A stretch of 64,000 nt of DNA, taken from positions 41,668-105,667 of the IMG/VR virus record IMGVR_UViG_2841729706_000003, one strand, 5' to 3'. The notes beneath the pieces are model-generated. The model worked only from the letters and a program-made list of their open reading frames with translations, had not been told where the DNA came from and did no database searches. The position numbers were made by a program, and so were the translations under genes. Shown piece by piece: positions 1 through 64,000 of this stretch (positions are counted from its first letter, which is position 1; the number at the start of each line of letters is the position of its first letter). The DNA comes from a virus (Duplodnaviria; Heunggongvirae; Uroviricota; Caudoviricetes).

Positions 1-609
1 TCGGACAGGAGCTTCAATCCGGCCTGATGGTCCTCCAGCCATGTGTTCCGCAGCCGGGCCTTGGTCCCATCGGCAAGGCCGCGCATGATCGCGACGGCCA
101 CTTCGATCGCGCGCCGCGAAAGGCCGGTCATTTCGGCGGCTTCGGAACTAAACGCAAAAATTTCGCTTTGATCAGCGCGAGCGGCCTTCGCCTTGGCGCT
201 TCGCCTGTCGCCGCCCTTGCGGCTTGCAGGATAGAGCAGTTCATGAACCCGCTTCAGCTCGACGAGGTTCTCCGCGCGTTCGAGCTTCGTCAGTTCCTCG
301 CGGTTGAGATTTTCGGTGATCTCCAGCAGACGGCGGCTTTCCGGCGTCAGCAGAGAGGCCGGTATGGCGCGCACGTCAATTTCTGCCGCGCCGCCCAGAT
401 CGAGAGCGGCAAGACGAGTCGCTCCAGAAATGAGCGTGAAGCGGCCGGTCTCCTCTGCCGCAACGTTGATTGGATGCTGCGGCTGCCCGCCGTCGCCTAT
501 TTCGGCTCGTAGGGTTTCGACACGCCAAGCCTTGACCTGCCGCAGCCGGTCTGCCGGCACGTCGATCAGATCGATCGGGACTCGCTTGAACTGAACTTGA
601 AGCTTCATG
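1..609 (-). CDS. ParB-like nuclease-domain protein, N-terminal part (C-terminus runs off the window start)
   Basis: Uninterrupted reverse-strand frame from ATG at about 607-609 to position 1; absent from the ORF track because it has no stop in the window. Translation MKLQVQFKRVPIDLIDVPADRLRQVKAW...TLISGATRLAALDLGG...ITENLNREELTKLERAENLVEL resembles a ParB/Srx N-terminal domain. Confidence 0.45.
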
Positions 610-858
610 CCGGCTCTCCTGGAATACGATGCGCGCCCGCCGCTGGGCGGGGGGATGCGGCGGGCGCGCTTTCCGTGGCTACGGGGGGACAGGCCACGGA
701 ACGGGTGAAGAGCGTGATGCCGATCGCGCCCATCAACAGGATGGACAGGATCAAGGTCGTAGAGACGAGGATCGCGATCGGCGGGAATGGCCGATCAGCG
801 CGGACGGGCTGGAACGGATTTCTGTCGGGATCGAGCCGTTTCACGGACGAAAGGCTAC

Positions 859-1242
859 TCATAGCGTCCCCTCGCGGTCCGCGTGGCGACCATCCTTTTG
901 ACTCGCTTGAATGTGCGGGCTTCTGCTAGGAGTCGTCCGTCGTCTGCCATTGGGCCAGTACCGGTCCGGCCAAAGCGCCGGCAAGGAAACGCCGAGGGCA
1001 AGCGAGATCGCTTTTTCGGCTTTCGGATAGGGAGACCCGAGGGCCGCGGATATTTCTGACGCAGAGACCGGGGTCGTGGCGGCAAACTTCTTCAGCGAGC
1101 CATGCCGCCGCTTGATCTCTGCGAGGATCGCATGGCGATCCCAAATGGTCGTGTGCTGTTGCACCGGCTGTTCCTTGAATTGACCGAGCAGGCCCGCCGG
1201 CCTGTTTGGTCGCAAATCAGTTCTGGTTTTCCAGAACACCAT
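859..1242 (-). CDS. Ner/Nlp-family small DNA-binding protein (Cro-like), probably starting at an internal start codon
   Basis: Segment WDRHAILAEIKRRHGSLKKFAATTPVSASEISAALGSPYPKAEKAISLALGVSLPALWPDRYW matches the conserved Ner/Nlp pattern; divergent from the repressor-like gene at 1299. Confidence 0.4.
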   Translation of the reverse strand: MVFWKTRTDLRPNRPAGLLGQFKEQPVQQHTTIWDRHAILAEIKRRHGSLKKFAATTPVSASEISAALGSPYPKAEKAISLALGVSLPALWPDRYWPNGRRRTTPSRSPHIQASQKDGRHADREGTL

Positions 1243-1298
1243 ATCTGGTGATTCGGATCAACCAGATTTGGTGGTTTAATTGGGTGCTGTGGATGAAC

Positions 1299-1907
1299 AT
1301 GTCGGACGAAGAGGATTCGCGACTCCTGCTGGTCCGTGAACGCTTGCGCGCCACGATGGAGGGGAACGGCGGTCAGAAGGCCGTTTCGAAGTTGACGGGC
1401 ATCCCGGTCAACACGCTGGGCAACTATGTTCGCGGCATCGTAGCGGAACCCCCTGCATCGAATCTGGTCAAGATCGCGAAGGCCTGCGGCGTTTCGGCGT
1501 CCTGGCTGATGGGACTGGAAAAGAGCGGGTCGAGCCCGATCGGCATCAGCGCCGGCGACGTTGAGGCTTATGAAGGTCAGCCGATCGTTTTCGGAAGCAA
1601 GGCGGCAAAATCTCACTGCCGCTGGAGGGTGGCGAGCCGGGCCTTGGAACTGGCAGGCTATCTTCCGGGCGACCTGCTCGAATTCGACCTGGGCGGAAGG
1701 CCGAGCAGGGGTGAGCCCGTCGTGGCCGAAGTCCGCAACGAGACGGGCGAGGTCAGTTCGGTACTGCGCCTGTTCCAGCCACCCGTCCTGACGGCGCACA
1801 CGGCCGACCCGACGATAGATGCCCGCCCGATCCAGCTCGATCCGGCTGAAGCCCGGGTGAAAGTGCTAGGCGCATTTATCCGGATGGTCCGCGAGCGCTC
1901 AACGTAA
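1299..1907 (+). CDS. cI/LexA-like repressor (N-terminal HTH plus C-terminal S24-peptidase-like domain)
   Basis: From the internal Met MSDEEDSRLL of ORF 1206..1907; HTH segment QKAVSKLTGIPVNTLGNYVRG; C-terminal beta-rich segment typical of S24 LexA-like domains. The antisense ORF 1092..1799 is regarded as spurious. Confidence 0.45.
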   Translation: MSDEEDSRLLLVRERLRATMEGNGGQKAVSKLTGIPVNTLGNYVRGIVAEPPASNLVKIAKACGVSASWLMGLEKSGSSPIGISAGDVEAYEGQPIVFGSKAAKSHCRWRVASRALELAGYLPGDLLEFDLGGRPSRGEPVVAEVRNETGEVSSVLRLFQPPVLTAHTADPTIDARPIQLDPAEARVKVLGAFIRMVRERST

Positions 1908-2403
1908 CCTTTCCTGCACCCAAACGGTGCGCCCGCAACGCCGGCAGAGACTTCCAGAAGATGAGTTTCGCCCGGCTAGGCCGCGAAAAGGCCTTCAACG
2001 GCCGTTCCACATTTCCCACCTCGTGAGAACGACAATTTGCCGGCCAGGGTGCATTCCGTTGGAATCCCGGCTTTTCGCCCTGGTGGGAACTATGCTGCCG
2101 CAGGAACGCCTCTTTTCCCACCATCGAAACTGAAAGGTCGTATTTCCGGGGAGATTCAGCCCGCCGGAATTGCGGTGGTCGCGGGACAGGTTGTTGATGT
2201 GCAACTTCAGTTGGCATGCTCGGGCCTCAAACGCCGGCCGCAGTGATTGCGCCGTTTCTCGCCGAAACCCTTTATGTCGCCGCGCTTTTTCGGCTCTTAC
2301 CGGCTATTCCCACTAATTCCCGGCAAACGCCGCCAACTGCCAAGTGAAGTTGCGCGTTACACCACGGCAATCAAATGCTTGAAGATTATCAATGATTTGG
2401 GAA

Positions 2404-2458
2404 TGGTGCTGCGAGAGAGGATTGAACTCTCGACCTCTCCCTTACCAAGGGTATTACT
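2404..2458 (-). other. 3'-terminal fragment of a tRNA-Thr(GGU)-like gene (anticodon arm remnant, variable loop, T-arm, acceptor 3' strand, CCA); candidate prophage attL core
   Basis: Reverse complement reads ...ACCCTTGGTAAGGGAG AGGTC GAGAGTTCAATCCTCTC TCGCAGC A CCA: canonical T-arm GAGAG/TTCAATC/CTCTC, anticodon loop TTGGTAA (U33, GGU, A37), but no 5' half or D-arm upstream. An adjacent perfect 7-bp inverted repeat AATCCTT-N8-AAGGATT lies at 2471-2492. Confidence 0.5.
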
Positions 2459-2745
2459 TAAAGTATACAATCCTTATATTGTAAAGGATTGCGGCCCATC
2501 TTTTCAAGACTGCACGGATTTTGTGCGTGTTGGATTTGGCTTGCCACCCGTTGCCCGCCACCCTGCCACACTCTATTTTCCCCGAATGAAGCCACCAATC
2601 TACACCCTGTACATGGTCCAGGTTTTCAAGTCGCCGCATTGGGTGCATGTCCTGTCGACATACGACAAGACGCTGGCGAAGCAGACTTTGAAAGAGATAG
2701 GCAAGTCCGGCCGAATCGAGGAAGTCAAGGTGCGGCGGAAGTAGG

Positions 2746-3003
2746 CTATCGCCCCTTCGCAGACGCGTACGGATTTTTCACGGTCTTAGGCATGCGGGTC
2801 ATTCCGAAATTCTTACCGTGGCACTTGCTGCAATAAAAGTGACGCTTGATTTCGTCGAAGAGCATGCCCTGGTTTGGCCCGGTCTTTGCCTTCAGGCGCT
2901 CCAGATCCATCTCGCCGTGATGCTCGCAGGCCGCGTTATAGCACCACAGCATGATCGTCGTGCCGTCGTCGATGAAGTCTTGGACGCAGTTTTTGTAGAC
3001 CAT
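2746..3003 (-). CDS. Small Cys/His-rich (zinc-ribbon-like) protein
   Basis: From internal Met MVYKNC of ORF 2746..3054; CYNAACEHH...CSKCHGK cysteine/histidine clusters. Confidence 0.35.
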   Translation of the reverse strand: MVYKNCVQDFIDDGTTIMLWCYNAACEHHGEMDLERLKAKTGPNQGMLFDEIKRHFYCSKCHGKNFGMTRMPKTVKNPYASAKGR

Positions 3004-3007
3004 CCGG

Positions 3008-3283
3008 CTAGACCTTACTGTCAGCACCCGGCTTATCCCGCCACCTCTGGCCATAGGCGCGGCAGATCGCGTTCGCCTTGAACGTACACGGCACGCAGGC
3101 GTCTTTGCACCGCGAGTCGCATATCATTTCTATGACATCTTTATGAGTTGGCTTCGCGTCGGCCGTAAGTAATTTGAGGCCAACAAGATGAGCGGTGTCT
3201 GGTCCCAGAACTGCAGACTTTCTTTCGCGCCCACGCACGAGCAAAAGCTCGGCCAACTCAGTCAATGTCTCCCATTTCTTCAT
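3008..3283 (-). CDS. Hypothetical protein
   Basis: 91-aa ORF co-oriented with neighbouring prophage genes. Confidence 0.3.
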   Translation of the reverse strand: MKKWETLTELAELLLVRGRERKSAVLGPDTAHLVGLKLLTADAKPTHKDVIEMICDSRCKDACVPCTFKANAICRAYGQRWRDKPGADSKV

Positions 3284-4248
3284 CAGAACAAAATAGGAAC
3301 ATACACCTAATGAGTCAACGCCCTGCTGTGGTCGTTAACCATGAATAGGAAGATTTGTGGACGCCCCTATTACCGGTTGCGAGATGTTTCAATTTGTAAC
3401 AGATTGGCATTCGGGCGTGATAACCCGGATTGGAATAGGCGCGAGTGCGCCAAACGGTGCGGTTCGCTTGGCGGCGACGCACGAACCTGGCTTCGGCCGG
3501 GGGCGGTGCGTCATGTCCAGGCGAAAGCTAAAAGCCGCCGGCTGGTCTTCCAACCAGTTATCAACCCCCGGCTCTGCGCCACACGTAGCAGCAGAGCGAA
3601 CAAAAAGCATTCATTCTACCTAAACTTTGTTTGGGCGCGGTGCCCATTGGCAACACGTATTCAGATTCAAGGAAGGCGATAAAAGAATGGAAGATATCCT
3701 CGCGGCGGGGGCCGCTACCGAACGCATCCAGTGCCCGGCAGAATGCAGAAAATGGCGATTCTCGCCTGGCAGCAAAGTCAATCACATCGGCGGTGATATG
3801 CCTGCCGTGGTCATGGGCCGCACTCTTACCGGGAATGGTCGGGAGCTCTACCAGATATTCGTGCTTTCCACAGAAAGCGCGCCGGTAAAATTCTTCCTCG
3901 GAGATTATTTGAAGGGATAGCCGGCGGAAGTTGGCGGCGTTGGGTATCCGGTTATACCCGAAAAGCGAATCCGGTGATAACAGAAAACCCGCCGAACTTG
4001 CGACCGGCGGGTTGACTATTGCGCATGTGAGATACGGGAAAGTTAGCGCGTGATGCCCAGCGATTCTCGCCGCATCGTTACGGCAAGATGTCGGAGACCT
4101 GCCGCGCTGGCGGCATGATGACTTGCGGCGTAGCTAGCCTTCTCCCTGATGTCCGCTCCGAGTCGAGGCTCATCCCGGCTTACCGTCTTGCACATTGCCG
4201 ACTGCTTGTCGTGCCATTGCGCCGCCAGTTCGTAGGCCTCGGCTTTAT

Positions 4249-4869
4249 TCATGCCCAACGCCCCAGTGCCTCATCAAGCTTGTCGTGCAGTTCCTCACGG
4301 CTGCCGTCATTCGTGACTATCAGATCGGCAATGAAGTTCGCGCGCTCGGACTCGTGGCTGCCCGATATCCCGCCTCGCCCGTCGAGCCGGTAGATGTCAC
4401 CGCCAAGCCGCCGGATTGTGGCCGCCTCATTCGGAAAGCGGCAATCATCGACGATCACACGTCCGCCGACTTCAATGATGGCCTCGACGCGCTGGCGCCA
4501 GATACCCACCCAGAAGTCCTCGCCCATGCAGTTTCTGCCCCATTCGGTGCCCAAGGTCTGCATGGCATGGCGCGGTGTCTTGCCCGCCAGGCGCACCGAC
4601 GGCGCTTCCTTCAGATCGCCCTCGATCTCGGCTTCGGTAAGGCCGACCGCGCGGAGCATATCTTTCAGGGGTGCCGCGAACTTCACAAGGGCGTATCCCT
4701 TGGACTGGAGGTAAGCCGCCGCGGTCGACTTCCCGCTCCCCGCAGCGCCACATAGGCCGACGATCTGGGGAAGATTGTCGTTGTCGGCCTTGCCGTGAGC
4801 GCGACATGGTGGTGTACGTTGGTCGGGTACTTCTTGGTGGCCCCAAGGGCTGTATGCAAGGGCGTTCAT
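4249..4869 (-). CDS. P-loop deoxynucleoside-monophosphate-kinase-like protein
   Basis: Walker A GLCGAAGSGKST near the N-terminus of the ORF taken from Met MNALAYSP, which has an upstream GGAGG SD. Overall resemblance to phage dNMP kinases is inference. Confidence 0.45.
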   Translation of the reverse strand: MNALAYSPWGHQEVPDQRTPPCRAHGKADNDNLPQIVGLCGAAGSGKSTAAAYLQSKGYALVKFAAPLKDMLRAVGLTEAEIEGDLKEAPSVRLAGKTPRHAMQTLGTEWGRNCMGEDFWVGIWRQRVEAIIEVGGRVIVDDCRFPNEAATIRRLGGDIYRLDGRGGISGSHESERANFIADLIVTNDGSREELHDKLDEALGRWA

Positions 4870-5046
4870 TTTTCCTCCGAAAGTGCACGGCGATACATGC
4901 GGTGCGCGGTGTAGTATGGGCACGACGCTGATTGGCCTATGGTGTGTGCTGCCGGGCGCCAGCCCAAGTGACTGTCGGTTAAGCACTGGTCGCCTGATGA
5001 ATAATCTCGCCCTCGGTCAGCATCCGATATCGGTTATCCCAAGCCA

Positions 5047-5427
5047 TCAAGCCCCCTCCTTCTCTCGTTCCTTCACGCCCTGCCCGTCGTCAGGTACGTC
5101 GCGCACAGGCCCTTCCGGTCCCGTCACCTTGAAATCCGGATCGGCCGCAATCTGTCTGAAAACGGCAATCGGATCCTTCACGAGCGGCCGAAAGCGGCGG
5201 GCAGCGAAGGGCGGGTCATCATACCCATAGGTCGGGTCGACACCGCGATCGAGGCCGACCAGCCGAACACCGATGAACGGCGGGTCGATGTAATTGTTGA
5301 ACTCGCCTATCCACCTGATTGTATAAATTTGGCCTTCCACGAGCTCGCAGGGAATCGAGACGTTCTGAATCGGAGCGTATTTGGCGTCGATGCAAACGAC
5401 TTCCTGGCCGACGTAGAATTGGTTCAT
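5047..5427 (-). CDS. Hypothetical protein
   Basis: 126-aa ORF; stop/start overlap with the next gene. Confidence 0.35.
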   Translation of the reverse strand: MNQFYVGQEVVCIDAKYAPIQNVSIPCELVEGQIYTIRWIGEFNNYIDPPFIGVRLVGLDRGVDPTYGYDDPPFAARRFRPLVKDPIAVFRQIAADPDFKVTGPEGPVRDVPDDGQGVKEREKEGA

Positions 5428-5819
5428 TTGCCTTCCCCGTCAATATTAAGAACCTCTCGGCGCGGCGCAGACTCCAAGTCCAAAATCACTTGCGCGCGCT
5501 CCTCTCCGGTCAGCTTGTGAGCATCTGGTCCCCATGAAAAATGAACTCGCGTGACGCGCTTCGCGTCCCACATATCTGCGACTGCTCGGCCCTTTTCGCC
5601 CAGCATGTTGCGATACGCATGCATGAGATATTCAGCATTTGTCGCACGATGAACCTGCTTTTTGACCTCGGCTGCGTTCGCCTCCGCACACCGCTTGCGT
5701 TCGGCAAGAATGGCGCGGGCGACAATTTCCTGTTTGCCGGGCCAAACGTTGGCGGCCGAAGACAATTCACGGATTACGGCGCCGGCCACCATGCGGATGT
5801 CTCTTGGGATTTCGGTCAT
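5424..5819 (-). CDS. Hypothetical protein
   Basis: 131-aa ORF; operon-like 4-nt overlaps with neighbours. Confidence 0.35.
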   Translation of the reverse strand: MTEIPRDIRMVAGAVIRELSSAANVWPGKQEIVARAILAERKRCAEANAAEVKKQVHRATNAEYLMHAYRNMLGEKGRAVADMWDAKRVTRVHFSWGPDAHKLTGEERAQVILDLESAPRREVLNIDGEGK

Positions 5820-6064
5820 GCCGCCACCCCATCAGGGGATTGGCGACGCGGCCAATCGTCGAACCCAACTGCATGGGGATTGCGGTATGTCGATCGTGCC
5901 TGTTGCCGAGCGACGGGCACGATATCGTTCGCCGGGGTATCCTTGGCGGACTTCTTAAGTTCTCGCTCACGCCTCATCTGCAACCCTAGGCGGATGCCTT
6001 CACGGTTGGAGCCCATTTGGGCTTCCGCCTCTTTTCGGGCGGAAGTAATTGCGTCATATGTCAT
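5816..6064 (-). CDS. Hypothetical protein
   Basis: 82-aa ORF, overlap-coupled. Confidence 0.3.
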   Translation of the reverse strand: MTYDAITSARKEAEAQMGSNREGIRLGLQMRRERELKKSAKDTPANDIVPVARQQARSTYRNPHAVGFDDWPRRQSPDGVAA

Positions 6065-6137
6065 TCGATCTCTCCTCTTGTGCGGTGGCCGTCAAAAGCC
6101 ACGGTGTGGAGCGTGTACCGCGATCACAGAACCTCCA

Positions 6138-6863
6138 TCACGCCGCCACCCTCATGTTTTCGCGTTCCGCCATCAGCATTCGGAAAGTGTGCAGGAAGTA
6201 CAATTCCGCAGTCTCTGGGGGCCAGTATTGAAGTTCGATGCCCAAGGGATCATCGTGCTTTGTATGCCAAGGCATGGGCGCCATATTGGCCAGCTCATCA
6301 GCGATAATCCGTGTATCGGCCTCATGCACCTCGGCGGGCATCACTGGTGGCAGGTCGAATGTTTCACAGACGGCAGCCATTACGTTCATCTCTGCGGCCT
6401 TGTAGTCACGTAGATGCCGCTTCAGAGGGCGCGGCACGTCGACCAGGTATGCTTCGCTGGCGTCATGCAACAGAGCCCACAGAGCCGCCTTGTTGCCGTA
6501 GTGCTCGACAATCCAGCGAGTCATCAGTACCGAGTGTTCCGCCACGCTGTAAAACTTATGGCAGTGGCCCGCATATCGGCATTGCAAGCTCAGGCTGTGC
6601 GCAATATCCTCGATGCAGATTTCATCAGCGCGTGGATCTAGCGGCCAGAACTTCTTGCCGGTGTACGTCTGCATGAAGTCGCCGTGGCGACTATCGTTGG
6701 CTGGCGGTCCGGCAAGCGGGTTGTTGCAGTCCGGGATCCAATACACCGTATGGTCACCTTCCGGCGAGCCAAGGTCAATACCAACAGTAAGCGGCCCAAA
6801 CGTCTCCATCGGCGTCAGATCATGCTCGACGTATCGGCGGGCGACGCTGTCCCAGTGTTTCAT
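6138..6863 (-). CDS. HD-domain phosphohydrolase (YfbR-like 5'-deoxynucleotidase family)
   Basis: HD signature ...FYSVAEHSVLM...ALLHDASEAYLVDVPRPLK... consistent with COG1896-type HD hydrolases. Confidence 0.5.
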   Translation of the reverse strand: MKHWDSVARRYVEHDLTPMETFGPLTVGIDLGSPEGDHTVYWIPDCNNPLAGPPANDSRHGDFMQTYTGKKFWPLDPRADEICIEDIAHSLSLQCRYAGHCHKFYSVAEHSVLMTRWIVEHYGNKAALWALLHDASEAYLVDVPRPLKRHLRDYKAAEMNVMAAVCETFDLPPVMPAEVHEADTRIIADELANMAPMPWHTKHDDPLGIELQYWPPETAELYFLHTFRMLMAERENMRVAA

Positions 6864-7198
6864 CGATTCCGCTCCTCTAGTCCGCAGGCGCGCATTGCCC
6901 GAAACAACAGATCGTAAACACCGCGTCGTGTTCGATGGTGCCCTTCGGCAAGCGCGACTACCATTTCTTCGTCTTCACCGGACGTGGCGCCATTGACAGC
7001 ATTGTCGCCAAACGTGAGGGAACCCTTACGCCATGCGGCACGAAGGGCGCCGGCGAAAGGTGGTGTCTTTTTCATAGCAACGGCATAATCCGCCGTGCCG
7101 TCAGGCCTCGTGAGAACGTTGGCTATTTCCATTATGCCTATAGTTCTCGCGCGGTCTTCACTCCCGCCTGGAAGCAGGTCGAAGGTCACTCGTATCAT
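6860..7198 (-). CDS. Hypothetical protein
   Basis: From internal Met MIRVTFDLLPGG of ORF 6860..7642; preceded by CCACCACCGAGGAGAGATTTCA-ATG TIR motif. Confidence 0.4.
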   Translation of the reverse strand: MIRVTFDLLPGGSEDRARTIGIMEIANVLTRPDGTADYAVAMKKTPPFAGALRAAWRKGSLTFGDNAVNGATSGEDEEMVVALAEGHHRTRRGVYDLLFRAMRACGLEERNR

Positions 7199-7263
7199 TG
7201 AAATCTCTCCTCGGTGGTGGTTCGCCTGCTTGGTAGGCGGGCGAAGTTTGGTGGTTGGTTGAC

Positions 7264-7566
7264 TTAGCCGGGATACGTTTCGGCGTAGGTGTACCCTGGC
7301 CAGCAGATCACTCCGCCCGCATGCAAATTCACACGATGTGGCGCACCGTCGATACCGAACGCGTACCGAAGCCATGCCACGATCAGTCGCCAATTGGACG
7401 GTGTTCCTTCTAGATGTTTCGTTTTCTGTCTGATGCGCCACACGAACCGCGCCGAATTGATTACGTGCTTCAGGAAGAGCAACCCAAGAGCCGCGAAAAG
7501 CAACGCAACAACTAACAACACCGCCCACCCGACAACGAGAGCAACTGAGGTCATCGACGACATCAC
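7264..7566 (-). CDS. Small membrane protein
   Basis: N-terminal hydrophobic helix SVALVVGWAVLLVVALLFAALGLLFL. Confidence 0.4.
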   Translation of the reverse strand: MMSSMTSVALVVGWAVLLVVALLFAALGLLFLKHVINSARFVWRIRQKTKHLEGTPSNWRLIVAWLRYAFGIDGAPHRVNLHAGGVICWPGYTYAETYPG

Positions 7567-9455
7567 GCCACTGCCCTCCTTGGTTCGTTGTCATTCGCGG
7601 CTTGCACGCGGAGAACGGGGCGTGCGGCTCGCCACTTGCCATTCTGCAGCGTGATCAAAGTGCGCTTGCCGTTGGGATACTGGACGATGTGCGCAACAGC
7701 CCACGAACTCGGCCCTTTGTTGTAGCCATGGCGCAGGTTCATCGCTCCAGCGCAGTACACGCCGTCCATGATTTCAGGCGAATGCTTGTCGCCGATCGAC
7801 ATCTTCCGGCCGATACGCGCGAAGCCAGAGATTGTGCCCTTCGAACCGTTCGCGCCTCTAAACCCATGGTTTCCGCATTCCACGCCGTCGACAACGAAGC
7901 TCGCGCCGTCATGAACCCACTTCACGCCATCCAGTCCATCGTCGGACAGCATGCGCACGGCGGCCTCTAGCAGGCTGAATGTCGGCACGGGCTCGCCCGC
8001 GTCGAGAGCCTTCGCCTGTGCCTCCCGTGCGGCCAGGTAGGCGTCATCAAGCTTCAGGCCGTATCGGACGTTGATGCCGTCATTCCTGTACCGACCTTCC
8101 CGAATGTATCGTTCCAGACCTAGGTCGTGATTGCTCTCGACCACCACAGGAGTGATGCCGGCGCGCCGAAGACGCGTGAGGAACCTAGCCACGGCCGCAA
8201 CTTCATCCATAACGCTATCTCGACCACGCACAGCCATTTCATAGAAATGGGCGTTGTCGTTGGCGTGGTGATGGCTTCGCGTTTCGTTGTCGAAGACGTC
8301 GTGCGCCATCACGACGTCTGGCTGCAGCGTGTCGATCACATTGTCCCGGTACGTGGTGGTGGTGTCCGTGCCAAAACCGAATGTGGCGAGGGCGTTTTGA
8401 TGGTCAAGCTTGCGCTCATGGACGTCACCGCACACTACGGCCCGAACTTTGTGACCAGTCGATACCTTCCCGTTGGAGACGAAGATATCTAGGTCGTAGA
8501 ATGACCCATCATCCGCCGCGCTGATTTGGCGTGGGAAGATATCGCCGACGGCGTCAAACTCGACGATCGTGGCGCCAATGATGTGATGAAAGATGCTCTT
8601 AATTCCAGCCTTGCGCGGTATGACCTTCGGCTGCGTAACCGCCCCCGTTGTCATAACCTGATGCGCCTGCACGGCGGGATCGGTCGACGGAACCGACTTC
8701 AGCTGAAGCTTGGCATGTGGGAATACGGCCCATCTGCCGCGGCTGTACGTGACAAGATCAGAGATTGGTCGCGCCGCGGTGGGTAGTGTGTTCATCTCGC
8801 CAGCGAAAATGAAGTTTCCGCCGACTTCCATCTGGCCGAATGCGATGAAATCCTGAATGAGCGGCGAATACTGCCGAGAGGTCGGGGAGTTTTCGTTGAA
8901 CCAAGAGGTTTCGTAGGTCCAGGGGCCGACCACTATTTCCGCGCCGATGTGGGCTGCGAACGCGCGAAGGTTTGTCCAGAACTGCTCATGGACTGGAGCG
9001 TCGTTCTGCGCCCCGGTAAACAGGTATTTCCGATTTCGGCAGTCGGCCACAGGGGCGACGCGAAGGGTGTCAGATACCCACGTTTTTGGCGCTCGTTCCG
9101 ACTCGACGTAGTCTTCCTCGTTCCGGTCATACCTAAGACCGGTTTGCGCCTCGACATGCACTGCCTCTGGATTGATGAGAGGGTAACGAGTCCCGGTCAT
9201 CATTTCCACGAGCCACTCCCGCATAGTCTCGGCTCGTGCCGAGGCGTGCTGCCCGGCTGACTTCTTTGTCGTGGTGGCTACAGGTAAGACAGGGTCGGCC
9301 AGCAACCCCTGTGCCGTTGCCCGCTTGATGCTGTCCTGTAGCGCGCCGCGTGACAAGCCCAAAGCCAAGGCTGTTTTGGACTGGTTGCGATCGTTGGCCA
9401 GATACGCAGAAACGCGCGCAGCCAGAACTTCGTCTGGAATCGGTGGTGTTGGCAA
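7563..9455 (-). CDS. Large protein with N-terminal HTH-like region and C-terminal calcineurin-like metallophosphoesterase domain
   Basis: Metallophosphatase motifs VVCGDVHE, AHDVFDNE and VVESNHDLG in order. The N-terminus NDRNQSKTALALGLSRGALQDSIKRATAQGLL looks like a sigma-70 region-4 type HTH. Confidence 0.5.
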   Translation of the reverse strand: MPTPPIPDEVLAARVSAYLANDRNQSKTALALGLSRGALQDSIKRATAQGLLADPVLPVATTTKKSAGQHASARAETMREWLVEMMTGTRYPLINPEAVHVEAQTGLRYDRNEEDYVESERAPKTWVSDTLRVAPVADCRNRKYLFTGAQNDAPVHEQFWTNLRAFAAHIGAEIVVGPWTYETSWFNENSPTSRQYSPLIQDFIAFGQMEVGGNFIFAGEMNTLPTAARPISDLVTYSRGRWAVFPHAKLQLKSVPSTDPAVQAHQVMTTGAVTQPKVIPRKAGIKSIFHHIIGATIVEFDAVGDIFPRQISAADDGSFYDLDIFVSNGKVSTGHKVRAVVCGDVHERKLDHQNALATFGFGTDTTTTYRDNVIDTLQPDVVMAHDVFDNETRSHHHANDNAHFYEMAVRGRDSVMDEVAAVARFLTRLRRAGITPVVVESNHDLGLERYIREGRYRNDGINVRYGLKLDDAYLAAREAQAKALDAGEPVPTFSLLEAAVRMLSDDGLDGVKWVHDGASFVVDGVECGNHGFRGANGSKGTISGFARIGRKMSIGDKHSPEIMDGVYCAGAMNLRHGYNKGPSSWAVAHIVQYPNGKRTLITLQNGKWRAARPVLRVQAANDNEPRRAVA

Positions 9456-9491
9456 AAGTGTTAGTCCTTGTTGGGGAATGGTGCGGCGGCG

Positions 9492-9782
9492 TTAGGACGG
9501 CTGCCCAGCAGGCTTGTCGGTCCAGTATTTGCCCGACTGAAGCAGGCAGGCCATGCCGTCAGTGCCAACCGCCACCGCGGACCATGTTTCGCCGCCGGGA
9601 GATACGAAGATGACCAGGGCGACTTTATCGGTGGCAACTCCGTAGCTTGCGGGAGTTTCGTTGAACTCCGACTTCAGAACCGAAGCCATCGCCGAAGTTG
9701 GGGCGCAGTTCGGGTCATCGGCAAAGGCGGGAAATGCACTGAGGGATAGAGCGGCAATTGCCGCCGCAAAAATCTTCCACAT
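9492..9782 (-). CDS. Small secreted protein (signal peptide, two Cys)
   Basis: From Met MWKIFAAAIAALSLSAFPAFA (cleavable signal-peptide-like); preceded by CACCACATCGAGGAGCTACC-ATG TIR motif. Confidence 0.45.
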   Translation of the reverse strand: MWKIFAAAIAALSLSAFPAFADDPNCAPTSAMASVLKSEFNETPASYGVATDKVALVIFVSPGGETWSAVAVGTDGMACLLQSGKYWTDKPAGQPS

Positions 9783-9950
9783 GGTAGCTCCTCGATGTGG
9801 TGATCTACGGTTGGTAGCCGTAGGTGGTGGTGTAGTCAGTGGTGTAGGTTTTGGTGATTCCAACATTGGATTATTTTGTTACATTTGTCAATGTTGTTGT
9901 AGCCTAAGCAATAAAAAAGCCCCGCCACCTTGCGGCAACGGGGCTTATGG

Positions 9951-10238
9951 TTAGCTCGAGCGACGTGGCGGCTGCCGTTCAAACGCGCGATCGATGCGCT
10001 CACTGATAGAGTCTATCCGGTTACCGATGCCCTCGATCGCGCGCAGCAGCTGTGCCGTTTGCTCCTGCATGCCTTGCTTGGTCGCGAACACCTCAGCGGC
10101 GTGAACCTTATGCGCGGCCAGATCGCGCTGAGCCTTTTCTCCCTTCTCGCCGGCCTTCTGGATCATGTCGTACATTTTCCAGAACACACCGGACAGCGCG
10201 GCGAAGATCGCTAGGGCGATACCTACTTCGACTGTCAT
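9951..10238 (-). CDS. Holin-like small membrane protein (one N-terminal transmembrane segment plus coiled-coil tail)
   Basis: From internal Met MTVEVGIALAIFAALSGVFW; sits at the start of the lysis cassette. Confidence 0.35.
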   Translation of the reverse strand: MTVEVGIALAIFAALSGVFWKMYDMIQKAGEKGEKAQRDLAAHKVHAAEVFATKQGMQEQTAQLLRAIEGIGNRIDSISERIDRAFERQPPRRSS

Positions 10239-10314
10239 CCTACCAGACCTCGCACGCCTACCGCGAAAGACAGCACGGCAAGCCAGGCCCAGCAATATGC
10301 AGATTTTGCATACA

Positions 10315-10509
10315 TCATGGCTTCACCCCGCACAGTTTGGCCAGCTTTTCGTTCTCGGCCAGGATTTGCCGCGCCGTGCCAGCGGTAAGCTGGTCTTCGA
10401 CAGACGGGCGCACCGCCTTGGCCACGTCGCAATAATTACCGCTTGCCGTCACGCATCCACCTATCAAGGCCGATACGGACATCAGCGTCGCCAAGGCGAT
10501 CCACTTCAT
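10315..10509 (-). CDS. o-spanin-like outer-membrane lipoprotein (Rz1-like), in an alternative frame overlapping the i-spanin
   Basis: MKWIALATLMSVSALIGGC lipobox (IGGC) followed by a short Cys-containing periplasmic segment. Confidence 0.45.
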   Translation of the reverse strand: MKWIALATLMSVSALIGGCVTASGNYCDVAKAVRPSVEDQLTAGTARQILAENEKLAKLCGVKP

Positions 10510-10684
10510 CTTCGATTTTCCGTGCTTTGTTGATTGATTCGAGACGCTGTTGCGCCTGCTTTGCGGCCGCATCGGTCTTGCCGCGGCTATACGCGGCGGC
10601 AAGGATTGCCAGGGCTACACCCGCTGCGGCGATCCAGCCTGCGAACCGCGACCAGAGCGCGGACCATAGGGTGGCCAGCATCAC
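10436..10684 (-). CDS. i-spanin-like protein (Rz-like; N-terminal transmembrane segment plus coiled coil)
   Basis: MMLATLWSALWSRFAGWIAAAGVALAILAAAY transmembrane segment followed by a charged coiled coil; overlaps the lipoprotein ORF. Confidence 0.45.
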   Translation of the reverse strand: MMLATLWSALWSRFAGWIAAAGVALAILAAAYSRGKTDAAAKQAQQRLESINKARKIEDEVDRLGDADVRIGLDRWMRDGKR

Positions 10685-11547
10685 AGCGCTTCCTTGATGC
10701 GCTTGATCTCAACCCGGCCAGACATGACGAGCCACAGACCGATACCGCCGACGGCGAGCAACAGAGCCAAAGCCGCGAAGCCCCACGGCCCGCCAGTGAA
10801 CGCGGCAAGACCACCACTGGTTACAAGGCCGGAGCCGATCGCCATGAGCGACTTGCTCTCGCCTGCCGGAACGTCGTCGGGCTTAGCGGCCTCAGCCACG
10901 ACGTCTTTGGTCTTGACGTCTCGAGCCGCAACGATGCTATCGAGGAAGTTCTTGTAGTACCCGGCAATCAGAGTGGCCTTGTCAGTGCCGTTGACAATGG
11001 CGCGTGCACCAACGGGGTCCTCCTTGCCGGCGCCGAAATACTGGTCTAGGCGGGCGGTGGTGAACATACCCTTCGTCATGCCGTCGAAGAGAATGTGAAC
11101 CGCAGTTGCAAGCTCGAGCGCCTTTTCGGGATTGGCTTCAATACCGAATTTCCGGTAATTGTCGCGGAACGTGATCTGTGGCAGGCCACGACCCCGAAAA
11201 CGGTAGCCGTCCTCCTTCGTGTCGTTGCCTTGCCGACCGCCGTAAACCTTATTGGCAAGAGCGCGAGGATTGCGGGCGTATGGCTTTGCGGCGGCAACAG
11301 AAGCAAACCGAGTAGGCCAAACCTGCCTAATGCGCGCCGCCGAATAGTTGAGGTTTTCTTCGACAGGCTGCATCTTGCCGCCAGTCTCGTGGAATGCCGT
11401 CGCGAGCATGTAGGCCAAATGCTGGTCTGGCGTGCCGCGCTTGTAGGCTTCGGCAAGAATTGCCTCCATGCCGGCCACCTGGCTCGTCGAAAGACGGCCG
11501 CCAAAAGGCGCGCGCCTCGCATACGCGAAGAACGTTGTGTTGTTCAT
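10681..11547 (-). CDS. Endolysin, glycoside hydrolase family 19 (chitinase-like lysozyme) with C-terminal transmembrane anchor
   Basis: GH19 signature YRFRGRGLPQITFRDNYRKFG; C-terminal hydrophobic stretch AALALLLAVGGIGLWLVMSG. Confidence 0.55.
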   Translation of the reverse strand: MNNTTFFAYARRAPFGGRLSTSQVAGMEAILAEAYKRGTPDQHLAYMLATAFHETGGKMQPVEENLNYSAARIRQVWPTRFASVAAAKPYARNPRALANKVYGGRQGNDTKEDGYRFRGRGLPQITFRDNYRKFGIEANPEKALELATAVHILFDGMTKGMFTTARLDQYFGAGKEDPVGARAIVNGTDKATLIAGYYKNFLDSIVAARDVKTKDVVAEAAKPDDVPAGESKSLMAIGSGLVTSGGLAAFTGGPWGFAALALLLAVGGIGLWLVMSGRVEIKRIKEAL

Positions 11548-11637
11548 TATATCCTCTGGAATAGGAAAAAGCCGCCCAAAGCGACTGGACTTCAGACCGG
11601 AAACGAGTTTGTATTTCCGTGGCTTATGGGGGTGGGG

Positions 11638-12498
11638 ATGAAAATCAGGATTTTACTGACGGCTGCTGCCGCACTTCTGTCCAATTCGGCTTTCGCCGAG
11701 GACGCTTCCACTTTCGCTGGTTACTACGGTGGCGCTACTCTTCACCTAGGAAAAACCAAGGACGTCGCTTATGATGCCTGGTACGACCTCGGCGAAGGTT
11801 GGATCGACCGAAACTTTCAAATGGAAAAGCCAGCAGTCGGTCTATTCGGTGGATATAACCATGAAGTAAGCGGCTTTCTGGTTGGCATCGAAGCTTCGCT
11901 CCGGGCGGACACCAGTTCACAGGACACAGCGGCAACCGAATCCTACAAGACGAACTACGTGTGGCCTGACATCGGAGACGAGGTGAACGAACTCGTAACC
12001 AGCGGTGAAACTGGCGTGGCCAAAATAGACATAGGGCCGTACCGAGCAGGAACCACCACCAAATCGTGGACAGATTACAGAGAAACCGCTTCACCCATGA
12101 TCTCAGCGCGCGTCGGAGCAGCTTTTGGTGACGTCATGATTTATGGAAGGGGTGGTCTTGGTGCGTCAGTGCTTTCCGTCCGCAGGCACACAACATCAAC
12201 GGACACCAATTGCCTCGCCGGAATTACTGAGGTGGAATATTCACCACTCCATGCCTCATGGGGGCAGCCAACCTGCGTGGCCACCTCTTTGTCAGAAAGC
12301 GCGACGGCAACAAGCAAAACGTCTCGAGTGGCACCGAGCGTGTCAGCTGCAATTGGCGCGGAGTACAACTACGGAAAATACTTTGCTCGGGCCGAGGCCG
12401 AAGTCAGCCACATCTACTGGGGCAGCGACTTATTCCCAAATGGTGACTCTGGCGCCACCAAGTATCAGCTAGGTCTAGGAGTGGGCATCCGCTTCTAG
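11638..12498 (+). CDS. Outer-membrane beta-barrel protein (OmpA-like/Omp25-type porin family), signal-peptide-bearing; lysogenic-conversion candidate
   Basis: Start MKIRILLTAAAALLSNSAFA (signal peptide); alternating amphipathic beta-strand pattern; C-terminal ...GLGVGIRF ending in Phe; opposite strand to the flanking lysis and tail genes. Confidence 0.55.
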   Translation: MKIRILLTAAAALLSNSAFAEDASTFAGYYGGATLHLGKTKDVAYDAWYDLGEGWIDRNFQMEKPAVGLFGGYNHEVSGFLVGIEASLRADTSSQDTAATESYKTNYVWPDIGDEVNELVTSGETGVAKIDIGPYRAGTTTKSWTDYRETASPMISARVGAAFGDVMIYGRGGLGASVLSVRRHTTSTDTNCLAGITEVEYSPLHASWGQPTCVATSLSESATATSKTSRVAPSVSAAIGAEYNYGKYFARAEAEVSHIYWGSDLFPNGDSGATKYQLGLGVGIRF

Positions 12499-12502
12499 CC
12501 GA

Positions 12503-13927
12503 TCAACCCTCCAGCGCGGCGATGCGCGCCTCAAGTTCATCAATCTTGTCGAGAAGCCAGCTAGTCGCCGCCCAAAGGTAGGGCGTGCGCTTGCCCTGAT
12601 CGACGCCCCATGTCTGATAAGCCGCTTCGATCTTCACTGCGCCCTCGGCGCCTTCGACCGTTGGGTTGCCGTTCGGATCGATCCAGCGAACGCCGCCCTC
12701 TACCCAATCCTCTCCGGTAACCGGGTCTTGCCATCCGCCTTTGCTGGCCAGGTCAGGGGATAGGGCGTAGGATGTCTGCGCACCCCAACCAACCGCATAT
12801 TCGCCGGTCTTTTTCCACGTAAAGTCGCGGACCGGGTCCGCACGGATTATCGCAATGGCATCTGCCGCGTCATACTGTCCGATGAAGTCCTTCAAAGTTT
12901 CATCCGAAGACGTGACGAATTGTGTCGCCGTACCGCTACTGGTTATGCCGCCAACTTGGCCGTTGGGGTTATAAACCATGTGATGGTAACCCGTTCCAAC
13001 GAATTCCAACGATGTTTGCACCATACGGCCACCCAGACCAACGCCACGACTAGCGCCGGTTAGAGAAAGCGTGCCGACTACAAAGCTGGAATCTATCGGT
13101 GAGTACGGCACAAGATAGGCACCTTCATCAGGCGCAACTCCTGAAACACTTGCCGAAGCCTTAAAGCTTATTCTTCCGGTCGGTAAGACTTCTATCGCTG
13201 CCGCAGCGGTAGAACCGCCGATGCCAAGGCTTGTCCACCCGGCAGACGAGTTTCGATACCCGTTCGAATACATCCCCAAAGCATTCGCGCCGTTGCTCCC
13301 GAGATACCCTATAGTTGTCGCCAGATGAGAAAATCCAGGCGACCAGAAATTAGACCATTCATCAACTCCAACTGATACCCCGCGATTAAAGCGCTGGTTC
13401 GATGCCCAGTTGCTTTGTGCTCCATTAAGCACGGGTACCGTTGCTCCAGATGTGCCGGAGTCGAGCACTGCCGCGGTGCCAAGACCGAGTGTAGTGCGCA
13501 TGGCCGCCGCATTGGCATCGTCCAACAGACCTCGCGCCGCAGGCGTGAAGTCTGTCAATGCCGCGACGCCTGCGCCAGTGTAATACGGCAGTTTGTTCGC
13601 CGCGCTAGTGAGATTTGCCAGCGCTGCAAGATTGCCGTTGGTCAGAAGTTCAAGCAGCTGCCGCGTCGTCTCCTGCATACGTGCTGTGTCAGGCGTTATG
13701 CCGATCTCGTAGGCCGCCGTCGTCTGCGCGCCGCCCAGCCATGCATAAGCAAGGGTGAGCGAGGTGTTGCTGTCGACCGAGGCAATGCGGACGCCAGAGC
13801 CCTTGTGCGTGCCGAATAGGTCGCCGGGGCGGATGGAGTTTAGCCATGCGGTACCCTGCCCGGTAACGGCGGTACCGCTAGCCGCAACCGTGGCAGTGCC
13901 TGTGTTGTAGAAGCTGGGAGTTGGCAC
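12503..13927 (-). CDS. Tail fibre protein with C-terminal peptidase-S74-type intramolecular chaperone domain
   Basis: C-terminal SSDETLKDFIGQYD...PVRDFTWKKTGEYAVGWGAQ...LDKIDELEARIAALEG matches the self-cleaving chaperone-of-endosialidase motif. Gly/Ser/Thr-rich fibre body; GTG start after AAGGAGG. Confidence 0.55.
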   Translation of the reverse strand: MPTPSFYNTGTATVAASGTAVTGQGTAWLNSIRPGDLFGTHKGSGVRIASVDSNTSLTLAYAWLGGAQTTAAYEIGITPDTARMQETTRQLLELLTNGNLAALANLTSAANKLPYYTGAGVAALTDFTPAARGLLDDANAAAMRTTLGLGTAAVLDSGTSGATVPVLNGAQSNWASNQRFNRGVSVGVDEWSNFWSPGFSHLATTIGYLGSNGANALGMYSNGYRNSSAGWTSLGIGGSTAAAAIEVLPTGRISFKASASVSGVAPDEGAYLVPYSPIDSSFVVGTLSLTGASRGVGLGGRMVQTSLEFVGTGYHHMVYNPNGQVGGITSSGTATQFVTSSDETLKDFIGQYDAADAIAIIRADPVRDFTWKKTGEYAVGWGAQTSYALSPDLASKGGWQDPVTGEDWVEGGVRWIDPNGNPTVEGAEGAVKIEAAYQTWGVDQGKRTPYLWAATSWLLDKIDELEARIAALEG

Positions 13928-14140
13928 TTACGCCTCCTTCTCGCCGCTGGAGAGTTCCGCAAAATGATCGACTTTGGCCTTCAGCTTTTCGATATCGGCG
14001 GACTGCGCCTCGACCGTGCCGGCCAGTTCGAAGGCCTGCTGAGCCAAGAGCAGATTGCGGTTGCGGTAGAACTCGATGAGCGCCTGCGCCTCGACATAGG
14101 CGGCCTGCGGCGCGATCTGCACCTTCTGGGTGTCGGACAT
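13928..14140 (-). CDS. Small coiled-coil protein (possible fibre assembly factor)
   Basis: From Met MSDTQKVQIAPQAAY of ORF 13928..14188. Confidence 0.3.
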   Translation of the reverse strand: MSDTQKVQIAPQAAYVEAQALIEFYRNRNLLLAQQAFELAGTVEAQSADIEKLKAKVDHFAELSSGEKEA

Positions 14141-14200
14141 GAAAACTCCATGGCTGGAAACCGCCGTGAAAGGGCGGTGTCGAGGCAAATGAATGTTGGC

Positions 14201-15733
14201 TTAGAGCGAGGTCGGAATGCCGAAGATGTAGTAGCGGATACCGAGAGGGTCATCGCCTGCGTCGCGTATGCCGCTGTTCGGGTTTGCTGGATCAATCCAC
14301 GTGTTCCCGCCAGTGCACATGTGAAACTTCACCGACGTGTTGCTGATGAGCGCCACGGTGCCTTCATTGCCCTGCGTCCAGTTCAGACCGGACGAGCCGT
14401 AAAAGACGAGCATTCGGGAGCGTGGCTCCCGATATTGAAGGCCCGCAGTGCTGGTATTCTGCTTCACGATCATCTTCACAAATGGAATGAAGCCGGTATT
14501 CGTGAAACTGATCGTCTTGGCTTTGTTGCCAAAGCGCGTGCTGGTCGCGCTCTCGGTGCAATCGCTTGGGGCCAGCCATCCTTCCGCGATGATCGGGATG
14601 TAGGAAAACCTCGTGTCGAGCAGGATGTCGCGAAGCTTTGTCGATGTGTCAGACGAGCCCGGCCTCTTGATCTGCACAAAGTCTTGAATGCCGTCGTTTC
14701 CGCTGAAGAGGATTTTTGATCCACCCGTCGAAGGCGTCGAATCCTCATTGTCAGCACAGAGCATGTAGCGAACCGTGATCGAGGCGCTTCCGGTGTTGTA
14801 GACCGTAACCGTCGACCCCGAGATGGAATATTCTAGCCCGTTCTCGGTGTTTGCCGCAACCTGACCGGTTGTCGCCGGAGGCCAGATAACCGACCCGCCA
14901 GTGAAATACCAATTCCAGTCCAGATATGCTGTCGCCGGTATAGGGACGGGTGACACGACTGCCGTGTTCCCGCCGGCCGCGATGGTGATCTCACCAGCCT
15001 TCAGAACCTTGGCGTAAACCCGATCGCTGTCGAGGATAAGCTGCCGGCCAGTTGCCGAGCCAACATCAAAGCCCGGCCGAGCGACCTTTACCGTCGTCGG
15101 GTCGATGCGAACATTGCACTGACCCGAAACTGGCGTTGCAGTGGGACTGCCAATCGCTACGTTGTCGCATGGCAATTCCCACACGGTCGATACGTATGTT
15201 CCACCGCTATCTCCGACGGGCGCGGTGAAATAATACACCCATCCTCCAGGCGTCCATCCGTTAGGCGCCGCCGTTTCGCCGCCCCTAGCAACATACCCTG
15301 GCGCAGACACGTGCACGCCGCTATTGCTACCAGTATTGTAAGTGGTGTACCGGCTCGCCCCTGCCGAATAGCGCCCGTTCGACTGGCGCGTCCGCACTTC
15401 AATCATTGGATTGAAAGTGTAGGGAGGTGTCCCGAAAATGCGGTTGACGCTGAACCACCCTTGGCGAAGGCCTAAATAATACGTGTAGTAAAGCGCATTG
15501 CCGGAGGTAGACCCCGCCGGCCCATATACTGGCGTAGAACCGGAAGATTGAAACGCAGAAAACGGTACGGACCAAAGCCCCGTAATGTAGCCGATATCCT
15601 GCATTTCAGAGTTGAAGAGGAACTTGCCGTAATCCGTATTTGGCGTCGTATTCGGATCGTCGGCATTGTCCTTCATGACCTTGACGGCGCCACCGCCGCC
15701 AGAGGTCTTTCTGCCAAGGAATAGACGGACCAT
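14201..15733 (-). CDS. Putative tail fibre / receptor-binding protein
   Basis: 510-aa Gly/Thr/Ser/Asn-rich beta-type protein between the host-specificity protein and the S74 fibre. Confidence 0.4.
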   Translation of the reverse strand: MVRLFLGRKTSGGGGAVKVMKDNADDPNTTPNTDYGKFLFNSEMQDIGYITGLWSVPFSAFQSSGSTPVYGPAGSTSGNALYYTYYLGLRQGWFSVNRIFGTPPYTFNPMIEVRTRQSNGRYSAGASRYTTYNTGSNSGVHVSAPGYVARGGETAAPNGWTPGGWVYYFTAPVGDSGGTYVSTVWELPCDNVAIGSPTATPVSGQCNVRIDPTTVKVARPGFDVGSATGRQLILDSDRVYAKVLKAGEITIAAGGNTAVVSPVPIPATAYLDWNWYFTGGSVIWPPATTGQVAANTENGLEYSISGSTVTVYNTGSASITVRYMLCADNEDSTPSTGGSKILFSGNDGIQDFVQIKRPGSSDTSTKLRDILLDTRFSYIPIIAEGWLAPSDCTESATSTRFGNKAKTISFTNTGFIPFVKMIVKQNTSTAGLQYREPRSRMLVFYGSSGLNWTQGNEGTVALISNTSVKFHMCTGGNTWIDPANPNSGIRDAGDDPLGIRYYIFGIPTSL

Positions 15734-18372
15734 CAGGTGAATATCTCAATGGAGGCATTGCTGCCGTCTCCACGGATGTCGAGCTTGCCGTTGAAGCTGC
15801 GCTGGCGTCGGAAAAGGACATCTCCGATACGGGCATTTTCCATGTAGGCTACTCCGCCGGTGAAGACGAAAGGCGCGGCGTTGTTTGTCCCATCGGTGAC
15901 GACAAACTGGTCAGCAACGAACGCCACCCGCGTTGGTGAAAGGGCAGAAGCCGGCACATCGATGAACATTGCAGCCGATCGGTACGCCCCTGCCCCACCA
16001 GTTCGGGCCTCGATGCCATAGCGGGCGGCGTATCCAGCGGGACCAGCAGACGCCGACATGCGGACATTGACCGCGGCAGAGCTTCCCCCCATCGCGACGA
16101 AGAGCGCAGTTATGGAATCGGCTTGGGCAGAAACTTGTCCGCCTATCGACGATACCTGGGCACTCAGAAGCGTTACGGCCGACGCCGTTGCCAGCGTTGG
16201 AATTGTCGCCTCAATCGTCGTCAGGCGCTGGCCAATGGCCGAGTTCGGCCCCGTTGCTACAGTGATCGCATCGGTGTAGGCGGCGGTAATCTCGCCGGCC
16301 TTTGAAACGAGTTCGATCTTAAGCTGTTGCTTGTCTGTATAGTTGGCGGCGTCCTGATCTGCTGTCCGAAGAGCGAACTGCTCGGCCATCCAAATCAGTT
16401 CACGAGAGCCGTCACGAAGCCACTCCGTGGCGTCGCCGACAAACTCCTCGATGTCCTCGATCATGCCGGGCAGATAGACGTCTTGATCGCCTAGACGGAT
16501 GTCCAGAGTCGTGACGGACAGCCATCCAGACCACTCCCATGGGCGATCTGATCCAGGCACGTAACGGCCACGCACTTGATAGGCGGTCAGCGGGAGCAAC
16601 GACTGCGAAATCAGAATGGAGGCAACAGCCACGTTATCGGTGCGGCCGCGGTAAACTACCGTTCCGCTAGTTGCCAGTCGGACCTCGAACGCTACAGCGG
16701 CGACGTCAACTTGGTCGCCGTCCCACGCCAATAGGATGGCTGGGCGCCGTCCCGAACCGGTGTTGTCAGGGATAGTTGATGCTTCTGCATACCAATCAAC
16801 GATCGGCTGCGGGCTTGGCCGATTAGGTCCAAGCGGGCCAAATACCGGCGGCTTGTAATCGGTCGATGGGTTCCAGTCATAGTCCGCGGGATCGACCTCG
16901 GTGAGGTCAAGCATCACATCGAGATTTGCCCGATCCGCGACACCGTCGACGCGAAACAGCTTGGCTTCGTAGCCATTCCGATTCGACGTCCAAGAAACGA
17001 TGTCACCCGGCTCAAGAATCCATGCAGCGGGCGAAAGCACCAGCGTGTGCCGCCTTGCTCGCCTGCCTTCGGCAAGCGCTGACTTCATCAAGCGCTGGAC
17101 CTGCGTCGAGCGATAGACCATGTCCAACTGGACATCGGCCATCAGGCGGCGATTGCCGTCCTCGGCTTCGAATGTCGTGTTGAAGAGAGCCGGAGCAGAT
17201 TTAGTATTCCAAGCTTCGGCCGGCTCCGGATACGAGGCGTTGATACCGTTGATGGTATCGGCCAGACCAAAGAACGGCGTGAATTCTTGCGATTCCGTCG
17301 ACAGAATGTCGTCATCCGAAAAGGCAAAAACTGGCGCGTCCGGCTCGCCGACGTATATCTTGTAGATGCCGCCGCTTTCCGAAAGCCTGCCTTGGCAGCC
17401 CGTCAGGATGGCGTCGACCGCGTCCGCGATCTGAGCGCCGACGTGGATTTCTCCGCCCGTCAGATACTGCTTTTCAGTGCCTGTCGTAGTGGCAACAAGC
17501 GCACGGCACTTGTTGATCTGCGCAATCCAGTCTGCACTCGGAAGACGGACGCTAGGCAGATTCTGCAGGCCATAAAGCCAAGCCCCACCATAGGTGATGC
17601 CGAGTAGGAGGTTGTAAATCTGGACTGCCGGAAGGTCGTCGCCGTCTCCGCCCCATGTTGCGGGATCGGAGCGGCGGTGCGCACCAGAGCCGCCAGCCGT
17701 CGAGTCCTTCGTGATGTCATAGAGCTTGGCGCCCTGCACCTCGAATTTGAACTGCGGAAATCCGGTGAATAGTTCTTCTTCAACCTGCGAAGTGATGACT
17801 GCATAAGCAACACCGCGACCGACGCGTGTTGACGACCAAGGGCGTGTGCCGCTGGAAACGGTACCGGCAAGAAAGGGGTCCGCGACGGTCTGCGTACCGT
17901 CGTAGAACTTGACCCACATGTGGTTGTTGCTGCCCTTGGCATACTCAACAACCGGAAAACCCCAATCCCCGTAAGACGCATCGCCTGTGTCGATAGTGAC
18001 GGGCTCGCCGTTCACCCAAAGCTGGCTGATGCCAGTGATCGGAACGTCGGAAAGCGCGATAACCTGAGTGAAGTAGGCGTTCGGCGTCTTGCCTGCCTTG
18101 CCCCACGTATTGGCGTAAACCAGAGAGCCAGCCGTAACGGTGCGGCCGAAGACGAACGAGCGCGGCACGTCGCCGCCTGCCTGAAGTGTGCCTTGCACAC
18201 TGAATTGCGGTTCGTCGGGCTGTCCGGCGATTGCTTTGGCGAGGAGATTGAGACCGATGCCGACGGCAGTCTTGAGGAGGAAAGTCCCGATCGCACCAAG
18301 GCCGCCGATAAAGCTTGAAATGGACGCAAACGCACCGCCTATCGCCGCGGCGATACCGGAAAAAAAGGCCAT
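15733..18372 (-). CDS. Host-specificity / tail hub protein (lambda gpJ-like; RcGTA g15-like)
   Basis: N-terminus MAFFSGIAAAIGGAFASISSFIGGLGAIG... and long beta-rich body; position after the DUF2163/g13-like gene. Confidence 0.55.
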   Translation of the reverse strand: MAFFSGIAAAIGGAFASISSFIGGLGAIGTFLLKTAVGIGLNLLAKAIAGQPDEPQFSVQGTLQAGGDVPRSFVFGRTVTAGSLVYANTWGKAGKTPNAYFTQVIALSDVPITGISQLWVNGEPVTIDTGDASYGDWGFPVVEYAKGSNNHMWVKFYDGTQTVADPFLAGTVSSGTRPWSSTRVGRGVAYAVITSQVEEELFTGFPQFKFEVQGAKLYDITKDSTAGGSGAHRRSDPATWGGDGDDLPAVQIYNLLLGITYGGAWLYGLQNLPSVRLPSADWIAQINKCRALVATTTGTEKQYLTGGEIHVGAQIADAVDAILTGCQGRLSESGGIYKIYVGEPDAPVFAFSDDDILSTESQEFTPFFGLADTINGINASYPEPAEAWNTKSAPALFNTTFEAEDGNRRLMADVQLDMVYRSTQVQRLMKSALAEGRRARRHTLVLSPAAWILEPGDIVSWTSNRNGYEAKLFRVDGVADRANLDVMLDLTEVDPADYDWNPSTDYKPPVFGPLGPNRPSPQPIVDWYAEASTIPDNTGSGRRPAILLAWDGDQVDVAAVAFEVRLATSGTVVYRGRTDNVAVASILISQSLLPLTAYQVRGRYVPGSDRPWEWSGWLSVTTLDIRLGDQDVYLPGMIEDIEEFVGDATEWLRDGSRELIWMAEQFALRTADQDAANYTDKQQLKIELVSKAGEITAAYTDAITVATGPNSAIGQRLTTIEATIPTLATASAVTLLSAQVSSIGGQVSAQADSITALFVAMGGSSAAVNVRMSASAGPAGYAARYGIEARTGGAGAYRSAAMFIDVPASALSPTRVAFVADQFVVTDGTNNAAPFVFTGGVAYMENARIGDVLFRRQRSFNGKLDIRGDGSNASIEIFT

Positions 18373-18396
18373 CGATGTATCCTGAAAAGGCGCCTG

Positions 18397-18840
18397 TCAG
18401 CGGGCGGCGAGCGGCTTCATGAAATGGCGCTCAGCCGCCGCGTATCCGCAGCGCTCGTAAAGCTTGGTCGTAATGGGATCGGCACCCAAGCCAACAAGGT
18501 TGGCGAACGAGCATCCCCGCTCTCGAGCCCAGGCCTCGTAGGCGGCAATCATGTGCAATGCTGCACGACCGCGGTGGGCTGGTTCAATCCACCACATGAT
18601 TTCTGTGGCTACTTTGAACGGGCCGAAAGGATGCGCGCCGGCCTGCGCCGCCAATACGCCTTGGGCCGTGCCGTCGACGTCGTAGACGAGGCAAACACGG
18701 TCGACATCTGTCAGGCAGGCGTCGAACACGAGCGAAGCATGCGCAGCATGTAATGCGAACGGCAGTCCCGCCGCGACGTGAAACGACCGCGCCATCATGA
18801 GAACACGCATCTTGTCCGCGACCACGGCGCGCCGGATCAA
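18397..18840 (-). CDS. GNAT-family N-acetyltransferase embedded in the tail module
   Basis: GNAT motif A WWIEPAHRGRAALHMI (R-x-x-G-x-A) and motif B LYERCGY. Confidence 0.5.
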   Translation of the reverse strand: MIRRAVVADKMRVLMMARSFHVAAGLPFALHAAHASLVFDACLTDVDRVCLVYDVDGTAQGVLAAQAGAHPFGPFKVATEIMWWIEPAHRGRAALHMIAAYEAWARERGCSFANLVGLGADPITTKLYERCGYAAAERHFMKPLAAR

Positions 18841-19520
18841 TGGGGAACTCCGGACAGCACAACGCCAGTCATCTTGCGCGTTGGCGCACTGACAGAAATC
18901 TTACCCTTCTGGCGACCCCAGAAATGCTCTTGTTCGCCCACAACCGTAACATCGGCAAAGAAGTTGTCGGTCGCACTTCGAATCTTCTGGCTATCGTTGG
19001 AACGTGTATCCGGGTTGCCGCGCGTCATCTCTTGAGTGTGCGAGGCACACGTCAGGACGATCGAACCAACGTCGTTTTCTTTAGGGGTGGTGATTTCAAC
19101 CGTATCGACAAAGCCAACGAAGCGGCAGAAAGCCGGCGCCACTATCTGGCGCGTTTCGAGGCTTAGTAGGCCGCGATAGATTTCCACGCCGGCCTGCTTC
19201 AAGTCGTAGCCGCGAACGATGTTCTCAACCGCAGGATCCAGTTGCGACATTTGGATTGTCACATTCTGGATCGTCAAATTGGAAACAAGCGGAATATCGC
19301 TGATCTGAATCAGCGTGCCGGAACCTTCGAAGTTCCGCGTCACCGAAAGGCCGGTGTTCGGATTCAAGACAGGCGCCGAAACGTCGCCAACGTCAGACCA
19401 GAAACCGTACGGGAACGTCGCGCCGGTATCTCTGTCGCGTGCCGTAATCCAGAGGAAGTCGCGGGCAACCAAGGCGCGCGCCTGCAATGCCGCCAGGTTG
19501 GCAGCCGAAATGTTGCGCAT
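18837..19520 (-). CDS. Tail protein, DUF2163 / RcGTA g13-like (BR0599 family)
   Basis: Position and size between the distal tail protein and the host-specificity protein; N-terminal MRNISAANLAALQARALVARDFLWI... pattern typical of the family (recalled from memory). Confidence 0.45.
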   Translation of the reverse strand: MRNISAANLAALQARALVARDFLWITARDRDTGATFPYGFWSDVGDVSAPVLNPNTGLSVTRNFEGSGTLIQISDIPLVSNLTIQNVTIQMSQLDPAVENIVRGYDLKQAGVEIYRGLLSLETRQIVAPAFCRFVGFVDTVEITTPKENDVGSIVLTCASHTQEMTRGNPDTRSNDSQKIRSATDNFFADVTVVGEQEHFWGRQKGKISVSAPTRKMTGVVLSGVPH

Positions 19521-19586
19521 GTTGTCTCGCTGGGAATGAAAAGGCCCGCTCGAGGCGGGCCACTAGGTAGGGCTTCAGGCGCGGGC

Positions 19587-20216
19587 CTAACGGCTCTCGA
19601 CTGCCTGGAACGTTATCGTTCCGCGCCCTGTCTGTAGTTCTGCAGTGGTCGACAAAGAGCCGGGAACCTGCGTCATGAGGCAGGACGGCTTTACAACTGT
19701 AACAGCGTCGTTCACCGCCGATAGAGGCCACAGGTGCGGCCGCACCTCAAACGTGCCTGTAACCCCACTCCCGTTGGCCGTGGCGGCCTCCAGAACTTGA
19801 TGCAGGTTGGACGTTCCAATCTGAATGTAATCGCCGATGCGAACCGTGTATCCGACGGGCAGGCCCTTCAGTGAAATCGTCTTACGATTGGCCGCAATAC
19901 TGTTGACTTGAGCGCCGCTGACTGTGCCCATACCGACACCGTTGGGATAGGCGATCGGATAGCAGCGGCTAGTTGGCCAGGCGCGTAACTCTTGGGTGCC
20001 ACCCTCTAGGGCCTTCATCCGAGCCCGCCACTCGTCAAGCTCGTTCGGCCGCATCGACCGTGACTGGAATGTGGCCGTCCACAGCGGGGAGCCGAGATCC
20101 TTTACGATCGTTCGACCGCCCGCCGTGCGGCTTTGCTCTTGTCTATACAAGACGTCGAATTCCACTGACCAACCGGGGAAGATGTCGAGGAAATTGTATG
20201 GGTAGGTGATGGCCAT
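19587..20216 (-). CDS. Distal tail protein (RcGTA g12-like, DUF2460 family)
   Basis: Immediately downstream of the tape measure gene with start/stop overlap; 209 aa. Confidence 0.45.
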   Translation of the reverse strand: MAITYPYNFLDIFPGWSVEFDVLYRQEQSRTAGGRTIVKDLGSPLWTATFQSRSMRPNELDEWRARMKALEGGTQELRAWPTSRCYPIAYPNGVGMGTVSGAQVNSIAANRKTISLKGLPVGYTVRIGDYIQIGTSNLHQVLEAATANGSGVTGTFEVRPHLWPLSAVNDAVTVVKPSCLMTQVPGSLSTTAELQTGRGTITFQAVESR

Positions 20217-22345
20217 TACAAATTCCTAGTCTTCTGGGCTCGCCGAACGGTGTTGACCACTCGCGCTTCAAACTCTTGCTGCTGTTTGGCAACCACCCGC
20301 TCAAGCCGGTCGACGGCCGCAACGTCTGCTCCGCGCGCGTCGATGACGGGTGCGAATGTCATGTTGGGACCGTTGTTCTGATTGGCCGGCGCATGAATGC
20401 GCGGCATGCGCGGGGCGCCTACCAGGCCACCGTTGGCGTAGCTGCCGAAAAGTGACTCGATATTGCGGAGGCCAACTTTGTCGACAGTGTTTTTAGGAAC
20501 GACATACTCGCCCTTGTGGACGATGCCTGCGGGCTGATACTTGCCGCCAGACCCGGTGTATCCTCCTGATGCAAAGCCGAACAACTTGCCGATAAAGCCG
20601 AAGCCTTTTTCGCTTCCGCCGCCAAACGCGCTATCAAACGCCATATCGAGAAGCTTGTTTCCGATTTTCGTAAGCGCATCCGCAAAGATGTCTGCGGCTT
20701 TCTTTCCTTCGATGAAGCCATCAACAATGCCGCGCGTGAGATCCTTCTGGAAATCGCGCATATCTTCAGCGCGCTCCCGGATCCTGTCCTGGCTCTCACC
20801 AAGTTTGGCAGCTTCAACCGTGGCAAGCGCATATTGGTCGGCTAGCGCCGCAATCTCAGCCCGCAATTCTGGCGTGACCTTTTTGCCCGCCTCTTTTGCT
20901 GCGTTCAGCAGTTCTTGTTCCGCGCGGGCCTTCTCGACGGCATAGCCATAGTCATCAATCAGCGGATTGAGTTGGCGCTGCGCTTCAGTCTCAGCGATTG
21001 TCGCCGCGGTGCTGTCCGTTATACGCTTCGCAAGCCGCTCATATTCGTCGGCTCGTTCCTTTGCGCCTTTGCGACCGTTGCCTTTGCCTTTTTTGGAAGG
21101 GGCATCATAGTCGGACATCGAGATGGGGTTTACCCCACCGCTCTTAGCCGGCAGTCGCCCAGTCTTCGAGACACTGTCAACCGACCGATCAATAACCGAC
21201 CCGTAGACCCGATTAACATAGGCATCAACGGCCGCCTTCGACGCACCCGAAACTTCCCCGGCGCCATCACCGCCGAACCGCTCACTCATAGTGCGGTTAG
21301 ACTGCATACCGATAGCTTGACCGAAGCGCGTGCTCGCGGCCCACTCGCCAACTTTGTCGGCTCCAACAGCGGAGCCCGCTGCGGCTGCCATATTGTTCAG
21401 CGCATTCGAAAAGCTATTTAGGAACTCAGCGCCAGACTGCAGCCATCCTATAAGTTTTCGAACCTCTTCGCCGAAGGACTCGAAATTGATGCTGTTGATA
21501 TGGTTGGCCATCTTTTGGAAAGCGTCGGCCAAGTCCGTTGCTGCAAGGCTTCCTTTGGCGAATTCCCGCGTACCATCAATCATCGCAGTCTTGACGTTTT
21601 CCAACGCCTGCGACGTGGTCAGAACCGCGTTCTTGACCTTATCCTCAAGGATGACACTGCCAGCCTCGAATGCTCTAAAGAAAACTTCCGAGGATATGGC
21701 CCCGTCGACAACAAGTTGCCGGAGTTTCGCCACCGATCCGCCAGCCTCTTTCAAGCCAGCAGCGGCGGCCTGTGCTATAGGAAGAGCGCCTTCCAGAACG
21801 GAATTGAATTCTTCCGCCCGCACAACGCCAGAGCCAAGCGCCTGACTCAGCTGCAGGAGAGCTCCGGAGGCCGACTGCGCGTCTGTGCCAGCAACGCGAA
21901 GCGCGAGCGCAACTTTGTCGGTAAAGCCGAGCAATTCCTCCTGCGAAACGCCGAGTTCTTTCTGAACAAGCGCCGCTCGGCCGTACAATGTAACAAGCGT
22001 CTCGAGCGGTGCAGCATTGGCCACAGCGCTGTCACGCAAGCGTCCATAGACGCGCTCAAGCTCTGCGCCGGATAGGCCAGCAACCTTTAGCGCGTTGTCA
22101 ATGCGTGTCGCCGAATCCAGAAGCGACTGTATTCCCCTAACGCCCCCAGCGACCGCAAACGCTTTAGCAATCCCGGTCCCCATCGAATTAAACTGGCTCG
22201 AAATATTGCGGTTCATCTGCTGAAAACGACGCTCAATTCTTCGCGTGCCGTTATTGGCAACGCCCTGAGCCTTGTTCATCGCATTCTGAAACTGCTTGAA
22301 ATCTGCCGATAGTTGCACTACCAGTCGTTCAATATCAGTCGCCAT
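20216..22345 (-). CDS. Tail tape measure protein
   Basis: About 709 aa, Ala/Gln/Glu-rich alpha-helical protein from Met MATDIERLVVQL; located between the chaperone and distal tail genes. Confidence 0.65.
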   Translation of the reverse strand: MATDIERLVVQLSADFKQFQNAMNKAQGVANNGTRRIERRFQQMNRNISSQFNSMGTGIAKAFAVAGGVRGIQSLLDSATRIDNALKVAGLSGAELERVYGRLRDSAVANAAPLETLVTLYGRAALVQKELGVSQEELLGFTDKVALALRVAGTDAQSASGALLQLSQALGSGVVRAEEFNSVLEGALPIAQAAAAGLKEAGGSVAKLRQLVVDGAISSEVFFRAFEAGSVILEDKVKNAVLTTSQALENVKTAMIDGTREFAKGSLAATDLADAFQKMANHINSINFESFGEEVRKLIGWLQSGAEFLNSFSNALNNMAAAAGSAVGADKVGEWAASTRFGQAIGMQSNRTMSERFGGDGAGEVSGASKAAVDAYVNRVYGSVIDRSVDSVSKTGRLPAKSGGVNPISMSDYDAPSKKGKGNGRKGAKERADEYERLAKRITDSTAATIAETEAQRQLNPLIDDYGYAVEKARAEQELLNAAKEAGKKVTPELRAEIAALADQYALATVEAAKLGESQDRIRERAEDMRDFQKDLTRGIVDGFIEGKKAADIFADALTKIGNKLLDMAFDSAFGGGSEKGFGFIGKLFGFASGGYTGSGGKYQPAGIVHKGEYVVPKNTVDKVGLRNIESLFGSYANGGLVGAPRMPRIHAPANQNNGPNMTFAPVIDARGADVAAVDRLERVVAKQQQEFEARVVNTVRRAQKTRNL

Positions 22346-22364
22346 TAAAGTCACCGGGGGAGTT

Positions 22365-22649
22365 ATGAGAAAATTCTTGATGCTGACCCTGGCGGGGATG
22401 CTGGTCGGCGGGTATCTCTTGAAGGGACCGCAAGAAGCGGAGAGCGCATCTGCACCAGTCAATGCCCGGCCGGTTGCGCAAGAAACCTATCGTTTGGTGC
22501 ACGCAATCGGCAATGCGGAGAAGGTATCGGCAAAACGCCTCTCGAAGGGCGAATGCGAAGGCCGCAAGAAAGATATGGCGATCGTCGCGGTGGCCTTGCG
22601 TTCTGGCGGATCTGTGACATGTCTACCAGACAGCCTATTCAGCGACTGA
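22365..22649 (+). CDS. Small secreted or membrane-anchored protein encoded opposite to the tail genes (moron candidate)
   Basis: ATG at 22365 preceded by GGGGGAG SD; MRKFLMLTLAGMLVGGYLL hydrophobic N-terminus; occupies a 330-bp gap between the tape measure and chaperone genes. Confidence 0.4.
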   Translation: MRKFLMLTLAGMLVGGYLLKGPQEAESASAPVNARPVAQETYRLVHAIGNAEKVSAKRLSKGECEGRKKDMAIVAVALRSGGSVTCLPDSLFSD

Positions 22650-22663
22650 CAGGCACGCGCTCA

Positions 22664-22816
22664 CTAACCCTTGCTTTGCATCCACTCCCAAAGCTCGTCA
22701 GCTTCCTTGCCTCCAAGCTTGCCGTCGTCCGGTGAATTCGCCTTAACGAAGCCTTCCAGCGCGGCCATAAACTGCCACACGCTCATCTCGTTGATTTGCT
22801 GTGGTGAAAAGCCCAT
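22664..22816 (-). CDS. Small conserved protein of the tail-chaperone region (50 aa)
   Basis: Unlisted ORF MGFSPQQINEMSVWQFMAALEGFVKANSPDDGKLGGKEADELWEWMQSKG immediately downstream of the GTA-type chaperone gene. Confidence 0.3.
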   Translation of the reverse strand: MGFSPQQINEMSVWQFMAALEGFVKANSPDDGKLGGKEADELWEWMQSKG

Positions 22817-22842
22817 GGCTGCGCCGTTACCATAAATGGCCG

Positions 22843-23226
22843 CTATTCGAAGTTTTCCGTTGGGGAGGTCGTCGAGTCGTTCTCCGCCTCCCCCTCGGCT
22901 TCCCCCAGTTTTTCCTCCGGCGCTCCTATTAGCCCCGCAGCCAAAACTGCCTGCGCGACCGGAACATTCTCCATCGGAGGTCGGGCTTCGACGTAGGTGC
23001 GAACCTTTTTCAAGGAGTCAGCCGGTGCCATGCCTCCGCCTATCAGACCGAGGCGAATGACGTTGGACACGTCTTCCACGCGCCACTGGCCAGAATGCAG
23101 GCGATTGAGCACGACGTATGGCCCGGCATCCGTCTTTTCCTGAAGCTCGCCAAGTTGGCCCCATCCTAGGCGGAAAGCATACGTGCCGTCCGCCCAGTCC
23201 AGCTCAATGCGTGCGTCGCGGCTCAT
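22843..23226 (-). CDS. Tail assembly chaperone (gene-transfer-agent family protein)
   Basis: Position directly after the major tail gene; MSRDARIELDWADGTYAFRLGWGQLGELQEKTDAGPYVVLNRL pattern as in RcGTA g10. Confidence 0.45.
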   Translation of the reverse strand: MSRDARIELDWADGTYAFRLGWGQLGELQEKTDAGPYVVLNRLHSGQWRVEDVSNVIRLGLIGGGMAPADSLKKVRTYVEARPPMENVPVAQAVLAAGLIGAPEEKLGEAEGEAENDSTTSPTENFE

Positions 23227-23671
23227 TACGGCGTTGCCGTCCAGAGCTTCGTAACCTGTCCATCGGACTGCATAGAGACAGAAAGCTGCACTCGCCCACC
23301 CTGCTCTGCCGACGGATTGAAGCTGTCGATGTGGAACGGGCCGGTGAACGACAGAACGCCAGTCGCGAACTCAATCTCGACCTTGGCGTTGACAGGATCG
23401 GTACTGTACGCCGCGTCCGTCCAATCCTGAATGGATTCCGCCGCTACTAGCCCTTCGCCAGTAATGGAGGCCGAAAGGCTTTCCGTGTCGCGCGCAATCC
23501 AGAATGGGGCGTCGGGATCGTCGCAATCCGGGATCGTTATTTCGGTGAGGTTCTTGGAAAGCGTGAAGGCTTTCGACGTAAAGCCGCATGGTGCGGTGAA
23601 TACCTCCGGAGAGGCACCGTCGCCAAGAAGAATGCGGAACTTTCCAAATTTGGAAGTAGTCGGCTGCGCCA
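23226..23671 (-). CDS. Major tail protein (TP901-1/GTA g9 family)
   Basis: From Met MAQPTTSKFGKFRILLGDG; about 148 aa; upstream lies the shared 30-nt hairpin element. Confidence 0.55.
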
Positions 23672-23685
23672 TAAAAAGCGACCTT

Positions 23686-23715
23686 TCAGATATGAAAAAG
23701 GCCGCTCTTGGCGGC
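23686..23715 (-). promoter_or_regulatory. 30-nt stem-loop plus U5 element immediately upstream of the major tail gene (copy 1 of 2)
   Basis: Coding-strand sequence GGCCGCCAAGAGCGGCC TTTTT CATATCTG, identical to the copy upstream of the major capsid gene. Confidence 0.5.
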
Positions 23716-23745
23716 CGATGTGGTGGGAGTTTTTGGTGCTGAGAG

Positions 23746-24162
23746 CTATGGCTGCTCAATGATCGCTGTGAAGCGAACCGAGGCCTGTTTCAGCGTGCCG
23801 TTGGCGATGTAGTCGGTGCGCCAATGTTCGAACGTAGCTAAGGCGTTCTGCGCCAGCGTAATGTCGGAGCCGCGGAATGCCTTTCGGATGGCGTCGGCAA
23901 TGTTCCGCACTTGCGGGTGGCCAGGCTCGATCGACCATGCGTCGATCTGGATCATCACCTCGCCGCCATCGATACAATCGGCATCTTCCGACTGAAAATT
24001 GGACGGGCCGATGCTGATGTATGGATAAGTCGTAGCCTGCACGTTGCCGTTTTGGTCAAGCGGCGGCTGGTCATAGGATTTCTGGCCGACCAGTGCAGTA
24101 ACAGCAGCAAAAGACCGAAGGCGCTGAATGATAACGCCTTGCAGTTCAAGAACCGGGTCCAT
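23746..24162 (-). CDS. Tail completion / neck protein (DUF3168-like)
   Basis: Position between the gp10-like and major tail genes; 138 aa. Confidence 0.4.
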   Translation of the reverse strand: MDPVLELQGVIIQRLRSFAAVTALVGQKSYDQPPLDQNGNVQATTYPYISIGPSNFQSEDADCIDGGEVMIQIDAWSIEPGHPQVRNIADAIRKAFRGSDITLAQNALATFEHWRTDYIANGTLKQASVRFTAIIEQP

Positions 24163-24621
24163 CTAGCCTCCTGCCGCTATCGCCTTCGCAGACTTTGTAA
24201 TGGCGCGTGTGATGCGCGACTTGGTGCGACGCCGGAGCGCGCGGTAGCTGACAAAGAAGAAAGGTTGCGCCGACGTGCCGGGGTGCTGAGTGCCTGCATA
24301 GAGGCCGCCATTTTCGTGGGCCTTGGTGGCGAATTCGACTAGGTGGGCGTAGCGCACCTTCGAATTGCCGGCATAGATCGTCAGTGTAAGCTTGCCGCTT
24401 GCGGACTTCACCGAAGCAATGCGCTGGCTATATTTTGGCGCGTCACCCCAGGTCCAACCGATGCTGTCGCGGAGTTCACCGCTATCGACAGCAACCAAAG
24501 ATTTCATCATTGCGACGATTTCGTTGGCACCTTGCTCCATCGCTGTTTTGATTGCCGCTTCAGCAGCGGCCGGCAACTTCTTGAGCTTGCGGTTCAGCCG
24601 ACTAAGGCCGAGTACCGTCAC
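24163..24621 (-). CDS. HK97 gp10-family head-tail joining protein
   Basis: ...KVRYAHLVEFATKAHENGG... motif typical of the HK97 gp10 family. Confidence 0.5.
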   Translation of the reverse strand: MTVLGLSRLNRKLKKLPAAAEAAIKTAMEQGANEIVAMMKSLVAVDSGELRDSIGWTWGDAPKYSQRIASVKSASGKLTLTIYAGNSKVRYAHLVEFATKAHENGGLYAGTQHPGTSAQPFFFVSYRALRRRTKSRITRAITKSAKAIAAGG

Positions 24622-24971
24622 GATGGCTCACCCTCAACAACCAGCATCTCAAGATAAGCGTTCCGCTCATCCGGATTTACGATCGCCTTGATATTGTAAG
24701 TCCTGCCGGTTCTCGCGTTCACAGCCCGCCAGGCAGGAGTGATTTCTCGCGTGCGGGCGGAACTGCGAACGGTCAAGAGAAACGGCTGTACGCCCGTTAG
24801 GCGGGCCGCTATGACGGGCTCGCTGCCAAGCCGTGGAGCCAGGCGAGCCGGCTCGGTGAACTGGTCGGCAAATGGACCCGTGACATCGTTTCCATACCCA
24901 TCCGGCACAACGCCGCGAACCTGAAAGGTAATGCGCTCCGACAGTGAGCCGGCGCCGTTACGTTTTCTCAT
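24618..24971 (-). CDS. Head-tail adaptor (head closure) protein
   Basis: RITFQ...TPAWRAVNAR... pattern of the Phage_H_T_join family; position after the connector. Confidence 0.5.
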   Translation of the reverse strand: MRKRNGAGSLSERITFQVRGVVPDGYGNDVTGPFADQFTEPARLAPRLGSEPVIAARLTGVQPFLLTVRSSARTREITPAWRAVNARTGRTYNIKAIVNPDERNAYLEMLVVEGEPS

Positions 24972-25145
24972 CGGCAGCCTCCGGCCTCTCGCCTTTACGT
25001 GGTGTCTTCAGGCGCACGGCCTTGCCCGCCGCAACGGCGGCATCCGCCGCCGCGCGCGTGACATTGCCCGTCCAGCCGGCCTTATAGGCGATCGTGCTTC
25101 CGGGAAGGCGGAAGTCGTGGTCGGCCGTAAAGTGGAGCCAGGGCA

Positions 25146-25676
25146 TCAGGTGTAAAACCTGTAGTTCGAGAGAAGGCTATCGAAAGCCGACCAGTCAGCA
25201 TCATCGACACTGCCGCGGTTCTCGTAGAGATCCTCGATGCGTAAAAGCATTGCGTGTTTCACGGCGGGTGGGCAATTGGTGAATCCAGCAACGGCCGTAA
25301 GGGTAATGAGCGAACCGGGCTGTGTAGCCGGCCAAGACTGGCCGTACTTCAGAACGAGGCCGTCGCCACGTAACTCGAAAACCGTGTCTGCGAGGACCAC
25401 AGTAGCGCCGCCCGTATCGACATACTCGATATCAGCATCGGTGACTGGCGTCACCGGCAGTCTTGCCAAATCCGCCCAGCACGTCGCCTGCGCCTCAACC
25501 ACCTGCGATGCAAAGCGCGCGCCGCAGTACTTCTCAACATGATCTCGAGCGACAGAAATCAAACTACCGATCAGCGCATCATCGTCGTCGTGAAAGACGT
25601 TAAGATGCCTCTTCGCCTCCACCAGCGAGATCGGCTCCGCCGACGGCGCTGTCGTCACCTTCGGTGGATACCACAT
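25146..25676 (-). CDS. Head-tail connector protein (gp6-like)
   Basis: From Met MWYPPKVTTAPSAEPISLVEAKRHLNVFHDDDDALIGSLISVARDHVEKY, a typical gp6-like connector N-terminus. Confidence 0.5.
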   Translation of the reverse strand: MWYPPKVTTAPSAEPISLVEAKRHLNVFHDDDDALIGSLISVARDHVEKYCGARFASQVVEAQATCWADLARLPVTPVTDADIEYVDTGGATVVLADTVFELRGDGLVLKYGQSWPATQPGSLITLTAVAGFTNCPPAVKHAMLLRIEDLYENRGSVDDADWSAFDSLLSNYRFYT

Positions 25677-25910
25677 CAGGTTTGCCCTTCTTCCGCTTCT
25701 CGATGACGGGCGACGCAACAGCGCGTTCAATTCGCACTTCGACTGCAGGAACCGCATAACCAGCGTCGATTAGCCGGACAGCTTCTTCCTGCGGAAAATC
25801 GCGCTCATCGCCCGGCGCGAGCGAATATTCGTTACCCGCTAGGCCGATCAACATCTTGATATTCATAATCTCTCCTTGGAAGGAGGCGGGCCGAAGCCCG
25901 CCATCCAAGA

Positions 25911-27191
25911 TTAGGCAGCAGCCATTACGAGGTGCTTGACCGCAGCGGTATCACCGAGTTCGCCGTCAAAACGGATCAGGCCTGCGATGCCGAGATCCGG
26001 CCAGAACCGCTCACGAAGCACGCCGATAACTGGCGAGCCAACCTTGCGGACGAAGTACTTCGAGAAATCGCCGAAGATGACCGGCTTCGCAGACGCTGCG
26101 ATAAGCGGAACGTCGTCGTTGATCTCGTAGCGGAAGCCGAGCAGGGTGCCGGGCTCACCCTTCTGGATGTCGCCCGCCGACCAGATGTAGCGACCTTCGG
26201 CGTCCTTCAGTTTGCGGATGGCCGCGAGCGTCAGATCGGCAAACTGCCAGCGGGTCTTCGGCGAACGGCGGTAGGCCGCGTTGACCGAATGCAGCAGGTC
26301 GATGAGTTCGTCCGTGGTCAGTGCTGCGGCTGCGGCGGCAGTCTTGCCGAGCGAGGATGCGGTCACAACGCCATTCGGGTCGCCAGTGCCATCACCGATC
26401 GTCAACTCGCGGTTCGCGATACGGCCAAGACGTTCGCCGAGCAGGCTGCCGAGAAGCGACTCCATATTGAAGATAGAGTCAGCAGCCAGCTCCATCGAGA
26501 ACTTCACGAACTCGGTATCGTAGACGTAGGCGGCCAGTTCCTTGTTACCGAAGACAGCGTCCTGCGAACCGTCATCCGCAATCGCCGCGCCTTCAGTATG
26601 CTTGGTACCGGTCTTGGACGTGTCGTCGATGGTCGGGATGTTGATGACATTACCGCCCGAGGTCGTAATCACCGTGGCAATGTCTTCATTGTACATCGGA
26701 CCCCAGTCCTTCATCGAACGGATGATGAAGTCTGCGAGTTCGACAGGCACGGTATAGCCGCCAGCAGAGGCAGTTCCGGTGTTCTGGGCGCGGAATTCCT
26801 TGGCAGACTGCACGCCGGCCTTCAGAATCGTACGCTCTTCAGCGTCGAGTTCGTCAAGCGAGGCGCCACCAGCGAGGAACTTGTAGAATACCTCGCGGTA
26901 CTCCTTCTTTTCGCCTTCATCTTGGCCGCGGACATCGGTGTCGGCGCCCGTCGGACGCTGGCGCTTGCGCTCTTCGTCAGCGCGATCGGCGAGGCGCTTT
27001 TCGGCGTCTGCAAGGCGCTGCTCGCGCTCGATCAGCTTCTCGATGCGGTCGAACTCGACCATGATCGTGTCGTGGCGAGCGTCGAGTTCCGCAGCGCGGG
27101 CTTCATCGGTGTTGGTCTTGATTTCATCAAGCGCTGCACGCGCCTGCGCGACAAGCGAGCCGCGCTTTTCGTTCAGGTCCTTAAGGGACAT
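25911..27191 (-). CDS. Major capsid protein, HK97 family
   Basis: N-terminal coiled-coil delta domain followed by ...ASAGGYTVPVELADFIIRSMKDWGPMYN...; 426 aa. Confidence 0.75.
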   Translation of the reverse strand: MSLKDLNEKRGSLVAQARAALDEIKTNTDEARAAELDARHDTIMVEFDRIEKLIEREQRLADAEKRLADRADEERKRQRPTGADTDVRGQDEGEKKEYREVFYKFLAGGASLDELDAEERTILKAGVQSAKEFRAQNTGTASAGGYTVPVELADFIIRSMKDWGPMYNEDIATVITTSGGNVINIPTIDDTSKTGTKHTEGAAIADDGSQDAVFGNKELAAYVYDTEFVKFSMELAADSIFNMESLLGSLLGERLGRIANRELTIGDGTGDPNGVVTASSLGKTAAAAAALTTDELIDLLHSVNAAYRRSPKTRWQFADLTLAAIRKLKDAEGRYIWSAGDIQKGEPGTLLGFRYEINDDVPLIAASAKPVIFGDFSKYFVRKVGSPVIGVLRERFWPDLGIAGLIRFDGELGDTAAVKHLVMAAA

Positions 27192-27198
27192 GGTATCT

Positions 27199-27230
27199 CC
27201 AGATATGAAAAAGGCCGCTCTTGGCGGCCA
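27199..27230 (-). promoter_or_regulatory. 30-nt stem-loop plus U5 element immediately upstream of the major capsid gene (copy 2 of 2)
   Basis: Identical 30 nt GGCCGCCAAGAGCGGCCTTTTTCATATCTG followed by GGAGATACC-ATG of the capsid gene. Confidence 0.5.
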
Positions 27231-27299
27231 TAGGGGTGTGATGGCAGGACTAGGTCCGGCCCTCCGGCCGTGCCGGGTGACTTCAGCCGTTGAGGCTGG

Positions 27300-27932
27300 C
27301 TACGTGGCGTCCTGCCGGATGCCCCGAATTCGCTGTTCCATCGCAGCGCGTTTTTCGGCCACCCGCCTTGCGGCAGCGGCAGCGTCAGATGCGCGCTTTT
27401 CTGCGGCATCCCTAGCGGCGCCGCCTTCGGCCCTTGCCGCTTCAAGCGAGCGAAGGCCAATCGTCGTGTCTTCGTAGGCAGGCCAAGCAACTGCCGACAC
27501 TTCATGAAGCTCAAGTTTGTGAATGGTACGAATCGGCGTATCGCCGGTTTCGTCCCAAGTTTCCTTGGTCACCCGAAAGCCAAAGCTCATTCCGCTAATG
27601 TCGCCGCGCTCGACCAAGACCCACAGGTCGTTGCCGTCGCTAGTGTCGGGCACGTCGATTTCAACGCGAAGCCCGGTTCCGTCTTCGGCTAGCCGAAGCG
27701 TGCCGGACTTAGTCCGGCCAATCACGCGGCCAGGGTCATGATCGACCAAAGCGCGGATATCGCCGTTGATTACGTCTGCGAATGCACCGGAAGCTATCTT
27801 CTCCTGAAAATAACCTCCGATGTCGGCCAGCCTGTCAAACTTGGCGGCGTAGCCAACAAGTGTTCGCTTGTCGCTTTCGGCGCGCACCTCAACCCCAAGG
27901 CCAGATGCGCGCTTCTCAATGTTGGTCGTCAT
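27300..27932 (-). CDS. Prohead maturation protease, HK97 family (S78)
   Basis: ...GYAAKFDRLADIGGYFQEKIASGAF...GMSFGFRV... characteristic of HK97 prohead proteases. Confidence 0.7.
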   Translation of the reverse strand: MTTNIEKRASGLGVEVRAESDKRTLVGYAAKFDRLADIGGYFQEKIASGAFADVINGDIRALVDHDPGRVIGRTKSGTLRLAEDGTGLRVEIDVPDTSDGNDLWVLVERGDISGMSFGFRVTKETWDETGDTPIRTIHKLELHEVSAVAWPAYEDTTIGLRSLEAARAEGGAARDAAEKRASDAAAAARRVAEKRAAMEQRIRGIRQDAT

Positions 27933-29191
27933 GCGGCGTCAGCCTCATTGTCGTCGTCAGGGGTGTTGTCGTTTGCAGGCGGATCTGGTGGCTGTGTTCC
28001 AAGCACCACCGTCGCGCCCTGCATGAACAGTTCTTCGGCAGCAGCATTCTTGTGCTTACCGCGGTTCTCCAGCGCGCGTCCCTCATTCGGGGTGAGGAAG
28101 CCGGCCTGGATGCCGCGTGCGATGCCATCGATTCGGCTCTTGAAGTCGCCCCGCATGAGACCGTCTAGATTGTGCTCGATGTAGCGGGATGATCCGCCAC
28201 GCCCGAAGAACTTCAGGTTCAATTCATCTTCCAGCGCCTTGGCCCACTGGCCGATAAGGTGCTTCACGAGATGAAGATCTTGCTGCTCGGCGTTACTAAA
28301 CGTGGCCCGCGACAAGTCCTGCAGAAACACAGGTGGCAACTGATAGGCACGAGAGATTTCCTCGACCTGAAAGCGCCGCGCCTCAATCATCTGGCCTTTG
28401 GCAGGATCGAAGCCGACGGGCTTCAACTCGTATCCGCCAGGAATCGGCGTGATGGGCTTGCCGGTAGCTTTAGCGTTATCGATTGCCGCGGTAACGTCCG
28501 CCAGCGCGCGCTTCATTGCCTCCGCGCCAGCAGGTAGAGGACCAACAAGCGCTAGTGGCGGAACGCCTCCGCCAGCAAAGAAGTTGCTGCCGTAATCATT
28601 CATAGCTATGGCAAGTTGAATTGCCTTTGCCGCCATATTGATTGGGCCGTAGTGGCTCAATCCGTCCGATTTCAGCATAAACGGCACGTCGATCACGTCA
28701 GCAGCCTGATAGGTCTTACCTTCAGACTGATATGTGACGCGACCCGCCGTGCGTTTGACCGTAGTCTTCTTCGGATCAAGCGCCCAAAGGGCTTCGACGC
28801 CCTGCGGAGTCCGCTCTATCCAGGCAAGGCCGCGGCCGCCAGTGAACACCTGTTGCCAGAAATGCTGCCAGAACTTGAACGACCCGGCTGCATCATTAGG
28901 AGCAACATTGACAACAGTTTCTAACTTGCCCCCCGCCCTCTTCGCACCTTCCTTCGTGTCTCGGTAGGCATGGCGTGGAATTGCCGCCAGTGTTCGAGAC
29001 ATGAAAGCGACAGCCGCCCACACGGCTGGAACCGTCAGAGCACTGTCGATGGTTACATTCGCGAGGGTTGCACCGTTTAAACCGAAGAAAGATAGAAAAT
29101 TCTCGGAACTCACCGGAATCGTCGGATTTTCAATGGTTTCAGCGCGAGTTTCCACGCTTTCTTCCGGTTTAGCCCGGCTAAATGGCCACAT
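27929..29191 (-). CDS. Portal protein, HK97 family
   Basis: 420 aa; ...WQHFWQQVFTGGRGLAWIER...; gene order terminase-portal-protease-capsid. Confidence 0.7.
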   Translation of the reverse strand: MWPFSRAKPEESVETRAETIENPTIPVSSENFLSFFGLNGATLANVTIDSALTVPAVWAAVAFMSRTLAAIPRHAYRDTKEGAKRAGGKLETVVNVAPNDAAGSFKFWQHFWQQVFTGGRGLAWIERTPQGVEALWALDPKKTTVKRTAGRVTYQSEGKTYQAADVIDVPFMLKSDGLSHYGPINMAAKAIQLAIAMNDYGSNFFAGGGVPPLALVGPLPAGAEAMKRALADVTAAIDNAKATGKPITPIPGGYELKPVGFDPAKGQMIEARRFQVEEISRAYQLPPVFLQDLSRATFSNAEQQDLHLVKHLIGQWAKALEDELNLKFFGRGGSSRYIEHNLDGLMRGDFKSRIDGIARGIQAGFLTPNEGRALENRGKHKNAAAEELFMQGATVVLGTQPPDPPANDNTPDDDNEADAA

Positions 29192-31092
29192 TATTGGGCT
29201 CCAATTTTCGTCAGGCTAAATTCAGGGTCGTTCCAAGGGGAAGACTGTGCTGTTACAGTCGGCTTGTCAGCCGCGGCGCCAACCGCCATTGCCAAAGCAA
29301 CGGCCGCGTCGATGCGTACCGACGCCCTTGTCTTGACGAACCATCGATTGCCATGCGGGTCTGGCGGATGATTGAAAGTCGATCCCATGAGGGCCGTCAT
29401 CAACACCGGATTTGAGCGAAGCCGAATACGACCGTCGACAATCAAATCCTCGAGCGCTGTCACCGACCCCGGCATCCAAAGCCCCAACGGAGGCTTTTCG
29501 CCGGCAGCTTTCGCCGCTTCAATCTTCTCTTCAGAAGGTCGCGCCCTCACCTTACCGCCTTGCGGGTGTGGAAGCTGTTCGGCCGTCACTTCGAAGATAT
29601 CGAGTTCATCTTTGAATGCTGCGTAGGCATAGTTATCGTAGGCGATCGACTGGATGTCGTAGAGCCTATCCAACTCGGCAACACGCGCCGCAACGATGTC
29701 GAACCGAATACGCTTCCCTTCGGGGGCGTTTAGGTACTTGTCCCGTACCCACACGTCGTATGGTTGCTTGTCGGCCGTAACTCGGGCTGCAAGCGTATCG
29801 CCAGGCGTCCACGCCTCGATCCATGCGTCGTATGTCGGCAGGTCAGCGGTTTCACCGTCCTCGCGCGTGACTGTAATGAAGCCAGTCGGCTGGACGCACG
29901 CTACAACAGTCATGTCCTTCGTGCCGGAAAGGTCGACGCCGAGATAGAGCGGGCCGCCTTCCGGCAAGGCCCATTCCGACATGACCTGCTCAACTGTCGC
30001 GCGAGGCATCCATGCCTTGTCGGCGTCAGTCCACACGCAGAAGTGCAGGCGCAGAACGTTGTTTAGCTTGCCGGGAACATCGCGCGCTTCCGCCACAACG
30101 CCCGCCAAGTAATCATGCGTCAGGATCGTGCCGAGGAGCGGGTTTGCCTTGGCCCAGCACGACGGATCCGTCATCGGATCGTCGCCCTTGTCTAGGGCGC
30201 AGACATAAGCAAAGACACTGTCGCTGCCTTCCCAGGTCTCGCCAACGAAAGTGAACTCTTCGTCTGGAGTCTGAGTGCCAGCCAAAACCTTGACCGCTCG
30301 CTCCCGCTCTTCCCAGCAAACGCTGTTTCGATCCGAACCGGAGTTCGTAATCATCAAGAGCAGGGGATTCTGGCGGAATTTGAAGCCGCGCTGCAGCATC
30401 TCCATGATGCTGCGGTCGGGGTGCTCGTGCACCTCGTCGCAAAGTGCAAAATGCGGTCTCGGGCCGGAGCCGGTCTTGCCGGCTTCCTTGGATATCGGCC
30501 GAAAGAACGATCCCGACTTGTGGTGGGCAATGTTGAACTCTTTGCCCAATCCACCGCTGAACTTTACGCGTGACTCGATCGCCGGAGCCTGTCGAACCAT
30601 CTTGCACGCATCCTGAAACAGGATTTGCGCCTGGTCTTTCTTGGCCGCGGCGGCATAAATCTGCGCGCCAGATTCCTTATCGGCGGTTAGACCGTAGAGC
30701 CCTACACCACCTGCGAACGGTGACTTCCCGTTCCCTTTGCCTTCCTCGATGTAGACCGTGCGAAAACGGCGTGTACCGTCCGCCTTCTTCCATCCGAAGA
30801 TCGAACCCAGCTTGAACGCCTGAGACGGGTGCAGCTTGAACGGCTTGCCATCGAACTGACCCTCGCTAAGACGAAGACGCTCCTCAAAGAACCGAAAAAC
30901 CCGGTTCGCGGCGTCGTCATCCCAGTATAGCCCTCGCTCGTGCCCGCGCTCCAAATCGGCGAAGTGCCGTCGGCAAGCGTTGCGCACGTGTGGGCCGGCA
31001 ATCTCATTTCCGTCTAATACCGCTTGCGCATAAGCATTGACGCGCCGCAGCGCCACCTCAGTCGAGGAGGTCGTCTTTGTCGTCCTCGTCAT
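29191..31092 (-). CDS. Terminase large subunit
   Basis: Walker A-like IEEGKGNGKSPFAGG, ATPase N-domain plus nuclease C-domain architecture; start taken at Met MTRTTKTT. Confidence 0.7.
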   Translation of the reverse strand: MTRTTKTTSSTEVALRRVNAYAQAVLDGNEIAGPHVRNACRRHFADLERGHERGLYWDDDAANRVFRFFEERLRLSEGQFDGKPFKLHPSQAFKLGSIFGWKKADGTRRFRTVYIEEGKGNGKSPFAGGVGLYGLTADKESGAQIYAAAAKKDQAQILFQDACKMVRQAPAIESRVKFSGGLGKEFNIAHHKSGSFFRPISKEAGKTGSGPRPHFALCDEVHEHPDRSIMEMLQRGFKFRQNPLLLMITNSGSDRNSVCWEERERAVKVLAGTQTPDEEFTFVGETWEGSDSVFAYVCALDKGDDPMTDPSCWAKANPLLGTILTHDYLAGVVAEARDVPGKLNNVLRLHFCVWTDADKAWMPRATVEQVMSEWALPEGGPLYLGVDLSGTKDMTVVACVQPTGFITVTREDGETADLPTYDAWIEAWTPGDTLAARVTADKQPYDVWVRDKYLNAPEGKRIRFDIVAARVAELDRLYDIQSIAYDNYAYAAFKDELDIFEVTAEQLPHPQGGKVRARPSEEKIEAAKAAGEKPPLGLWMPGSVTALEDLIVDGRIRLRSNPVLMTALMGSTFNHPPDPHGNRWFVKTRASVRIDAAVALAMAVGAAADKPTVTAQSSPWNDPEFSLTKIGAQ

Positions 31093-31444
31093 CAGGCACC
31101 GTGATTTTGCTGGCGTCGGACGGAGTTGCACCCATCTGGCCGAGGACTTGTCGGAGAAAGTTCATTCTCTGAACGCCAACCTCTTGGCCTGCCATAATCG
31201 CGCCCTGCACATGTGAGGCCATACCGACCAGCATCCGGTGCGATTGCGTCAGCCAGGGAATTTCTTTCTGGAAAAGCAGCCAGGCAGACTTCGCCTTGCT
31301 GGCGTCGGTGTCGACAAGCCACTTAGGCGGGGCGCCGAGAGGGCCGTTTGCCTTGGGCTCCACGCGCTTTTTGAAGCGCCCGGCGTTCATCTTGTCGCGA
31401 CCCTCGACTTTTGCCTTGCCGAGGGGATTTCTCGGCCTAGCCAT
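31058..31444 (-). CDS. Terminase small subunit (P27-like)
   Basis: 128-aa basic protein MARPRNPLGKAKVEGRDK... immediately upstream of the large subunit. Confidence 0.45.
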   Translation of the reverse strand: MARPRNPLGKAKVEGRDKMNAGRFKKRVEPKANGPLGAPPKWLVDTDASKAKSAWLLFQKEIPWLTQSHRMLVGMASHVQGAIMAGQEVGVQRMNFLRQVLGQMGATPSDASKITVPDDEDDKDDLLD

Positions 31445-31630
31445 GGAATGAAATCCTATTCAGGGGTCATAATTTGAATTGCAGATGCGTGCGCGATGCT
31501 CCCACGCCGGTCCCGCGTTTCGGGGTGTTGCGACTTTGCAACACCCCCCTACCTGTTGCCAAAATGCAACACGAAACAATATTGCGTGAAACATTCGTGA
31601 AACATTGTGCGGTGCGCAGGGGTTTTATTC

Positions 31631-31963
31631 CTACAACGGCCAGCCGTCCGCACCGAACCTCACCACGGCCTTGCCGTGGTCCTCTAGCTGGCCGCGCGAG
31701 GCATGGCATGGCTTGCACGTCGACACGAAAGGACCGCTCCAGAACTTATCTAGATCGCCCTTATGCGCCTCTGCGTGGTGCACCTCAGTGGCCGCAGTCA
31801 CGTCTTCTCGCTCAAGGCACCACTCACACAGTGGATCCTGTGCGAGCTTGGCCTCGCGTGTGCGCTGCCATCGTGCGGTCTTATATAGCTTTCGGTATTC
31901 GGCCGCCTCGGCAGAGCGATAGTCAGGCCGGACAGCCATGCGGCTCGCGCATATGCCAACCAC
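31631..31963 (-). CDS. HNH endonuclease (packaging-associated)
   Basis: C-x2-C...HH...C-x2-C pattern CEWCL...TEVHHAEAHKGD...CKPCHASRG; typical position upstream of terminase genes. Confidence 0.6.
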   Translation of the reverse strand: MVGICASRMAVRPDYRSAEAAEYRKLYKTARWQRTREAKLAQDPLCEWCLEREDVTAATEVHHAEAHKGDLDKFWSGPFVSTCKPCHASRGQLEDHGKAVVRFGADGWPL

Positions 31964-32167
31964 CGAACCACTGCCGGACCTTGTCCATAAGGCGGTCGAT
32001 CATCCTGCCACATCCTCCATCAGCCTGCCTGCATCCTTTGCGATGCGACGAGCTTTCGTCTCCGTATAGCTCTCACGGCGATCGACAAGGTCACCACCTA
32101 GGGTAACAATGTCTGCAGCCATAGATACGGGAAGCGTGGCAACATTGGCCGCCGTGCGAATAGTAGG

Positions 32168-33514
32168 CTATTCGGATTTCGGTGTGGAATTGACATCATG
32201 AAGAAGTCTCCTCGCCGTGTGGAATCTAGCGTGGCAGTTTGCGCAAACACGCATCACCGAACCCGTCGTGGGATCGGTATGGCGGGACAGCGGAAACCAG
32301 TCTGGGAACACTCCCAAGCAACTTTCGCACAGCACCAGCGGCTTGCTCGTAATGGGCTTTTGAAGCAGGGCCTTGGCTCGGATGCGATCAAAACTGTAAC
32401 CGCGTCCTGCTCGGTTGAAGTCCTTCACGAGCCTGTTTCGTGCTTCGGTGTATGCGTTGGTGAAGCGGTGATCGAAGTAGTTGAATACCTCGGTTCGCCA
32501 GTTCTCGACCGTGGCCGCCAGCGCGTCAAACTCCAACCGAACCGTGTCGGGGATCGACGCCTTCCACTCGTCAAACCGTCGTTCTGCGTCGGCTCGGTCC
32601 GTTGCCTCCCAGATGGAATAGAACCCTTCCTTGGCCGTCCATCCGTCCTTGAGCAACGGGTTGTTGTCGAGCATGCCGTCAAGCATCAGTCGCCTCATCG
32701 GAGACAGCTTCGACGGGCGGATGTGCATCAGCAATCGGCCGCGGTGCGGGTTCTTCCGCATCTTTCCCTTCGCGCCCTTGCGGAACCTGCTTCGGACGAG
32801 GTCGAGCTTCTCATTCGCCTTGCTGACGACGTGCCACTTGTCGGTGACGACGATGGCGTTCGGCAGCAGCTCTCTGGCGACTTCGGCGTACGGTCCCCAC
32901 ATGTCGATGGTCACGATCCGAACACGCTCGCGACCAGGCATCCACGACAGCCAGTGGTTGACGGCAGGCTTCGCCATGGAGTCGATCATGTCCAGCAGAC
33001 GGCGGTTGGCAACGTCCACGAACACAGTCCGCTTCCGCTTCCGAATGGTCAGCTCGTCGATGCCCAGGATGATGACGGGCTCCCGAAGGTTTGCGCCGAC
33101 GGCCATCTGAACATGCTCGTCGCAGATGTTCCGAACCGTCTTCTCGTCCACATCAACATGCCGGGCAACAGCGCTGTAGGTCTGCATGATGCCCTGTTCG
33201 ACGATGTAGTCCGTGAGCCGCTTCGTCATGCGGCGGTTGCTGTCCATCGCTGGCAGCTCCTGCATGGAAGTCTCCCCGCACTCCCGGCATTTGTACCGCG
33301 CGACTTCGGCGCGGATGATCAGCGGCTGGCCGAAAGTCGGGATGTCCCGGTAGTTCACGAGCTTCTTGCCGTGCTTGTACAATCGGTCGACCGATCCGCA
33401 TTTCGGGCAGTCCCGAGCGTCGGTGTCGTAGGTCGCCTCAGCGACGGTTTCGTTCTGTTGGCGGTCAAGGACGTGCACGGTCCAGCCCTCCAACCACAGC
33501 GCGTTGTTTGCCAT
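32168..33514 (-). CDS. ISL3-family DDE transposase
   Basis: N-terminal double zinc-finger CPKCGS...H...RYKCRECGETSMQELP plus HTH and DDE region, typical of zf-ISL3/DDE_Tnp_ISL3. Confidence 0.65.
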   Translation of the reverse strand: MANNALWLEGWTVHVLDRQQNETVAEATYDTDARDCPKCGSVDRLYKHGKKLVNYRDIPTFGQPLIIRAEVARYKCRECGETSMQELPAMDSNRRMTKRLTDYIVEQGIMQTYSAVARHVDVDEKTVRNICDEHVQMAVGANLREPVIILGIDELTIRKRKRTVFVDVANRRLLDMIDSMAKPAVNHWLSWMPGRERVRIVTIDMWGPYAEVARELLPNAIVVTDKWHVVSKANEKLDLVRSRFRKGAKGKMRKNPHRGRLLMHIRPSKLSPMRRLMLDGMLDNNPLLKDGWTAKEGFYSIWEATDRADAERRFDEWKASIPDTVRLEFDALAATVENWRTEVFNYFDHRFTNAYTEARNRLVKDFNRAGRGYSFDRIRAKALLQKPITSKPLVLCESCLGVFPDWFPLSRHTDPTTGSVMRVCANCHARFHTARRLLHDVNSTPKSE

Positions 33515-33568
33515 GCTTGCCCCTCAATCGAGGCGAGTCATACCGGAAACGGAATATCGTGTGGAGTC

Positions 33569-34045
33569 TCATGGGCGCTCCATAATCAAAAGGCCGCCCT
33601 TGGTCAGTCCACAACGCCGCCATCCAGCGGCCACAAAGCAGAAGCCCGGATTGCGGCTCCTGACTGCTTTCGAATTGACGTAGGTGTAGTGCCTTTCACC
33701 AGGCCAGCAGTGATCAGCGATTGCGTCAGCCTGTCGGATAAGGTCGGACGCGAGGTTCGGACTCTCGTTCCTGAAGACGGCGCAGTTGATCCCTTGCTCT
33801 CCGCTGGCATCGATGAACTTGCGCCAGACGAACATAGCGTCTCCATCTCCGGTTCGAAGAACGATCTTCTCCCCAGGTCCAGCGAACAGCACGCGCTTGC
33901 GGCCGTCTCGGTATCGATAGCACGAGTAATGGCGTTCATAGAGGTCCAAACAGGTCCGGTCGCCATCCTTGGTGAGGTACCACAGAGGCTCCGTCACAAG
34001 CATCCCTTTCCACACTATAATCCGAAACGGAGCATAGCATGTCAT
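33569..34045 (-). CDS. Hypothetical protein (passenger ORF inside the IS, upstream of the transposase)
   Basis: 158-aa ORF lying inside the terminal inverted repeats. Confidence 0.35.
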   Translation of the reverse strand: MTCYAPFRIIVWKGMLVTEPLWYLTKDGDRTCLDLYERHYSCYRYRDGRKRVLFAGPGEKIVLRTGDGDAMFVWRKFIDASGEQGINCAVFRNESPNLASDLIRQADAIADHCWPGERHYTYVNSKAVRSRNPGFCFVAAGWRRCGLTKGGLLIMERP

Positions 34046-34311
34046 GGCCTACTTTCCACACGAAAATCCGAATACCCGAATAGTACGGGAAAGAAAACCG
34101 ATCATCGGAAGATGCTCCCCAAGGACGGGGACACCTTGTCCCGCACCGACTGCCAATACAGTCGGGCATGGCCAGTTACAGCATCACATGCGAGCACAGC
34201 ATCGCACTGACGCAATAGTGAAAGCTTTGCATTCATGCCTTGTCTCCTCAAACAAAATGGCCAACGCACTCGGCGCCTATGTCAGACGTTGCTACGTTGG
34301 CGGGTCGTAAT

Positions 34312-34386
34312 TGGTCAGGATGGCCGGACTCGAACCGGCGTTCCGAGCTTCCAAAGCTCAGCGATTAGCCACCATCTTCCACCCTG
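34312..34386 (-). tRNA. tRNA-Pro (anticodon UGG), phage-encoded, 3' CCA encoded
   Basis: Cloverleaf by eye: acceptor CAGGGTG/CATCCTG (one G-U pair), anticodon stem TGAGC/GCTCG with loop TTTGGAA (U33, UGG, A37), T-arm GCCGG-TTCGAGT-CCGGC, discriminator A, CCA. Atypical G8 and a weak D-stem. Confidence 0.5.
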
Positions 34387-34570
34387 TTAGCGCGTGCGCT
34401 GTATGGGTGGGTCGCGGTCGATCTTCCATATCTCGATCTCCGGGATAAAAATGCCCAGCGTACCGACTATTGAGAGGGCAGAGGCTGGGCGAGACGCGGA
34501 TGTCTGCACTTGGCAGAGCAGAGCCGCTGACGGGGAATTGGTGCCCTAGCGAGGAATCGAACCCCGGACA

Positions 34571-34981
34571 TCAATTGCAAAACATGAATAAAGGGAGCGG
34601 CTCAATCGTCTTTACGATTGGCGCGGCAAATGTGCCATCACTCCATTGCCGATGCGTTCTGCGTCGATGGCAGTTGGCGCAACGAACATCACATTTACCT
34701 ATTTCCGCGATAACTCGTTGAAGGGACATTCCAAGCGTATTGGCTTCACCAATAGAGAAATCCTTTTCGCTAACGTCCCTATGGTCAAACTCCAAGACGA
34801 CAGGATCTGGTTCGCCACAATCAACGCACGGATGACGGCCAAGATGCTCTGCGACGTATGACCGTACCCGGTCACGCTCTCTTGCAGAGTGCTTCTTGGC
34901 TCTAGCCTTGTAGATGTGCTTGTTAGCCTCGTAATGTCGTCTTGCGGCAGCCTTCTGGTCAAGTGGATTTGCGTAGGCCAT
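34571..34981 (-). CDS. HNH endonuclease
   Basis: From Met MAYANPLD (SD AAGGAA upstream); CVDCGEPDPVVLEFDHRD...CANCHRRRT HNH motif. Confidence 0.55.
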   Translation of the reverse strand: MAYANPLDQKAAARRHYEANKHIYKARAKKHSARERDRVRSYVAEHLGRHPCVDCGEPDPVVLEFDHRDVSEKDFSIGEANTLGMSLQRVIAEIGKCDVRCANCHRRRTHRQWSDGTFAAPIVKTIEPLPLFMFCN

Positions 34982-35394
34982 AAATTCCTTGCTACCTGAC
35001 TTCTCTACCGGCGCAGAATAACGAAGACCGGGCGACATAAGCCGCATCGTGACGCTACGAACGTGTGCAAAGCAGTGACGCCGGCCATGACAACGTATGC
35101 CCATTCGGGCAAACCTATAGCGGCAGCCTCAACCCACTTTCGCAGGGAGGCCGCCGCAGAAAGCCCAATGCAGCCGGAGGAGACAGCGCAGTGGGCGATG
35201 GAAAGCAAGGGACGGACGGGAATCCCCATCCTTCTCAGTCGTGCTGCCTTGCTTGTTTGGGTAGTTACCCGACGCTCAGAGACGGCACCTAACTGCCGCA
35301 TGGCTTCGGGTCCGCGTGACGCGGAATAGTGCGGGGAGGCAATATAGTCTCCATCCCCTTCACTATACTGTGAGCTTAAGTGCGGAATCCCTAC

Positions 35395-36297
35395 CTATGC
35401 GGCCGATTTTTTTAGCTCGATGGTGAGATTGTCGTTTGCCGCCATGAGTCTCTTGCGTCCACCGCCTCTTTTATCGGCGTACAGCCGGGACTGGCCGGCC
35501 GCTACACCAATCTCGGCAAAGCTACCTGCAACCATTGCCTTATCTAGTGTTTCTCGGTCTTCTTTCTTCAGCGCCGTAAGCGTTTCGTCCCATATCTCGC
35601 GATTAACGATTGATGTGCACATATCCTGCCACATCATCGCGCCGGTCTCGCCCTTCTTGCCCTTCTGCATTCCAACGAAACTATCGGCTACGCGAGATGA
35701 ACCACATGGCAGGCCAGGCTTCAGTTTTTTTACCTTTGGCATTACCGGGGTATTTGCGATGGCTTCTGCCAAAATCGACCGGCTCTGGCTTGCTGTTAAA
35801 GACGGCCCGTTCTTACGCTTTTTCCGAGGGACGTATCTTGGCTCAATTGTCTTAAGCACCCTTGAAAAGTACAGGTTGCTCTGCTCAAGTTCGGCGTTCG
35901 TGTAATCCTTCCCGCCGGCTTGCTGTTTTGCCTTCTCCACAGTGCCGAGCATGGCACCAATGGGCATTCTGAAGTCCGCCTGTATCACTTTGTCGTCGGG
36001 GCCGAGAGCGTATCCCTTCTCTCTCTGGGCTCCATCGCTAAACGAGAGCCGGCCAATTCGGACAATCTGTCCGGCTTCATTCCTCTCGACCGGGAACGTT
36101 GCCTGCCGCAGTATCTCCTGAACTGACGGCGTGACTAGAAGATTTCTCTCAAAGCTGAAGTCCGCCGTTTCTTCTGGGTCGGCGTTGTCGTTTGCAGCCA
36201 CTACACACCAATTAGTCTGAATTGGCTCGATCGGACCTTCTGGCCTATCACGGTACGCAAGCAGCGCGCTTCCAAAGTCCTTGTATGCGGAGGTCAT
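35395..36297 (-). CDS. Hypothetical protein
   Basis: 300-aa ORF; start overlaps the stop of the small acidic ORF (ATGA). Confidence 0.4.
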   Translation of the reverse strand: MTSAYKDFGSALLAYRDRPEGPIEPIQTNWCVVAANDNADPEETADFSFERNLLVTPSVQEILRQATFPVERNEAGQIVRIGRLSFSDGAQREKGYALGPDDKVIQADFRMPIGAMLGTVEKAKQQAGGKDYTNAELEQSNLYFSRVLKTIEPRYVPRKKRKNGPSLTASQSRSILAEAIANTPVMPKVKKLKPGLPCGSSRVADSFVGMQKGKKGETGAMMWQDMCTSIVNREIWDETLTALKKEDRETLDKAMVAGSFAEIGVAAGQSRLYADKRGGGRKRLMAANDNLTIELKKSAA

Positions 36298-36443
36298 GCC
36301 GCCTCCCTGATGAAATCTTCTTCGAAGAGTTCGTCCTCGAATTTCTCCTCATCGTAATAGTCGTGGTCGAACTCGCCATCTTGATTGATGCGATAGACTT
36401 CCGGGTCTTTACGATTGTCATTAATTGCCTTGGGTGGCATTTC
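36297..36443 (-). CDS. Small acidic protein (48 aa)
   Basis: Unlisted ORF MPPKAINDNRKDPEVYRINQDGEFDHDYYDEEKFEDELFEEDFIREAA preceded by CCACCACATGAGGAGACAAGAA-ATG. Confidence 0.3.
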
Positions 36444-36497
36444 TTGTCTCCTCATGTGGTGGTTGGCTTGGTGGGCCAGACTCGCGATTGGTAATCG

Positions 36498-37070
36498 CTA
36501 GATAAGGTTGGATAGTTTTGTTGGTGTTGTCAATGTTGTTGCGCTGTTTGTAGCCTCGACTTCCCGGTCATTTGCGGCTATCCACGATCGCACCAAGGCA
36601 ACTGCCTGCTCCGCTGCGTCTTCCTTCGTCACAGCCCGGACTACCGTGATGTCGTGGCCGATCTTGGCTAGGGCTGGATGACGTTCCTTCTGGCTATCCG
36701 TAAGGTTTGCGCGGCCAACCTTGTTTTCGAACATCTTGATCCGCCCGTCGAGGAGATAAATTCTGACGTCGGCTTCGCCTGGCGTCAGGCCAGCCGCGAT
36801 GGCCTCGACCTGCGCACGTGGGCCACGCTTGGCGGAATTCATGTCGCCGGCCAAAAGGAACTGCTTGCCGTATTCAGGCATGCGGCGGAGGGCGAGAACC
36901 TGGGCAGCCTGCAGTTCCCATTCGAGAGGCAAAGCCTTGGAGGTGGTGACACGACCATTGCGGGTTGTGATTTTGGTTCGGACGCCGTTTATGCGGACGG
37001 TCTGGGTCGTGGTGCGGGCCGTGGGCTTACGGGTGGTTTTGGGGGTGGTGGCTGATGTGGCTTTTGCCAT
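36498..37070 (-). CDS. Hypothetical protein
   Basis: 190-aa ORF with Thr/Lys-rich N-terminus, immediately downstream of the AT-rich tract. Confidence 0.4.
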   Translation of the reverse strand: MAKATSATTPKTTRKPTARTTTQTVRINGVRTKITTRNGRVTTSKALPLEWELQAAQVLALRRMPEYGKQFLLAGDMNSAKRGPRAQVEAIAAGLTPGEADVRIYLLDGRIKMFENKVGRANLTDSQKERHPALAKIGHDITVVRAVTKEDAAEQAVALVRSWIAANDREVEATNSATTLTTPTKLSNLI

Positions 37071-37275
37071 TTGTCCATTCCTCTCTTATATATTACACAG
37101 ACAGAGAACATTATAAGAACATAGACTATATACATAACGTTATGGATTATTGGATTTTATTATATATATAGAGTATAAGTACCTTGTTTTCATTGAGCTT
37201 TTCGTCCTGACTTTTGTCCAAACGGGGCGTGGATTTATCCGGGACGAAAGTTGGACCTTTGCATTTCGTCCATGG
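37071..37275. promoter_or_regulatory. AT-rich intergenic tract (about 130 bp) flanked by TTTCGTCC/GGACGAAA repeats; candidate origin of replication or early-late regulatory region
   Basis: 37071-37200 is very AT-rich in a roughly 60-65 % GC genome; octamer TTTCGTCC at about 37200 and 37264, inverted copy GGACGAAA at about 37242. Confidence 0.35.
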
Positions 37276-37313
37276 ATGAAACTACGGCTTGGATGGAAGA
37301 AAGGCGGGGTGGC

Positions 37314-39695
37314 TCACGCCACCCAAACCAGCCGCTTTGACGGCCTGCCCAACTTGTTGTCATTCGACGCCAGAACCACGCTGCCTGCCTTCGTAAGATC
37401 CTCAAGAATCTCCTTTCGCTGCCATCCATCTATAGCCTTGCACCGGTCGAATAAGCGGCCTTCCGCAATGCCCTTGTTCCCTGCCTTTCTAATCAAGCCG
37501 GCAATCTTCTTATAGTTGGCCTCGCGCTGGTTATCGGCCAGCCGTTCGCCCACCTCGGCAAGCATGGCTGCGGCACATGTCCACGCCACGGCTGCGGCCC
37601 ATTCGAACGTCGCTTCCGTGATTACCGGTTCTTTGGGGTCTATACCCACGGCAACAATCATGGCGAGCTTGATAGCGTTTTCCACTATGCGCCGCATGAA
37701 CGGCCTGGCCTCTGGCGCGGCAGCAGCTTCGTTGGCGTCAATAGTCTCCTTGACCGCTCGGAAGATTCCTTTAGCGTCGTCAGTCCATTCCACGATATGC
37801 GGCTTATTCTCCTTCCAATCGGCGACCACCTTCATACCTGGCTTCGTCAAATTTCCCCGCTTAGCTGCAACGTTTATGCCAGCCACGTCAGCCATTCGCT
37901 CCATAAGCAACGTTGGCACGTCGCGCACGTCCCTGGACGGCTTCACTACCGCTGGCTTTGCCCCGGTGACGTGAAATAGTATCAGGCGGGGCAGAAGCCC
38001 GTCCTCGGCACTCGCTGATGACAGGGCGGACCAGAATTGATCTGGCGTTGACGTGCCGTGAATGCAAAGGTTCGGGTTGTAGATTCGCTTGGGTGGAGTC
38101 CCGCGATAGGCCGCGCCTTCGAAGAACGTCGAGCTGGCGCTGTAGTAATCGCGCAAGTCGGTCGAGATTGCCCGTTGGTGGCTGCCCGCCTTTCGATCGG
38201 TGATGTCCCTCACGAAGCCGCCGAACTCGTCTATCTGGCAATTGACGGACGAGTGGCTTTCCAAAACCTCACGTAGTGCCGACGCCGACATGATGCGTGC
38301 GGGGCCGCTGTATGCATCAAATACGCCGTGATCCGACATGAGGATGCGCTTGATCTGGCTTCGGGCGTGCTCCTTGCCGAAACCGGATTCCGCCAGAGCC
38401 ACGGTGTAGATGTTGGGGCGCGTGTCCCTGCTTCCCGTACTGTAGCGAGATCCTGCCAGCGACGCGACAAGAGGCAGCACGGCGGCCAAAGCCAAGGCTC
38501 GTGAAGGCTGTTCGGCCGACGATGTAATCCAGTTGATAAGGTCTTCAACCAAACCGCTGGGGTACGTAAGGCTTTCAATGTCGGCGACAGCCTCGAGCTT
38601 GTATTCCGGGATGTCGTCTTCTTCTGGGTGGGTATCGGTGGATGCGTCTTCCGTTGTGGCAATCACGGTAGCCTGTTGTGCCTTCTTACGCATGCTGTTC
38701 TCAATAAGGGCGCGTGTATCCATAGCGCCCCATCCGGCCATGTTGTCTTCTCGCTCTGGAATGACGCGCGGTTTTTTGATGCCGGCATCCAGGCCGCGCC
38801 TGATCTTGGCTCGAATTTCCTTCTCCCCATCCTTGGCGACAACACCGTTGGCATATGCCGCGTCGAGCAAGCCTATTTCGGCCTCACTTCGGCTAAGCGC
38901 GCCCGCGCCGATAAGTGTTCCAAGTGAGAACGCGGACTTGTTCACTTGCTCGCCGCGCTCACCCTGCCCTGTCGTGGCAAGCAAGTTTAGCTCCGCCTCA
39001 ACGGCACGCTCAACGTACACGTCATTGTCACCGAACGAATAGGTGTAGTCAGATGGGGCTTGCTGTACGTGTGCAGGCGGGCAAACGAGTGCCAACAACC
39101 ATGAAGGAGCGTCGGCAAGTGGCGGCAGACCTTCGCCGTCGTAGTCTAACCATACATACTCCTTGCCCTCTGCCGTGACGCTTCCGGGCATGATGACATA
39201 CCCACCACTTCCTCGCACGTCGAGACCTGGGCCAAGACCACCTCGGTTGCGAACACCTGGCGCGTACTTAAAATACCGATGCTCCCCGCCACCAGCAGTT
39301 TTTGCCGTGGCTGTTTCTGGCAGTGTGCCGTACTTTTCCTCCAATGCAGAAAGCGATTCATAACCGTTGATGATGTTGCCATCATCGTCTTTGTGCACAT
39401 CCACATCGAGCACCCAAGCACCCATTTGCTCCCCGGTTGGGGCGCCAATCATCGCGCCGGGGTTGCGTTCCCATAGAATGGTGACATTGCGCGTGTTTTT
39501 GGTCGCACCCTTAAATCCATTCGAGACAAGCGGCGTCTTGGCTTTCAAAACCACGATCTCGCCAGTCTCGCGGTCGTGTTCTTCGGTAATCTCGTCAGCT
39601 GCCCTGCACGGGAAAACAGGTATTCCGGCTGCCACATAGGATAGTGCTAGTTGTGCGTCGTTCATTTTGACTCCAGAATTATTCGCTTTACACAA
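37314..39695 (-). CDS. Bifunctional primase-polymerase (PrimPol N-domain) with P4/D5-type C-terminal region
   Basis: N-terminal ...GIPVFPC...GFKGATKN...LDVDVH...GGGEHRYF...GSGGYVIMPGS archaeo-eukaryotic primase-type motifs; 793 aa. Confidence 0.6.
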   Translation of the reverse strand: MCKANNSGVKMNDAQLALSYVAAGIPVFPCRAADEITEEHDRETGEIVVLKAKTPLVSNGFKGATKNTRNVTILWERNPGAMIGAPTGEQMGAWVLDVDVHKDDDGNIINGYESLSALEEKYGTLPETATAKTAGGGEHRYFKYAPGVRNRGGLGPGLDVRGSGGYVIMPGSVTAEGKEYVWLDYDGEGLPPLADAPSWLLALVCPPAHVQQAPSDYTYSFGDNDVYVERAVEAELNLLATTGQGERGEQVNKSAFSLGTLIGAGALSRSEAEIGLLDAAYANGVVAKDGEKEIRAKIRRGLDAGIKKPRVIPEREDNMAGWGAMDTRALIENSMRKKAQQATVIATTEDASTDTHPEEDDIPEYKLEAVADIESLTYPSGLVEDLINWITSSAEQPSRALALAAVLPLVASLAGSRYSTGSRDTRPNIYTVALAESGFGKEHARSQIKRILMSDHGVFDAYSGPARIMSASALREVLESHSSVNCQIDEFGGFVRDITDRKAGSHQRAISTDLRDYYSASSTFFEGAAYRGTPPKRIYNPNLCIHGTSTPDQFWSALSSASAEDGLLPRLILFHVTGAKPAVVKPSRDVRDVPTLLMERMADVAGINVAAKRGNLTKPGMKVVADWKENKPHIVEWTDDAKGIFRAVKETIDANEAAAAPEARPFMRRIVENAIKLAMIVAVGIDPKEPVITEATFEWAAAVAWTCAAAMLAEVGERLADNQREANYKKIAGLIRKAGNKGIAEGRLFDRCKAIDGWQRKEILEDLTKAGSVVLASNDNKLGRPSKRLVWVA

Positions 39696-39742
39696 CAGTG
39701 TGTATTGTGTATAAGTGTGTATATCAACTAAGGACTTCGAAA

Positions 39743-39952
39743 ATGGCCCCGAAACGCAACCCCATGAAGCCCCGCGAAATCGTCAAGATGCTCCGCGCGG
39801 ACGGATGGGAGATTAAGCGTAAGGGTCCGGGGGATCATGTGCAGTACGCGCACCCCACTAAGCCCGGTAAGGTCACGGTGGACATGGGCGTCACGGAATT
39901 TCCGACTAAGACGCTTAAGTCGATCTTCACACAGGCGGGATGGGACTGGTAA
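39743..39952 (+). CDS. hicA: HicA toxin (mRNA interferase)
   Basis: KPREIVKMLRADGWEIKRKGPGDHVQYAHPTKPGKVTV matches the HicA/YcfA G-x-H-x4-HP signature. Confidence 0.6.
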   Translation: MAPKRNPMKPREIVKMLRADGWEIKRKGPGDHVQYAHPTKPGKVTVDMGVTEFPTKTLKSIFTQAGWDW

Positions 39953-39989
39953 GTCCCATCTTCCCGTCGGCTAACCAAGGAGACAGAGA

Positions 39990-40517
39990 ATGCCATTGGC
40001 TTATGCTCTCATTCACGAGGAAGGTGGCAGTTTTGGAATCTCGTTTCCGGATTTTCCTGGCTGCATCTCTGGCGGGTCTACGGCCGAAGAGGCAATCAGG
40101 CGCGGGAGCGAGGCGCTAAGTTTCCATGCGGCTGGAATGGTCGAGGACGGCGATGCGCTTCCAATGCTGCGGTCTCTTAGCGAACTTCAAAGCGATGCTG
40201 CATTTTCGGAAATGGCGCGTGACGGTGTCCTTGCTATGGTACCGTTCGAAATTCCCGGCAAGTCGGTTCGAATCAACATCTCCATGGACGAACATCTAAT
40301 CGAGATGATCGACCGAGCCGCGGCGGCATCCGGAAAGAGCCGATCAGGGTTTCTTGCCCATGCCGCCAGATCGACCCTCACGCTTGGTGATGTAAGCAAT
40401 GAGGTGATCAAGTCGGGCGGATCGTCTCGCACAACTATAGTTCGCGATGCAACAAGTGGAAAATTCGAGACCATCAGCCCTCGGTCAAAACGCGTTGCGG
40501 AAAAAAAGAAGGCTTAG
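39990..40517 (+). CDS. hicB: HicB antitoxin (N-terminal UPF0150 fold plus C-terminal ribbon-helix-helix)
   Basis: MPLAYALIHEEGGSFGISFPDFPGCISGGSTAEEAIRRGSEAL plus C-terminal RINISMDEHLIEMIDRAAAASGKSRSGFLAHAAR. Confidence 0.6.
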   Translation: MPLAYALIHEEGGSFGISFPDFPGCISGGSTAEEAIRRGSEALSFHAAGMVEDGDALPMLRSLSELQSDAAFSEMARDGVLAMVPFEIPGKSVRINISMDEHLIEMIDRAAAASGKSRSGFLAHAARSTLTLGDVSNEVIKSGGSSRTTIVRDATSGKFETISPRSKRVAEKKKA

Positions 40518-40523
40518 CTGCTG

Positions 40524-40850
40524 TCAGAAAGGCGCCTGGTCATCTCGAATAAGCGATCGCATCCGATCGGCGCAGCCCTGCCAGACTGTGCCGACGAATA
40601 TGAGCACTTGTTCCTCGCTCCATGCTGACAAGTCCGGCCCATACTCTTCAACGAGTGGGCCGGCCGCTTCCACGCCGCCCTCTCGAGCTTTGAGCTCGTA
40701 TGGCGTCCTCCTGCGGACGTTCTTGATGTACTCCATGATTGGTAGGCACTCCGCACATAGGTATTGTGGATCGCGAGTTGGGTTGCCGATTCCGACACCG
40801 ATGGCGTGCCGTGTGCACCAGTAGCAATCGGCCGGGTCGTGGGCGCTCAT
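40524..40850 (-). CDS. Hypothetical protein
   Basis: 108-aa ORF, 4-nt overlap with the methyltransferase gene. Confidence 0.3.
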   Translation of the reverse strand: MSAHDPADCYWCTRHAIGVGIGNPTRDPQYLCAECLPIMEYIKNVRRRTPYELKAREGGVEAAGPLVEEYGPDLSAWSEEQVLIFVGTVWQGCADRMRSLIRDDQAPF

Positions 40851-42052
40851 GCTGCGACTCCGAAGAGCGGAAGGTTGTCATTGGTTGCCTGCTTCACTTG
40901 CGGGGCGACGCGCCACTCGGTTTCGATCCGACGGCGTGCCATGGCGGCATATTCAGGATTGAGTTCGATCAAAGAGGCGCGCCGCCCGTGACGCAGGGCG
41001 ACGAGTGCCGTGGTCCCTGCTCCACCGAATGGATCGAGCACGAGGCCACCCTTCGGACATCCGGCGAGAATGCAGCGCTCGGCGAGTTCTGGCGGGAAGG
41101 TCGCGAAATGGGCATCGGAGAACGGTTGGGTTGCGATATTCCAGACGCTTGCCGGTGCCGGCTCGTAATTGCGAAGGTTGCGACCAAAGCCGCGAAGTGT
41201 GGCCTCGATGCCTGTGTGGTTGATCTGCCCGGCATGGCGTGGACTGGCGACATCCGACGCTCTGATCTTTTCCTTGGCATCCCACCGATCGTTGAAGCCA
41301 GCCATACGCCGGCCTGACGATGCGCCGACGGCTGCGGCACTGGCAGCAGTCTGCGCTTGTTTTTGACGAGGGCCGCCAACTGCCTTCATGGTGCCATTGA
41401 TTTTCGCTCCACCGTTTGCTCGGTGCGAACCTTCCTGGCTCTCGACATCCTGCGACCAGCGACTGATGCTGGCCTCTGCTGATGGCTGCCGGACCGCCTC
41501 GGCGTCATAAAAGTACCGCGCTGATTTCGAGAGCATGAATATCTTCTCATGCGAGGTCGCCGGCCGGTCGCGGATGCTCTCCGGCATCGGGTTCGGCTTA
41601 GCCCAGACGATCTCGCTGCGGATCCACCAGCCGGCCTCTTGCAGCGCTATCGCGAGCCGGTTCGGCACCATGCAAAGGTCTTTAGCCTTGAGGACGCCGC
41701 CGATGGTCGAGAACGGCTTGTCACGAAATGTTCGGTCGTCGTTGCCCGTTGCCTTTGTGTCCGCCGCAGAGCGACCGTTCGGGCTTGTGGCGTAGCAGTC
41801 GCCGTAGTTGATCCACAGCGTACCAGTCGGCTTGAGAACCCGCTTCACAGCCTCGAATACGCGAACCATGACGTCGAGGTGTTCGCCGAGCGTCGGCTCA
41901 AGGCCTATCTGTCCGTCGACGCCATAGTCCCGCAGCCCCCAATATGGTGGGCTCGTTACGACACAGTCGACGGAATCAGGAGACATCTCTCCGAGCATTG
42001 TAAATACGTCACCAATCAGCAACTCAACCTTGCCGTCCAAAAATACGGGCAT
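40847..42052 (-). CDS. DNA methyltransferase (beta-class N4/N6 MTase; SPPY motif)
   Basis: VVTSPPYWGLRDYG catalytic motif and a downstream AdoMet-binding region ...LVLDPFGGAGTT...; no adjacent restriction gene recognised. Confidence 0.6.
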   Translation of the reverse strand: MPVFLDGKVELLIGDVFTMLGEMSPDSVDCVVTSPPYWGLRDYGVDGQIGLEPTLGEHLDVMVRVFEAVKRVLKPTGTLWINYGDCYATSPNGRSAADTKATGNDDRTFRDKPFSTIGGVLKAKDLCMVPNRLAIALQEAGWWIRSEIVWAKPNPMPESIRDRPATSHEKIFMLSKSARYFYDAEAVRQPSAEASISRWSQDVESQEGSHRANGGAKINGTMKAVGGPRQKQAQTAASAAAVGASSGRRMAGFNDRWDAKEKIRASDVASPRHAGQINHTGIEATLRGFGRNLRNYEPAPASVWNIATQPFSDAHFATFPPELAERCILAGCPKGGLVLDPFGGAGTTALVALRHGRRASLIELNPEYAAMARRRIETEWRVAPQVKQATNDNLPLFGVAA

Positions 42053-42136
42053 TCAAAATCTCCTCTATGCCGATGTTTTTCGGCGTGGTGCCGCGCAGTT
42101 GGTGTCTGGGCGGGTGGTGTGTGGCCGCCGATGGCG

Positions 42137-42463
42137 CTACGCGGCAAGCGGGCGGATGTAGCGGTAAGCGGTTACGATGCCCAAAAAGCAGTCACGCTTC
42201 ACTTCGGTGGTGAAACCTTCTGGAGCGGGCGGAGGGTCTGTGTAGCCGATGCTAACCCAGTCTTCTTGTTGCTCGGCAACAAGAACAGGAAACCAGTCGT
42301 CGTAAGTTCCAACCCTCGCTTTCCCGTCTGCGCCGTATTCCCAACCGCACTCACACTGGTAGTTGCCGGCAATGTAGAGACCAACGCCTACGTCAACGGA
42401 GTCGGATTCTGCTTGCTTGCCGCATTCGGCGCACGGCATGAATTGGTCGCCGTGGTTGCTCAT
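42137..42463 (-). CDS. Small Cys-rich (zinc-ribbon-like) protein
   Basis: From Met MSNHGDQFMPCAECGKQ...YQCECGWEYG. Confidence 0.3.
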   Translation of the reverse strand: MSNHGDQFMPCAECGKQAESDSVDVGVGLYIAGNYQCECGWEYGADGKARVGTYDDWFPVLVAEQQEDWVSIGYTDPPPAPEGFTTEVKRDCFLGIVTAYRYIRPLAA

Positions 42464-42650
42464 GCGGCCAAATCCGGCACTCGGATGCACACGAGATCGG
42501 CGCGTCGATTGTTCGCCTCATCAAACGTGTAGAAGACTCCGGAGCAGACACGCGTGCGCGGCCCTTCGCTGGTGTCATATGTTTCGATCAGCCTGTACGG
42601 TCGAGTTGTTTCAGGAAACTCCTGTTTTACGATCGCTATGTTAGAGGCCA

Positions 42651-43160
42651 TCAAGCCACCCTCACGGTAAGCGTTTCGCCGCCCGTCTTCAGTTCGGCAC
42701 CGCGGACTTTCTTTCCGGCATCGAACGCCGCCTTGATTGCGGTCTTGTCGGGTGACGTTGTAACTTTCACGAACTTCTTAGGCAGTGCGGTCTCGTCGGT
42801 AACCTCGACGCTGTCCCTGCCCTTCGATACCGACACTGTGGCCTCGACAAGCGGCGCCTTCTTGATTCCTGCCGCCTTCATAATGCGAAGCATCAACGTT
42901 CGCATCGCATCCTTGCGCTTGTCCGCTCGCGCTTTCCGAGCTTGCAATTCTGCCACTCGGCCGGCAACGGCTTTGGCCATACTGTCGGCGTCCCGCTCTA
43001 TCGACACAAGGCGCGTTAAGACATCGAATGCCGCCGTGGACCCTTCCAGCATATCGGCGCGCAACTGCTCGTCCTCAGCCAATTCGGGGAAGGCTTCGAA
43101 CAGGCCGTGAATTTCGGCTTCGAGGTTAGCCACGTCTACGGCCAGGAAGTTGTCGTTCAT
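42651..43160 (-). CDS. Siphovirus Gp157-like protein
   Basis: 169 aa with length and coiled-coil pattern like the Sipho_Gp157 family; family assignment from memory. Preceded by CACCACTGAGGAG TIR motif. Confidence 0.4.
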   Translation of the reverse strand: MNDNFLAVDVANLEAEIHGLFEAFPELAEDEQLRADMLEGSTAAFDVLTRLVSIERDADSMAKAVAGRVAELQARKARADKRKDAMRTLMLRIMKAAGIKKAPLVEATVSVSKGRDSVEVTDETALPKKFVKVTTSPDKTAIKAAFDAGKKVRGAELKTGGETLTVRVA

Positions 43161-43210
43161 GTCTTCTCCTCAGTGGTGACCCGCTTGGTAGACGGGTTGT
43201 GGTGTGGTGG

Positions 43211-44323
43211 TTAGGCTACCCAACGTGCGCCGTGCAATGCGCGGCTTTCGTCGACCTTCGTCTGGCTGGTGGTGTTTGCAGCGATGCGAGCGCGGATGAC
43301 TTCGCGCGCCTCTTGGCCTGCGCGGACCATGAAGGCAGGTGACCGTAGATCAACAGGCAAGCGTGGGATGGCCTGAAGCGCAAAGTCTTTCTGTGGGAGA
43401 TTACTGTTCGCTGCCACGAAGTCGGCAAGGTCGTCGGCTCGACGCTTCACACCAGCCTCAACCGATGCCGCATATTCTCGCGCCGCATCGGCGTCAGCTT
43501 CATCAAGCAGCGGCAAGACGTCATCCAGGCCACCTGACAGAACAAGCGCTAGGATGTTCTTTTCCTGCAATATACTGTCTTTGGCGCGGTGTTTCAGAAC
43601 ATAGTCTTCGCCCTTTGCCTTAACCATCGTGCCGTCCTCGAATCGGACAACAAATCCCTCGGCGCCCTGTATTGCTCTGGCGTAGGCGAGGAATTCTGTG
43701 GCTGTGGTGTGTTGGGGCGTGTGGTGCTCGACCAAATCAATGCACGATTCACGAGAGAATGCCCATTGGAGTGAAGTTGGCAGATACTCGCCAGACGCGT
43801 TCTTTCGGATGGCAAGAAGAGTAAGGTCACTACGATCGTAGCGAACCACAATGCGGTTATCCGGAGCCGTCCACTCAAAGATTGGTGTCGCGCCGGCCTC
43901 CAACATGGCGTGACAGGCGTTTCGAAGCTTGGAAGTGATATGCCGCTCCGCCCTAACCGCATGATCGGTTCGCCCCATGCGCGTCATGAAGACCACTTCG
44001 CCATTGACGATCGCAGGATGGATCATCGAGCCGTCAAGCTTCTCCATGATTGTGTGCGGCCGACTGAAATCCAGAACATGAGGCTGCGTTTCTGGCCGCT
44101 CTCCGACGTTGAAGAATTTGTGAAACGGGCGAGCCAAAATTCTGCCATCGGGCGCAAACTTGATGCCGCGGCATTCTAACCGAGCCGGGTGGTCGAAGCT
44201 GTCAGGCAACGCGTAAACGTAGTCGATGACAGTGTAATCGCCCTTGTCGGCGACTACGAACTCCTGCCTGCCGTCGAGGTGCGGAAGAACATCGTCAATG
44301 TGGTTGATGCGGAAGTGGGTCAT
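43211..44323 (-). CDS. RNA ligase, Rnl1-like nucleotidyltransferase
   Basis: Motif I MEKLDGSM (KxDG), motif IV EGFVVRFEDG, motif V VLKHRAKD; about 370 aa from Met MTHFRINH; overlaps the end of the kinase-phosphatase gene. Confidence 0.55.
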   Translation of the reverse strand: MTHFRINHIDDVLPHLDGRQEFVVADKGDYTVIDYVYALPDSFDHPARLECRGIKFAPDGRILARPFHKFFNVGERPETQPHVLDFSRPHTIMEKLDGSMIHPAIVNGEVVFMTRMGRTDHAVRAERHITSKLRNACHAMLEAGATPIFEWTAPDNRIVVRYDRSDLTLLAIRKNASGEYLPTSLQWAFSRESCIDLVEHHTPQHTTATEFLAYARAIQGAEGFVVRFEDGTMVKAKGEDYVLKHRAKDSILQEKNILALVLSGGLDDVLPLLDEADADAAREYAASVEAGVKRRADDLADFVAANSNLPQKDFALQAIPRLPVDLRSPAFMVRAGQEAREVIRARIAANTTSQTKVDESRALHGARWVA

Positions 44324-45255
44324 GCAGCCTCTCTCCACTCGCCAACGCGCATATCCACGACCGAAACATTCGGCAGGCCATCACCCGCAAGAATGTCACG
44401 CAAGGCGGACTGCATGCGCTCGTGGTGCACTTCGACCAGCGTCTTATCGCCGATCAACACTTCGTTGCGCCAGCCAGCCGTCGCCTTCTTGTCGGCAAGC
44501 GGTCGATCGACAACAACATAGGAAATGGCAGAACCGACTGGCGCCAGCGACACGCACGCCAAACGGTCCCGCCTGCGAAGGTTGGTGGCGTCGATGCATA
44601 CCGAAAGCCCGCTATCGAGCCGAGCCTTTGCGATTCGATGCAGGGCAGTGAAAACGTCTTCGTTTCGCGACTGGTCTTGAAAATTGCCAGTATATTCGGC
44701 ACGGAGATCGTCGCTCGAAATGTATCCTGGCAAGCCCTTAGCGTATTTGGTCTTGCCCGCTCCGCTCGGACCCACCATCAAGGTCAAGAGCGAGCCGTCA
44801 TGAACAGGCGGAATTATCCGCCCTTCGTCCTCCCAGTTGGCGACAACCTGAAAGCAGGGAATCCCTTCTGCCCGCCACATATCGACCACGCGCTGCCGAT
44901 CGTCGTAAACGAGGTCAGGCCGCCCGTGTTCCTGCGACAACCAGTAGCGCTTCAGAACAGCGTCTGGCGTGCTGTCTCCTGCTGCCCGCATGTGCTGCAG
45001 GTAGCAAGGGTCAATGCCCATATCGGAAAGCCAGTTTTCGGTTTCGGCTCGAACGACGTCGCTGCGGGCCGACCAAATGCGAACTTTGTGGCCAGCGCGG
45101 AGGTGTGCGTGAAACGTCTCGATGACGTGAGAAACGCCACGATCAAAGACGCATTCACGGAAGAACGCCGCCCAATCTTTCTTGCCGCCGCGGACGTGGT
45201 GCACGCGATGGCCGATATCGGCAATAGTGCCGTCTAAGTCAAAAATGACGAACAC
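44320..45255 (-). CDS. Polynucleotide 3'-phosphatase / 5'-kinase (Pnkp) with HAD phosphatase N-terminal and P-loop kinase C-terminal
   Basis: HAD motif I FDLDGT, motif IV VYDDRQRVV, and Walker A GPSGAGKT in the C-terminal half; GTG start after CACCACCTGAGGAG. Confidence 0.6.
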   Translation of the reverse strand: MFVIFDLDGTIADIGHRVHHVRGGKKDWAAFFRECVFDRGVSHVIETFHAHLRAGHKVRIWSARSDVVRAETENWLSDMGIDPCYLQHMRAAGDSTPDAVLKRYWLSQEHGRPDLVYDDRQRVVDMWRAEGIPCFQVVANWEDEGRIIPPVHDGSLLTLMVGPSGAGKTKYAKGLPGYISSDDLRAEYTGNFQDQSRNEDVFTALHRIAKARLDSGLSVCIDATNLRRRDRLACVSLAPVGSAISYVVVDRPLADKKATAGWRNEVLIGDKTLVEVHHERMQSALRDILAGDGLPNVSVVDMRVGEWREAA

Positions 45256-45402
45256 GCTAAATCTCCTCAGGTGGTGAATCCGGATTGGTAGTCCGAATTT
45301 GTTAGATTTGTTATCTTTGTTGGATTCGTAGCGTCAAGTCAAGCGCTGGCCTGCCTTTTGCCGAGAAAAGAATAGGGACACACCGTTTGTTACAACAGCA
45401 GG

Positions 45403-47172
45403 CTAGAACGGGATGGAATCGTCCATCATTTCCGACATGCCAGGCGAGTAGTTGTCGTTGTCCGCTTCCGGCTCGTTGTCGTTGGCCGGACCGGTATGAT
45501 GCGCCGCAATGTTCGGATACTTGGCGTTCTTGCTATAATCTAGCTGGATTTCCGTGGTGGCTAACAGCTCATTCTGCCGATCGAGCCAGTCCATTACGGT
45601 GCGAGGAAATGGTCTTTTCCCTCCATGTTGTGACCACCACCGATCGGCCTTAGAAACGGGAAACTGCCTGCTCTTCGGCTCAGGATGTTCTAAGTGTTGA
45701 GGGCAAAGCCACTCGTTGAATATCTTGAGACCGACCATATAGGCCACCTTCACCGACGGCGGATTTACCGCAACCTTCGGCTCATGGAAGTAGAAGCTCC
45801 GCGAACGCACGGTGTGCCAAGGCTTCTCAGTAGACAGAACAGGGGCAACGTCTGCTGTCGCCGTGATTTTTTCCTCCTCGCTAGGCGGAAAGACATAGCC
45901 GCAGCAATGACAGGTCATAATCGAGATCGGGATGACTTCGCCACAACCCCAGTTGCCGTTCTCGTCCTGCTTCGCGTTCGGCGTTTCCTCCGACGGGCAG
46001 ACTTTTTTTGGCTGCTCGCCATCCCCCGAGCCAGGTGGCTTCGGTCTGATCTGGTCAATGGGTCCATGATAGGCAAGGTTCTTGCCGTGGTCAGCGATCA
46101 GGCAATCGTCCTTGCCATCGCAGTTTCGCGTGCCGCGGCCAAGGATTTGCACGAGCTTGCCCGGCGATTTCGTTGACAGAATTAGACTGATGAAGTCGAC
46201 GAACGGGAAGTTCGTCCCAGTCGTGAGCATGCCTACAGACACGATCGACCACAGTTTGCCGGCCTTGAAGTCCTCGAAAATGCGATCAGTTTCATGAGCG
46301 TTGTCGCTGGTAAGGGATTCGCAAGTCCGACCATGACTGCGTATTTCGTCTCGGATGCGTACCGCATTCTCTTTGCTGGTCGCATAAAATAGCGCGGCCC
46401 GCCGGCCCTCCGAAAGCACCATATCTTCTGCGACCGCATCGACGATGATGCGTTCCGCTGCCTCTGAAAGCTGGCCGGGTATATACTCCCCACCTCGCGT
46501 GCCGACGCCCTTGAGGTCAATTTTGGCGGTGGTCTTCTGGCTCGTGAGCCGTGTCAGATAACCCTTCTCGATGAGCTCAGTAAGGCCGATTTCGTACACG
46601 ACGTCGTCGAACATCTTCATGCGCAGCGGGTTGCCATCATCGTCAACCTCGCCGTCGCTATCCAGGTCGTCAGTCAGTCGGCCAGAATCCATGCGATAAT
46701 CGGTGGCTGTCGTGCCAGCAATGCGACTGTCAGGGTTGGCCGCCTTCACGGCACGAAAGAATTTTCCGTACTGCGTATTGGCATTGCGCGAGATGCCGTG
46801 AGCCTCGTCGATCAAGATTAGGTCTATGTCGCCAAGCTGGTCGACTTTGTTCCAGATGGACTGGATTCCGCCAAACAGCACCTGCGCGCGTGCGTCACGC
46901 CTGTTCAAGCCAGCCGAGTAAATGCCAGCCGGTGCGAACGGAGAGATCCCGATGAACTCTTTAAAGTTTTGAGCCACTAGCCGCGAGTCGTGCGTGACAT
47001 TGACGATGCGCATATCCGGATAGTCGGCCAGCAATTCCTCGATGATCTTGGCAATAACCAAGGCCTTGCCGGATCCGGTCGGGAGCACGATAAGGCCGTT
47101 TCCGCCGCCCTCGCGCCAGTAAGTGTAGAGCGCATCTATGGCGTCCCGCTGATAATAGCGCAGGTCAAGCAT
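45403..47172 (-). CDS. Superfamily 2 DNA helicase (DEAD/DEAH-type) with C-terminal zinc-finger region
   Basis: Walker A LPTGSGKA, DEAH-type LILIDEAHG, helicase C-domain motifs ...QILGRGTR..., and C-x2-C cluster CHCCG. Confidence 0.65.
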   Translation of the reverse strand: MLDLRYYQRDAIDALYTYWREGGGNGLIVLPTGSGKALVIAKIIEELLADYPDMRIVNVTHDSRLVAQNFKEFIGISPFAPAGIYSAGLNRRDARAQVLFGGIQSIWNKVDQLGDIDLILIDEAHGISRNANTQYGKFFRAVKAANPDSRIAGTTATDYRMDSGRLTDDLDSDGEVDDDGNPLRMKMFDDVVYEIGLTELIEKGYLTRLTSQKTTAKIDLKGVGTRGGEYIPGQLSEAAERIIVDAVAEDMVLSEGRRAALFYATSKENAVRIRDEIRSHGRTCESLTSDNAHETDRIFEDFKAGKLWSIVSVGMLTTGTNFPFVDFISLILSTKSPGKLVQILGRGTRNCDGKDDCLIADHGKNLAYHGPIDQIRPKPPGSGDGEQPKKVCPSEETPNAKQDENGNWGCGEVIPISIMTCHCCGYVFPPSEEEKITATADVAPVLSTEKPWHTVRSRSFYFHEPKVAVNPPSVKVAYMVGLKIFNEWLCPQHLEHPEPKSRQFPVSKADRWWSQHGGKRPFPRTVMDWLDRQNELLATTEIQLDYSKNAKYPNIAAHHTGPANDNEPEADNDNYSPGMSEMMDDSIPF

Positions 47173-47194
47173 TCACTTCTCCTCAGTGGTGGTA

Positions 47195-48154
47195 TTAGGC
47201 GGCTTTGGTGGAGCCGCCTTGGGTATTGTCATTCGCCGCGCCGTCGGTCCAAATGGTGCCGTTGCGCATGCGGTAGGTGATCACCTCGTTTTCCTCATCG
47301 ACGTCGATCTGCTCACCGTCGACAAGACCGGGTAGGAACAGATGTGCAGGGCAAGCAGCCTTTTGTTCATCGACCGACAAAGGCTTCGACCAGCGAGCGC
47401 ACGAAATATGACAATCGCCGCCACGCTCTGGCTGAACGTGCAAGCATGATCGACAAGTCACGCGCGGTTGCGCGCCCTCCTGGCACACTGCATGGTGTTT
47501 GCAGAACATTCCTCGAAAGTCGTCGGGCTTGGTGCAAATGCCTGTAGGTGGCTCGTCGCTGAAAACTATACGTTCGGCACGAGCCAGCTGGCGAAGGCAG
47601 AATTCTACATCGTATTCCAAGCGCTCCACGTACCGACTATCGTCGTTTTTGTTCGTTACGTAATAGAGGCAACGCGTAAGCCCGAACATGTGCATGCCGA
47701 TCTGGCATTGGGCGAAGTGCAAGGGCTTGGCCTTACGGCATCCGTCCTTGACGATGAGTTTGAAACCCTTGTCGTTTGAACTCTTGAACTCGCAGAGGTG
47801 TTCGGTCTTGGGGGCCTCGGGAATACCGAGAGCCTTGCCATCGCACTTGCCGCGGACGAATCCATGGACAAGGCGAATGCGATCCTGCTGGCCCCAAACC
47901 TCCACGCCGATACGCTCGAGGTCCGCGACCATGACCTCTTCCCATCTATCACCGGTTCGGAAGATTGATAGCTTTCGGCCGTCGATCTCCTCTGGTTTGC
48001 TGGCCCAGCGAAAGCCGTACCAAAGCGCACGATCGCACTCAGTGCCTATCTCCCCGACACTTATGCCGAGGCTATCATAATGCTTGTTGGCGGCTTCGTA
48101 GGCGCGGTAAATCGCGCCTACGGTGCTTGCTGTTGGTTTTGGGATGGGGGCCAT
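47195..48154 (-). CDS. PD-(D/E)xK nuclease, Cas4/RecB-like, with C-terminal Cys cluster (possible Fe-S)
   Basis: ...ECDRALWY..., ...HLCEFKSS..., and four spaced Cys CTKPDDFRGMFCKHHAVCQ...C; assignment by motif pattern only. Confidence 0.45.
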   Translation of the reverse strand: MAPIPKPTASTVGAIYRAYEAANKHYDSLGISVGEIGTECDRALWYGFRWASKPEEIDGRKLSIFRTGDRWEEVMVADLERIGVEVWGQQDRIRLVHGFVRGKCDGKALGIPEAPKTEHLCEFKSSNDKGFKLIVKDGCRKAKPLHFAQCQIGMHMFGLTRCLYYVTNKNDDSRYVERLEYDVEFCLRQLARAERIVFSDEPPTGICTKPDDFRGMFCKHHAVCQEGAQPRVTCRSCLHVQPERGGDCHISCARWSKPLSVDEQKAACPAHLFLPGLVDGEQIDVDEENEVITYRMRNGTIWTDGAANDNTQGGSTKAA

Positions 48155-48399
48155 TATGCGGCCTTCTGTGTCGCAGCGATCGCCTCATAAATCGCCCATG
48201 CCTCGCACTTGAAGTTGTCCAACTTCTTTGGAGTGCTCAAATCCAAACGACTGCGCAGCGCGTCATGAATGGCCGGCCAAAAATCCGCGCCGTCCCCTGA
48301 ATGCTGAGTCATCAGAATGGCGTAACAGAGTTTCAGCGACCGACTGTTCGCGCGCTTGGCCTTAACTTCCGTCCAAAAAATGCATTCGGAACCTGTCAT
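48154..48399 (-). CDS. Hypothetical protein
   Basis: From internal Met MTGSECIFW; start/stop overlap with flanking genes. Confidence 0.3.
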   Translation of the reverse strand: MTGSECIFWTEVKAKRANSRSLKLCYAILMTQHSGDGADFWPAIHDALRSRLDLSTPKKLDNFKCEAWAIYEAIAATQKAA

Positions 48400-48680
48400 T
48401 AAAACATCTCCTTCGTAAGCGGGCAGCGCGGAGGATTGGCCGGGTCTTCGACAAAGCAGCAGCAATCACGCCGGCCATCTTTGATCGTCCAGTGCAGCGT
48501 CGGGCCAGCAAAGGCATAATGGATAAGGACACACTCGCCTGGCGTGTCGTTCCCGAATTCATCCTCCCAGTCGCCTTCGCCGTTGCGGTCTAGGCAATGA
48601 GCGCAGACTTCAGCCTGAAAGGATGCGAGGTCGTGACGGCCTTTCGGCCGCCACAACATTGCTTCGGTGGTTTCGCCCAT
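48399..48680 (-). CDS. Hypothetical Cys-rich protein
   Basis: 93-aa ORF. Confidence 0.3.
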   Translation of the reverse strand: MGETTEAMLWRPKGRHDLASFQAEVCAHCLDRNGEGDWEDEFGNDTPGECVLIHYAFAGPTLHWTIKDGRRDCCCFVEDPANPPRCPLTKEMF

Positions 48681-48682
48681 GC

Positions 48683-49741
48683 CTACACCCGCATCGGCAT
48701 CAATACGGCAAGCAACGCGTCGTTGCCTTCCGCCGTGAACAGTGTCGGCGAACCGCCGTCGTTGAGCGCGATGCGGACAGTGGCGCCGGGAAGATTGGAG
48801 AGGAGTTCGCCGAGATAGGCCGCGTTGAAGCCGATTTCGATTGCATCGTCGTCGTAGACGGCAGGCACTTCTTCGGTTGCGCTGCCATGGTCGGCAGAAT
48901 TGACGGACAGGGTGACATTGCCGTCATCGATATTGAGGCGAACGGCACGCCCACGCTCAGTCGAGACGGTGGAGACGCGTTCCACAGCCTTTTGCAGCAC
49001 GTCCTTCTCGATGCTGACGAGTTTATCGTTTCCGGTCGGAATGACGCGCTGATAGTCTGGGAACGTTCCGTCGATAAGCTTCGACGTCAGAATAGCGTCG
49101 GGCGTTGTGACGCGCACCTTTCGTTCCGACAGGGCCAGCTTGACCTGGCCTTTTGGCAGCAGCGACACGAGCTTGCGAGGCAGGATGACATCAGGAATGT
49201 CATCGCTGTCCTGCCCGATGTGCCGAGCAAGGCGGTGTCCGTCGGTTGACACGGCAACAAGCTTGCCGTCAGCGGTATGCAGGAAAACGCCATTCAAGTA
49301 ATAGCGCGTCTCTTCTGTGCTGATCGCAAAGCTTACCGGAGCCACGAGCGCAGCCAGGTCAACGTCGAATTCAACGTCAAACTCGCCGGCATTAAGGTCC
49401 GGATAGTCGCTTGCGGGAAGCGTCTGGAGCGACCACTTCGCGTGGCCCGACTTGACGACAAGCGTGCCGTCAACGAGCTCGAGCGAAATGTCGCCACCCG
49501 CCTTCTTGACGATGCTGTCGAGCAACTTGGCATCAACCGTCGTGGTGCCAGGAACGGCATCAAGCACGGCAATGGAAGCCGACGCTTCAATGTCGAGGTC
49601 GGTGGCTTTAACAGTGAGCTTGCCATCTTCGACAGACAGCAAGACGTTTGACAGAATCGGGATAGTCGTTCGGGATTCGGGGATCTTCACAACGGCCGAA
49701 AGGACGCGCGAAAGATCGGCCTTGGAAAGGCTGATACGCAT
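48683..49741 (-). CDS. DNA polymerase III beta sliding-clamp homolog (phage-encoded)
   Basis: 352 aa; MRISLSKADLSRVLSAVVKIPESRTTIPILSNVLLSVEDGKLTVKATDLDIEA... matches DnaN N-terminal organisation; preceded by CCACACCACATGAGGAG. Confidence 0.6.
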   Translation of the reverse strand: MRISLSKADLSRVLSAVVKIPESRTTIPILSNVLLSVEDGKLTVKATDLDIEASASIAVLDAVPGTTTVDAKLLDSIVKKAGGDISLELVDGTLVVKSGHAKWSLQTLPASDYPDLNAGEFDVEFDVDLAALVAPVSFAISTEETRYYLNGVFLHTADGKLVAVSTDGHRLARHIGQDSDDIPDVILPRKLVSLLPKGQVKLALSERKVRVTTPDAILTSKLIDGTFPDYQRVIPTGNDKLVSIEKDVLQKAVERVSTVSTERGRAVRLNIDDGNVTLSVNSADHGSATEEVPAVYDDDAIEIGFNAAYLGELLSNLPGATVRIALNDGGSPTLFTAEGNDALLAVLMPMRV

Positions 49742-49796
49742 GGTGTCTCCTCATGTGGTGTGGTGCCTGCCGTTGGTTGCGGCAGGCAGGTTGGGG

Positions 49797-50405
49797 TTAG
49801 GCCTTAGCGCCCGCTGCAAGTTTGCGGTCTGCGTCGCTGAAGGAAGCCACGGCACCCCCAGACGCATAGGCCATAGACCGTGTGGCGAGTACGTTCATCG
49901 CGGCACCGTAGTTGCCGCCCTTCATGACGATAGTTGAGCCGAACGCGTTCCCAAGGCCGGCTCCTTGGGCGAAGGCGTCGAAGTCGGCGCCAATGAACAC
50001 CACGTCGAATTGCTTGGCGCGCAATTCGTCCAACATAGACTTCGCCGCATCCTTCTTAAATTCGCGACTGCCGTTTTCTGCGCCATCGGTGATGACGACG
50101 ATCGTCGCCTTCTTCGGTGAGTCTTGCCGAACTGTCGAAACTAGCTTGCCGATAGCGTCGTATAGAGGCGTCATGCCTCGAGGCCGGATTTCGTCTTCGC
50201 TGATCGGCTTCCAATCGCTTGCCTTTACGCCGCTGCGCAAGACAAGAAACGGATCTTGGTTGTCAAACGCGGCAACGGTAACTTCCGTCTTCTTTGTCGC
50301 CTTCTCACCTGCCAAACCGGCAACATAAGCATTCAAGGCGCCAATGGTCTCGGCCCACCGGGTTTGCATAGAGCCGGAACGGTCCAGCAGAATATAAGCC
50401 TTCAT
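49797..50405 (-). CDS. von Willebrand factor type A (VWA) domain protein
   Basis: MIDAS motif ILLDRSGSM, downstream Thr and Asp-Gly motif positions VVITDGAENG; start at Met MKAYILL after GGAGAG SD. Confidence 0.5.
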   Translation of the reverse strand: MKAYILLDRSGSMQTRWAETIGALNAYVAGLAGEKATKKTEVTVAAFDNQDPFLVLRSGVKASDWKPISEDEIRPRGMTPLYDAIGKLVSTVRQDSPKKATIVVITDGAENGSREFKKDAAKSMLDELRAKQFDVVFIGADFDAFAQGAGLGNAFGSTIVMKGGNYGAAMNVLATRSMAYASGGAVASFSDADRKLAAGAKA

Positions 50406-50459
50406 TTTTGCTCTCCTGATGTGGTTGGCGCGGGCTGGTGAGACCCGCGCCATGTTTAG

Positions 50460-51086
50460 TTAGGCAGCTTTACTGCCCCAAGGGCGATTTGGCTTGCCGG
50501 CCGAAGATGCTGCTGCGCCGCCGTTGTTCGTCGAGCGAGCCGTGGACGGATTTGCCGACTGGCGGTTGTCATTGGCGGGGGCAGCCGTCGGCTGGACTGC
50601 GTCGATTGCGGGCTCGGGGATGTTGCTGCCGTGACCGCCAGGGCCGTCGTCAGGGAAGTAGTAGACCTTTGGTTCGACACGCGCGGGATACATCGGCGTA
50701 CCGTCAGCATTGAGCTTTTTAGAGGGTTTGCCCATACCGAGCTTCACGGTGAAGGTTCGGAAATGCAACTCCTCGCTTTCGTCGATTTCCTCAACGCCAA
50801 TCGACCTACGGAGCCGAGCAAATTCCTCCTGCCCAATGCGCTGCGCTTCGGAGTTTTTGTTTTCCAGATTGACGAAGCCGAAATACTTTCGACCCTTCAC
50901 TTCTTCCGGCGCGAGAACGACGGCAGTGTACTTCAGGCCAACGCCCGTTCTTGCGTTTTCAGGGCCGGTCTCGACGACGTCCGACGCTTCGATTTCCAAC
51001 TGATAGATACCCGTCGGCAGGTCTTCGTAATCACGCTGTTCTGTGCTGACGTCGCCAGCCGTGTACTTCTTGCCCAAAGAGGCCAT
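50460..51086 (-). CDS. DUF669-like phage protein (possible ssDNA-binding partner of the AAA_24 ATPase)
   Basis: Context (between AAA_24 ATPase and helicase region) and size; sequence family assignment is tentative. Confidence 0.35.
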   Translation of the reverse strand: MASLGKKYTAGDVSTEQRDYEDLPTGIYQLEIEASDVVETGPENARTGVGLKYTAVVLAPEEVKGRKYFGFVNLENKNSEAQRIGQEEFARLRRSIGVEEIDESEELHFRTFTVKLGMGKPSKKLNADGTPMYPARVEPKVYYFPDDGPGGHGSNIPEPAIDAVQPTAAPANDNRQSANPSTARSTNNGGAAASSAGKPNRPWGSKAA

Positions 51087-51136
51087 TCATATTCTCCTAG
51101 TGTGGTGATGTTTGCGCTTGGTGGGCGCGGGGTGGT

Positions 51137-51520
51137 CTAAAGGAGTCTGCCCTTGCTTTGCGCAAACTCGATCGGGTCTTTTGCCGCTTTATGCAGATTG
51201 CAGGGCGGGCAAAGAATTTGGAGGTTCCAGGGCCAGTTCGTGCCGCCCCTAGAAAGAGGAACTATGTGGTCAACGTGCCGAAATCCCTTTCGCCTTATTG
51301 ATGTGCCGCACTCTGCACATTTGAACTTCTGACGGGCGATGATGACTGAGATGTCTTTTTCGGTGTGCGTCCCACCCGCGCCCTTCTTCGCCGCTCGCCT
51401 GTTTCGGTCGTAGACCAGCCTTAGCTCGCGGGCGCGATCTGGGTTTTCTTCCTTCCAACGCTTAGCCCTTGCAACGTTGTTGGAGGAAACATCAGGCTTG
51501 GCATTTGACTTCTTTGCCAA
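51137..51520 (-). CDS. HNH endonuclease
   Basis: CAECG...HVDHIVPLSRGGTNWPWNLQILCPPCN HNH motif. Confidence 0.55.
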   Translation of the reverse strand: MAKKSNAKPDVSSNNVARAKRWKEENPDRARELRLVYDRNRRAAKKGAGGTHTEKDISVIIARQKFKCAECGTSIRRKGFRHVDHIVPLSRGGTNWPWNLQILCPPCNLHKAAKDPIEFAQSKGRLL

Positions 51521-51771
51521 TTCCTTTTTTCGATCGGGGTTTCGCTCGGCCCAAGCCCGAACACTGACAAGTCGGCTTTCATCCTCCTTCTCTGGATTGT
51601 CAGTGCGCCACCTGATGCGATGTTCATACTGGCAACCGGCGCATTGGCCCGTGCTTACGTAGCGTCTTGCGACGTGGCCGCGCTTGCATGGGACTCCGGT
51701 AAAGAAGTGCTTTGCGCCGTTAGCTAGCGCGGCATCTTTGCTTCGCGGCAGGTTGTCGTTGTCGTGGCCCG

Positions 51772-52584
51772 CTATGCCTCCGCCTCCTGCTCTTCCGGCA
51801 CAGCCTCACGCCCAAATGGTGCGACGATGTGTGGCTCGAAAATCGCGTAGCCCTGACCGGCTTTGTAGGTCAGCGCTCCGGTAAGCTTGTGGCGGTTCTT
51901 CGCAATGAAGCCAGGTCGCTCTTCGACGGCGATAAGGCGCTCTCCGCTACCCTCGCCGCGCTTCTTCACATTATCCTTGTGGAACCCTCCTGCTTCTTTC
52001 TGGATGGAAACACGCTGATGAATGAACCCGACGATGTCGGCTGCGTGTGTGAGAGAGTTGGCGTCATCCTGCATGCGCAGATTCAGGCGATAGCGCGGGA
52101 TGCTGTCGGTAATGACGCCGGGGTCTGTCTTGGCAACGATATGGGCGATAAGAATCACCGCAAATCCGGAAGCCTTGAGTTCCGTGAACTTTCGAAGAAT
52201 TTCACGCCAGACCTCGGCGGTTGCATCCTTCGGCTCGCGGAACTTGCCGTCGCTGATGTCTTTCCATCCACGACGCGCGCAAGCTTCGTCGATGACGATC
52301 TGCTCGAGGCTATCGAGCGTATCGACCACGAAGGTTAGGCGATCATGTTCGGCTTCCAGCATCCAATCGCACTGGTCGACGAACTCCTGATAGGTTTCTG
52401 TCAGGCCAAAGGAAAGCATATCGACGCCGACGGGAGGCCGTTCATTCGCCCCGGTCTGGACGTAAAACGGATTTGGCCAGTCGCCGGCAAACGAGGTTTT
52501 CCCCATGCCCTCGCCACCATAGATGATGACGATCGGTGGAAACGGATCTTCAACCCGTCGCAGTTGGTCGAATGAAATTGCCAA
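51772..52584 (-). CDS. AAA_24-family RecA-like ATPase (Sak4-like)
   Basis: Walker A YGGEGMGKTSFA, Walker B FVVDTLDSLE; TTG start after CACCACACTGAGGAG. Confidence 0.55.
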   Translation of the reverse strand: MAISFDQLRRVEDPFPPIVIIYGGEGMGKTSFAGDWPNPFYVQTGANERPPVGVDMLSFGLTETYQEFVDQCDWMLEAEHDRLTFVVDTLDSLEQIVIDEACARRGWKDISDGKFREPKDATAEVWREILRKFTELKASGFAVILIAHIVAKTDPGVITDSIPRYRLNLRMQDDANSLTHAADIVGFIHQRVSIQKEAGGFHKDNVKKRGEGSGERLIAVEERPGFIAKNRHKLTGALTYKAGQGYAIFEPHIVAPFGREAVPEEQEAEA

Positions 52585-52637
52585 GTTTTGAAACTCCTCA
52601 GTGTGGTGGGTTGAGCTAGTTGGTGGCTAGATGGTCG

Positions 52638-53495
52638 TTAGTGCTGAAGATTGAGCATCGGCACGCTACCGTTAGGCAGCATGGTCTGCGGCAGCCTGCC
52701 GTCCCAACGCTCAGCTTGTGTCAGGGCCACAAGGCCTGGATTGTCGCGTAGGGCGTCGCCGCGGGCCTTGATCGCAAGAGCCTCTGCGTCACCGCGTAGG
52801 CGGATGGCTTCTGCCTCGGCTTCGGCGGATGCACGCACCGCGTCTGCCTGTGCCCTTGCCTGCGTCACTACGATTTCCGCCTGCACCTTCTCGCGTTCAG
52901 CGTTCTGGCGGAGCTTCTGGACCTCGACCTCGGCAAGCATTCTCTGCTCAATACTGGCTTCGTATGCGTCGGAGAAGTCGATGTTCTCGATCTGCACGGA
53001 CTCGATGACTACTGGCCCGCGAACCGACTTCTGAATAGCTTCGGCAACCTCAAGATTGAGCCGTGCCCGCTCTTGGATGGCTGTAACCGCGTTGAAGCGG
53101 CCGAAAACCGTCTTCAGGTCTTCGTGTAGCCGTCGATCGACAAGTCGAGAAAGCATGCCGTCTTCGCCCCCGTAGGTGGCGTACACGTCCGTTACGGCAT
53201 CGCTTGGAATGCGGTAGCTGACCGAAACGGCAACAACGGCGGACTGCTGATCCTTGGAATAAGCCGGCACGCCTTCATAAATACGAGCCTTAGACTGGAC
53301 CGAAATCTTGACGACCTCGTCGACCCATGGTGCCTTGAAACCAAGTCCTGGCTGTGCGGTGCCGGTGAGTGCGCCGTTACGAAGAATGACGCCTCGCTCT
53401 CCCTGATCAATGGTGTACCACGACCCGAATACGACCGTGATTGCAACGAAGAACAGAAAGACTCCGCCCAAAATAGCGATGATACGTCCAATCAT
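52638..53495 (-). CDS. SPFH/band-7 (HflC/prohibitin-like) membrane protein
   Basis: N-terminal transmembrane helix IIAILGGVFLFFVAITVVFG then band-7 domain ...GERGVILRNGAL...ISVQSKARIYE... and C-terminal Ala/Glu-rich coiled coil. Confidence 0.6.
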   Translation of the reverse strand: MIGRIIAILGGVFLFFVAITVVFGSWYTIDQGERGVILRNGALTGTAQPGLGFKAPWVDEVVKISVQSKARIYEGVPAYSKDQQSAVVAVSVSYRIPSDAVTDVYATYGGEDGMLSRLVDRRLHEDLKTVFGRFNAVTAIQERARLNLEVAEAIQKSVRGPVVIESVQIENIDFSDAYEASIEQRMLAEVEVQKLRQNAEREKVQAEIVVTQARAQADAVRASAEAEAEAIRLRGDAEALAIKARGDALRDNPGLVALTQAERWDGRLPQTMLPNGSVPMLNLQH

Positions 53496-53698
53496 TATTT
53501 TCTCCTCTTGGTGGTGGTTTTTGCTGGTGCGAAGTAGGTGACAACGCCCAGTGCTACAAAGGCGGCGACAACGCTGCCGCCGATGAGTGCAAGAATGCCC
53601 ATGGCTCTATCCTTGAATGAGCAAGTGCAGCCCGTAGGCCATGGTCATGGCAGCCAGCATTGCCAGGCATGGCCACCATGAGAACGGGTCGGGCGCGG

Positions 53699-53941
53699 TC
53701 ATTTGGCTGACCGTGCGGCAAGCATGGCGTCGGCGACGGTATAGGCGCACTTTGCCCATGCGTTGATGCGTGCCGTGTCGTCAGGGAGGTGATCCCAAGA
53801 ACGCGCCGGTACAACGGCAATAACCTGACCCGCAAAGTAGTCGCGGAGAGACATGCCGGCGTCTGGATACAGCCCGCTATCCACGCCGCCCTCACACGGA
53901 AAAGCGGAGCCGCCGTGGTCTACGTCGTTTCTACTCATCAA
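53699..53941 (-). CDS. Hypothetical protein
   Basis: 80-aa ORF; followed downstream by two unlisted micro-ORFs (about 31 and 35 aa, hydrophobic) before the SPFH gene. Confidence 0.3.
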   Translation of the reverse strand: MMSRNDVDHGGSAFPCEGGVDSGLYPDAGMSLRDYFAGQVIAVVPARSWDHLPDDTARINAWAKCAYTVADAMLAARSAK

Positions 53942-54123
53942 AGCACCGCCTGCAGAAACGCGCCGACGGCGTAACAGCCGGCAAGGAATACGCCTGCCCC
54001 GATGAGCGTTAGGACGACCGCCATTGTTTTTGCCGCCGCAGGAGCCTCGTTGTCGTCGTCCGGAGCGTAGTCGAGCGGGAAGCTGGAGAGGATGGATGTG
54101 AGTCCGCTGACGAAGTGGTTCAT
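53938..54123 (-). CDS. Small membrane protein (about 61 aa)
   Basis: From internal Met MNHFVSGLTSIL...MAVVLTLIGAGVFLAGCYAVGAFLQAVL. Confidence 0.3.
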   Translation of the reverse strand: MNHFVSGLTSILSSFPLDYAPDDDNEAPAAAKTMAVVLTLIGAGVFLAGCYAVGAFLQAVL

Positions 54124-54371
54124 AGTGTGGCCTCTAGTTCGTCGATCCGCTTGCGGGCCTCCTCGATCGTCATGCGGTTCTTGTGGGCTGCAGCGGTCCC
54201 CGCCACAGCCAGGAAGAACACGATTGCGCCAACCCACTGCATGGCCGTGCTGGCGAGCAACACGCCAACTCCGATGATGCTGACCGCCATTAGGAACGTG
54301 GTGGCGTCGCGAACGAACGAGTGCCAAACCGATTCGTGAATGACGAGGATTTCAGGTTTGGGTTTGTTCAT
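54120..54371 (-). CDS. Small membrane protein
   Basis: MAVSIIGVGVLLASTAMQWVGAIVFFLAVAGTAAA hydrophobic helices. Confidence 0.35.
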   Translation of the reverse strand: MNKPKPEILVIHESVWHSFVRDATTFLMAVSIIGVGVLLASTAMQWVGAIVFFLAVAGTAAAHKNRMTIEEARKRIDELEATL

Positions 54372-54709
54372 GCCGCGACCTTCATCGTTGCCTGGAAACC
54401 CGTCATGGGACGCGGTGTGGCCTCGTGGCCAGCACGTCGACGCGCAGCTGAGTGCATGAACTGTGGCGCTCGTGCCTCCGACACCTTGGCCATGGCGGTG
54501 GCGTATGCGTCCCGCTTGCGCTGGCCTCGAGTTTTGCCCTGAGCGTCAACCTTGGGAGAAAGAGGCGGCACGCGAAAACCGGCCGTTCCGGTCATCGTGC
54601 CCATTGCGGTAAGCCGGCGCTGCTGAGACGCGTAATCGGCCGATGGAATGCCAAGTCGAGTATCGTTAGCAGCTTCGCGCTGCAGGATTTTGGAAAGAGC
54701 GTTCATCAA
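54368..54709 (-). CDS. Hypothetical basic protein
   Basis: 113-aa ORF, overlap-coupled. Confidence 0.3.
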   Translation of the reverse strand: MMNALSKILQREAANDTRLGIPSADYASQQRRLTAMGTMTGTAGFRVPPLSPKVDAQGKTRGQRKRDAYATAMAKVSEARAPQFMHSAARRRAGHEATPRPMTGFQATMKVAA

Positions 54710-54900
54710 TTCCCCCTCCCCGCACGAGGCGCCGAATGAAACGAGACGGGCGAGGACGAGTGATACGTGCCGTCGTCGCCCTTTCGGGCGGTCGAACGCG
54801 CAAGAGCCTTCTGGCCTGCCGTGCGGTACGGCTTGCGGTTCTGCATGTTCACCTTCCCCGTTCGGGTGAACTGCGTGGCGTATGGATGGTTGTTGGACAT
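54706..54900 (-). CDS. Hypothetical basic protein
   Basis: 64-aa ORF preceded by CACACCACC, a GC hairpin and GAGGAG. Confidence 0.3.
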   Translation of the reverse strand: MSNNHPYATQFTRTGKVNMQNRKPYRTAGQKALARSTARKGDDGTYHSSSPVSFHSAPRAGRGN

Positions 54901-54963
54901 AGCTTCTCCTCTGTCCGCCTGCCGTTGCCGGGCAGGCGGGGGTGGTGTGATGGTTGGTGTTGG

Positions 54964-56094
54964 TTAGGCGGCGGTGGCCAGCCAGTACTCGACGGCGTCT
55001 TTGGCCTCCTTCAGGCCGATGACGAACCGCTCCTCATACCCGGTTCGGTAGCCGTACTCCGAGGATACGAACGTCTGACGCTTGCCGCCCGCATCACGAT
55101 AGGCCTTGATTGCCTCGATGCGCTTGCCTTCAGCCGCAAGCCGCTGCCATTCGTGGGCATAGGCTGGCTTTTCTTCCCGCTTGGTGGAGACAAGAGTGTA
55201 AACGCCGAACTCGCTACCCTTGTGCTTCTTGGCCAGGCGCGCTGCTTCGCGTTCGGCGAAAGCCGCCGACGAGTGAACGTGCGGTCTGACACTTGGGAGC
55301 GGCTGGCCGTTCTCGATGAGGCAGACGATGGCGGGTTTAGATGCGGACGGAGTGACGAGCTCAAAGTAGCGATCAAGGTCACCCATCCACGGATACTCAC
55401 CGTGATAGCTGCGCCATTCCATCGGCCCGACCTTGCGACCGTCGCGGGTCTTGTAGAACTTGCCGGCCTTAATGGTTAGGGCGGTGGCTGGTGCCAGTTT
55501 TAAATACTTCATTGGGATGCTTGGGCCGTCGCCGCCAGGAACGGCACTGTAGCTTGCGTAATCGTGTCCAGCATCGGTGATGTAGAAGTGACCGGCATAT
55601 TCACCAGCGCGGCGCCAGTGTTTGTTCCAGTGCTCGACAAGGTCATTTGCGCATTCTACTGACTTGTCCTGCACTACAGCGTCACCGACTTTGAAAGGCG
55701 CAGCAGGAGCAGGTTCGATCTGATGAGTCCGCAAGTACTGATTGTGGCCATTGAAGAGGTAGCCAGTGCCGCCCTCGCCATCTCCACATGTGCGCTCGAT
55801 GACGTATTCCACACCGACTTCATACTGGGTGATTTTGCTTCCGGAGCGCGTCGTGTTGTCTACAACCCGCACCCTGTCCCCGACTTTGAACGCGGGTATG
55901 AGTTCAATCTCGCCGTCAGGGCGGTAGAAATTCCAGCGACGCCGGCTTTTGCCGTGCCCCGCAAACGGGGCGTCCATTTCAACTCCGGCACGACCAAAAT
56001 CAATCTCGGCGACTGTCCCAAGCTGCCCTGGCGTAGCACGGCCATAGCCGTCCGTTACCACCTTGACCCGATCTCCAACCTTAAACTTTCCCAT
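54964..56094 (-). CDS. Early protein with three KOW-like (FKVGDRV-K/R-VV) beta-barrel repeats and a C-terminal ribosomal-L7/L12-CTD-like segment
   Basis: Repeats FKVGDRVKVV (aa 4), FKVGDRVRVV (about aa 69) and FKVGDAVV (about aa 135). C-terminus ...LAAEGKRIEAIKAYRDAGG...IGLKEAKDAVEYW closely parallels L7/L12 ...[32 protein letters not shown]... Confidence 0.55.
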   Translation of the reverse strand: MGKFKVGDRVKVVTDGYGRATPGQLGTVAEIDFGRAGVEMDAPFAGHGKSRRRWNFYRPDGEIELIPAFKVGDRVRVVDNTTRSGSKITQYEVGVEYVIERTCGDGEGGTGYLFNGHNQYLRTHQIEPAPAAPFKVGDAVVQDKSVECANDLVEHWNKHWRRAGEYAGHFYITDAGHDYASYSAVPGGDGPSIPMKYLKLAPATALTIKAGKFYKTRDGRKVGPMEWRSYHGEYPWMGDLDRYFELVTPSASKPAIVCLIENGQPLPSVRPHVHSSAAFAEREAARLAKKHKGSEFGVYTLVSTKREEKPAYAHEWQRLAAEGKRIEAIKAYRDAGGKRQTFVSSEYGYRTGYEERFVIGLKEAKDAVEYWLATAA

Positions 56095-56125
56095 AATATT
56101 CTCCTCTTGTGGTGAGCGCGGGTGG

Positions 56126-56413
56126 TTAAGCCGCTCCCTTGGTTTTGGTGTTCTTGTCCAGTCGCACCTTCTTGGTGAAATCGACCGGGATCACGTTGTC
56201 ACCGCTGCCACCGCCATGGAATTCGTCGTTCTCCACGCGATGAAGCTCCCATTCATGGAACGCCAGAACAGCCAGCGAAGGCGAAACGCGGATGTAGACA
56301 AGAGACCCAGCGAAGCCGATTACGATGCCGAACACACTGGTGTTCATCTTGTGCTCGACGACATCACCGAGTTCAAAGAATTCATCTTCAGGCGGCATGG
56401 GCAGCCTCCACAA
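56126..56413 (-). CDS. Hypothetical protein
   Basis: 95-aa ORF. Confidence 0.3.
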   Translation of the reverse strand: MWRLPMPPEDEFFELGDVVEHKMNTSVFGIVIGFAGSLVYIRVSPSLAVLAFHEWELHRVENDEFHGGGSGDNVIPVDFTKKVRLDKNTKTKGAA

Positions 56414-56651
56414 AAGGACGGTCCAAGACCGAAATACGGGGGAGGCTGACGGCTTGGGTGTAGCAGCTGCGCGAGCCGCAGCTTCCCAACACCGGCATAT
56501 GCTTGACGGTGATGGCCTTCGTGGCGATCGGCCGTACTCGCTGGTAGAGGTGGTACGTCACCATCCCGACGCTTGTTTCCAAGCGTTTTGCGATGGCACG
56601 CAGGCTTAGTCCCTCGCCGCGAAGGGCAAGGATTTGTTCTCTCTTTGACAT
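56388..56651 (-). CDS. Cro-like HTH regulator (first gene of the leftward early operon)
   Basis: From Met MSKREQILALRGEGLSLRAIAKRLETSVGMVTYHL (HTH); divergent from the repressor gene; preceded by CACCACATCGAGGAGTTCA-ATG. Confidence 0.5.
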   Translation of the reverse strand: MSKREQILALRGEGLSLRAIAKRLETSVGMVTYHLYQRVRPIATKAITVKHMPVLGSCGSRSCYTQAVSLPRISVLDRPFVEAAHAA

Positions 56652-56766
56652 TGAACTCCTCGATGTGGTGTTGACAAAGCGTTGGTTACGCGCCATGTCT
56701 TTTGCGCCCGCTGTGGTGGCGGGTAGGAACGCAGGTGGGACTCCTCTTACCTTCTAGTACGAGATC

Positions 56767-56820
56767 AGGGGCCGCGTTTCGGGTGGTGCCGGCGCATTCC
56801 AGGCCCCTTTTCTCTTTCTC
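56767..56820 (+). terminator. Terminator-like GC hairpin (AGGGGCC...GGCCCCT) followed by a T-rich run, inside the cro-cI intergenic region
   Basis: 7-bp outer stem with a structured GC-rich loop, then TTTTCTCTTTCTC; function unclear; no upstream plus-strand gene. Confidence 0.25.
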
Positions 56821-56959
56821 TGCCTCTTTAACAAATCTGTCGGAACCAACTCCTTCGTACAACGTTAACCGTAGCTACAAAGATTAGATTCGTTTGTAGA
56901 TGTCAACCCTTTGATTTGGTAGACACCCTGTGGATAACATTGTAAGATTGGTTAAGTGA

Positions 56960-57700
56960 TTGAGGGATAAGACGAATATGAGACGAATTACCCCGGCAAA
57001 AAAATCTCGCTTCGTGCAGATGCTGGAAAACGCCATAGAGGCGGAGGGCGGAAGCCAGAAAGCATTTGCGGAGAAGCACGATATTGGCCAGCAGACGCTA
57101 AACACATGGATAGTCAGCGGTCGCGTCCCCACGAAGCAGTTCCACCAAAGGCTCCGCGACGTCCTGAAAATCACGCAGGATCAGTTAGACGAACTGCTGG
57201 CCGAAGTGGAAAACAGGCGCGCTGCCGCCTATGAAGCATCCGTTGCGCAAGAGCCGCCCAACGGCAGGATAGCCGGCGGCAAGATGCCTGAAAACCGGGA
57301 CAATAGCGTACCGGTTCTAGGGCGTGCCGTAGGCGGAGAGCTCGGCGAATACGAGTTCAACGGCGAGGCGTTGGATTGGGTAATGCGTCCGCCTTCATTG
57401 GCCGGCGTTGGCGACGCCTACGCGGTCTTCGTCGACGGCGAGTCTATGGTACCGCGCTATCGCCCTGGCGAAACAGTATGGGTCCACCCTCACCGCCCTG
57501 CGCGCAAGGGTGATGACGTTGTTGTCCAACTGCACCGGCTAGACGACAGCCATGAGCCGCCATACGGATACATCAAGGAATTCGTTGGTTGGACGTCGAA
57601 CAAGCTCATTCTGCAGCAGCACAATCCGTCAAAGAAGATCGAATTTGATCGCGAATCGGTGAAGTCAGTAGACACCATCGTGTTCGCAGAGCGTGTCTGA
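56960..57700 (+). CDS. cI-like repressor (HTH plus S24 LexA-like autopeptidase)
   Basis: N-terminal HTH ...QKAFAEKHDIGQQTLNTWI...; C-terminal GESMVPRY (Ser nucleophile) and ...IKEFVGW... (Lys) S24 motifs. Confidence 0.65.
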   Translation: MRDKTNMRRITPAKKSRFVQMLENAIEAEGGSQKAFAEKHDIGQQTLNTWIVSGRVPTKQFHQRLRDVLKITQDQLDELLAEVENRRAAAYEASVAQEPPNGRIAGGKMPENRDNSVPVLGRAVGGELGEYEFNGEALDWVMRPPSLAGVGDAYAVFVDGESMVPRYRPGETVWVHPHRPARKGDDVVVQLHRLDDSHEPPYGYIKEFVGWTSNKLILQQHNPSKKIEFDRESVKSVDTIVFAERV

Positions 57701-57796
57701 ATTCACCAGTCGTACAAATCTAACAAATCGTTGTTGACTTTGTCGAGTTGGTAGCATACAAATCTCCTCACCAAACCACCACCGAGGAGATTCGAA

Positions 57797-58114
57797 ATGC
57801 TAAAGGCGCTAGCCACCCATCTTAAGCGAGACGCGGTTTTCTATACTGCTCTCGCCGTTCTTTCCGGCTCGATGTTGGTCGCCGGGACGTTGGTAACGAA
57901 GGCCGACGATTTCGAACTGGCCGCCTATTTTGCCGCGCAGGAATATGTCTGCGAATGGCCTGACTATGACGCCAGTGTATCTATCCTGGCGCGTATTGTT
58001 GCCGCCGGAACTCCCGAAGATATCGCAATAGAAGTCATCGCCGACGAAGCTTGGGCTCTCGTTGAGAGCGGCGACGTCGATTGCGGCGAGTTGCGTGTCG
58101 CGGAGGCGCGATGA
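57797..58114 (+). CDS. Hypothetical protein
   Basis: 105 aa; preceded by CCACCACCGAGGAGATTCGAA-ATG. Confidence 0.35.
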   Translation: MLKALATHLKRDAVFYTALAVLSGSMLVAGTLVTKADDFELAAYFAAQEYVCEWPDYDASVSILARIVAAGTPEDIAIEVIADEAWALVESGDVDCGELRVAEAR

Positions 58115-58296
58115 TGGCCGCCGTGTACCTAGCCGCGTCGTTCTTCGCCGGCATCGCCTTGTCCGTCGCAGTGTTCGGCTGGCCGTTCTGATTTACTGCG
58201 CGTTGCCCCAACACGCAGGCGGGCGGCGTTTGCCTCCAGTGGCGCCGCCCTCTTTTTCCCGGCCTCACCAGCCATCACCACCATCGAGGAGCTACC

Positions 58297-58569
58297 ATGA
58301 CCAATTCACGCTACCCTTCCGTCTATTCTTCCGGATACCCCACCCTTTCCGCACAGGAATTCATCGCTCAGGGCACGAGTGCAGCGGCCGTGTTGTCGAT
58401 CGCAAAGTTTCTGGCGAGCGACCGCGGTAAGCCGGCCAATCCGCGCGCGGCATCAAAGCTTCGAGCCGTCGCGTTCGAAGTGGCCGACCTTACCGGTGTT
58501 CGTCTGCAGGCTTTGCCGCGCGCTGTGAACGACAACCGTAGCCGTCGGCAGTACCGGAGGGCGGCATGA
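58297..58569 (+). CDS. Hypothetical protein
   Basis: 90 aa; preceded by CACCACCATCGAGGAGCTACC-ATG. Confidence 0.35.
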   Translation: MTNSRYPSVYSSGYPTLSAQEFIAQGTSAAAVLSIAKFLASDRGKPANPRAASKLRAVAFEVADLTGVRLQALPRAVNDNRSRRQYRRAA

Positions 58570-59222
58570 CCGTGCCAGATGAAAAGCCCGCATGGGCCGA
58601 AGGTGCGAAGGCGATTACAGCCGAAACGCACAAGTCGCTCTCCGCCCTCCCCACTCCAGATGCAGGAGAGGTAGGGGAGCTTCTGGCGGAGATGCGCGCC
58701 GGGCTGGAAGGTGTGACGCCGGGGCCTTGGATGTCAGAACCCGGCGCGGCGCGAGGAGCGTGGATAGGCAATGCCTCTAACCAGTGGGTTGCGCTCGCTT
58801 GCGGTGAAGATGATGCCCAGGCTGTCATAAACGGCTCGCACCTTGTGCGCTGCTCTCCCGACAACATCGCCAAGCTTCTCGACCACGTTTCAGCCCAAGC
58901 CTCCCGTATCAAGGAACTGGAGGGGGAACGGGATGCCTTACGGGCAAAGTTGAACGCTTGCGACTGGTATTGGCCGGAAGACGACACAAGCTCCGATGCA
59001 TGCTCAGACGACCCTTATGAGATCGTTGAGAACCAAGGCCGCAGCGGTGAAGTCATAGCCATTTCTCGCGGCGGCGTTGTCGAAACTCGGTACTACGCAA
59101 GTCTTCCCCCGCCGAAGACGCAGATAGCGACGACGATTTCGATGTTGACGAAGCTACAGAGGAAGCAGCCTCCGCGAAGATCGCCGCCGAGCTGGTGCGC
59201 CGCTCCACCCTCGCCGCCATGA
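58566..59222 (+). CDS. Hypothetical protein with TPGPW motif (possibly Ea22-like); probable frame disruption near a C5 run at about 59106-59110
   Basis: ...GVTPGPWMSEP...; after the C5 run a -1 frame encodes a natural acidic tail SSPAEDADSDDDFDVDEATEEAASAKIAAELV... ending at 59248, whereas the annotated frame gives an unnatural Pro-rich end. Confidence 0.35.
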   Translation: MTVPDEKPAWAEGAKAITAETHKSLSALPTPDAGEVGELLAEMRAGLEGVTPGPWMSEPGAARGAWIGNASNQWVALACGEDDAQAVINGSHLVRCSPDNIAKLLDHVSAQASRIKELEGERDALRAKLNACDWYWPEDDTSSDACSDDPYEIVENQGRSGEVIAISRGGVVETRYYASLPPPKTQIATTISMLTKLQRKQPPRRSPPSWCAAPPSPP

Positions 59223-59380
59223 AAGGTGAAGACAATGCCGAAGCTTAAAAGACTTCCATACCCGCTCCGTGCGGCGAAAATCAGCATCGATTTCATGCCG
59301 TTCGGCTTCTGGTGGAAGCCATCTTTCACGCACAAAAGCGGACTGTCAGAGCGCGCTAGAACAGAAGGTGTGGCCATCTG

Positions 59381-60649
59381 GTGGGCACGTTGGGCTTGGT
59401 TCCAGATCAGCTATTCGAGGTGGTTGTGATGACAATAGATGCCCTGAGAGAGGCCGAGCGGTTCCTTGCATACTTCGCTGGCGAGACAGGCGGCAGTTTC
59501 GAAGGACCAGGCACACCAAAAACTGCGCTCGCCAAGGTTAGAGAAGCCCTTCGCACCCAACCGGCAGAGGCCGGGGTGACGGTGAAGGCGCTGGAGTGGG
59601 ACGAACACAACTGCGCCGATGTGTATGGAGTCAAGGATTGCCACGGACAGGGTCCGAAGCGTTACTTTCTGTACCGCGCGTCCACAATCATCGGTTGGTT
59701 TGACGGCATCGACGCCGCCAAAGCCGCCGCACAGGCTGATTACGAGCGACGGGTCCGTTCCGCTCTTGTCCCCACCCCCGCCCCACAGGGGATGGATACG
59801 GCGGTGGAGGCAGCCGAGGCCGCAGTTTATCCACGCCACGAAAAGGGCTTCCTCGTTAAGCCTCTCTTGGACGCAATCGACATGCGCGCCGCACTCACCG
59901 CAGCCTACCCCCATATGACAGGGGCAGCGCAGGAGGCGGTGGAGGGTGAGCCGGTAGAATGGCAAAGAGAAGCCGGCGACTTCGGCTGGCAGCGTGTCTC
60001 ACCAGACGATTTGGAGCACTACCGCTCAAAGGGTGCGCGTCTTCGCGCCCTCTACACCACCCCGCAGCCCGCGCCATCCAGCGCGGATGCCGGAATGCTG
60101 GCGGCGTTGAAGGAAGAGAACGAGCGGCTTACGAAGGAGCGTGATGCTGCACGACAGTCGCTTGAGCATGACCGTGCGGTGGTCATCACTGCTTCCAATG
60201 AGTTCAATGACGCGTTTGCCCGCCGTTCATGGCTACTCGACAGTCGCGGGCCGTACGAATGGGGTGACGACCGCTACAGAGATGAGTTCCGTGGCGCTTA
60301 CGATGAACTCGCAGCACCCATGTCGAAGCTTCGCAAGATCGGAGCAGATTGGGCGAACTGCCCTGTCGATCACGATGAAATCATGCGTTCGCGACAGAAC
60401 TGGCAGGAGCGCGCGGAAAAATCAGAAGCAGCCCTCGCCGTTGCCTCCGCCTCCCCGGTGCAGCCCGAAGCGGAGGGGTGGAAGACGATGGACAGCGCGC
60501 CGAAGGATGGGACGCGTGTTCTGGTCTATGAGATAGGGAGACCGGTCGAGGTCGCACACTACAACCCAAAATCTTGGCAATGGTCGAATAGGTATCGTCC
60601 GGTCAGATGGCGGCCTCTCCCCGCCGCCCCTAAGCAGGGAGGCGAATAG
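59381..60649 (+). CDS. Hypothetical protein with C-terminal DUF551-like domain
   Basis: C-terminal GWKTMDSAPKDGTRVLVYEIG...WRPLP resembles the DUF551 phage domain (from memory); probable start at Met MTIDALREAERF. Confidence 0.4.
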   Translation: MGTLGLVPDQLFEVVVMTIDALREAERFLAYFAGETGGSFEGPGTPKTALAKVREALRTQPAEAGVTVKALEWDEHNCADVYGVKDCHGQGPKRYFLYRASTIIGWFDGIDAAKAAAQADYERRVRSALVPTPAPQGMDTAVEAAEAAVYPRHEKGFLVKPLLDAIDMRAALTAAYPHMTGAAQEAVEGEPVEWQREAGDFGWQRVSPDDLEHYRSKGARLRALYTTPQPAPSSADAGMLAALKEENERLTKERDAARQSLEHDRAVVITASNEFNDAFARRSWLLDSRGPYEWGDDRYRDEFRGAYDELAAPMSKLRKIGADWANCPVDHDEIMRSRQNWQERAEKSEAALAVASASPVQPEAEGWKTMDSAPKDGTRVLVYEIGRPVEVAHYNPKSWQWSNRYRPVRWRPLPAAPKQGGE

Positions 60650-61528
60650 ATGGGTGCGCCGTCAAACTTCATATTGCCCGATGGTAATGTGCAGATTGCG
60701 TTCTCAGGCGGTCGCACGTCCGGGAAGATGTTGCACGACATCATCCAGGCGAACCAACCCTGGCCCGCCGATCGGGTGAAGGTGGTTTTCACTAACACCG
60801 GCAAGGAGCGCAGTGAAACGCTCGATTTTGTGCGTGAGTGCGAAGAGCGATGGGGGGTTCCCATCGTCTGGCTTGAATATCGCCTGCGCTGGACTGGCGC
60901 GCCGCACGACCCGAAGAACAAGATTTTCGATACGGGAGCGCACAGCTTTGAGGTTGTTTCCTATGAGACGGCTAGCAGGAATGGCGAGCCGTTCGAACAG
61001 ATCATCGAATACTTCGGGTTCCTGCCGAACCGGGTTGCAGATTTCTGTTCTCACAACCTGAAGAGCCGTACTGCAAGGCGCTACTGTGTGGCGTCAGGTT
61101 GGAAACACTGGACAACCGCGATAGGCATCCGTGCCGACGAGCCAAAGCGCATCCTGAAGAAGCAGCCAAAGGAGCGCTACCGCGTTTGGTATCCGCTCAA
61201 TGAGGCTGGCGACACCAAACACGATGTCTCCCTCTTCTGGCTCTTCCAGCCCTTCGATCTCGAATTACTGAACATCGACGGCGTGACCCCAACCGGCAAT
61301 TGCGACGGCTGCTTTAAGAAGTCCGAGCGGAAGCGTGCCGAGTTTGCTCGCAGCGAGTGGCACCACGCCGAATGGTGGTCCGCTCAGGAACGGAAATACG
61401 GCGGAACCTTCGACAAAACTACGTCATGGGACCAACTGCACGAGTACATCAGCAAACAAGGCGACTGGCTTTTCGGGGACAACGACGCCCTCTGTCAGCG
61501 CGACGGCGGGGAGTGCGCACCATGGTAA
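60650..61528 (+). CDS. PAPS-reductase-like (phosphoadenosine phosphosulfate reductase family) protein
   Basis: N-terminal PP-loop-like IAFSGGRTSG and overall length typical of phage PAPS-reductase-like proteins. Confidence 0.5.
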   Translation: MGAPSNFILPDGNVQIAFSGGRTSGKMLHDIIQANQPWPADRVKVVFTNTGKERSETLDFVRECEERWGVPIVWLEYRLRWTGAPHDPKNKIFDTGAHSFEVVSYETASRNGEPFEQIIEYFGFLPNRVADFCSHNLKSRTARRYCVASGWKHWTTAIGIRADEPKRILKKQPKERYRVWYPLNEAGDTKHDVSLFWLFQPFDLELLNIDGVTPTGNCDGCFKKSERKRAEFARSEWHHAEWWSAQERKYGGTFDKTTSWDQLHEYISKQGDWLFGDNDALCQRDGGECAPW

Positions 61529-61899
61529 TAGCAACAGAAGCACCAACCGTCTGCTTTGACATTTTCATTGCAGGCGACTTGGCGCAGGCAAAGCAGGTTT
61601 GCCGCGAATACTGCATGGAAGTTGGCGCTTGCGTCACTGTTGAGCCGGTCGATTACATCTACACGGGCGGCGAGGAAGCAGGCATTCGCGTCGGGTTCAT
61701 CAACTACCCACGCTTCCCGACCGATGCCGAAGCGATATTCGCTAAGGCGTCCGATCTAGCCGGCAGGCTGATGCACCGCCTATGCCAACAATCCTATTCC
61801 ATCGTCGGACCCGACAAGACTGTGTGGTTCTCTCGGCGCCCCGAAGACGCATCCCGCACCGCCCTAGCCGGTAGCAAGGAAGGGGATCGGGATGAGTGA
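61522..61899 (+). CDS. Hypothetical protein
   Basis: Start ATG overlaps the upstream stop (ATGGTAA); 125 aa. Confidence 0.35.
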   Translation: MVIATEAPTVCFDIFIAGDLAQAKQVCREYCMEVGACVTVEPVDYIYTGGEEAGIRVGFINYPRFPTDAEAIFAKASDLAGRLMHRLCQQSYSIVGPDKTVWFSRRPEDASRTALAGSKEGDRDE

Positions 61900-62284
61900 T
61901 ATCTCAAGGTACAAAATTGAGGGATACGATTGGGCTGCCACACCTTCACACGGTGGGGTTTGGGTTCGTCATTGCGATTACGAAGCCCTCCGCCAGCAGT
62001 TGGAGACTGCGCGGGCGGAAGGCCGGGATGAGGGGCTGGAGGAAGCGCGGGCAGCCAACCGAAAGCTGCACAGGCGCGCTCAAATTGCCGAAGGCATGAA
62101 AGATTCGCTCTACGGTATCGTGGATGCTTGGGCGCGAGTCATTAGGGGATCAAAGAGAAAGGCCCCGGAAAAGATTTGCTGGGCCAGTTACAAACTAGGC
62201 CAGATGTCCGGCGTAGAGCTGGTCTACTACGACTTGGATAAGCGCTGCAAACGAGCCCTCAAGTCAGGGGAGCGCGGCTCATGA
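61892..62284 (+). CDS. Hypothetical protein
   Basis: 130 aa; overlap-coupled. Confidence 0.35.
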   Translation: MSDISRYKIEGYDWAATPSHGGVWVRHCDYEALRQQLETARAEGRDEGLEEARAANRKLHRRAQIAEGMKDSLYGIVDAWARVIRGSKRKAPEKICWASYKLGQMSGVELVYYDLDKRCKRALKSGERGS

Positions 62285-62439
62285 CCACCGACCAAGCCCA
62301 ATCGGTCGCCATCTTCCTCATCGTCGCTATCCCGGCTGCGTATTGGCTGCTGCGCTTTAACTATCGCACCTGGCTAGAGCCGGTAATGGACCCTGAGCGC
62401 GCCAAGGAACGGGAAGCACGGAAGGAGAAGCGGCTGTGA
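62281..62439 (+). CDS. Small membrane protein (about 52 aa, unlisted ORF)
   Basis: MTTDQAQSVAIFLIVAIPAAYWLLRF... hydrophobic helix; ATGA overlap with the upstream gene. Confidence 0.25.
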   Translation: MTTDQAQSVAIFLIVAIPAAYWLLRFNYRTWLEPVMDPERAKEREARKEKRL

Positions 62440-62633
62440 AAGACTTGATTGATCAGATGGAAACTCACGCCGGAGAGTTGCGCAATCATATCGCAAAAAT
62501 CCGCATCGACTACCCGGAGGCTGCCGATGCGCGCCGCATGGATCTCCGGCAAGTCTACCGGAAAATCGCTGAGGCTCGCCGCGCCCTCGAAAGCGAGGCT
62601 GGCAGGTGACGTTTTCTTTCAAAGGAGGTCCGA

Positions 62634-62978
62634 ATGACCCCAGCAAATGACAATGGGCTTGGCGTCCCGCCCGGCATCTATTCGGTTGAAGAGGCGTGCG
62701 GATGGCTTAAAATCAGCCGCCAGAGCCTTACAAATCTGACGATCGACCATCCGTATTACGCCAAGAACGGCAATCGAAAACTTTTCAGCCAGTCTCATAT
62801 CAACAAGCTCTGGGAGGCGATGCAATGTCAGAACCAAAACTCACCAAGCGTCCTGGAAGCGATAACTGGTACATCCGCGGTACCAACAGCGCAGGCCGAC
62901 CGGTATTCCGATCTACTAAAACCAAAGACGAAGCAACTGCCAAGGCGCTCCTCGTCCAATATCAGGCGCGCGTCCTAG
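62634..62978 (+). CDS. xis: Excisionase / AlpA-like HTH DNA-binding protein
   Basis: ...GIYSVEEACGWLKISRQSLTNLTIDHPYYAKNGNRKLFSQSHINKLW HTH_17-type motif; 3' end overlaps the integrase start in another frame, so the true stop may be earlier. Confidence 0.45.
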   Translation: MTPANDNGLGVPPGIYSVEEACGWLKISRQSLTNLTIDHPYYAKNGNRKLFSQSHINKLWEAMQCQNQNSPSVLEAITGTSAVPTAQADRYSDLLKPKTKQLPRRSSSNIRRAS

Positions 62979-64000
62979 TCGAAAAGGTGCACGGCCCTGT
63001 CGCCACGACAACGTTTGACGAGGCGGCTCGCGCCTACATTAAAGACGGTGGCGACCAGACATATCTGCTCCGGCAAGACAGGGAGGGGCGGCGACATGGA
63101 CTCATGCCCCACTTCGGCGACGCGAAGTTGGCATCCATTACGCAGGACGACCTCGACAAGGCTGCGACTGCGCTATGCCGTCCGGGCGCTAGCCGCGAGA
63201 CATTGATTCGGAACGTCTATACTCCATTCATTGCCGTGTGGAATTTCGCTTCGTCTGAAGTTCGCAAGATGGCCGCGCCAAAGAAATGGCAACGGCCGCG
63301 CAAGGCCAAGGGCACAAACGTTCTTCGGATAGCAGGGACGAAGCGCAGCGGCACAAGGCCGGTCGACTACAATCGAGCGGCGCAATTTGTTGCCAATATG
63401 TCGCCGGCTCCGGCCATGGTGATGACGGCTTTGTTCTTTACCGGCCTTCGACCGATCGAACTTTTCGCGCTTGAATCATCGGAGGTGAATGTCGCCGGCC
63501 GCTGGCTGGTATTGCATAGCACCAAAACCGGAGAGCCGCGCGGCGTGCCAATTCATGAATTTCTGGCGCCTCTCTTCGAATCTCTTTTGAAGCGAGGGGA
63601 TTTAGAAAACGACCCTCGGATATTTCGCACTCACAAGGGCGAGGCATACCGTCCGACCGAGGACGGTGGCGGCCAGCTCAAGACGGCTATTATCGGAGCC
63701 AGACGCCGAAGCGGCATACTCGACATAAGCCCCTATACGGCGCGCCACTCCGTTTCCACCGGCTTGGTGATTGCTGGCGTCCATCCGCACATTAAGGACC
63801 AGATACTCGGCCACGCGGCAGACAACATGTCGCGCCACTATACGAACGTTCCGCAAGCGCCACTCATCGAGGCAATCAATAAACTGCCCGTTCCTGACGC
63901 CTGGCAGGCGTTGCCGTGGTGGCAAGATCCCCTGGCTTGGAGTGCAAAGCTAGTCGAGGGAACCGGCGCGAGGAATGACTTGAAGGAGAAGCGGGCCTAG
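62825..64000 (+). CDS. int: Tyrosine integrase (phage integrase family)
   Basis: N-terminal SAM-like arm/core-binding region MSEPKLTKRPGSDNWYIRGT...; C-terminal catalytic region with R...HxxR...Y (ARHSVSTGLV...LGHAADNMSRHYT); stop codon is the last triplet of the window. Confidence 0.8.
   Translation: MSEPKLTKRPGSDNWYIRGTNSAGRPVFRSTKTKDEATAKALLVQYQARVLVEKVHGPVATTTFDEAARAYIKDGGDQTYLLRQDREGRRHGLMPHFGDAKLASITQDDLDKAATALCRPGASRETLIRNVYTPFIAVWNFASSEVRKMAAPKKWQRPRKAKGTNVLRIAGTKRSGTRPVDYNRAAQFVANMSPAPAMVMTALFFTGLRPIELFALESSEVNVAGRWLVLHSTKTGEPRGVPIHEFLAPLFESLLKRGDLENDPRIFRTHKGEAYRPTEDGGGQLKTAIIGARRRSGILDISPYTARHSVSTGLVIAGVHPHIKDQILGHAADNMSRHYTNVPQAPLIEAINKLPVPDAWQALPWWQDPLAWSAKLVEGTGARNDLKEKRA

What the first reader, a model, noticed from the sequence alone, without database searches (positions are those of the whole stretch)
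6860..58300. Conserved CACCAC-N(1-4)-GAGGAG translation-initiation-region motif on at least 16 early or accessory genes
Reading the coding strand upstream of start codons, the same composite element recurs: CACCAC or CCACCAC, then 1-4 nt, then GAGGAG, then 4-9 nt, then ATG/GTG/TTG. Eleven leftward early-operon genes carry it: cro 56651, the KOW/L12-like gene 56094, the gene ending at 54900, the SPFH gene 53495, the AAA_24 gene 52584, DUF669 51086, VWA 50405, clamp 49741, helicase 47172, Pnkp 45255 and Gp157 43160. It is also on the acidic micro-ORF at 36443, on two left-arm cargo genes (9782 and 7198), and on two plus-strand genes after cI (57797 and 58297). Two pairs share near-identical 23-nt versions: CACCAC(C)ATCGAGGAGCTACCATG at 9782 and 58297, and CCACCACCGAGGAGA at 7198 and 57797. 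Structural genes (terminase, portal, capsid, tail) use ordinary Shine-Dalgarno contexts without CACCAC. The CACCAC box lies 5' of the SD and is not complementary to the 16S 3' end, so it is not an extended SD. It looks like a phage-specific cis element (translational enhancer or operator, binding site for a regulator, or RNA processing signal) marking one expression class of genes.
Basis: seen in the sequence. Interest (0 to 1): 0.65.

Follow-up and report, generated by a model that had tools for sequence, protein, structure and literature searches.

The report
Phage start-linked CACCAC box and hairpin
A prophage of Mesorhizobium, and its relatives in Rhizobium-type bacteria, place the same small RNA signal (a hairpin with an ACCA loop, the word CACCAC and a strong ribosome-binding site) before most early genes; host DNA lacks it and it has apparently not been described.

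Summary
CACCAC-N(1-4)-GAGGAG occurs 13 times in the window against 0.03 expected, always in gene orientation and 4-9 nt before a start codon.

At intercistronic sites a hairpin lies upstream of the box. Its stems covary and its 7-nt loop is conserved (YNACCAA).

The composite is shared with phages 16-3, RHph_X2_25 and RHph_TM3_3_14B. It also occurs in dozens of related prophages of Rhizobiaceae, Brucella/Ochrobactrum, Devosiaceae and Phyllobacteriaceae.

It is essentially absent from:
- 400 kb of Sinorhizobium and Mesorhizobium replicons;
- six other phages of Sinorhizobium, Rhizobium, Agrobacterium and Brucella that lack this early-gene layout;
- related prophages of Methylobacterium, Bosea and Rhodobacterales;
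- Rfam.

So it is not a host Shine-Dalgarno bias. It travels with the 16-3-type early module.

Most likely it is an mRNA-level translation-initiation module: a C/A-type enhancer or standby box, a strong SD and an insulating or stabilising hairpin. The near-exact hexamer keeps a dedicated trans-acting factor as a serious rival.

The closest known analogue is the start-associated sequences (SAS/ESAS) of cluster K mycobacteriophages. Function is untested.

The parts
56654..56697 (-). Element before the cro-like HTH gene (start 56651): a 3-bp stem with loop TAACCAA, then CACCAC-ATC-GAGGAG.
   Evidence: Exact motif. Covariance model R1 scores 26.6 bits; this site was not in the training set.
56099..56137 (-). 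Element before the 376-aa gene with SH3-like repeats and an L12-CTD-like tail (start 56094).
   Evidence: Exact motif. R1 scores 23.6 bits; not in training.
54901..54947 (-). Split variant before the 64-aa gene (start 54900): CACCAC at 54947-54942, a 30-nt spacer containing a GC-rich hairpin, then GAGGAG at 54911-54906.
   Evidence: Sequence context. Fold -21.5 kcal/mol, z -3.2. R1 scores only 9.1 bits.
53500..53547 (-). Element before the SPFH/Band_7 gene (start 53495): CACCAC-CAA-GAGGAG with an atypical hairpin.
   Evidence: Exact motif. R1 scores 19.9 bits. Pfam Band_7.
52592..52633 (-). Full element before the AAA_24/Sak4-like gene (TTG start 52584): CTAG-CCACCAA-CTAG hairpin, then CACCAC-ACT-GAGGAG.
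   Evidence: R1 scores 41.3 bits.
51092..51131 (-). Full element before the DUF669/SSB-like gene (start 51086): GCGC-CCACCAA-GCGC hairpin, then CACCAC-ACT-AGGAG. The SD reads TAGGAG.
   Evidence: R1 scores 40.6 bits.
50411..50449 (-). Variant before the VWA gene (start 50405): hairpin with an ACCA-containing loop, then AACCAC-ATC-AGGAG.
   Evidence: R1 scores 17.3 bits; not in training.
49745..49786 (-). Full element before the sliding-clamp gene (start 49741): 9-bp stem, loop CAACCAA, then CACCACACCAC-AT-GAGGAG.
   Evidence: R1 scores 52.8 bits. Fold -20.4 kcal/mol, z -4.3.
47177..47218 (-). Full element before the helicase gene (start 47172). The hairpin (8 bp, loop CCACCAA) overlaps the 3' end of the upstream Cas4-like gene.
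   Evidence: R1 scores 41.8 bits.
45261..45298 (-). Full element before the Pnkp gene (GTG start 45255): 8-bp stem, loop CTACCAA, CACCAC directly after the stem.
   Evidence: R1 scores 45.6 bits.
43164..43198 (-). Full element before the Gp157 gene (start 43160): 6-bp stem, loop CTACCAA, then CACCAC-T-GAGGAG.
   Evidence: R1 scores 36.8 bits.
42053..42112 (-). Split variant before the DNA methylase gene (start 42052): hairpin with loop ACACCAA, CACCAC at 42090-42085, a second hairpin, then GAGGAG at 42065-42060.
   Evidence: Fold. R1 scores 11.2 bits over 42085-42112.
36446..36498 (-). Element before the 48-aa acidic ORF (start 36440). Two successive ACCAA-loop hairpins (loops TTACCAA and CCACCAA), then CACCAC-AT-GAGGAG.
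   Evidence: R1 scores 44.5 bits, plus 6.9 bits for the upstream hairpin.
9786..9824 (-). Full element before the 96-aa left-arm gene (start 9782): 6-bp stem, loop CTACCAA, then CACCAC-ATC-GAGGAG.
   Evidence: R1 scores 44.5 bits.
7205..7243 (-). Full element before the 112-aa left-arm gene (start 7198): stem with one mismatch, loop CTACCAA, then CACCAC-C-GAGGAG.
   Evidence: R1 scores 35.4 bits; not in training.
6070..6082 (-). Possible degenerate copy before the 82-aa gene (start 6064): CACAAGAGGAGAG with no exact CACCAC.
   Evidence: R1 scores 9.2 bits, E 0.07. Weak.
57762..57796 (+). Element before the 105-aa gene downstream of cI (start 57797). The CA box (ACCAAACCACCACC) forms the loop of a 9-bp hairpin, AAUCUCCUC/GAGGAGAUU, that sequesters the SD.
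   Evidence: R1 scores 20.2 bits. Fold -11.5 kcal/mol, z -4.7.
58259..58296 (+). Element before the 90-aa gene (start 58297): GGC-CTCACCA-GCC hairpin, then CACCAC-CATC-GAGGAG.
   Evidence: R1 scores 16.8 bits.

Best explanation
The element is a modular translation-initiation signal that acts on the phage mRNA. It serves cistrons that must start translation independently within long early or accessory operons.

From 5' to 3' it has four parts:
- a stable hairpin with a C/A-only loop (YNACCAA), present at intercistronic sites only;
- a single-stranded tract almost free of G and U, whose fixed word is CACCAC;
- 2-4 nt later, a strong SD, (A/U)GAGGAG, which pairs with the last bases of the 16S rRNA;
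- 4-9 nt later, the start codon.

Proposed mechanism (inferred, not shown). The C/A box cannot pair with the purine-only SD or with itself. It therefore keeps the ribosome-binding site open. It also offers the 30S subunit, probably through protein S1, a landing or standby site next to the SD. This is how the C/A-rich and ACA enhancers and CA-repeat standby tails of enterobacteria behave. The hairpin would insulate the initiation region from upstream coding RNA and protect transcript segments.

Shown here: the anatomy, the orientation, the tight link to starts, the covariation of the stems, the lineage distribution, and the absence from host replicons.

For: - Enrichment and position. 13 exact copies against 0.03 expected, all sense-oriented. 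In the window plus three related phages, 52 sites are all followed by a start and an ORF. The distance from CACCAC to RGGAG peaks at 3 nt, with most at 2-4.
- Composition. The 18-22 nt upstream of the SD are C/A-rich and poor in G and T in these phages. They are not so in pSymB genes.
- Hairpin. NNACCAA is flanked by stems of at least 4 bp at 63 of 263 start-proximal sites and at 22 of 850 elsewhere (p = 8e-25). There are 44 distinct stems. 87% of cells pair against 44% in shuffles, with 0 of 500 shuffles reaching that. The outer four pairs, which were not used to select the sites, pair in 70-80% of sequences.
- Accessibility. Motif-bearing initiation regions are predicted more open: unpaired probability 0.56 against 0.44, p = 0.001.
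- Promoter-proximal sites keep the box and SD but lack the hairpin. This fits a box that serves initiation and a hairpin that serves intercistronic junctions.
- Class restriction in the window.
- Precedent. ACA and C/A motifs just upstream of the SD enhance initiation without strict spacing (PMC3879156). CA-repeat tails act as ribosome standby sites, with S1 the suspected reader (PMC5934652).
- At gene 57797 the CA box sits in the loop of a hairpin that sequesters the SD. This is a standby-like arrangement.
Against: - The hexamer is far too exact for a merely unstructured C/A tract. Of 425 SD sites, 172 are exact and only 26 have one mismatch. Other C/A-only hexamers such as CCCCCC or AACAAA never occur there.
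- If it were a generally strong enhancer for the host ribosome, other users would be expected. Host replicons lack it. So do six other phages of Sinorhizobium, Rhizobium, Agrobacterium and Brucella that lack the 16-3-type early layout.
- The conserved loop sequence has no role in a pure insulator model.
- The accessibility difference is modest.
- No expression data exist.
Confidence: 0.45

Rival explanations
1. Translational operator for a dedicated trans-acting factor carried by the same early module. A phage-encoded RNA-binding protein, or a small RNA, would recognise ACCA or CACCAC twice: once in the hairpin loop and once single-stranded next to the SD. It would then switch a whole gene class on or off. 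T4 RegA does this for early mRNAs, and the same has been proposed for mycobacteriophage SAS.
For: - The word is nearly invariant: 172 exact against 26 with one mismatch.
- It is absent from host replicons and from other phages of Sinorhizobium, Rhizobium, Agrobacterium and Brucella that lack the 16-3-type early layout.
- Lineages have dialects. The window uses CACCAC-N-GAGGAG. Phage 16-3 and its close relatives use AGGAGAC. Brucella prophages use ..ACCAACAC-GAGGAG.
- The same ACCA core appears in the loop and in the box.
- Three leading genes of the early operon co-occur with motif-rich loci, in 19 of 20 motif-rich against 3-7 of 32 motif-poor loci. They are the cro-like HTH gene, a 90-aa SH3-like protein, and the 376-aa SH3-repeat protein.
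- Orthologues of the 376-aa protein match the Pfam L7/L12 C-terminal domain.
Against: - The co-occurrence is confounded by shared ancestry.
- Mesorhizobium retamae (L203) has the L12-like gene but only a diluted motif.
- No recognised RNA-binding domain was found in the candidates.
- The spacing between hairpin, box and SD varies by several nucleotides.
Confidence: 0.3
2. RNA processing or stability signal. The hairpin and the U-free tract would define cleavage or protection points that cut the polycistronic early transcript into segments of different stability. The closeness of the SD would be secondary.
For: - Hairpins occur only at internal junctions, not after promoters.
- One hairpin overlaps the end of the upstream gene.
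- U-poor tracts should resist RNase E. This rests on my own knowledge of RNase E preference, not on a test here.
- Intercistronic hairpins that set segment stability are known in alphaproteobacterial operons (own knowledge).
Against: - CACCAC is kept at promoter-proximal sites where there is nothing to process.
- The box sits a tight 2-4 nt from the SD.
- The NCCA register needed for an RNase P-type substrate is not kept. The distance from stem to box varies from 0 to 8 nt.
Confidence: 0.1
3. DNA-level site. It could be an asymmetric protein-binding site that blocks or starts transcription at gene boundaries, like the stoperators of mycobacteriophage L5. Alternatively it could be a promoter for a phage sigma factor.
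For: - Stoperators show the same strict orientation with respect to transcription (discussed in PMC3203893).
- A cro-like HTH gene is co-inherited.
- Relatives encode sigma factors.
- Counts of G.U against A.C inside the stems do not favour the sense RNA: 14 against 14.
Against: - The position is fixed a few nucleotides from the SD rather than anywhere in the gap.
- Stems differ completely in sequence, so there are no conserved half-sites.
- A promoter there would remove the SD from its own transcript.
- No sigma-factor domain was found in any window protein scanned, and this phage lacks the genes that lie between the Cas4-like gene and the helicase in its relatives. It still has the motif.
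Confidence: 0.08
4. Recombination legacy. These would be boundary or linker sequences copied between gene junctions by recombination among mosaic phages, with little function of their own.
For: Distant sites in the window share near-identical 15-23 nt versions: 9782 with 58297, and 7198 with 57797. The phages are highly mosaic.
Against: - The element is kept in prophages whose Sak4 proteins are only 30-37% identical.
- The stems covary.
- The word is exact while the spacers around it vary freely.
Confidence: 0.05

Closest known systems
Start-associated sequences (SAS) and extended SAS of cluster K mycobacteriophages (Pope et al. 2011, PMC3203893)
   Same: - A short asymmetric conserved sequence that contains the SD core plus bases that cannot pair with 16S rRNA.
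- It lies a few nucleotides upstream of start codons.
- There are 11-19 copies per genome, in one orientation, mostly on non-structural genes.
- It is absent from the host genome.
- About half of the copies have an additional inverted repeat upstream.
- Its function is unknown and a role in translation is suspected.
   Different: - The sequence is different: GGGATAGGAGCCC there, CACCAC-N-GAGGAG(AC) here. The host phylum is also different.
- The non-SD part here is a separate box 5' of the SD with slightly variable spacing.
- The ESAS repeats are conserved in sequence and do not show compensatory changes, so their authors favour DNA binding. Here the stems vary freely and covary, and only the loop is conserved.
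C/A-rich and ACA translational enhancers upstream of the SD (the GcvB target sites of enterobacteria), and CA-repeat ribosome standby tails
   Same: C/A-only single-stranded sequence directly 5' of the SD. The position is tolerant by a few nucleotides. The proposed reader is the 30S subunit through S1 (PMC3879156; PMC5934652).
   Different: - Those elements are degenerate (ACA, or C/A-rich). Here one exact hexamer dominates.
- They occur in host genes, whereas this element is private to one phage lineage.
- No G/U-rich regulator RNA is known here.
- They have no associated hairpin with a conserved loop.
T4 RegA translational operators and RegB cleavage at GGAG in early mRNAs (review PMC3014915, listed)
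   Same: A phage-wide, class-specific signal located in the translation-initiation regions of many early genes. (The details of RegA and RegB are from my own knowledge; I did not read that review.)
   Different: RegA sites are AU-rich and overlap the AUG. RegB needs only GGAG. No homologue of either protein was found among the window proteins scanned.
[quoted passage not shown]
   Same: Many copies of a short asymmetric site in short intergenic gaps, all oriented with transcription.
   Different: Stoperators are DNA sites for the immunity repressor and are not tied to the SD. The operators of 16-3-type C repressors are ACAA-N4/6-TTGT palindromes (annotation; one such site at 57723-57734), not CACCAC.
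Lambda-type nut sites (boxA plus the boxB hairpin)
   Same: A small hairpin with a variable stem and a conserved loop, flanked by unstructured C-rich RNA, in early phage transcripts.
   Different: Lambda has two nut sites per genome, not one per gene. No boxA-like sequence or N-like protein was identified here. The elements here are locked to start codons.

Membership tests
SAS/ESAS of cluster K mycobacteriophages | The 13-bp consensus GGGATAGGAGCCC (at most 2 deviations) | tested here: not met
   The consensus here is CACCAC-N(1-4)-GAGGAG, or CACCAC-N-AGGAGAC in relatives. Only the AGGAG core is shared.
SAS/ESAS of cluster K mycobacteriophages | Located 3-7 bp upstream of start codons, in one orientation | tested here: met
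   All 13 exact copies, and all 52 sites in four phages, are sense-oriented and 3-10 nt from a start.
SAS/ESAS of cluster K mycobacteriophages | Restricted to non-structural genes and absent from the host genome | tested here: met
   Class restriction in the window. There is one exception in a relative, the capsid gene of RHph_TM3_3_14B. Host proxies: 1 hit in 300 kb of pSymB and 0 in 100 kb of pMLa. The host chromosome itself was not scanned.
SAS/ESAS of cluster K mycobacteriophages | Upstream 17-bp inverted repeats that are conserved in sequence and lack compensatory changes (ESAS) | tested here: not met
   Here the stems are unrelated in sequence and covary. Only the loop is conserved.
C/A-rich or ACA translational enhancer / ribosome standby site | Single-stranded C/A-rich sequence immediately upstream of the SD | tested here: met
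   Composition and hexamer counts. Higher predicted accessibility.
C/A-rich or ACA translational enhancer / ribosome standby site | Raises translation initiation or 30S binding; loss on mutation | not testable with these tools
   Needs reporter fusions and toeprinting.
Rfam families (any described RNA motif) | A match at the family's gathering score | tested here: not met
   Only the tRNA-Pro gene scored.
Intrinsic (Rho-independent) terminator | GC-rich hairpin followed by a run of T | tested here: not met
   The hairpins are followed by C/A tracts, not T runs. T-tract hairpins occur only in the late operon.
L5-type stoperator | Bound on DNA by the immunity repressor | not testable with these tools
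   The 16-3 C-repressor operators are annotated as different sequences. The G.U against A.C test was neutral.
Lambda nut (boxA/boxB) | One site per early operon, with boxA and an N-type antiterminator | tested here: not met
   At least 16 sites, each before a gene. No N-like or boxA feature was seen in the proteins and regions examined.

The most novel reading that the evidence does not exclude
The CACCAC box and the ACCA loops form a private translation code. A protein carried by the same early module would read them. Candidates are the co-inherited 90-aa SH3-like protein and the 376-aa protein, which has SH3/KOW-like repeats and a C-terminal segment matching the factor-binding helices of ribosomal protein L7/L12. 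Such a protein would tether ribosomes or initiation GTPases to phage messages, or shut those messages off. The phage would then hold class-wide control of translation independent of the host.
Probability: 0.12. Interest if true: 0.85.

Novelty: new variant of a known kind. Interest (0 to 1): 0.6.

Why it matters
Very few phage groups are known to mark a whole class of genes with a conserved signal in the translation-initiation region. The best example is the SAS of cluster K mycobacteriophages, which is still unexplained fifteen years after its description.

This is an independent and much more widespread case. There are hundreds of copies in temperate phages and prophages of Rhizobium, Sinorhizobium, Agrobacterium, Mesorhizobium, Brucella/Ochrobactrum and Devosia relatives. 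It has a clear RNA-like anatomy, and one member, phage 16-3 of S. meliloti, is a genetically tractable model.

- If the box is a ribosome-level enhancer, it is a compact and portable expression part for rhizobia and agrobacteria. It would also be a rare natural example of an exact-word C/A enhancer.
- If it is read by a phage factor, it reveals a new post-transcriptional regulon.

In either case the covariance model gives a practical marker for this phage lineage and for correct start-codon annotation in it.

Tried and rejected
- Rfam scan of the window: only the tRNA gene scored.
It was of little use, except that it recovered phage 16-3 and a few multi-copy contigs.
- The first genome scan, with a single Sak4 protein, found no relatives. 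The scan with an alignment worked.
- My own crude GC3-based gene caller was unreliable. I replaced it with NCBI gene calls obtained through the look-up of encoding contigs.
- RNase P-type substrate (hairpin followed by NCCA): rejected because the distance from stem to box varies from 0 to 8 nt.
- Pairing of the loop or box with the phage tRNA-Pro(UGG): only a 4-nt CCAA/UUGG match is possible. I did not pursue it.
- Transition against C-to-A substitution pattern in one-mismatch boxes, as a test for base-pair recognition: uninformative in the Rhizobiaceae-type phages, 11 against 11; in Brucella-type prophages 23 of 25 one-mismatch boxes are C-to-A and 2 are transitions.
- G.U against A.C asymmetry in the stems, as a test for RNA against DNA: uninformative, 14 against 14.
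- Ribosomal L7/L12 similarity of the window's own 376-aa protein: no Pfam or PDB sequence hit. The signal appears only in orthologues.
- An idea from memory, not tested: that CACCAC(C) is complementary to a GGUGGUG stretch in helix 41 of Rhizobiaceae-type 16S rRNA. I consider it unlikely because that segment is base-paired and lies far from the mRNA exit.
- A sigma-70-type promoter upstream of gene 57797: TTGACT is only 12 nt from TAGCAT, so my notebook entry calling it N17 is wrong. The consensus scan did not list a plus-strand promoter there.

Full report
**Where the window comes from.** A protein identical to the 376-aa early protein is named by NCBI as coming from Mesorhizobium sp. DCY119. 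The window maps to the 4.84-Mb chromosome CP031834.1 of assembly GCA_003590645.1. It is almost entirely a prophage.
- A tyrosine integrase gene runs off the right end, from 62825 to beyond 64000.
- A roughly 60-nt stretch at 2387-2452 is 90-98% identical to many alphaproteobacterial replicons. It looks like the duplicated part of a tRNA at the left attachment site.
- The structural genes are 74-78% identical at the DNA level to Rhizobium phages RHph_Y3_1 and 16-3.
- The early region resembles that of 16-3, RHph_X2_25 and RHph_TM3_3_14B.

**The observation.** CACCAC-N(1-4)-GAGGAG occurs 13 times. Dinucleotide-preserving shuffles give a mean of 0.03 and never more than 1.
- Eleven copies are on the minus strand and two on the plus strand. 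In every case this is the strand of the gene that follows, and a start codon lies 4-9 nt downstream.
- I found one more split variant before the methylase gene (42052) and a weak copy before 6064.
- With NCBI gene calls, every co-directional gap of 20-150 nt in the early operon (56651 down to 35395) carries the motif or a variant, 13 of 13.
- The only early genes with a gap and no motif follow gaps longer than 240 nt: the HNH endonuclease, the prim-pol gene and the 190-aa gene.
- Late-operon gaps instead carry hairpins followed by T runs and weaker SDs.

**The element is larger than reported.** Folding the upstream 40 nt shows a hairpin with a 7-nt loop, YNACCAA, just 5' of the box. A scan for NNACCAA flanked by at least 3 paired bases finds 12 on the minus strand. 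Eleven of them sit directly before a box plus SD. The plus strand has only three, each with the minimum 3-bp stem, and none of them lies before a box and SD. The stems share no sequence.

Across the window, three phages and 29 prophage loci:
- NNACCAA near a start is flanked by stems of at least 4 bp in 63 of 263 cases, against 22 of 850 elsewhere (Fisher p = 8e-25). There are 44 distinct hairpins.
- On an ungapped alignment of these, 87% of cells pair, against 44% in column shuffles, and 0 of 500 shuffles reach that. Sliding the partner columns gives 28-38%.
- The inner four pairs were used to select the sites. The outer four were not, and they still pair in 70-80% of sequences.

Sites that follow a promoter-like region (ACAAATTTGT-type sequences in 16-3 and its relatives) keep the box and the SD but have no hairpin. 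A test for G.U against A.C inside the stems was neutral, 14 against 14. The case for an RNA-level role therefore rests on orientation and position, not on wobble pairs.

**Specificity of the word.** The 18 nt upstream of the SD were examined in 408 start sites of these phages and of Rhizobiaceae prophages.
- CACCAC is present at 181 sites, against 7 expected from composition.
- Other C/A-only hexamers such as CCCCCC or AACAAA never occur there.
- Of 425 sites, 172 have the exact word within 7 nt of the SD and only 26 have a single mismatch.
- The distance from the box to RGGAG peaks at 3 nt.
- Lineages differ slightly. The window has GAGGAG followed by A/T. Phage 16-3 and its close relatives have AGGAGAC. 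Brucella/Ochrobactrum prophages have CA tracts ending ...ACCAACAC directly on GAGGAG.

**Distribution.**
- CACCAC-N0-9-AGGAG occurs at 2.5-4.6 per 10 kb in the window, 16-3, RHph_X2_25 and RHph_TM3_3_14B. It occurs at 0.03 per 10 kb (one copy) in 300 kb of S. meliloti pSymB.
- A covariance model of hairpin plus box plus SD (R1, built from alignment A3) gives 15 hits with E below 1e-4 in the window. All are before starts, and seven of them were not used for training.
- The same model gives one hit of at least 20 bits in pSymB and none above 11 bits in 100 kb of Mesorhizobium pMLa.
- It gives 199 hits at E of 1e-3 or better in 83 phage and prophage loci that contain a Sak4 homologue.
- Those hits concentrate in Agrobacterium, Rhizobium, Sinorhizobium/Ensifer, Metarhizobium, Devosia/Pelagibacterium, Pseudohoeflea, Pseudaminobacter and Brucella/Ochrobactrum. 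Their Sak4 proteins are only 30-53% identical to the window's.
- The CM gave no significant hit (E ≤ 1e-3) in loci from Methylobacterium, Bosea or Xanthobacter, and only one among the Rhodobacterales loci (L194, Sagittula, 17.6 bits). This holds even at 50% Sak4 identity (Bosea, L133).
- Six phages of Sinorhizobium, Rhizobium, Agrobacterium and Brucella that lack the 16-3-type early-gene layout lack the element: RR1-A, RHph_Y3_1, PBC5, 7-7-1, phiM9 and Brucella Tb. They have 0-2 pattern matches and one weak model hit in 281 kb. Two of them share single replication genes (a sliding clamp in RR1-A, a Sak4-like gene in Tb).
- RHph_Y3_1 shares the head genes with this prophage but not its early genes.

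The element therefore travels with the 16-3-type early module. It does not track the host alone, and it does not track the structural module.

**What it most likely does.** The SD part, (A/U)GAGGAG, can pair with the last seven bases of the 16S rRNA. That leaves no rRNA for the box.

A tract made only of C and A cannot pair with itself or with a purine-only SD. Motif-bearing initiation regions are predicted to be more open (0.56 against 0.44 unpaired, p = 0.001).

C/A-rich and ACA motifs just upstream of SDs are proven translational enhancers in Salmonella and E. coli. They tolerate shifts in position (PMC3879156). CA-repeat tails act as ribosome standby sites, with S1 as the suspected reader (PMC5934652).

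I therefore favour an mRNA-level initiation module: enhancer or standby box, strong SD, and a hairpin that insulates and stabilises. The leader of gene 57797 fits a standby design. Its SD is locked in a 9-bp helix whose loop is the CA box.

**Why I hold this at only 0.45.** Three features fit a dedicated reader better than a generic enhancer:
- the exactness of the hexamer;
- the conserved loop with the same ACCA core;
- the absence of the element from host replicons and from other phages of Sinorhizobium, Rhizobium, Agrobacterium and Brucella that lack the 16-3-type early layout.

Comparative genomics gives candidates but no proof. The three leading genes of the early operon occur in 19 of 20 motif-rich loci and in 3-7 of 32 motif-poor loci. 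They are the cro-like HTH protein, a 90-aa SH3-like protein and the 376-aa protein. This correlation is confounded by common descent.

The 376-aa family has SH3-like repeats. In 40 of the 120 listed homologues, the C-terminal roughly 28 residues match positions 8-36 of Pfam Ribosomal_L12, just above the gathering score. The window's own copy has a 21-residue insertion there and does not score.

**Comparison with what is known.** The nearest analogue is the SAS/ESAS system of cluster K mycobacteriophages (PMC3203893).
- Shared: the placement, the orientation, the bias to non-structural genes, the absence from the host, and the unknown function.
- Different: the sequence; the box is separate from the SD; and the upstream repeat behaves as a covarying hairpin rather than a conserved DNA repeat.

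It is not a member of any Rfam family. It is not an intrinsic terminator, a nut site or a stoperator by the features I could test. Six full-text searches of the paper library found no description of it in rhizobiophages. I classify it as a new variant of a known kind.

Noticed in passing
window 23687-23716 and 27200-27229 (minus strand): An exact 30-nt repeat, GGCCGCCAAGAGCGGCCTTTTTCATATCTG. It is a terminator-like hairpin plus a T run. It lies just upstream of the major capsid gene (start 27191) and of the Phage_tail_2 gene (start 23672). It may be a late-class signal, distinct from the early CACCAC element.
   Followed up: partly
window 54964-56094 (minus strand) and 56126-56398 (minus strand): The 376-aa early protein has three FKVGDRV(K/R)VV SH3/KOW-like repeats. 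Its C-terminus (IEAIKAYRDAGG...GLKEAKDAVEYW) resembles the factor-binding helices of ribosomal protein L7/L12. Orthologues score on Pfam Ribosomal_L12 at 25-29 bits against a cutoff of 25.9 (four of the five tested reach the cutoff), and some are annotated as L7/L12. The neighbouring 90-aa protein also looks SH3-like from its sequence; Pfam gave no hit for it. Both genes are co-inherited with the motif.
   Followed up: partly
window 57758-57805 (plus strand): The leader of the first gene downstream of cI can fold so that AAUCUCCUC pairs with the SD, GAGGAGAUU (-11.5 kcal/mol, z -4.7). The CA box is then in the loop. Whether the 5' arm is transcribed depends on the unknown start site. Read-through from cI and a local promoter could therefore give messages that are translated differently. 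A 16-3-type operator-like ACAA-N4-TTGT lies at 57723-57734.
   Followed up: partly
window 43211-45255 (minus strand) and 34312-34386 (minus strand): Polynucleotide kinase-phosphatase (Pnkp) and a T4 Rnl1-type RNA ligase lie side by side. This pair is a tRNA-repair system of the kind that counters anticodon nucleases. The phage also carries a tRNA-Pro(UGG) gene.
   Followed up: no
window 32168-33514 (minus strand): An ISL3-family transposase gene is inserted in the prophage between the early region and the terminase genes.
   Followed up: no
window 39743-40517 (plus strand): A HicA/HicB toxin-antitoxin pair lies on the opposite strand, inside the early region. It is flanked by an AT-rich stretch with GU-rich/CA-rich repeats.
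   Followed up: no
window 2387-2452: A roughly 60-nt segment is 90-98% identical to many alphaproteobacterial replicons, although no tRNA is called there. It is probably the duplicated tRNA fragment at attL. The integrase gene is at the other end of the window, from 62825 to beyond 64000.
   Followed up: partly
window 11638-12498 (plus strand): A 286-aa outer-membrane beta-barrel (OMP_b-brl) gene lies on the opposite strand within the tail and left-arm region. It is a likely lysogenic-conversion moron.
   Followed up: no
L121 (phage 16-3), L124 and L125, for example L121 23960-23998 and 32200-32244: A palindromic ACAAATTTGT sequence recurs in promoter-like contexts upstream of several hairpin-less CACCAC sites in 16-3-type phages. 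It differs from the annotated C-repressor operators.
   Followed up: no
L127 44753-44792 (S. meliloti pSymB 344753-344792): This is the single host-replicon copy of the full element (21.3 bits; CACCAC-GA-GAGGAG, with an ATG start 6 nt further on). It may be a phage remnant or a rare host use of the motif.
   Followed up: no

Follow-up and report, generated by a model that had tools for sequence, protein, structure and literature searches.

The 30-nt repeat and its place in the late operon

The 64,000-nt stretch of DNA analysed here (the window) carries the same 30-nt element directly upstream of the major capsid gene and again directly upstream of the tail-tube gene. Most likely, this repeat is an intrinsic-terminator cassette inside a phage late operon, which is a known kind of element, and its duplication is a local copy. 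More specifically, we lean, with a little more belief than doubt, towards reading both copies as Rho-independent (intrinsic) terminator cassettes, conditional or leaky, within the late structural operon.

A sequence search of the 64-kb window found the repeat, GGCCGCCAAGAGCGGCCTTTTTCATATCTG, in exactly two copies, both on the minus strand and identical at 30/30 positions, as originally claimed, while 100 dinucleotide shuffles contained no match to the 30-mer, so that none is expected by chance. Both sites are those that had been pointed out, at 27199-27230 and 23686-23715, but the coordinates were off by about 1. Likewise, the repeat does end just upstream of both start codons, but at 8 nt from the capsid ATG (27191) rather than the 10 nt first given, and at 14 nt from the tube ATG (23672-23670). 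The two copies and the genes around them are as follows:

27200-27229, minus strand: capsid-site copy, with stem GGCCGC at 27229-27224, loop CAAGA at 27223-27219, stem GCGGCC at 27218-27213 and T5 at 27212-27208
23687-23716, minus strand: tube-site copy, with stem at 23716-23711, loop at 23710-23706, stem at 23705-23700 and T5 at 23699-23695
27300-27932, minus strand: prohead protease (Peptidase_S78, Pfam), upstream of the capsid-site copy
25911-27191, minus strand: major capsid (Phage_capsid, PF05065, Pfam)
23746-24162, minus strand: tail-completion gp17 (Pfam), upstream of the tube-site copy
23226-23672, minus strand: tail-tube gene (Phage_tail_2, PF06199, Pfam)

In both copies, six G-C pairs enclose a loop of 5 nt, and a U5 tract abuts the stem, with no A-run upstream. 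Taken in isolation, the 30-mer adopts this hairpin (-12.3 kcal/mol, 97.5% of the ensemble, z = -3.5), and the terminator-like architecture suspected at the outset thus proves to be the full design of an intrinsic terminator. Both copies are also within the three top-listed sites of a terminator scan of 16-35 kb, and both look like ordinary transcription-terminator cassettes. At the capsid site, the U5 is followed by the spacer CATATCT and then by the Shine-Dalgarno (SD) sequence GGAG, whose first G is at 27200. The identity between the copies extends from the first stem base to the first G of the SD, and both flanks differ beyond these limits. Rfam 15, searched over the whole window at the gathering threshold, returned only a tRNA-Pro and no match for the repeat, and a scan of 23600-27400 at E<=10 gave only chance-level matches. 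On the plus strand, the two frames that start with MKKAALGG (90 aa and 16 aa) are present and, as had been proposed, spurious, being antisense artefacts of the TTTTTCAT tail; a real small plus-strand gene was rejected, as the frames are antisense to coding sequence.

The window represents a temperate siphophage of the 16-3/RHph_TM3_3_14B type, found as a prophage of Mesorhizobium sp. DCY119 (100% protein match), and the two copies of the repeat, together with one related module, all lie within the prophage. A CI-type repressor gene is located on the plus strand (56960-57700), and the replication, packaging and virion genes are all on the minus strand, with the lytic genes running in the same direction from the repressor-proximal early genes at ~56.7 kb down to ~9.9 kb; thus, lytic transcription is one-way for about 45 kb. 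According to Pfam, the gene order is portal, prohead protease S78, the first copy of the module, major capsid, connector and neck genes, tail-completion gp17, the second copy of the module, tail tube, assembly chaperone and tape measure. Neighbouring late genes mostly overlap or abut, and hairpins fill essentially all of the real intergenic gaps in the operon. The non-coding gap that holds the module measures 108 nt at the capsid site and 73 nt at the tube site, the stem begins 70 nt and 29 nt, respectively, after the upstream stop codon, and the module is co-directional with all flanking genes. We also considered a promoter inside the element and rejected it, as a sigma-70 consensus scan found no promoter-like site near either copy and reading by hand revealed no plausible -10 at leaderless spacing. 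The ends of an ISL3 element were not found by an inverted-repeat search.

A scan of the minus strand of the whole 64-kb window found only five clean sites with a hairpin and a T-run, namely the three modules (at 27.2, 23.7 and 19.5 kb) and the hairpins at 9944-9919 and 4011-3988. Besides the two copies, three further hairpins are relevant for the arguments below:

19539-19561, minus strand: third, related module GGCCCGC-CTCGA-GCGGGCC followed by T4 and CAT (GGCCCGCCTCGAGCGGGCC-TTTT-CAT), -14.4 kcal/mol
9919-9944, minus strand: strongest terminator-like hairpin on this strand (-20.9 kcal/mol, T6), directly after the ORF at 9951-10295
25885-25902, minus strand: GC hairpin GGCGGGC-TTCG-GCCCGCC without a U-run, directly after the capsid stop codon

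The third module lies in a 66-nt gap, 18 nt upstream of a minor tail gene (227 aa, ATG at 19520), so that all three modules sit in non-coding gaps of 66-108 nt. The hairpin at 9919-9944 likely marks the end of the late transcription unit, with the ORF at 9951-10295 as the last of the late block.

Recurrence among relatives and the origin of the exact duplicate

For comparison, we collected 53 loci via the capsid protein and 79 via the protease, in addition to phages 16-3 and TM3_3_14B, and a uniform scan for terminator hairpins was run on 135 related alphaproteobacterial loci (1.54 Mb). The scan yielded 210 hairpins in the sense of the operon against 107 in antisense, and 55 of 123 loci (45%) had a sense hairpin no more than 60 nt ahead of the capsid start, so that 26% of the sense matches fall in 0.5% of the sequence. 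Terminator-like hairpins also precede the tube gene in 17 of 70 loci (24%) and the tape-measure gene in 12 of 33, occur just after the capsid gene in 14 loci and, in some relatives, are found near the start of the operon as well. Thus, as the original prediction implied, the position upstream of the capsid and tube genes is no peculiarity of a single genome, and many related phages carry terminator-like hairpins at the same sites, but the exact duplication is not conserved. The idea that the element marks the two most abundantly needed structural genes applies to the capsid and tube sites, but it is too narrow given the third module upstream of a minor tail gene and the hairpins upstream of tape-measure genes.

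These hairpins are polar. When GC hairpins were collected from the 50 nt that precede the capsid start, whatever their tail, at least 4 T followed the hairpin in 44 of 61 cases on the sense strand and in none of 35 read in antisense. Their stems also covary. For instance, tube-site stems change by compensation between GCCGCC/GGCGGC and GCCACC/GGTGGT, and capsid-site stems differ by lineage in a compensatory way (GGCTCGC/GCGGGCC, GCCCGCC/GGCGGGC and others), so that what is kept at orthologous positions, with differing stems and loops at the same sites, is structure rather than sequence. A polar hairpin followed by a U-run thus recurs at the capsid and tube positions across the group and is under selection there. 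Roughly half of the relatives have no hairpin and present a CA-rich, G-poor unstructured leader in its place, which means that the element is dispensable.

The exact identity of the two copies had been taken as a sign of selection on the sequence itself, with possible binding by a protein or a small RNA. In such a case, the repeat would be a sequence-specific site for a phage protein or sRNA (a nut/boxB-like or operator-like RNA), and this would account for an identity that takes in the loop as well as 13 nt on the 3′ side of the stem; furthermore, the CAAGA pentaloop superficially recalls the loop of lambda boxB, which is GAAGA. We find this reading scarcely credible. The closest relative, a Mesorhizobium zhangyense prophage (L001; 93% aa identity in the capsid protein and 98% in the tube protein), has the element at the tube site only and a different hairpin at the capsid site, and the loops of tube-site orthologues vary in sequence and length (CAAGA, CATGA, CTTGA, CATTGA, CAATGA and CAGCGA). 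In addition, no boxA-like partner was noticed on reading the flanks, Rfam holds no match, the stems change by compensation, and the identical 17-nt hairpin closes unrelated genes in unrelated phages and in a bacterial operon. Comparison of these sequences thus largely excludes a sequence-specific ligand, and the claim of selection on sequence finds no support in the same evidence.

A more local origin for the duplicate emerges from the same relatives. The tube site of L001 carries a near-identical cassette, with one substitution and one T fewer, but the hairpin before its capsid gene is GGCTCGC-TTCG-GCGGGCC-T6, and in phage 16-3 (NC_011103) the major tail gene is preceded by GGCCGCC-ATTGA-GCGGCC-T5, with this orthologue at 7992-8009, and the capsid gene by no hairpin. 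Hairpins of the GGCCGCC…GAGCGGCC lineage are found at the tube site of L001, 16-3, L113, L137, L196, L164 and L165, and the dominant lineage at the capsid site of relatives, including L129 and L130, which are the closest by protease, is (G)GCTCGC…GCGGGC(C). In the window, the tube lineage occupies both sites. Given that L001 and 16-3 have the tube-lineage hairpin only at the tube site and that the other lineage is found at the capsid site of relatives, the capsid copy is the recent one and the tube site is the ancestral location of this hairpin lineage. Comparison thus shows the 30/30 identity to result from a recent intragenomic copy of the tube-site cassette over an older, similar capsid-site cassette, apparently through short-patch gene conversion; the T5-CAT(AT) tail that is common to both lineages offers microhomology for a short conversion tract. 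Exact identity is thus a recent local event and not the result of selection for a specific sequence or a conserved property. We also considered a mosaic junction at the hairpin and rejected it, since the profile of identity between the window and L001 puts the junction inside the capsid gene (at about 26950) and at neither hairpin.

A weaker and more general tendency was observed in other genomes. Capsid and tube leaders resemble each other more within a genome than across genomes (permutation p 0.003 with the window left out); for instance, the capsid and tube leaders of TM3 share the 16-nt CACCACATTTGGAGAC, and those of L164 and L165 share T6ATTGGAGAA. This resemblance may reflect occasional homogenisation or host-specific optima of the ribosome-binding site.

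The exact 17-nt hairpin with its T5 was also found in five further places:

L056: between gp17 and a tube gene from a different Pfam family
L061: directly before a lambda-E-type capsid gene
L058: after an HNH gene
L057: after a small gene beside a CI-type repressor
L060: between hpf and ptsN in a bacterial contig

Two of these five contexts precede capsid or tube genes of other Pfam families, which equals the base rate of such sites. We judged that this exact recurrence is compatible with convergence and gave it no significance of its own, since few sequences are possible for a 6-bp GC hairpin and the collections are large. A related 17-mer search, with GCGGCCTTTTTCATATC against viral contigs, returned 67 matches that were mostly unrelated terminators and was informative for L113 only. 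The recurrence at ordinary gene ends nevertheless fits what one would expect from a generic terminator whose phage contexts typically include capsid and tube leaders.

Termination, read-through and other possible roles

How could terminators operate at such positions? Each cassette comprises a GC hairpin followed by a U-tract and, up to the ribosome-binding site, a short spacer, and it occupies one of the few genuine gaps between cistrons of the operon. We propose that the modules at 27.2, 23.7 and 19.5 kb would act as conditional or leaky stops: RNA polymerase that is stray, early or reading through would be halted before it enters the cistrons whose independent ribosome-binding sites are strongest. 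The machinery of late transcription would pass the modules, either through dedicated antitermination or because a terminator with a 6-bp stem and a U5 is only moderately efficient, and after read-through the hairpin would remain in the message as a structural punctuation mark. The modules would adjoin the capsid and tube genes because these genes have untranslated leaders of their own, as their neighbours mostly overlap and would be translationally coupled. If this explanation is correct, the repeats are ordinary punctuation of a phage operon, useful in annotation, since they explain the two spurious antisense ORFs and mark true gene starts.

An evident difficulty counts against this explanation: a terminator directly upstream of the most-needed genes, unless fully bypassed, lowers their mRNA relative to that of the upstream genes. 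In fact, a large share of the HK97-type temperate phages of alphaproteobacteria have polar terminator-like hairpins immediately 5′ of their capsid and tube genes, which is the opposite place to that expected of an attenuator, and this placement implies either that late transcription is terminator-resistant or that the hairpins have a positive post-transcriptional role. In sphingomonad relatives, strong hairpins (-15 to -25 kcal/mol, T4-5) are found directly after the capsid gene with the tail genes downstream, so that read-through must occur in the family. Given that these hairpins precede the tail genes and that a leaky stop would oppose the required stoichiometry, we infer that late transcription passes the modules efficiently.

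Compared with the intrinsic terminators of proteobacteria, which are L-shaped and unidirectional, the repeat shares the GC-rich stem, the short loop, the U-run 3′ of the stem, the polarity and the location after a stop codon, but it lies inside an operon, 8-14 nt from the next and most strongly needed cistron, counted to its start codon, with the SD in between. Its stem is also short (6 bp), and the upstream A-tract is missing, so that its efficiency of termination is probably moderate. As for dedicated antitermination, the processive antiterminators GafZ of Caulobacter (PMC11150451) and BrrG of Bartonella (bioRxiv 10.1101/2024.11.20.624540) bypass terminators in alphaproteobacterial late/GTA clusters. 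These systems (GafZ/terGTA and BrrG/T_bgtA-K), together with lambda Q/tR', resemble the present one, an alphaproteobacterial cluster of the HK97 type with terminators that have to be passed for particles to be made. Nevertheless, their characterised terminators are located where the cluster begins, either in its leader or behind the first gene, and terGTA consists of three 150-bp repeats, whereas here three small canonical hairpins are spread through the operon.

A further difference from these systems is that no antiterminator gene was found in the window, while relatives encode sigma factors. We considered a 158-aa gene adjoining the late operon as a Q-like antiterminator and rejected it, as its model (pLDDT 79) matches GNAT acetyltransferases and not Q21 or lambda Q. 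Another conserved neighbour, of 300 aa (35395-36297), gave no match in Pfam, NCBIfam or the PDB and has no similarity to p107 of 16-3. The relatives that encode sigma factors are 16-3 and TM3_3_14B, which suggests that late control is promoter-based rather than antitermination-based in these phages; homologues of TM3 EVB67_049 and of 16-3 p086, p087 and p107 are absent from the window. A literature search for transcript mapping in 16-3-like phages and for terminators upstream of capsid genes returned nothing directly relevant.

The hairpins may have additional roles in RNA stability or translation, and a few alternatives place such roles first. One of them is that the hairpin is a post-transcriptional stabiliser or processing mark, so that polymerase reads through and protein ratios are set by the different half-lives of the segments. 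The hairpin could block 5′-to-3′ decay (by RNase J, which is present in rhizobia, or by 5′-end-dependent RNase E) just upstream of the ribosome-binding site of the capsid or tube gene, or, once the RNA has been cut within the AU-rich stretch UUUUUCAUAU, it could shield the upstream segment at its 3′ end. There is precedent in the puf operon of Rhodobacter, in which intercistronic hairpins govern segment stability, and a stabiliser would serve the needed stoichiometry that a leaky terminator would oppose. Moreover, hairpins bracket the capsid gene in the window (27213-27229 upstream and 25885-25902 downstream), as two strong ones do in the sphingomonad relatives, and the base of the hairpin is 19-32 nt away from the start codon, which is the 5′ edge of a ribosome footprint. 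We still consider this possibility unlikely, if worth weighing. A stabiliser needs no U-tract, and yet most capsid-proximal hairpins carry one, on the sense side only; a 5′ stabiliser must be located at the very 5′ end, and there is no evident processing site upstream. The third module and the hairpins upstream of tape-measure genes precede low-copy proteins, and the same hairpin closes ordinary genes elsewhere.

A U-tract next to the SD could equally reflect a role in translation. The distance between the two is 2-12 nt in nearly all cases, and it is conceivable that the module is a translation-initiation cassette common to the two most strongly translated genes, in which the hairpin shields the ribosome-binding site against the GC-rich RNA upstream, the U-tract, single-stranded and directly 5′ of the SD, serves as an S1-binding or standby enhancer, and termination is only a side effect. 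The unstructured leaders that hairpin-less relatives have at the same place, and the resemblance between capsid and tube leaders within genomes, are in line with this proposal, although the latter may reflect only host-specific SD optima. We deem it improbable nonetheless. Those CA-rich leaders indicate that no hairpin is needed for accessibility, and yet the stems are kept by compensatory change, and modules are also found before minor tail and tape-measure genes. Furthermore, the minimum free energy (MFE) folds show the SD paired with the U-tract; this pairing, which is weak at the capsid copy and belongs to a structure of -34 kcal/mol at the tube copy, would inhibit translation rather than enhance it.

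The structure at the tube copy is itself the basis for another proposal, as it extends well beyond the terminator:

23660-23718, minus strand: extended alternative hairpin, at the tube copy only (MFE -34.3 kcal/mol, z = -5.4)

In this fold, the start region of the tube gene, from its SD (AAAGG) through the AUG to codons 2-5, is paired with the whole terminator and its U-tract, so that the extended and the terminator hairpins are mutually exclusive. The module could thus be a two-state switch in which, after read-through, the RNA refolds into a duplex that hides the tube SD and AUG, either as a second lock on stray transcripts or as a substrate for RNase III. Shuffled sequences give -18.2 kcal/mol, compared with -34.3 kcal/mol for this fold, and none of 200 is as stable, and the predicted unpaired probability from the SD through the AUG is 0.19, compared with about 0.5 at other sites. 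L008, with an independent sequence, has the same arrangement (z = -4.1 to -4.8), which is weaker in L018 and L113. The likeness to phage hairpins of known function is limited to the tube copy, where there is a roughly 23-bp imperfect duplex over the SD and AUG: the T4 e/soc hairpins sequester the translation-initiation region, and the intercistronic sites of T7 are cut by RNase III but measure about 20 bp or more, for which the 6-bp module is too short. The identical capsid copy has no extended duplex, and a two-state switch therefore cannot explain the repeat. Neither is it general, with a mean z of -1.4 at tube sites and many relatives with none; it would repress one of the most-needed proteins, and the codons involved are constrained by the conserved MAQ(P/A)TT N-terminus. 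For these reasons, we regard the switch as highly improbable, and we continue to prefer the terminator cassette.

The neighbouring two-hairpin motif and known stability elements

Upstream of the capsid-site module, in the stretch that follows the protease stop codon, we found a further structured element that may be more novel than the repeat itself:

27235-27288, minus strand: two-hairpin RNA motif ACCCGGC-loop-GCCGGAGGG, then GGCNGGAC-loop-GTCCTGCC-A (covariance model match)

The motif comprises hairpins H1 (27276-27264) and H2 (27261-27243), with an extra hairpin, H0, at 27298-27284, and it carries an invariant SD-like GGAGG without a start codon. The covariance model gives one match per locus, of which 27 of 28 fall in the protease-capsid gap, and none is found at the tube site. 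In the alignment, which was fitted to the model, 93% of the cells are paired and double changes occur at 7 of the 13 pairs, values reached by none of 500 shuffles, and when the alignment is slid by 1-3 columns only 24-50% of the cells pair. As Rfam 15 does not contain it, the motif is, on comparative evidence, an uncatalogued candidate cis-regulatory RNA of the protease-capsid junction. A put-like or a STAB-SD-like role comes to mind, but we take both as leads only.

Combining the repeat with this motif leads to a reading that we hold to be rather unlikely. The hairpin, U-tract and SD might constitute a portable leader cassette, installed by phages of this group before their most heavily translated virion genes, that would act after read-through as an exonuclease roadblock, a U-rich translation enhancer or both; at the capsid site, it would act together with the two-hairpin GGAGG motif, itself a put-like antitermination element or a STAB-SD-like stabiliser. 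If this were true, the terminator-like shape would not be primarily a stop signal, and the homogenisation of capsid and tube leaders within genomes would reflect selection for a shared expression module. Experiments seem most worthwhile on the recurrence of the 5′ placement and on the neighbouring motif, and phage 16-3 and Sinorhizobium meliloti provide a tractable system with a tube-site orthologue.

Among known stability elements, the 5′ stem-loop of ompA and the STAB-SD of Bacillus thuringiensis cryIIIA are also stable structures just upstream of a strong ribosome-binding site, and the invariant GGAGG of the neighbouring motif invites the comparison with STAB-SD, but these elements work at the 5′ terminus of their transcript or close to it. 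The hairpins of Rhodobacter capsulatus puf, E. coli malEFG (REP) and papBA are likewise intercistronic within one operon and tied to unequal protein output. These, however, are located 3′ of the abundant cistron and have no functional U-tract, whereas the hairpins described here have a U-tract and lie 5′ of the abundant cistrons. Only the hairpin at 25885-25902 fits the 3′ layout. It is followed by TCCTTCC-AAGGAGAG and then by a small ORF with its ATG at 25866, and phage 16-3 carries a variant of this post-capsid hairpin with one extra G-C pair (GGCGGGGC…GCCCCGCC).

RNA elements around the capsid and tube genes

Directly 3' of the prohead-protease stop codon, we found a conserved two-hairpin RNA motif, accompanied by a further hairpin:

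27235-27288, (-): two-hairpin motif
27284-27298, (-): extra hairpin

Each of 27 related loci from Rhizobiales and Sphingomonadales has a single copy of the motif, always in the gap between the protease and capsid genes. Its linker is an invariant, Shine-Dalgarno (SD)-like GGAGG, covariation is seen in 7 of its 13 pairs, and a search of Rfam gave no match. Two other elements lie further along the late genes:

25885-25902, (-): GC hairpin directly 3' of the capsid stop codon
19539-19561, (-): third terminator-like module, 5' of a 227-aa minor tail gene

The post-capsid hairpin has a counterpart in phage 16-3, a variant with one more G-C pair. In the window this hairpin is followed by a CTCCT…AGGAG self-complementarity (25864-25884) around the SD that serves a small ORF, whose ATG is at 25866. 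The third module is kin to the 30-nt hairpin repeat of the capsid and tube sites, from which it differs by an additional C-G pair, the loop CTCGA and the tail TTTT-CAT; the minor tail gene 3' of it had no match in Pfam or NCBIfam. At the tube site, the terminator of the repeat is predicted to have an alternative fold, a long imperfect duplex in which it pairs with the SD, the AUG and the first tube codons (23660-23718, (-); -34.3 kcal/mol, z = -5.4). The capsid copy has no counterpart to this duplex, and an independent analogue occurs in the related locus L008.

Leader likeness in other phages

Capsid and tube leaders resemble each other more within than between genomes (p = 0.003, by a permutation computed without the window). 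For instance, in phage RHph_TM3_3_14B both leaders share the short identical stretch CACCACATTTGGAGAC (about 3715-3744 and 7605-7633), and in L164 and L165 the stretch common to the two is TTTTTTATTGGAGAA. Separately, GGTCGC-TTAG-GCGGCC-TTTTTCATATCTGGAGGCNCC-ATG was observed in a group of AT-richer IMG/VR phage contigs (L063, L069, L071, L102, L109, L110, L114, L116, L123 and L128), whose terminator-to-SD layout is nearly that of the window's capsid leader.

Putative RNA-repair genes and the early/replication region

The prophage encodes a putative RNA-repair pair alongside a tRNA gene, and its early/replication region encodes three further proteins:

34312-34386, (-): tRNA-Pro(UGG)
43211-44338, (-): T4 Rnl1-type RNA ligase
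44320-45255, (-): polynucleotide kinase-phosphatase
48683-49741, (-): DNA polymerase III beta clamp
49797-50453, (-): VWA-domain protein
52638-53495, (-): SPFH/Band-7 protein

The tRNA, the ligase and the kinase-phosphatase look like a tRNA-repair set, which possibly counters host anticodon nucleases.

Start of the late operon and the mosaic junction

The late operon starts at HNH/terS, ahead of which a transposase gene has been inserted:

32168-33514, (-): ISL3-family transposase, between the GNAT-like gene and HNH/terS
33569-34045, (-): 158-aa protein with a predicted GNAT-like fold, adjoining the packaging genes

The ISL3 insertion may cut the late genes off from their own promoter, and the prophage may therefore be crippled. 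The 158-aa protein, in which Pfam detected no domain, is unusually conserved, with 2705 homologues, the best 120 of which are 73-87% identical. Relative to its closest relative, the Mesorhizobium zhangyense prophage L001, the window has a mosaic junction at about 26950, inside the capsid gene (25911-27191): the two prophages are 55-79% identical from the portal gene to ~250 nt into the capsid gene, and past the junction they are 88-100% identical over the head-tail and tube genes, as far as about 22740.

Follow-up and report, generated by a model that had tools for sequence, protein, structure and literature searches.

What is the function of two overlapping genes, carried within the DNA replication module of a temperate Mesorhizobium phage, which an initial annotation described as an RNA-repair cassette? 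We address this here using the entire 64,000-nucleotide stretch of phage DNA (the window), together with related loci. The interpretation that we favor, with moderate confidence, is that the pair constitutes a translationally coupled RNA heal-and-seal cassette, present as accessory cargo in the early/replication operon. Both open reading frames are present on the minus strand as annotated (Table 1), and the 311-aa product of the first is 100% identical to P0001, an NCBI protein of Mesorhizobium sp. DCY119. The second reading frame can be opened with a GTG start (43211-44338, 375 aa), but the ATG at 44323, giving 370 aa, is the better start because NCBI calls a 370-aa protein (P0121, 100% identical to the ligase) and the homologues start MTH.... 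The two genes therefore overlap by 4 nt and not by 19 nt. The same ...GCATGA... junction is seen in L006, L008, L009, L129, L130 and L131; the ATGA is kept in 7 loci, and 4-nt overlaps are found in independent gene calls too.

Table 1. Features of the gene pair and its upstream region, in window coordinates.
Feature	Coordinates	Strand	Basis
Gene for 311-aa bifunctional end-healing enzyme (Pnkp)	44320..45255	minus	GTG start 45255, TGA stop 44320-44322; ORF, Pfam HAD_PNKP and AAA_33
HAD (DxDxT) phosphatase domain, residues 1-138	44842..45255	minus	PF25109 2.4e-21; T4 Pnkp phosphatase and Pnkp1 matches
Inter-domain linker, residues 139-156	44788..44841	minus	AlphaFold pLDDT < 50 at 139-146; variable, gapped in homologue alignment
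P-loop polynucleotide 5'-kinase domain, residues 157-311	44323..44787	minus	AAA_33; NCBIfam bacter_Pnkp N-terminal kinase region; CthPnk 4jst
Gene for 370-aa T4 Rnl1-family ATP-dependent RNA ligase	43211..44323	minus	PF09511; PHROG 562; T4 Rnl1 2c5u; Foldseek
All-helical C-terminal domain of ligase, ~residues 251-370	43214..43573	minus	AlphaFold helices 254-364, pLDDT mostly 80-97; structural alignment to T4 Rnl1
ATGA overlap, Pnkp stop TGA and ligase start ATG (translational coupling)	44320..44323	minus	sequence
Shine-Dalgarno-like GAGGAG, 7 nt 5' of Pnkp GTG start	45263..45268	minus	sequence
147-nt gap, helicase stop to Pnkp start; TTGACT/TTGACG hexamers and tandem TAACAAAT(C) motif (45297-45313)	45256..45402	minus	sequence

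The ligase is assigned by its sequence to the T4 Rnl1 family, of which it is a member but not a T4 RnlA equivalog; the score against NCBIfam TIGR02308 (the T4 RnlA equivalog) is 137.6 bits against a cut-off of 242.25, and covers only residues 29-280. RNA_lig_T4_1 (PF09511) matches at 6.6e-27 (95.2 bits, cut-off 28.3), PHROG 562 at 2.8e-73 over residues 26-356, and T4 Rnl1 (2c5u) at 1.7e-26, with the sequence similarity ending near residue 278. The AlphaFold model (pLDDT 86, with the relative orientation of its two domains uncertain) aligns full-length to 2c5u using Foldseek (E 1.3e-20, 379 columns, TM 0.59), and the second-best structural matches are Trl1 ligase domains. An ATP-dependent DNA ligase can be ruled out, as PF09511 and T4 Rnl1 dominate the matches and DNA ligases reach Foldseek E values of only ~1e-5 or weaker. 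The catalytic residues R52, K69, F71, K95 (the motif I adenylylation lysine), G98, R115, E150, E222, G223, K235 and K237 are all invariant in 25 homologues, and the covalent nucleotidyltransferase motifs I, III, IV and V are present. R52, K69, F71, G98 and R115 are the equivalents of R54, K75, F77, G102 and K119, which we take to be the essential residues specific to T4 Rnl1, with an arginine at R115 where T4 Rnl1 has lysine. The annotated motifs EKLDGS (K95 in 370-aa numbering) and EGFVV (E222) are found in the ligase, as are FDLDGT (residues 5-10) and GPSGAGKT (162-169) in the 311-aa protein; motif V was misread as KHRAK and is VKAKGE, in which K235 and K237 align with T4 K240 and K242. A preference for tRNA has been ascribed to the C-terminal domain of T4 Rnl1, and the corresponding domain of the ligase described here has no detectable sequence similarity to T4 Rnl1 beyond residue 278.

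The 311-aa protein begins with a phosphatase. Profile searches match HAD_PNKP (PF25109) to residues 3-138 at 2.4e-21, the HAD domain of Capnocytophaga gingivalis Pnkp1 is the top PDB sequence match (5.5e-11), and the predicted structure aligns with the T4 phosphatase 5uj0 at a TM of 0.77 (Foldseek). The eukaryotic-type HAD profile PNK3P falls below threshold (E 0.083, 13 bits against a cut-off of 22). By homology, D6 is the nucleophile and D8 the acid-base residue, and with S62, K102 and D118/D119 they are invariant in 30 Pnkp homologues; they map to T4 D165, D167, S211, K258 and D277/D278, whose essential role in T4 Pnkp has been demonstrated (PMC3592404). Pfam profile searches revealed neither an FHA nor a Metallophos domain in the protein, and its N-terminus is occupied by HAD and not by an HD phosphohydrolase domain.

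The kinase half has different affinities. AAA_33 matches residues 157-264 of the protein at 2.5e-15 and the N-terminal kinase region of NCBIfam bacter_Pnkp matches at 1.5e-14, although TIGR04075, a profile of 851 positions, is matched only over positions 10-155, at 53 bits where the cut-off is 750. CthPnk (4jst) is matched by sequence (4.9e-6) and by fold (Foldseek E 1e-8, TM 0.70) and provides the top fold matches, whereas the T4 kinase domain is not significantly matched by phmmer (i-Evalue 280) and the T4 structure 1ltq aligns solely through its HAD domain. The kinase residues predicted by homology, K168 and T169 of the P-loop GPSGAGKT, the general base D182, R185, Q195 and D222/T224, align with CthPnk K21, S22, D38, R41, Q51 and D78/T80, which are known to be essential (PMC3902929). 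All are invariant in the 30 Pnkp homologues, and D182/R185 also aligns with T4 D35/R38. Because the kinase half belongs to the CthPnk clade and not to the T4 clade, the protein is, on grounds of sequence and fold, an independently assembled chimera in which a T4-type phosphatase is fused to a kinase of the bacterial (Clostridium thermocellum) Pnkp clade.

A circular permutation of T4 Pnkp is ruled out, as the kinase is from a different clade. The initial term 'domain-swapped Pnkp' is thus misleading. The order is the reverse of that in T4 Pnkp (HAD at 3-138, kinase at 157-264 and beyond), but there is precedent in eukaryotic PNKP and bacterial HD-Pnk, which have the phosphatase before the kinase (PMC1997131), and HAD-then-kinase is the arrangement in 107 of the 150 best cluster representatives. 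Since a flexible linker joins the two domains, their order is probably neutral for the mechanism.

Related loci were gathered by alignment-based searches; single-sequence searches of genome contigs and viral contigs gave 1 and 2 loci. Comparison of these shows that the HAD-kinase gene and the Rnl1 gene form a conserved unit. The ligase lies downstream in all 16 fused-gene loci seeded with Pnkp (contigs of up to 82,927 bases), as compared with just 8 of the 64 loci in which a stand-alone HAD gene was examined for a ligase beside it. Conversely, the fused gene is upstream of the ligase in 10 of 12 close Rnl-seeded loci, and in 6 distant loci with 40-49% ligase identity. In P0390 the three domains are fused as a single 761-aa HAD-kinase-Rnl1 polypeptide. 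No third partner (Hen1, RlaP or a 2H phosphoesterase) was found between or beside the genes, where the inserts are HNH endonucleases, unrelated ORFs or a DNA ligase, the last being a T7-like ATP-dependent enzyme in L102 and L104. L087 carries a 64%-identical ligase on its own, adjoining a CI-like repressor and an integrase. Pairs of Pnk and RNA ligase have been reported from other temperate phages, the Bacillus tyroviruses (PMC9703825) and mycobacteriophage LeBron (PMC13148394). Our literature search found no biochemical or genetic data on any member of the family described here.

This pairing bears on whether the 311-aa protein acts on polynucleotides at all. AAA_33 is a generic kinase family and the weaker Foldseek matches include gluconate, shikimate and APS kinases, as might be expected if the C-terminal P-loop domain were a small-molecule or nucleotide kinase, and the protein an enzyme of nucleotide metabolism neighboring the ligase by chance. 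We find this barely credible, as the top sequence and fold matches are to CthPnk, the acceptor-site pair Asp182/Arg185 is invariant and aligned with CthPnk D38/R41 and T4 D35/R38, the N-terminal domain is of a PNKP-specific HAD family, and a polynucleotide is the substrate to be expected of an enzyme that is obligatorily paired with Rnl1 and, in P0390, fused to it. A dNMP kinase or zeta-toxin-like kinase half is likewise ruled out by the CthPnk best matches and the invariant Asp/Arg pair. The two identities that the initial annotation named as ones that would refute it, a DNA ligase and a dNMP kinase, thus give way to a ligase that resembles T4 Rnl1 at a Foldseek E of 1e-20 and a kinase that keeps its acceptor-site Asp/Arg. 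RNA_lig_T4_1, HAD_PNKP and AAA_33 all score far above chance, and these profiles agree with the searches of solved structures, the predicted folds and the invariant catalytic residues in pointing to an Rnl1-family ligase and a phosphatase-then-kinase enzyme. A separate dNMP-kinase-like gene is located elsewhere in the window, at 4249-4986.

The three predicted chemistries, a DxDxT HAD 2',3'-phosphatase, a P-loop 5'-kinase and an Rnl1-family ligase, are those of T4 Pnkp (PseT) and Rnl1 (gp63), which counter the PrrC anticodon nuclease. The HAD domain and the ligase are true homologues of the T4 proteins, and both systems are phage-encoded and accessory. T4 Pnkp differs in having its kinase at the N-terminus and its phosphatase at the C-terminus, as well as in the clade of its kinase; moreover, the genes described here are adjacent and translationally coupled, and reside in a temperate, alphaproteobacterial phage. 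The closest solved relative of the kinase by both sequence and fold is that of CthPnkp, of the Pnkp-Hen1 system, and the equivalents of K21, S22, D38, R41 and Q51 are kept. CthPnkp, however, joins an N-terminal kinase, a metallophosphoesterase and a ligase in one chain and has a Hen1 methyltransferase partner, whereas here the HAD phosphatase is N-terminal, the kinase is C-terminal and the Rnl1-type ligase is separate; there is no Hen1-like methyltransferase among the annotated neighbors of the cassette. The Pnkp1-Rnl5-Hen1 system of Capnocytophaga gingivalis (4xrp/4xru) also has separate healing and ligase enzymes, but Pnkp1 has the T4 order with the kinase first, the ligase is not of the Rnl1 type, and Hen1 is included.

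Other systems share the domain order or the single-chain architecture. Eukaryotic PNKP (mouse and human; 1yj5, 3zvn) has the same HAD phosphatase-then-P-loop kinase order and is aligned across both domains by Foldseek, but with an overall TM of only ~0.3, and it has an FHA domain, functions in DNA repair and lacks an RNA ligase partner of its own. HD-Pnk of the Deinococcus radiodurans DRB0098 type has an N-terminal phosphoesterase, a C-terminal kinase and an adjoining ATP-dependent ligase gene (PMC1997131), but the phosphoesterase is HD and not HAD, the ligase is of another family, and the context is chromosomal. Fungal and plant Trl1 heals and seals with a single chain, as P0390 would with its three joined activities, but its order is ligase, kinase and 2H cyclic phosphodiesterase, and it leaves a 2'-phosphate; the order in P0390 is phosphatase (HAD), kinase and ligase. 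Among cultured phages in the searched collection, only the Caulobacter jumbo phages (Bertelyvirus: CcrBL9 gp184c, CcrSC, C1, C2 and others) have a full-length collinear homologue of the 311-aa protein (42-44% identity, 96% coverage), already annotated as '3'-phosphatase, 5'-polynucleotide kinase'. They also encode a 45%-identical Rnl1, although it is uncoupled and ~35 kb from the Pnkp gene, and these phages differ in being lytic with genomes above 300 kb.

The cassette is situated between genes for an SF2 helicase and Gp157, and the surrounding module further encodes a Cas4-type exonuclease, a beta clamp and a primase-polymerase. The two genes run in the same direction as the long replication operon around them, which reads leftward and away from the repressor gene. 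The initial description of the genes as early is in keeping with this position, from which it derives, and is not an observation of their expression. Comparison of relatives shows that the cassette is accessory and mobile. Of 8 relatives that were anchored on the helicase and share the module order, 7 have no cassette within 7 kb. Its insertion point varies, being either after or before the helicase, and the backbones of several carriers are unrelated. Other cargo fills the same slot in L123, and in L129 and L130 the adjacent slot holds a Gad2-domain gene. This pattern of presence, absence and slot usage is typical of counter-defence cargo rather than of core replication functions.

T4-type HAD phosphatases and CthPnk also process DNA ends in vitro, and homology thus does not fix the class of substrate. 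A scenario to be weighed is therefore that the phosphatase-kinase restores 3'-OH and 5'-phosphate ends at replication or nuclease breaks in DNA, which this or another ligase then seals. The location within a DNA replication module and the DNA ligase between Pnkp and Rnl in L102 and L104 are compatible with this, as is the link of eukaryotic PNKP and D. radiodurans HD-Pnk, which have the same domain order, to DNA repair (PMC1997131). We consider it unlikely, however, since the ligase is firmly within the Rnl1/Trl1 RNA-ligase clade and DNA ligases are far weaker matches by fold, and the travelling partner of Pnkp is always Rnl1 and never a DNA ligase alone. The cassette is also not a core replication function, because 7 of 8 close relatives replicate without it. 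RNA appears to be the more plausible substrate of the pair.

The 147-nt gap upstream of Pnkp may be a regulatory region. Its tandem TAACAAAT(C) motifs are found again on either side of the gene for the CI-like repressor, but a generic promoter and terminator scan around the cassette gave nothing above chance. In relatives, the equivalent gap contains a conserved promoter-like element, and the promoter-like palindrome conserved among them (TTGACAAATTTGTAA) is absent from the window. The recurrence of the motifs could reflect expression from the prophage, with the cassette shielding host tRNAs or mRNAs from ribotoxins, such as bacteriocin or contact-dependent tRNases of competitors, toxin-antitoxin RNases of the host, or the phage's own HicA. 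The stand-alone L087 ligase is in a position typical of lysogenic conversion, and hicAB is only 3.3 kb away on the opposite strand (hicA, 39698-39952). We nonetheless think such a benefit to the lysogen improbable: embedded in an operon that diverges from the repressor, the cassette should be silent in a lysogen, no promoter above chance is seen in the upstream gap of the window, and just one further related phage (represented by L090 and L131) has HicA/HicB-like genes together with the cassette.

The initial annotation had placed a phage tRNA and HicA next to the pair and had drawn from them an RNA-damage arms race. HicA is not adjacent, and the tRNA-Pro(UGG) gene (34312-34386) is 8.8 kb from the cassette; since none of 21 related loci has a tRNA gene closer than 6 kb to the cassette, and HicA/HicB-like matches occur in a single other phage, functional linkage to either the phage tRNA genes or hicAB is unsupported and the argument from proximity falls away. 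The tRNA-Pro gene does raise the prospect that the enzymes process the phage's own RNAs, in maturation, splicing or circularization of transcripts or of tRNA-Pro, and do not repair damage; heal-and-seal enzymes act in fungal and plant tRNA splicing (Trl1; PMC10946426). This is very unlikely, given that tRNA-Pro has no intron (ARAGORN), that the related loci lack nearby tRNA genes, and that the cassette is facultative among close relatives.

[quoted passage not shown] A metal-independent ribonuclease would first cut an RNA, for which the anticodon loop of a tRNA is the most plausible candidate. Asp6 of the HAD domain would attack the terminal phosphate, forming a covalent aspartyl-phosphate, with Asp8 as the acid-base residue and Mg2+ held by Asp6 and Asp119, and yielding a 3'-OH/2'-OH end. 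The kinase domain would move the gamma-phosphate of an NTP to the 5'-OH, with Lys168 and Mg2+ on the phosphates and with Asp182, oriented by Arg185, as the general base. The ligase would then be adenylylated on Lys95, pass AMP to the 5'-phosphate and seal the break. The purpose would be to neutralize an RNA-cleaving defence of the host or of a competitor, as T4 Pnkp and Rnl1 do against PrrC.

Phages classically respond to defences that cut tRNA by healing and sealing RNA, and immunity directed at tRNAs (PrrC, RloC, PARIS, retron effectors and OLD-family nucleases) is now recognized as widespread. The most likely role of the cassette is to repair RNAs (probably tRNAs) that have been cleaved by defence nucleases of bacteria. 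This makes it a genuine if modest variant of an established phage counter-defence strategy, and it overturns no current view; the novelty is in the chimeric make-up of Pnkp, the conserved pairing with Rnl1 and the accessory, mobile behavior. The cassette shows that interchangeable parts have been put together on more than one occasion to make an end-healing enzyme, and that the chimera moves as a fixed unit with Rnl1 among temperate phages whose hosts are nitrogen-fixing and related soil bacteria. We found no report in the literature of an RNA-cleaving defence tied to phage resistance in these bacteria, and the cassette is a pointer to rhizobial prophages as a place to uncover one, although its practical value is modest. 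A bolder scenario, which we advance only tentatively and which is rather doubtful, is that the two genes make up an autonomous counter-defence module that spreads horizontally among temperate Hyphomicrobiales phages, is promoter-led and flanked by copies of a single conserved promoter/operator element in some relatives, and defeats an undescribed rhizobial RNA-cleaving immunity. If so, the presence or absence of the cassette among near-identical prophages would be bait for finding that nuclease, and the chimeric enzyme would differ from T4 Pnkp in NTP donor use and acceptor preference. The compact, uncharacterized kinase-phosphatase and ligase pair and the natural trifunctional P0390 also offer material for enzymology.

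We note in addition that the GC and GC3 of the cassette are equal to those of its neighbors, and there is thus no compositional sign of recent acquisition. Among 10 neighboring proteins, PADLOC identified no RNA-cleaving defence, and its sole match is to an SspD/PAPS-reductase-like gene at 60650-61528.

Two long open reading frames were recovered by an ORF search on the minus strand of 43211-45255, and the initial annotation of the pair as an Rnl1-like RNA ligase with a phosphatase-kinase was right in its essentials; profiles, folds and conserved residues agree with it. The 311-aa protein and the ligase are both 100% identical to NCBI proteins of Mesorhizobium sp. DCY119, which assigns the window to this strain. 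A GAGGAG ribosome-binding site precedes the GTG of the 311-aa frame. The ATG is the better of two candidate ligase starts, because NCBI calls the identical DCY119 protein (P0121) as 370 aa and because homologs start at the equivalent MTH. With this start the Pnkp stop and the ligase start share ATGA, the GCATGA junction is common to six related loci with 64-77% protein identity, and 4-nt Pnkp/ligase overlaps also occur in independent gene calls. On these three observations the two genes are a translationally coupled pair. In base composition and GC3 the cassette does not differ from its neighbours. The ribosome-binding context of the Pnkp gene, CACCACCTGAGGAGA, is near-identical to that of Gp157, CACCACTGAGGAGA, the gene directly behind the cassette, and similar CACCAC...GAGGAG leaders are present in the related loci L006, L007 and L009.

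Coordinates of the cassette and of associated features (window positions unless a related locus, L, is named)
Feature	Position	Strand	Remarks
Pnkp-like ORF	44320-45255	minus	311 aa, upstream ORF of pair; GTG start
Ligase ORF, preferred	start ATG 44323	minus	370 aa, downstream ORF of pair
Ligase ORF, alternative	start GTG 44338	minus	375 aa
Near-identical ribosome-binding contexts	43165-43185 and 45260-45280	minus	
TAACAAAT(C) motif upstream of Pnkp	45297-45313	minus	twice in tandem
TAACAAAT(C) motif flanking CI-like repressor gene	56829-56836 and 57721-57728	plus	once each side
cTTGACAAATTTGTAAAA element	L006 5744/5908; L007 3663/5789; L013 5572/10220; L121 7411/7562; L122 8794/8945; L123 9626; L125 9675; L126 8696		
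Cassette after helicase	window, L006, L009, L013, L131		
Cassette between exonuclease and helicase	L011, L012, L014, L129		
dNMP-kinase-like gene	4249-4986	minus	Pfam DNMK 3.9e-11
Large terminase gene	29191-31131		
ISL3-family transposase gene	32168-33514	minus	
Antisense ORF	32198-34210	plus	670 aa; probably spurious
tRNA-Pro(UGG) gene	34312-34386		
hicA/hicB pair	39698-40517 (hicA 39698-39952, hicB 39990-40517)	plus	Pfam 1.3e-14 and 4.1e-27
HicB-like gene, Consotaella prophage	L131 14779-14936		also L090
CI-like S24 repressor gene	56960-57700		
Unannotated ORF	59381-60649	plus	422 aa
PAPS-reductase-like gene	60650-61528	plus	PHROG 424 1.2e-39; PADLOC SspD 4e-12
Lone Rnl1-type ligase region	L087 4994-9956		
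T7-like DNA ligase gene	L102 5049-5924; L104 5057-5935		291-292 aa
Exoribonuclease, PF09414 and Gad2-domain genes	L129 2842-3977 and 10914-11696		

The 370-aa ligase matches Pfam RNA_lig_T4_1 (6.6e-27; 95 bits, with the cut-off at 28), PHROG 562 across its whole length (2.8e-73) and the T4 Rnl1 crystal-structure sequences (1.7e-26). Over its entire length, the AlphaFold model (pLDDT 86.4) is structurally closest to T4 Rnl1 (E 1.3e-20, 379 columns), followed by the ligase domains of the fungal tRNA ligase Trl1 (~1e-10), and DNA ligases match at only ~1e-5 or weaker; in the helical C-terminal domain the likeness to T4 is in fold only. Alignment with T4 places the adenylylation lysine at K95 (EKLDGS), motif III at E150, motif IV at E222/G223 and motif V at K235/K237 (VKAKGE), nine residues upstream of the KHRAK previously proposed as motif V. 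T4 residues R54, K75, F77, G102 and K119, which we take from the mutational literature to be essential in Rnl1, correspond to R52, K69, F71, G98 and R115, and all of these motif and Rnl1 residues are invariant across 25 homologs. The score against TIGR02308, the T4 RnlA equivalog model, is 137.6 bits, below the cut-off of 242, and the protein belongs to the Rnl1 family without being a T4 RnlA equivalog.

In the 311-aa protein, Pfam HAD_PNKP covers residues 3-138 (2.4e-21) and AAA_33 covers residues 157-264 (2.5e-15). The HAD half is related in sequence to Capnocytophaga Pnkp1 (5.5e-11) and the T4 Pnkp phosphatase (~1e-8 to 2e-9), and in the AlphaFold model (pLDDT 86.2) it superimposes on the T4 phosphatase domain with a TM of 0.77. 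For the kinase half, sequence (4.9e-6) and fold (E 1e-8, TM 0.70) both point to the polynucleotide kinase of Clostridium thermocellum (CthPnk), and positions 10-155 of the NCBIfam bacterial Pnkp model also match (1.5e-14); the T4 kinase domain gives no significant sequence match (i-Evalue 280). The closest relatives of the two halves thus differ, and the protein is therefore a chimera, with a T4-type phosphatase first and a bacterial-Pnkp-type kinase behind it. Simple permutation of T4 Pnkp is ruled out by the kinase match to CthPnk and not to the T4 kinase domain. A disordered linker is predicted at residues 139-146, and with a pTM of only 0.54 the model does not fix the inter-domain orientation. 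In rhizobial jumbo phages (Sinorhizobium phage Phosso, 42% identity) this kinase clade is joined to a metallophosphatase in the opposite order. Two proteins, P0376 (417 aa) and P0388 (426 aa), carry this kinase clade behind an N-terminal calcineurin-like metallophosphoesterase, the reverse of the kinase-first order in CthPnkp and the Phosso protein. The window also encodes a separate dNMP-kinase-like protein, whose gene is distinct from the cassette's kinase domain.

T4 phosphatase residues D165, D167, S211, K258 and D277/D278, which act as nucleophile, acid-base, phosphate contacts and Mg2+ ligand (PMC3592404), correspond to D6, D8, S62, K102 and D118/D119 of the 311-aa protein. Similarly, CthPnk S17, K21, S22, D38, R41, Q51 and D78/T80, among which Lys21, Asp38 and Arg41 are essential for catalysis (PMC3902929), correspond to S164, K168, T169, D182, R185, Q195 and D222/T224. 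Across two homolog alignments, with 22 and 30 members and identities as low as 44%, the mapped residues are invariant except for S164, which is nearly so, and T169, which is Ser or Thr. The CthPnk lid arginines R116, R120 and R123 have no confident counterparts, with R251 and R263 being invariant candidates. By homology, the protein would form an Asp6-phosphate intermediate in turning 2',3'-cyclic-phosphate or 3'-phosphate ends into 3'-OH, and it would use an NTP to phosphorylate 5'-OH ends, Asp182 serving as general base, after which the coupled Rnl1-type ligase would seal the ends through Lys95-AMP. We regard this predicted enzymatic assignment as very probable, and a kinase acting on a non-polynucleotide substrate as the least probable of the alternatives.

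The association of the two genes was assessed by retrieving loci seeded with the Pnkp alignment and scoring them locally for Rnl1 homologs. An Rnl1 homolog lies downstream in all 16 of 16 fused HAD-kinase loci on contigs of up to 82,927 bases, usually at a distance of 0-300 nt (2.2 kb in L013); among 64 loci where the HAD gene stands alone, only 8 have an Rnl1 homolog in the flanks. There is no ligase in the flanks of three jumbo-phage loci (CcrBL9, taken twice, and CcrSC); these Caulobacter jumbo phages do encode an Rnl1 (45% identity), some 35 kb distant from the Pnkp gene. The reciprocal, ligase-seeded search gives the same picture, with the fused gene immediately upstream of the ligase in 10 of 12 close relatives; one exception starts at a contig end and the other, L087, has the ligase alone. 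The fused gene is also upstream of the ligase in six more distant relatives, namely L094, L095, L097, L098, L102 and L104 (ligase identity ~40-49%), although L098 is the same contig as the already counted L017. Among the top 150 cluster representatives (E <=1e-30) out of 1.84 billion searched exhaustively, 107 are collinear over their full length at about 300-345 aa, and the fused HAD-kinase architecture is therefore a sizeable family. One metagenomic cluster representative, P0390 (761 aa), has HAD (3-142), kinase (160-287) and RNA_lig_T4_1 (400-612) domains in a single chain, with a proline-rich linker of ~35 residues and all catalytic motifs intact; if a true fusion and not an assembly artefact, this putative protein would be a natural trifunctional heal-and-seal enzyme.

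Several ligase loci have other arrangements. The 64%-identical lone ligase of L087, with no Pnkp within 6 kb, sits between CI-like repressor and integrase genes, a position typical of prophage-expressed genes. In L102 and L104, two distant viral contigs, a T7-like ATP-dependent DNA ligase gene (motif SPKYDGIRA) lies between the fused Pnkp and Rnl1 genes. In L105, L106 and L111-L119 the Rnl1 matches end near query residue 184-186 or are spread out (across ~1.5 kb for ~350 residues in L114 and L115), which suggests an insertion in the ligase gene such as an intein, intron or homing endonuclease.

The cassette lies in a leftward operon, preceded by genes for an SPFH protein, AAA_24 ATPase, HNH endonuclease, VWA protein, beta clamp, Cas4-type exonuclease and SF2 helicase, and followed by Gp157, an N6/N4 DNA methylase, a DUF6511 protein and a primase-polymerase. 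This placement in a replication module, together with the DNA ligase of L102 and L104, could point to DNA end processing, but we consider such a role unlikely, as the partner is identified as an RNA ligase and relatives manage without the cassette. Specifically, eight relatives anchored by the neighbouring helicase (61-74% identity) share the order of clamp, exonuclease, helicase, DUF6511 and primase, and seven of them lack Pnkp and Rnl within 7 kb. The cassette occupies two positions relative to the helicase, and in its other carriers the flanks are unrelated. In L123 the helicase-to-Gp157 slot is filled instead by genes for an HNH/AP2 homing endonuclease and a coiled-coil protein, and the helicase-adjacent slot of L129/L130 has a gene with a Gad2 domain, which takes its family name from an anti-Gabija protein. 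L129 also encodes an Rv2179c-like 3'-5' exoribonuclease and a 199-aa PF09414 RNA-ligase-family protein, and this region appears to gather RNA-processing and anti-defence cargo.

A plausible role is RNA damage repair as counter-defence during lytic growth, which is favoured because of the fixed RNA ligase pairing, the single-chain fusion and the accessory, mobile behaviour. T4 Pnkp and Rnl1 perform such repair against PrrC (PMC3592404, PMC9703825). We judge the chances of a counter-defence role to be about even or slightly better, and the combination of the predicted enzymes with that role to be reasonably probable. PADLOC identified no RNA-cleaving defence system among ten unannotated neighbours.

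The cTTGACAAATTTGTAAAA element, which is conserved and promoter-like and is followed by a TAxxxT-type hexamer, is present ahead of Pnkp in L006, L007 and L013 and again directly after the ligase stop in L007 and L013, where it brackets the cassette; in several relatives the cassette is a promoter-led unit. Over its -35-like hexamer the element holds a perfect palindrome, ACAAATTTGT; in relatives it stands at the head of one short unit after another downstream of the helicase, and it also marks the region in cassette-less relatives; these repeated copies could be recombination points for cassette gain and loss. It was not found in the window's phage. A separate motif, TAACAAAT(C), is present there as four exact 8-mers versus 0.66 expected, a number reached in 1 of 100 shuffles, and further ACAAATC copies lie by a TTGACT promoter-like site near 57740; this motif may be an operator.

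The initial annotation had also placed the cassette next to a HicA RNase and a tRNA gene. The hicA/hicB pair is real, but 3.3 kb separate it from the cassette; it sits on the opposite strand inside the leftward operon, flanked by the primase-polymerase and DUF6511 genes. Only one other phage with the cassette has HicB-like genes; the Consotaella prophage has one in a similar position. A repair role that protects the lysogen, also against the prophage's own HicA, is given little weight. The tRNA gene is 8.8 kb away, by the ISL3 transposase, and none of 21 related loci has a tRNA gene within 6 kb of the cassette; processing of phage RNAs is very unlikely.

Phosphatase-then-kinase order, earlier presented as unusual, is already known in eukaryotic PNKP and bacterial HD-Pnk (PMC1997131), and kinase and RNA ligase pairs have been reported in two groups of temperate phages, Bacillus tyroviruses (PMC9703825) and mycobacteriophage LeBron (PMC13148394). 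Full-length collinear homologs are present in 11 of 50,697 phage records, all Caulobacter jumbo phages, and are labelled '3'-phosphatase, 5'-polynucleotide kinase' in GenBank. We found no paper on the HAD-then-CthPnk-type kinase chimera or on its fixed Rnl1 pairing in Hyphomicrobiales prophages, although a 2016 Burroughs/Aravind survey, outside the search, may list the architecture. The domain order is thus less unusual than claimed, and the chimeric origin and cassette behaviour are more interesting.

Among other features of the prophage, which has large terminase, tail and CI-like repressor genes, we note that the ISL3 transposase gene lies between the terminase region and the tRNA gene, overlapped by a long antisense ORF, and that this insertion may have disrupted the prophage. 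The unannotated 422-aa ORF directly precedes the PAPS-reductase-like gene, and the two could be an IbrA/IbrB-like or DNA-modification-related module.
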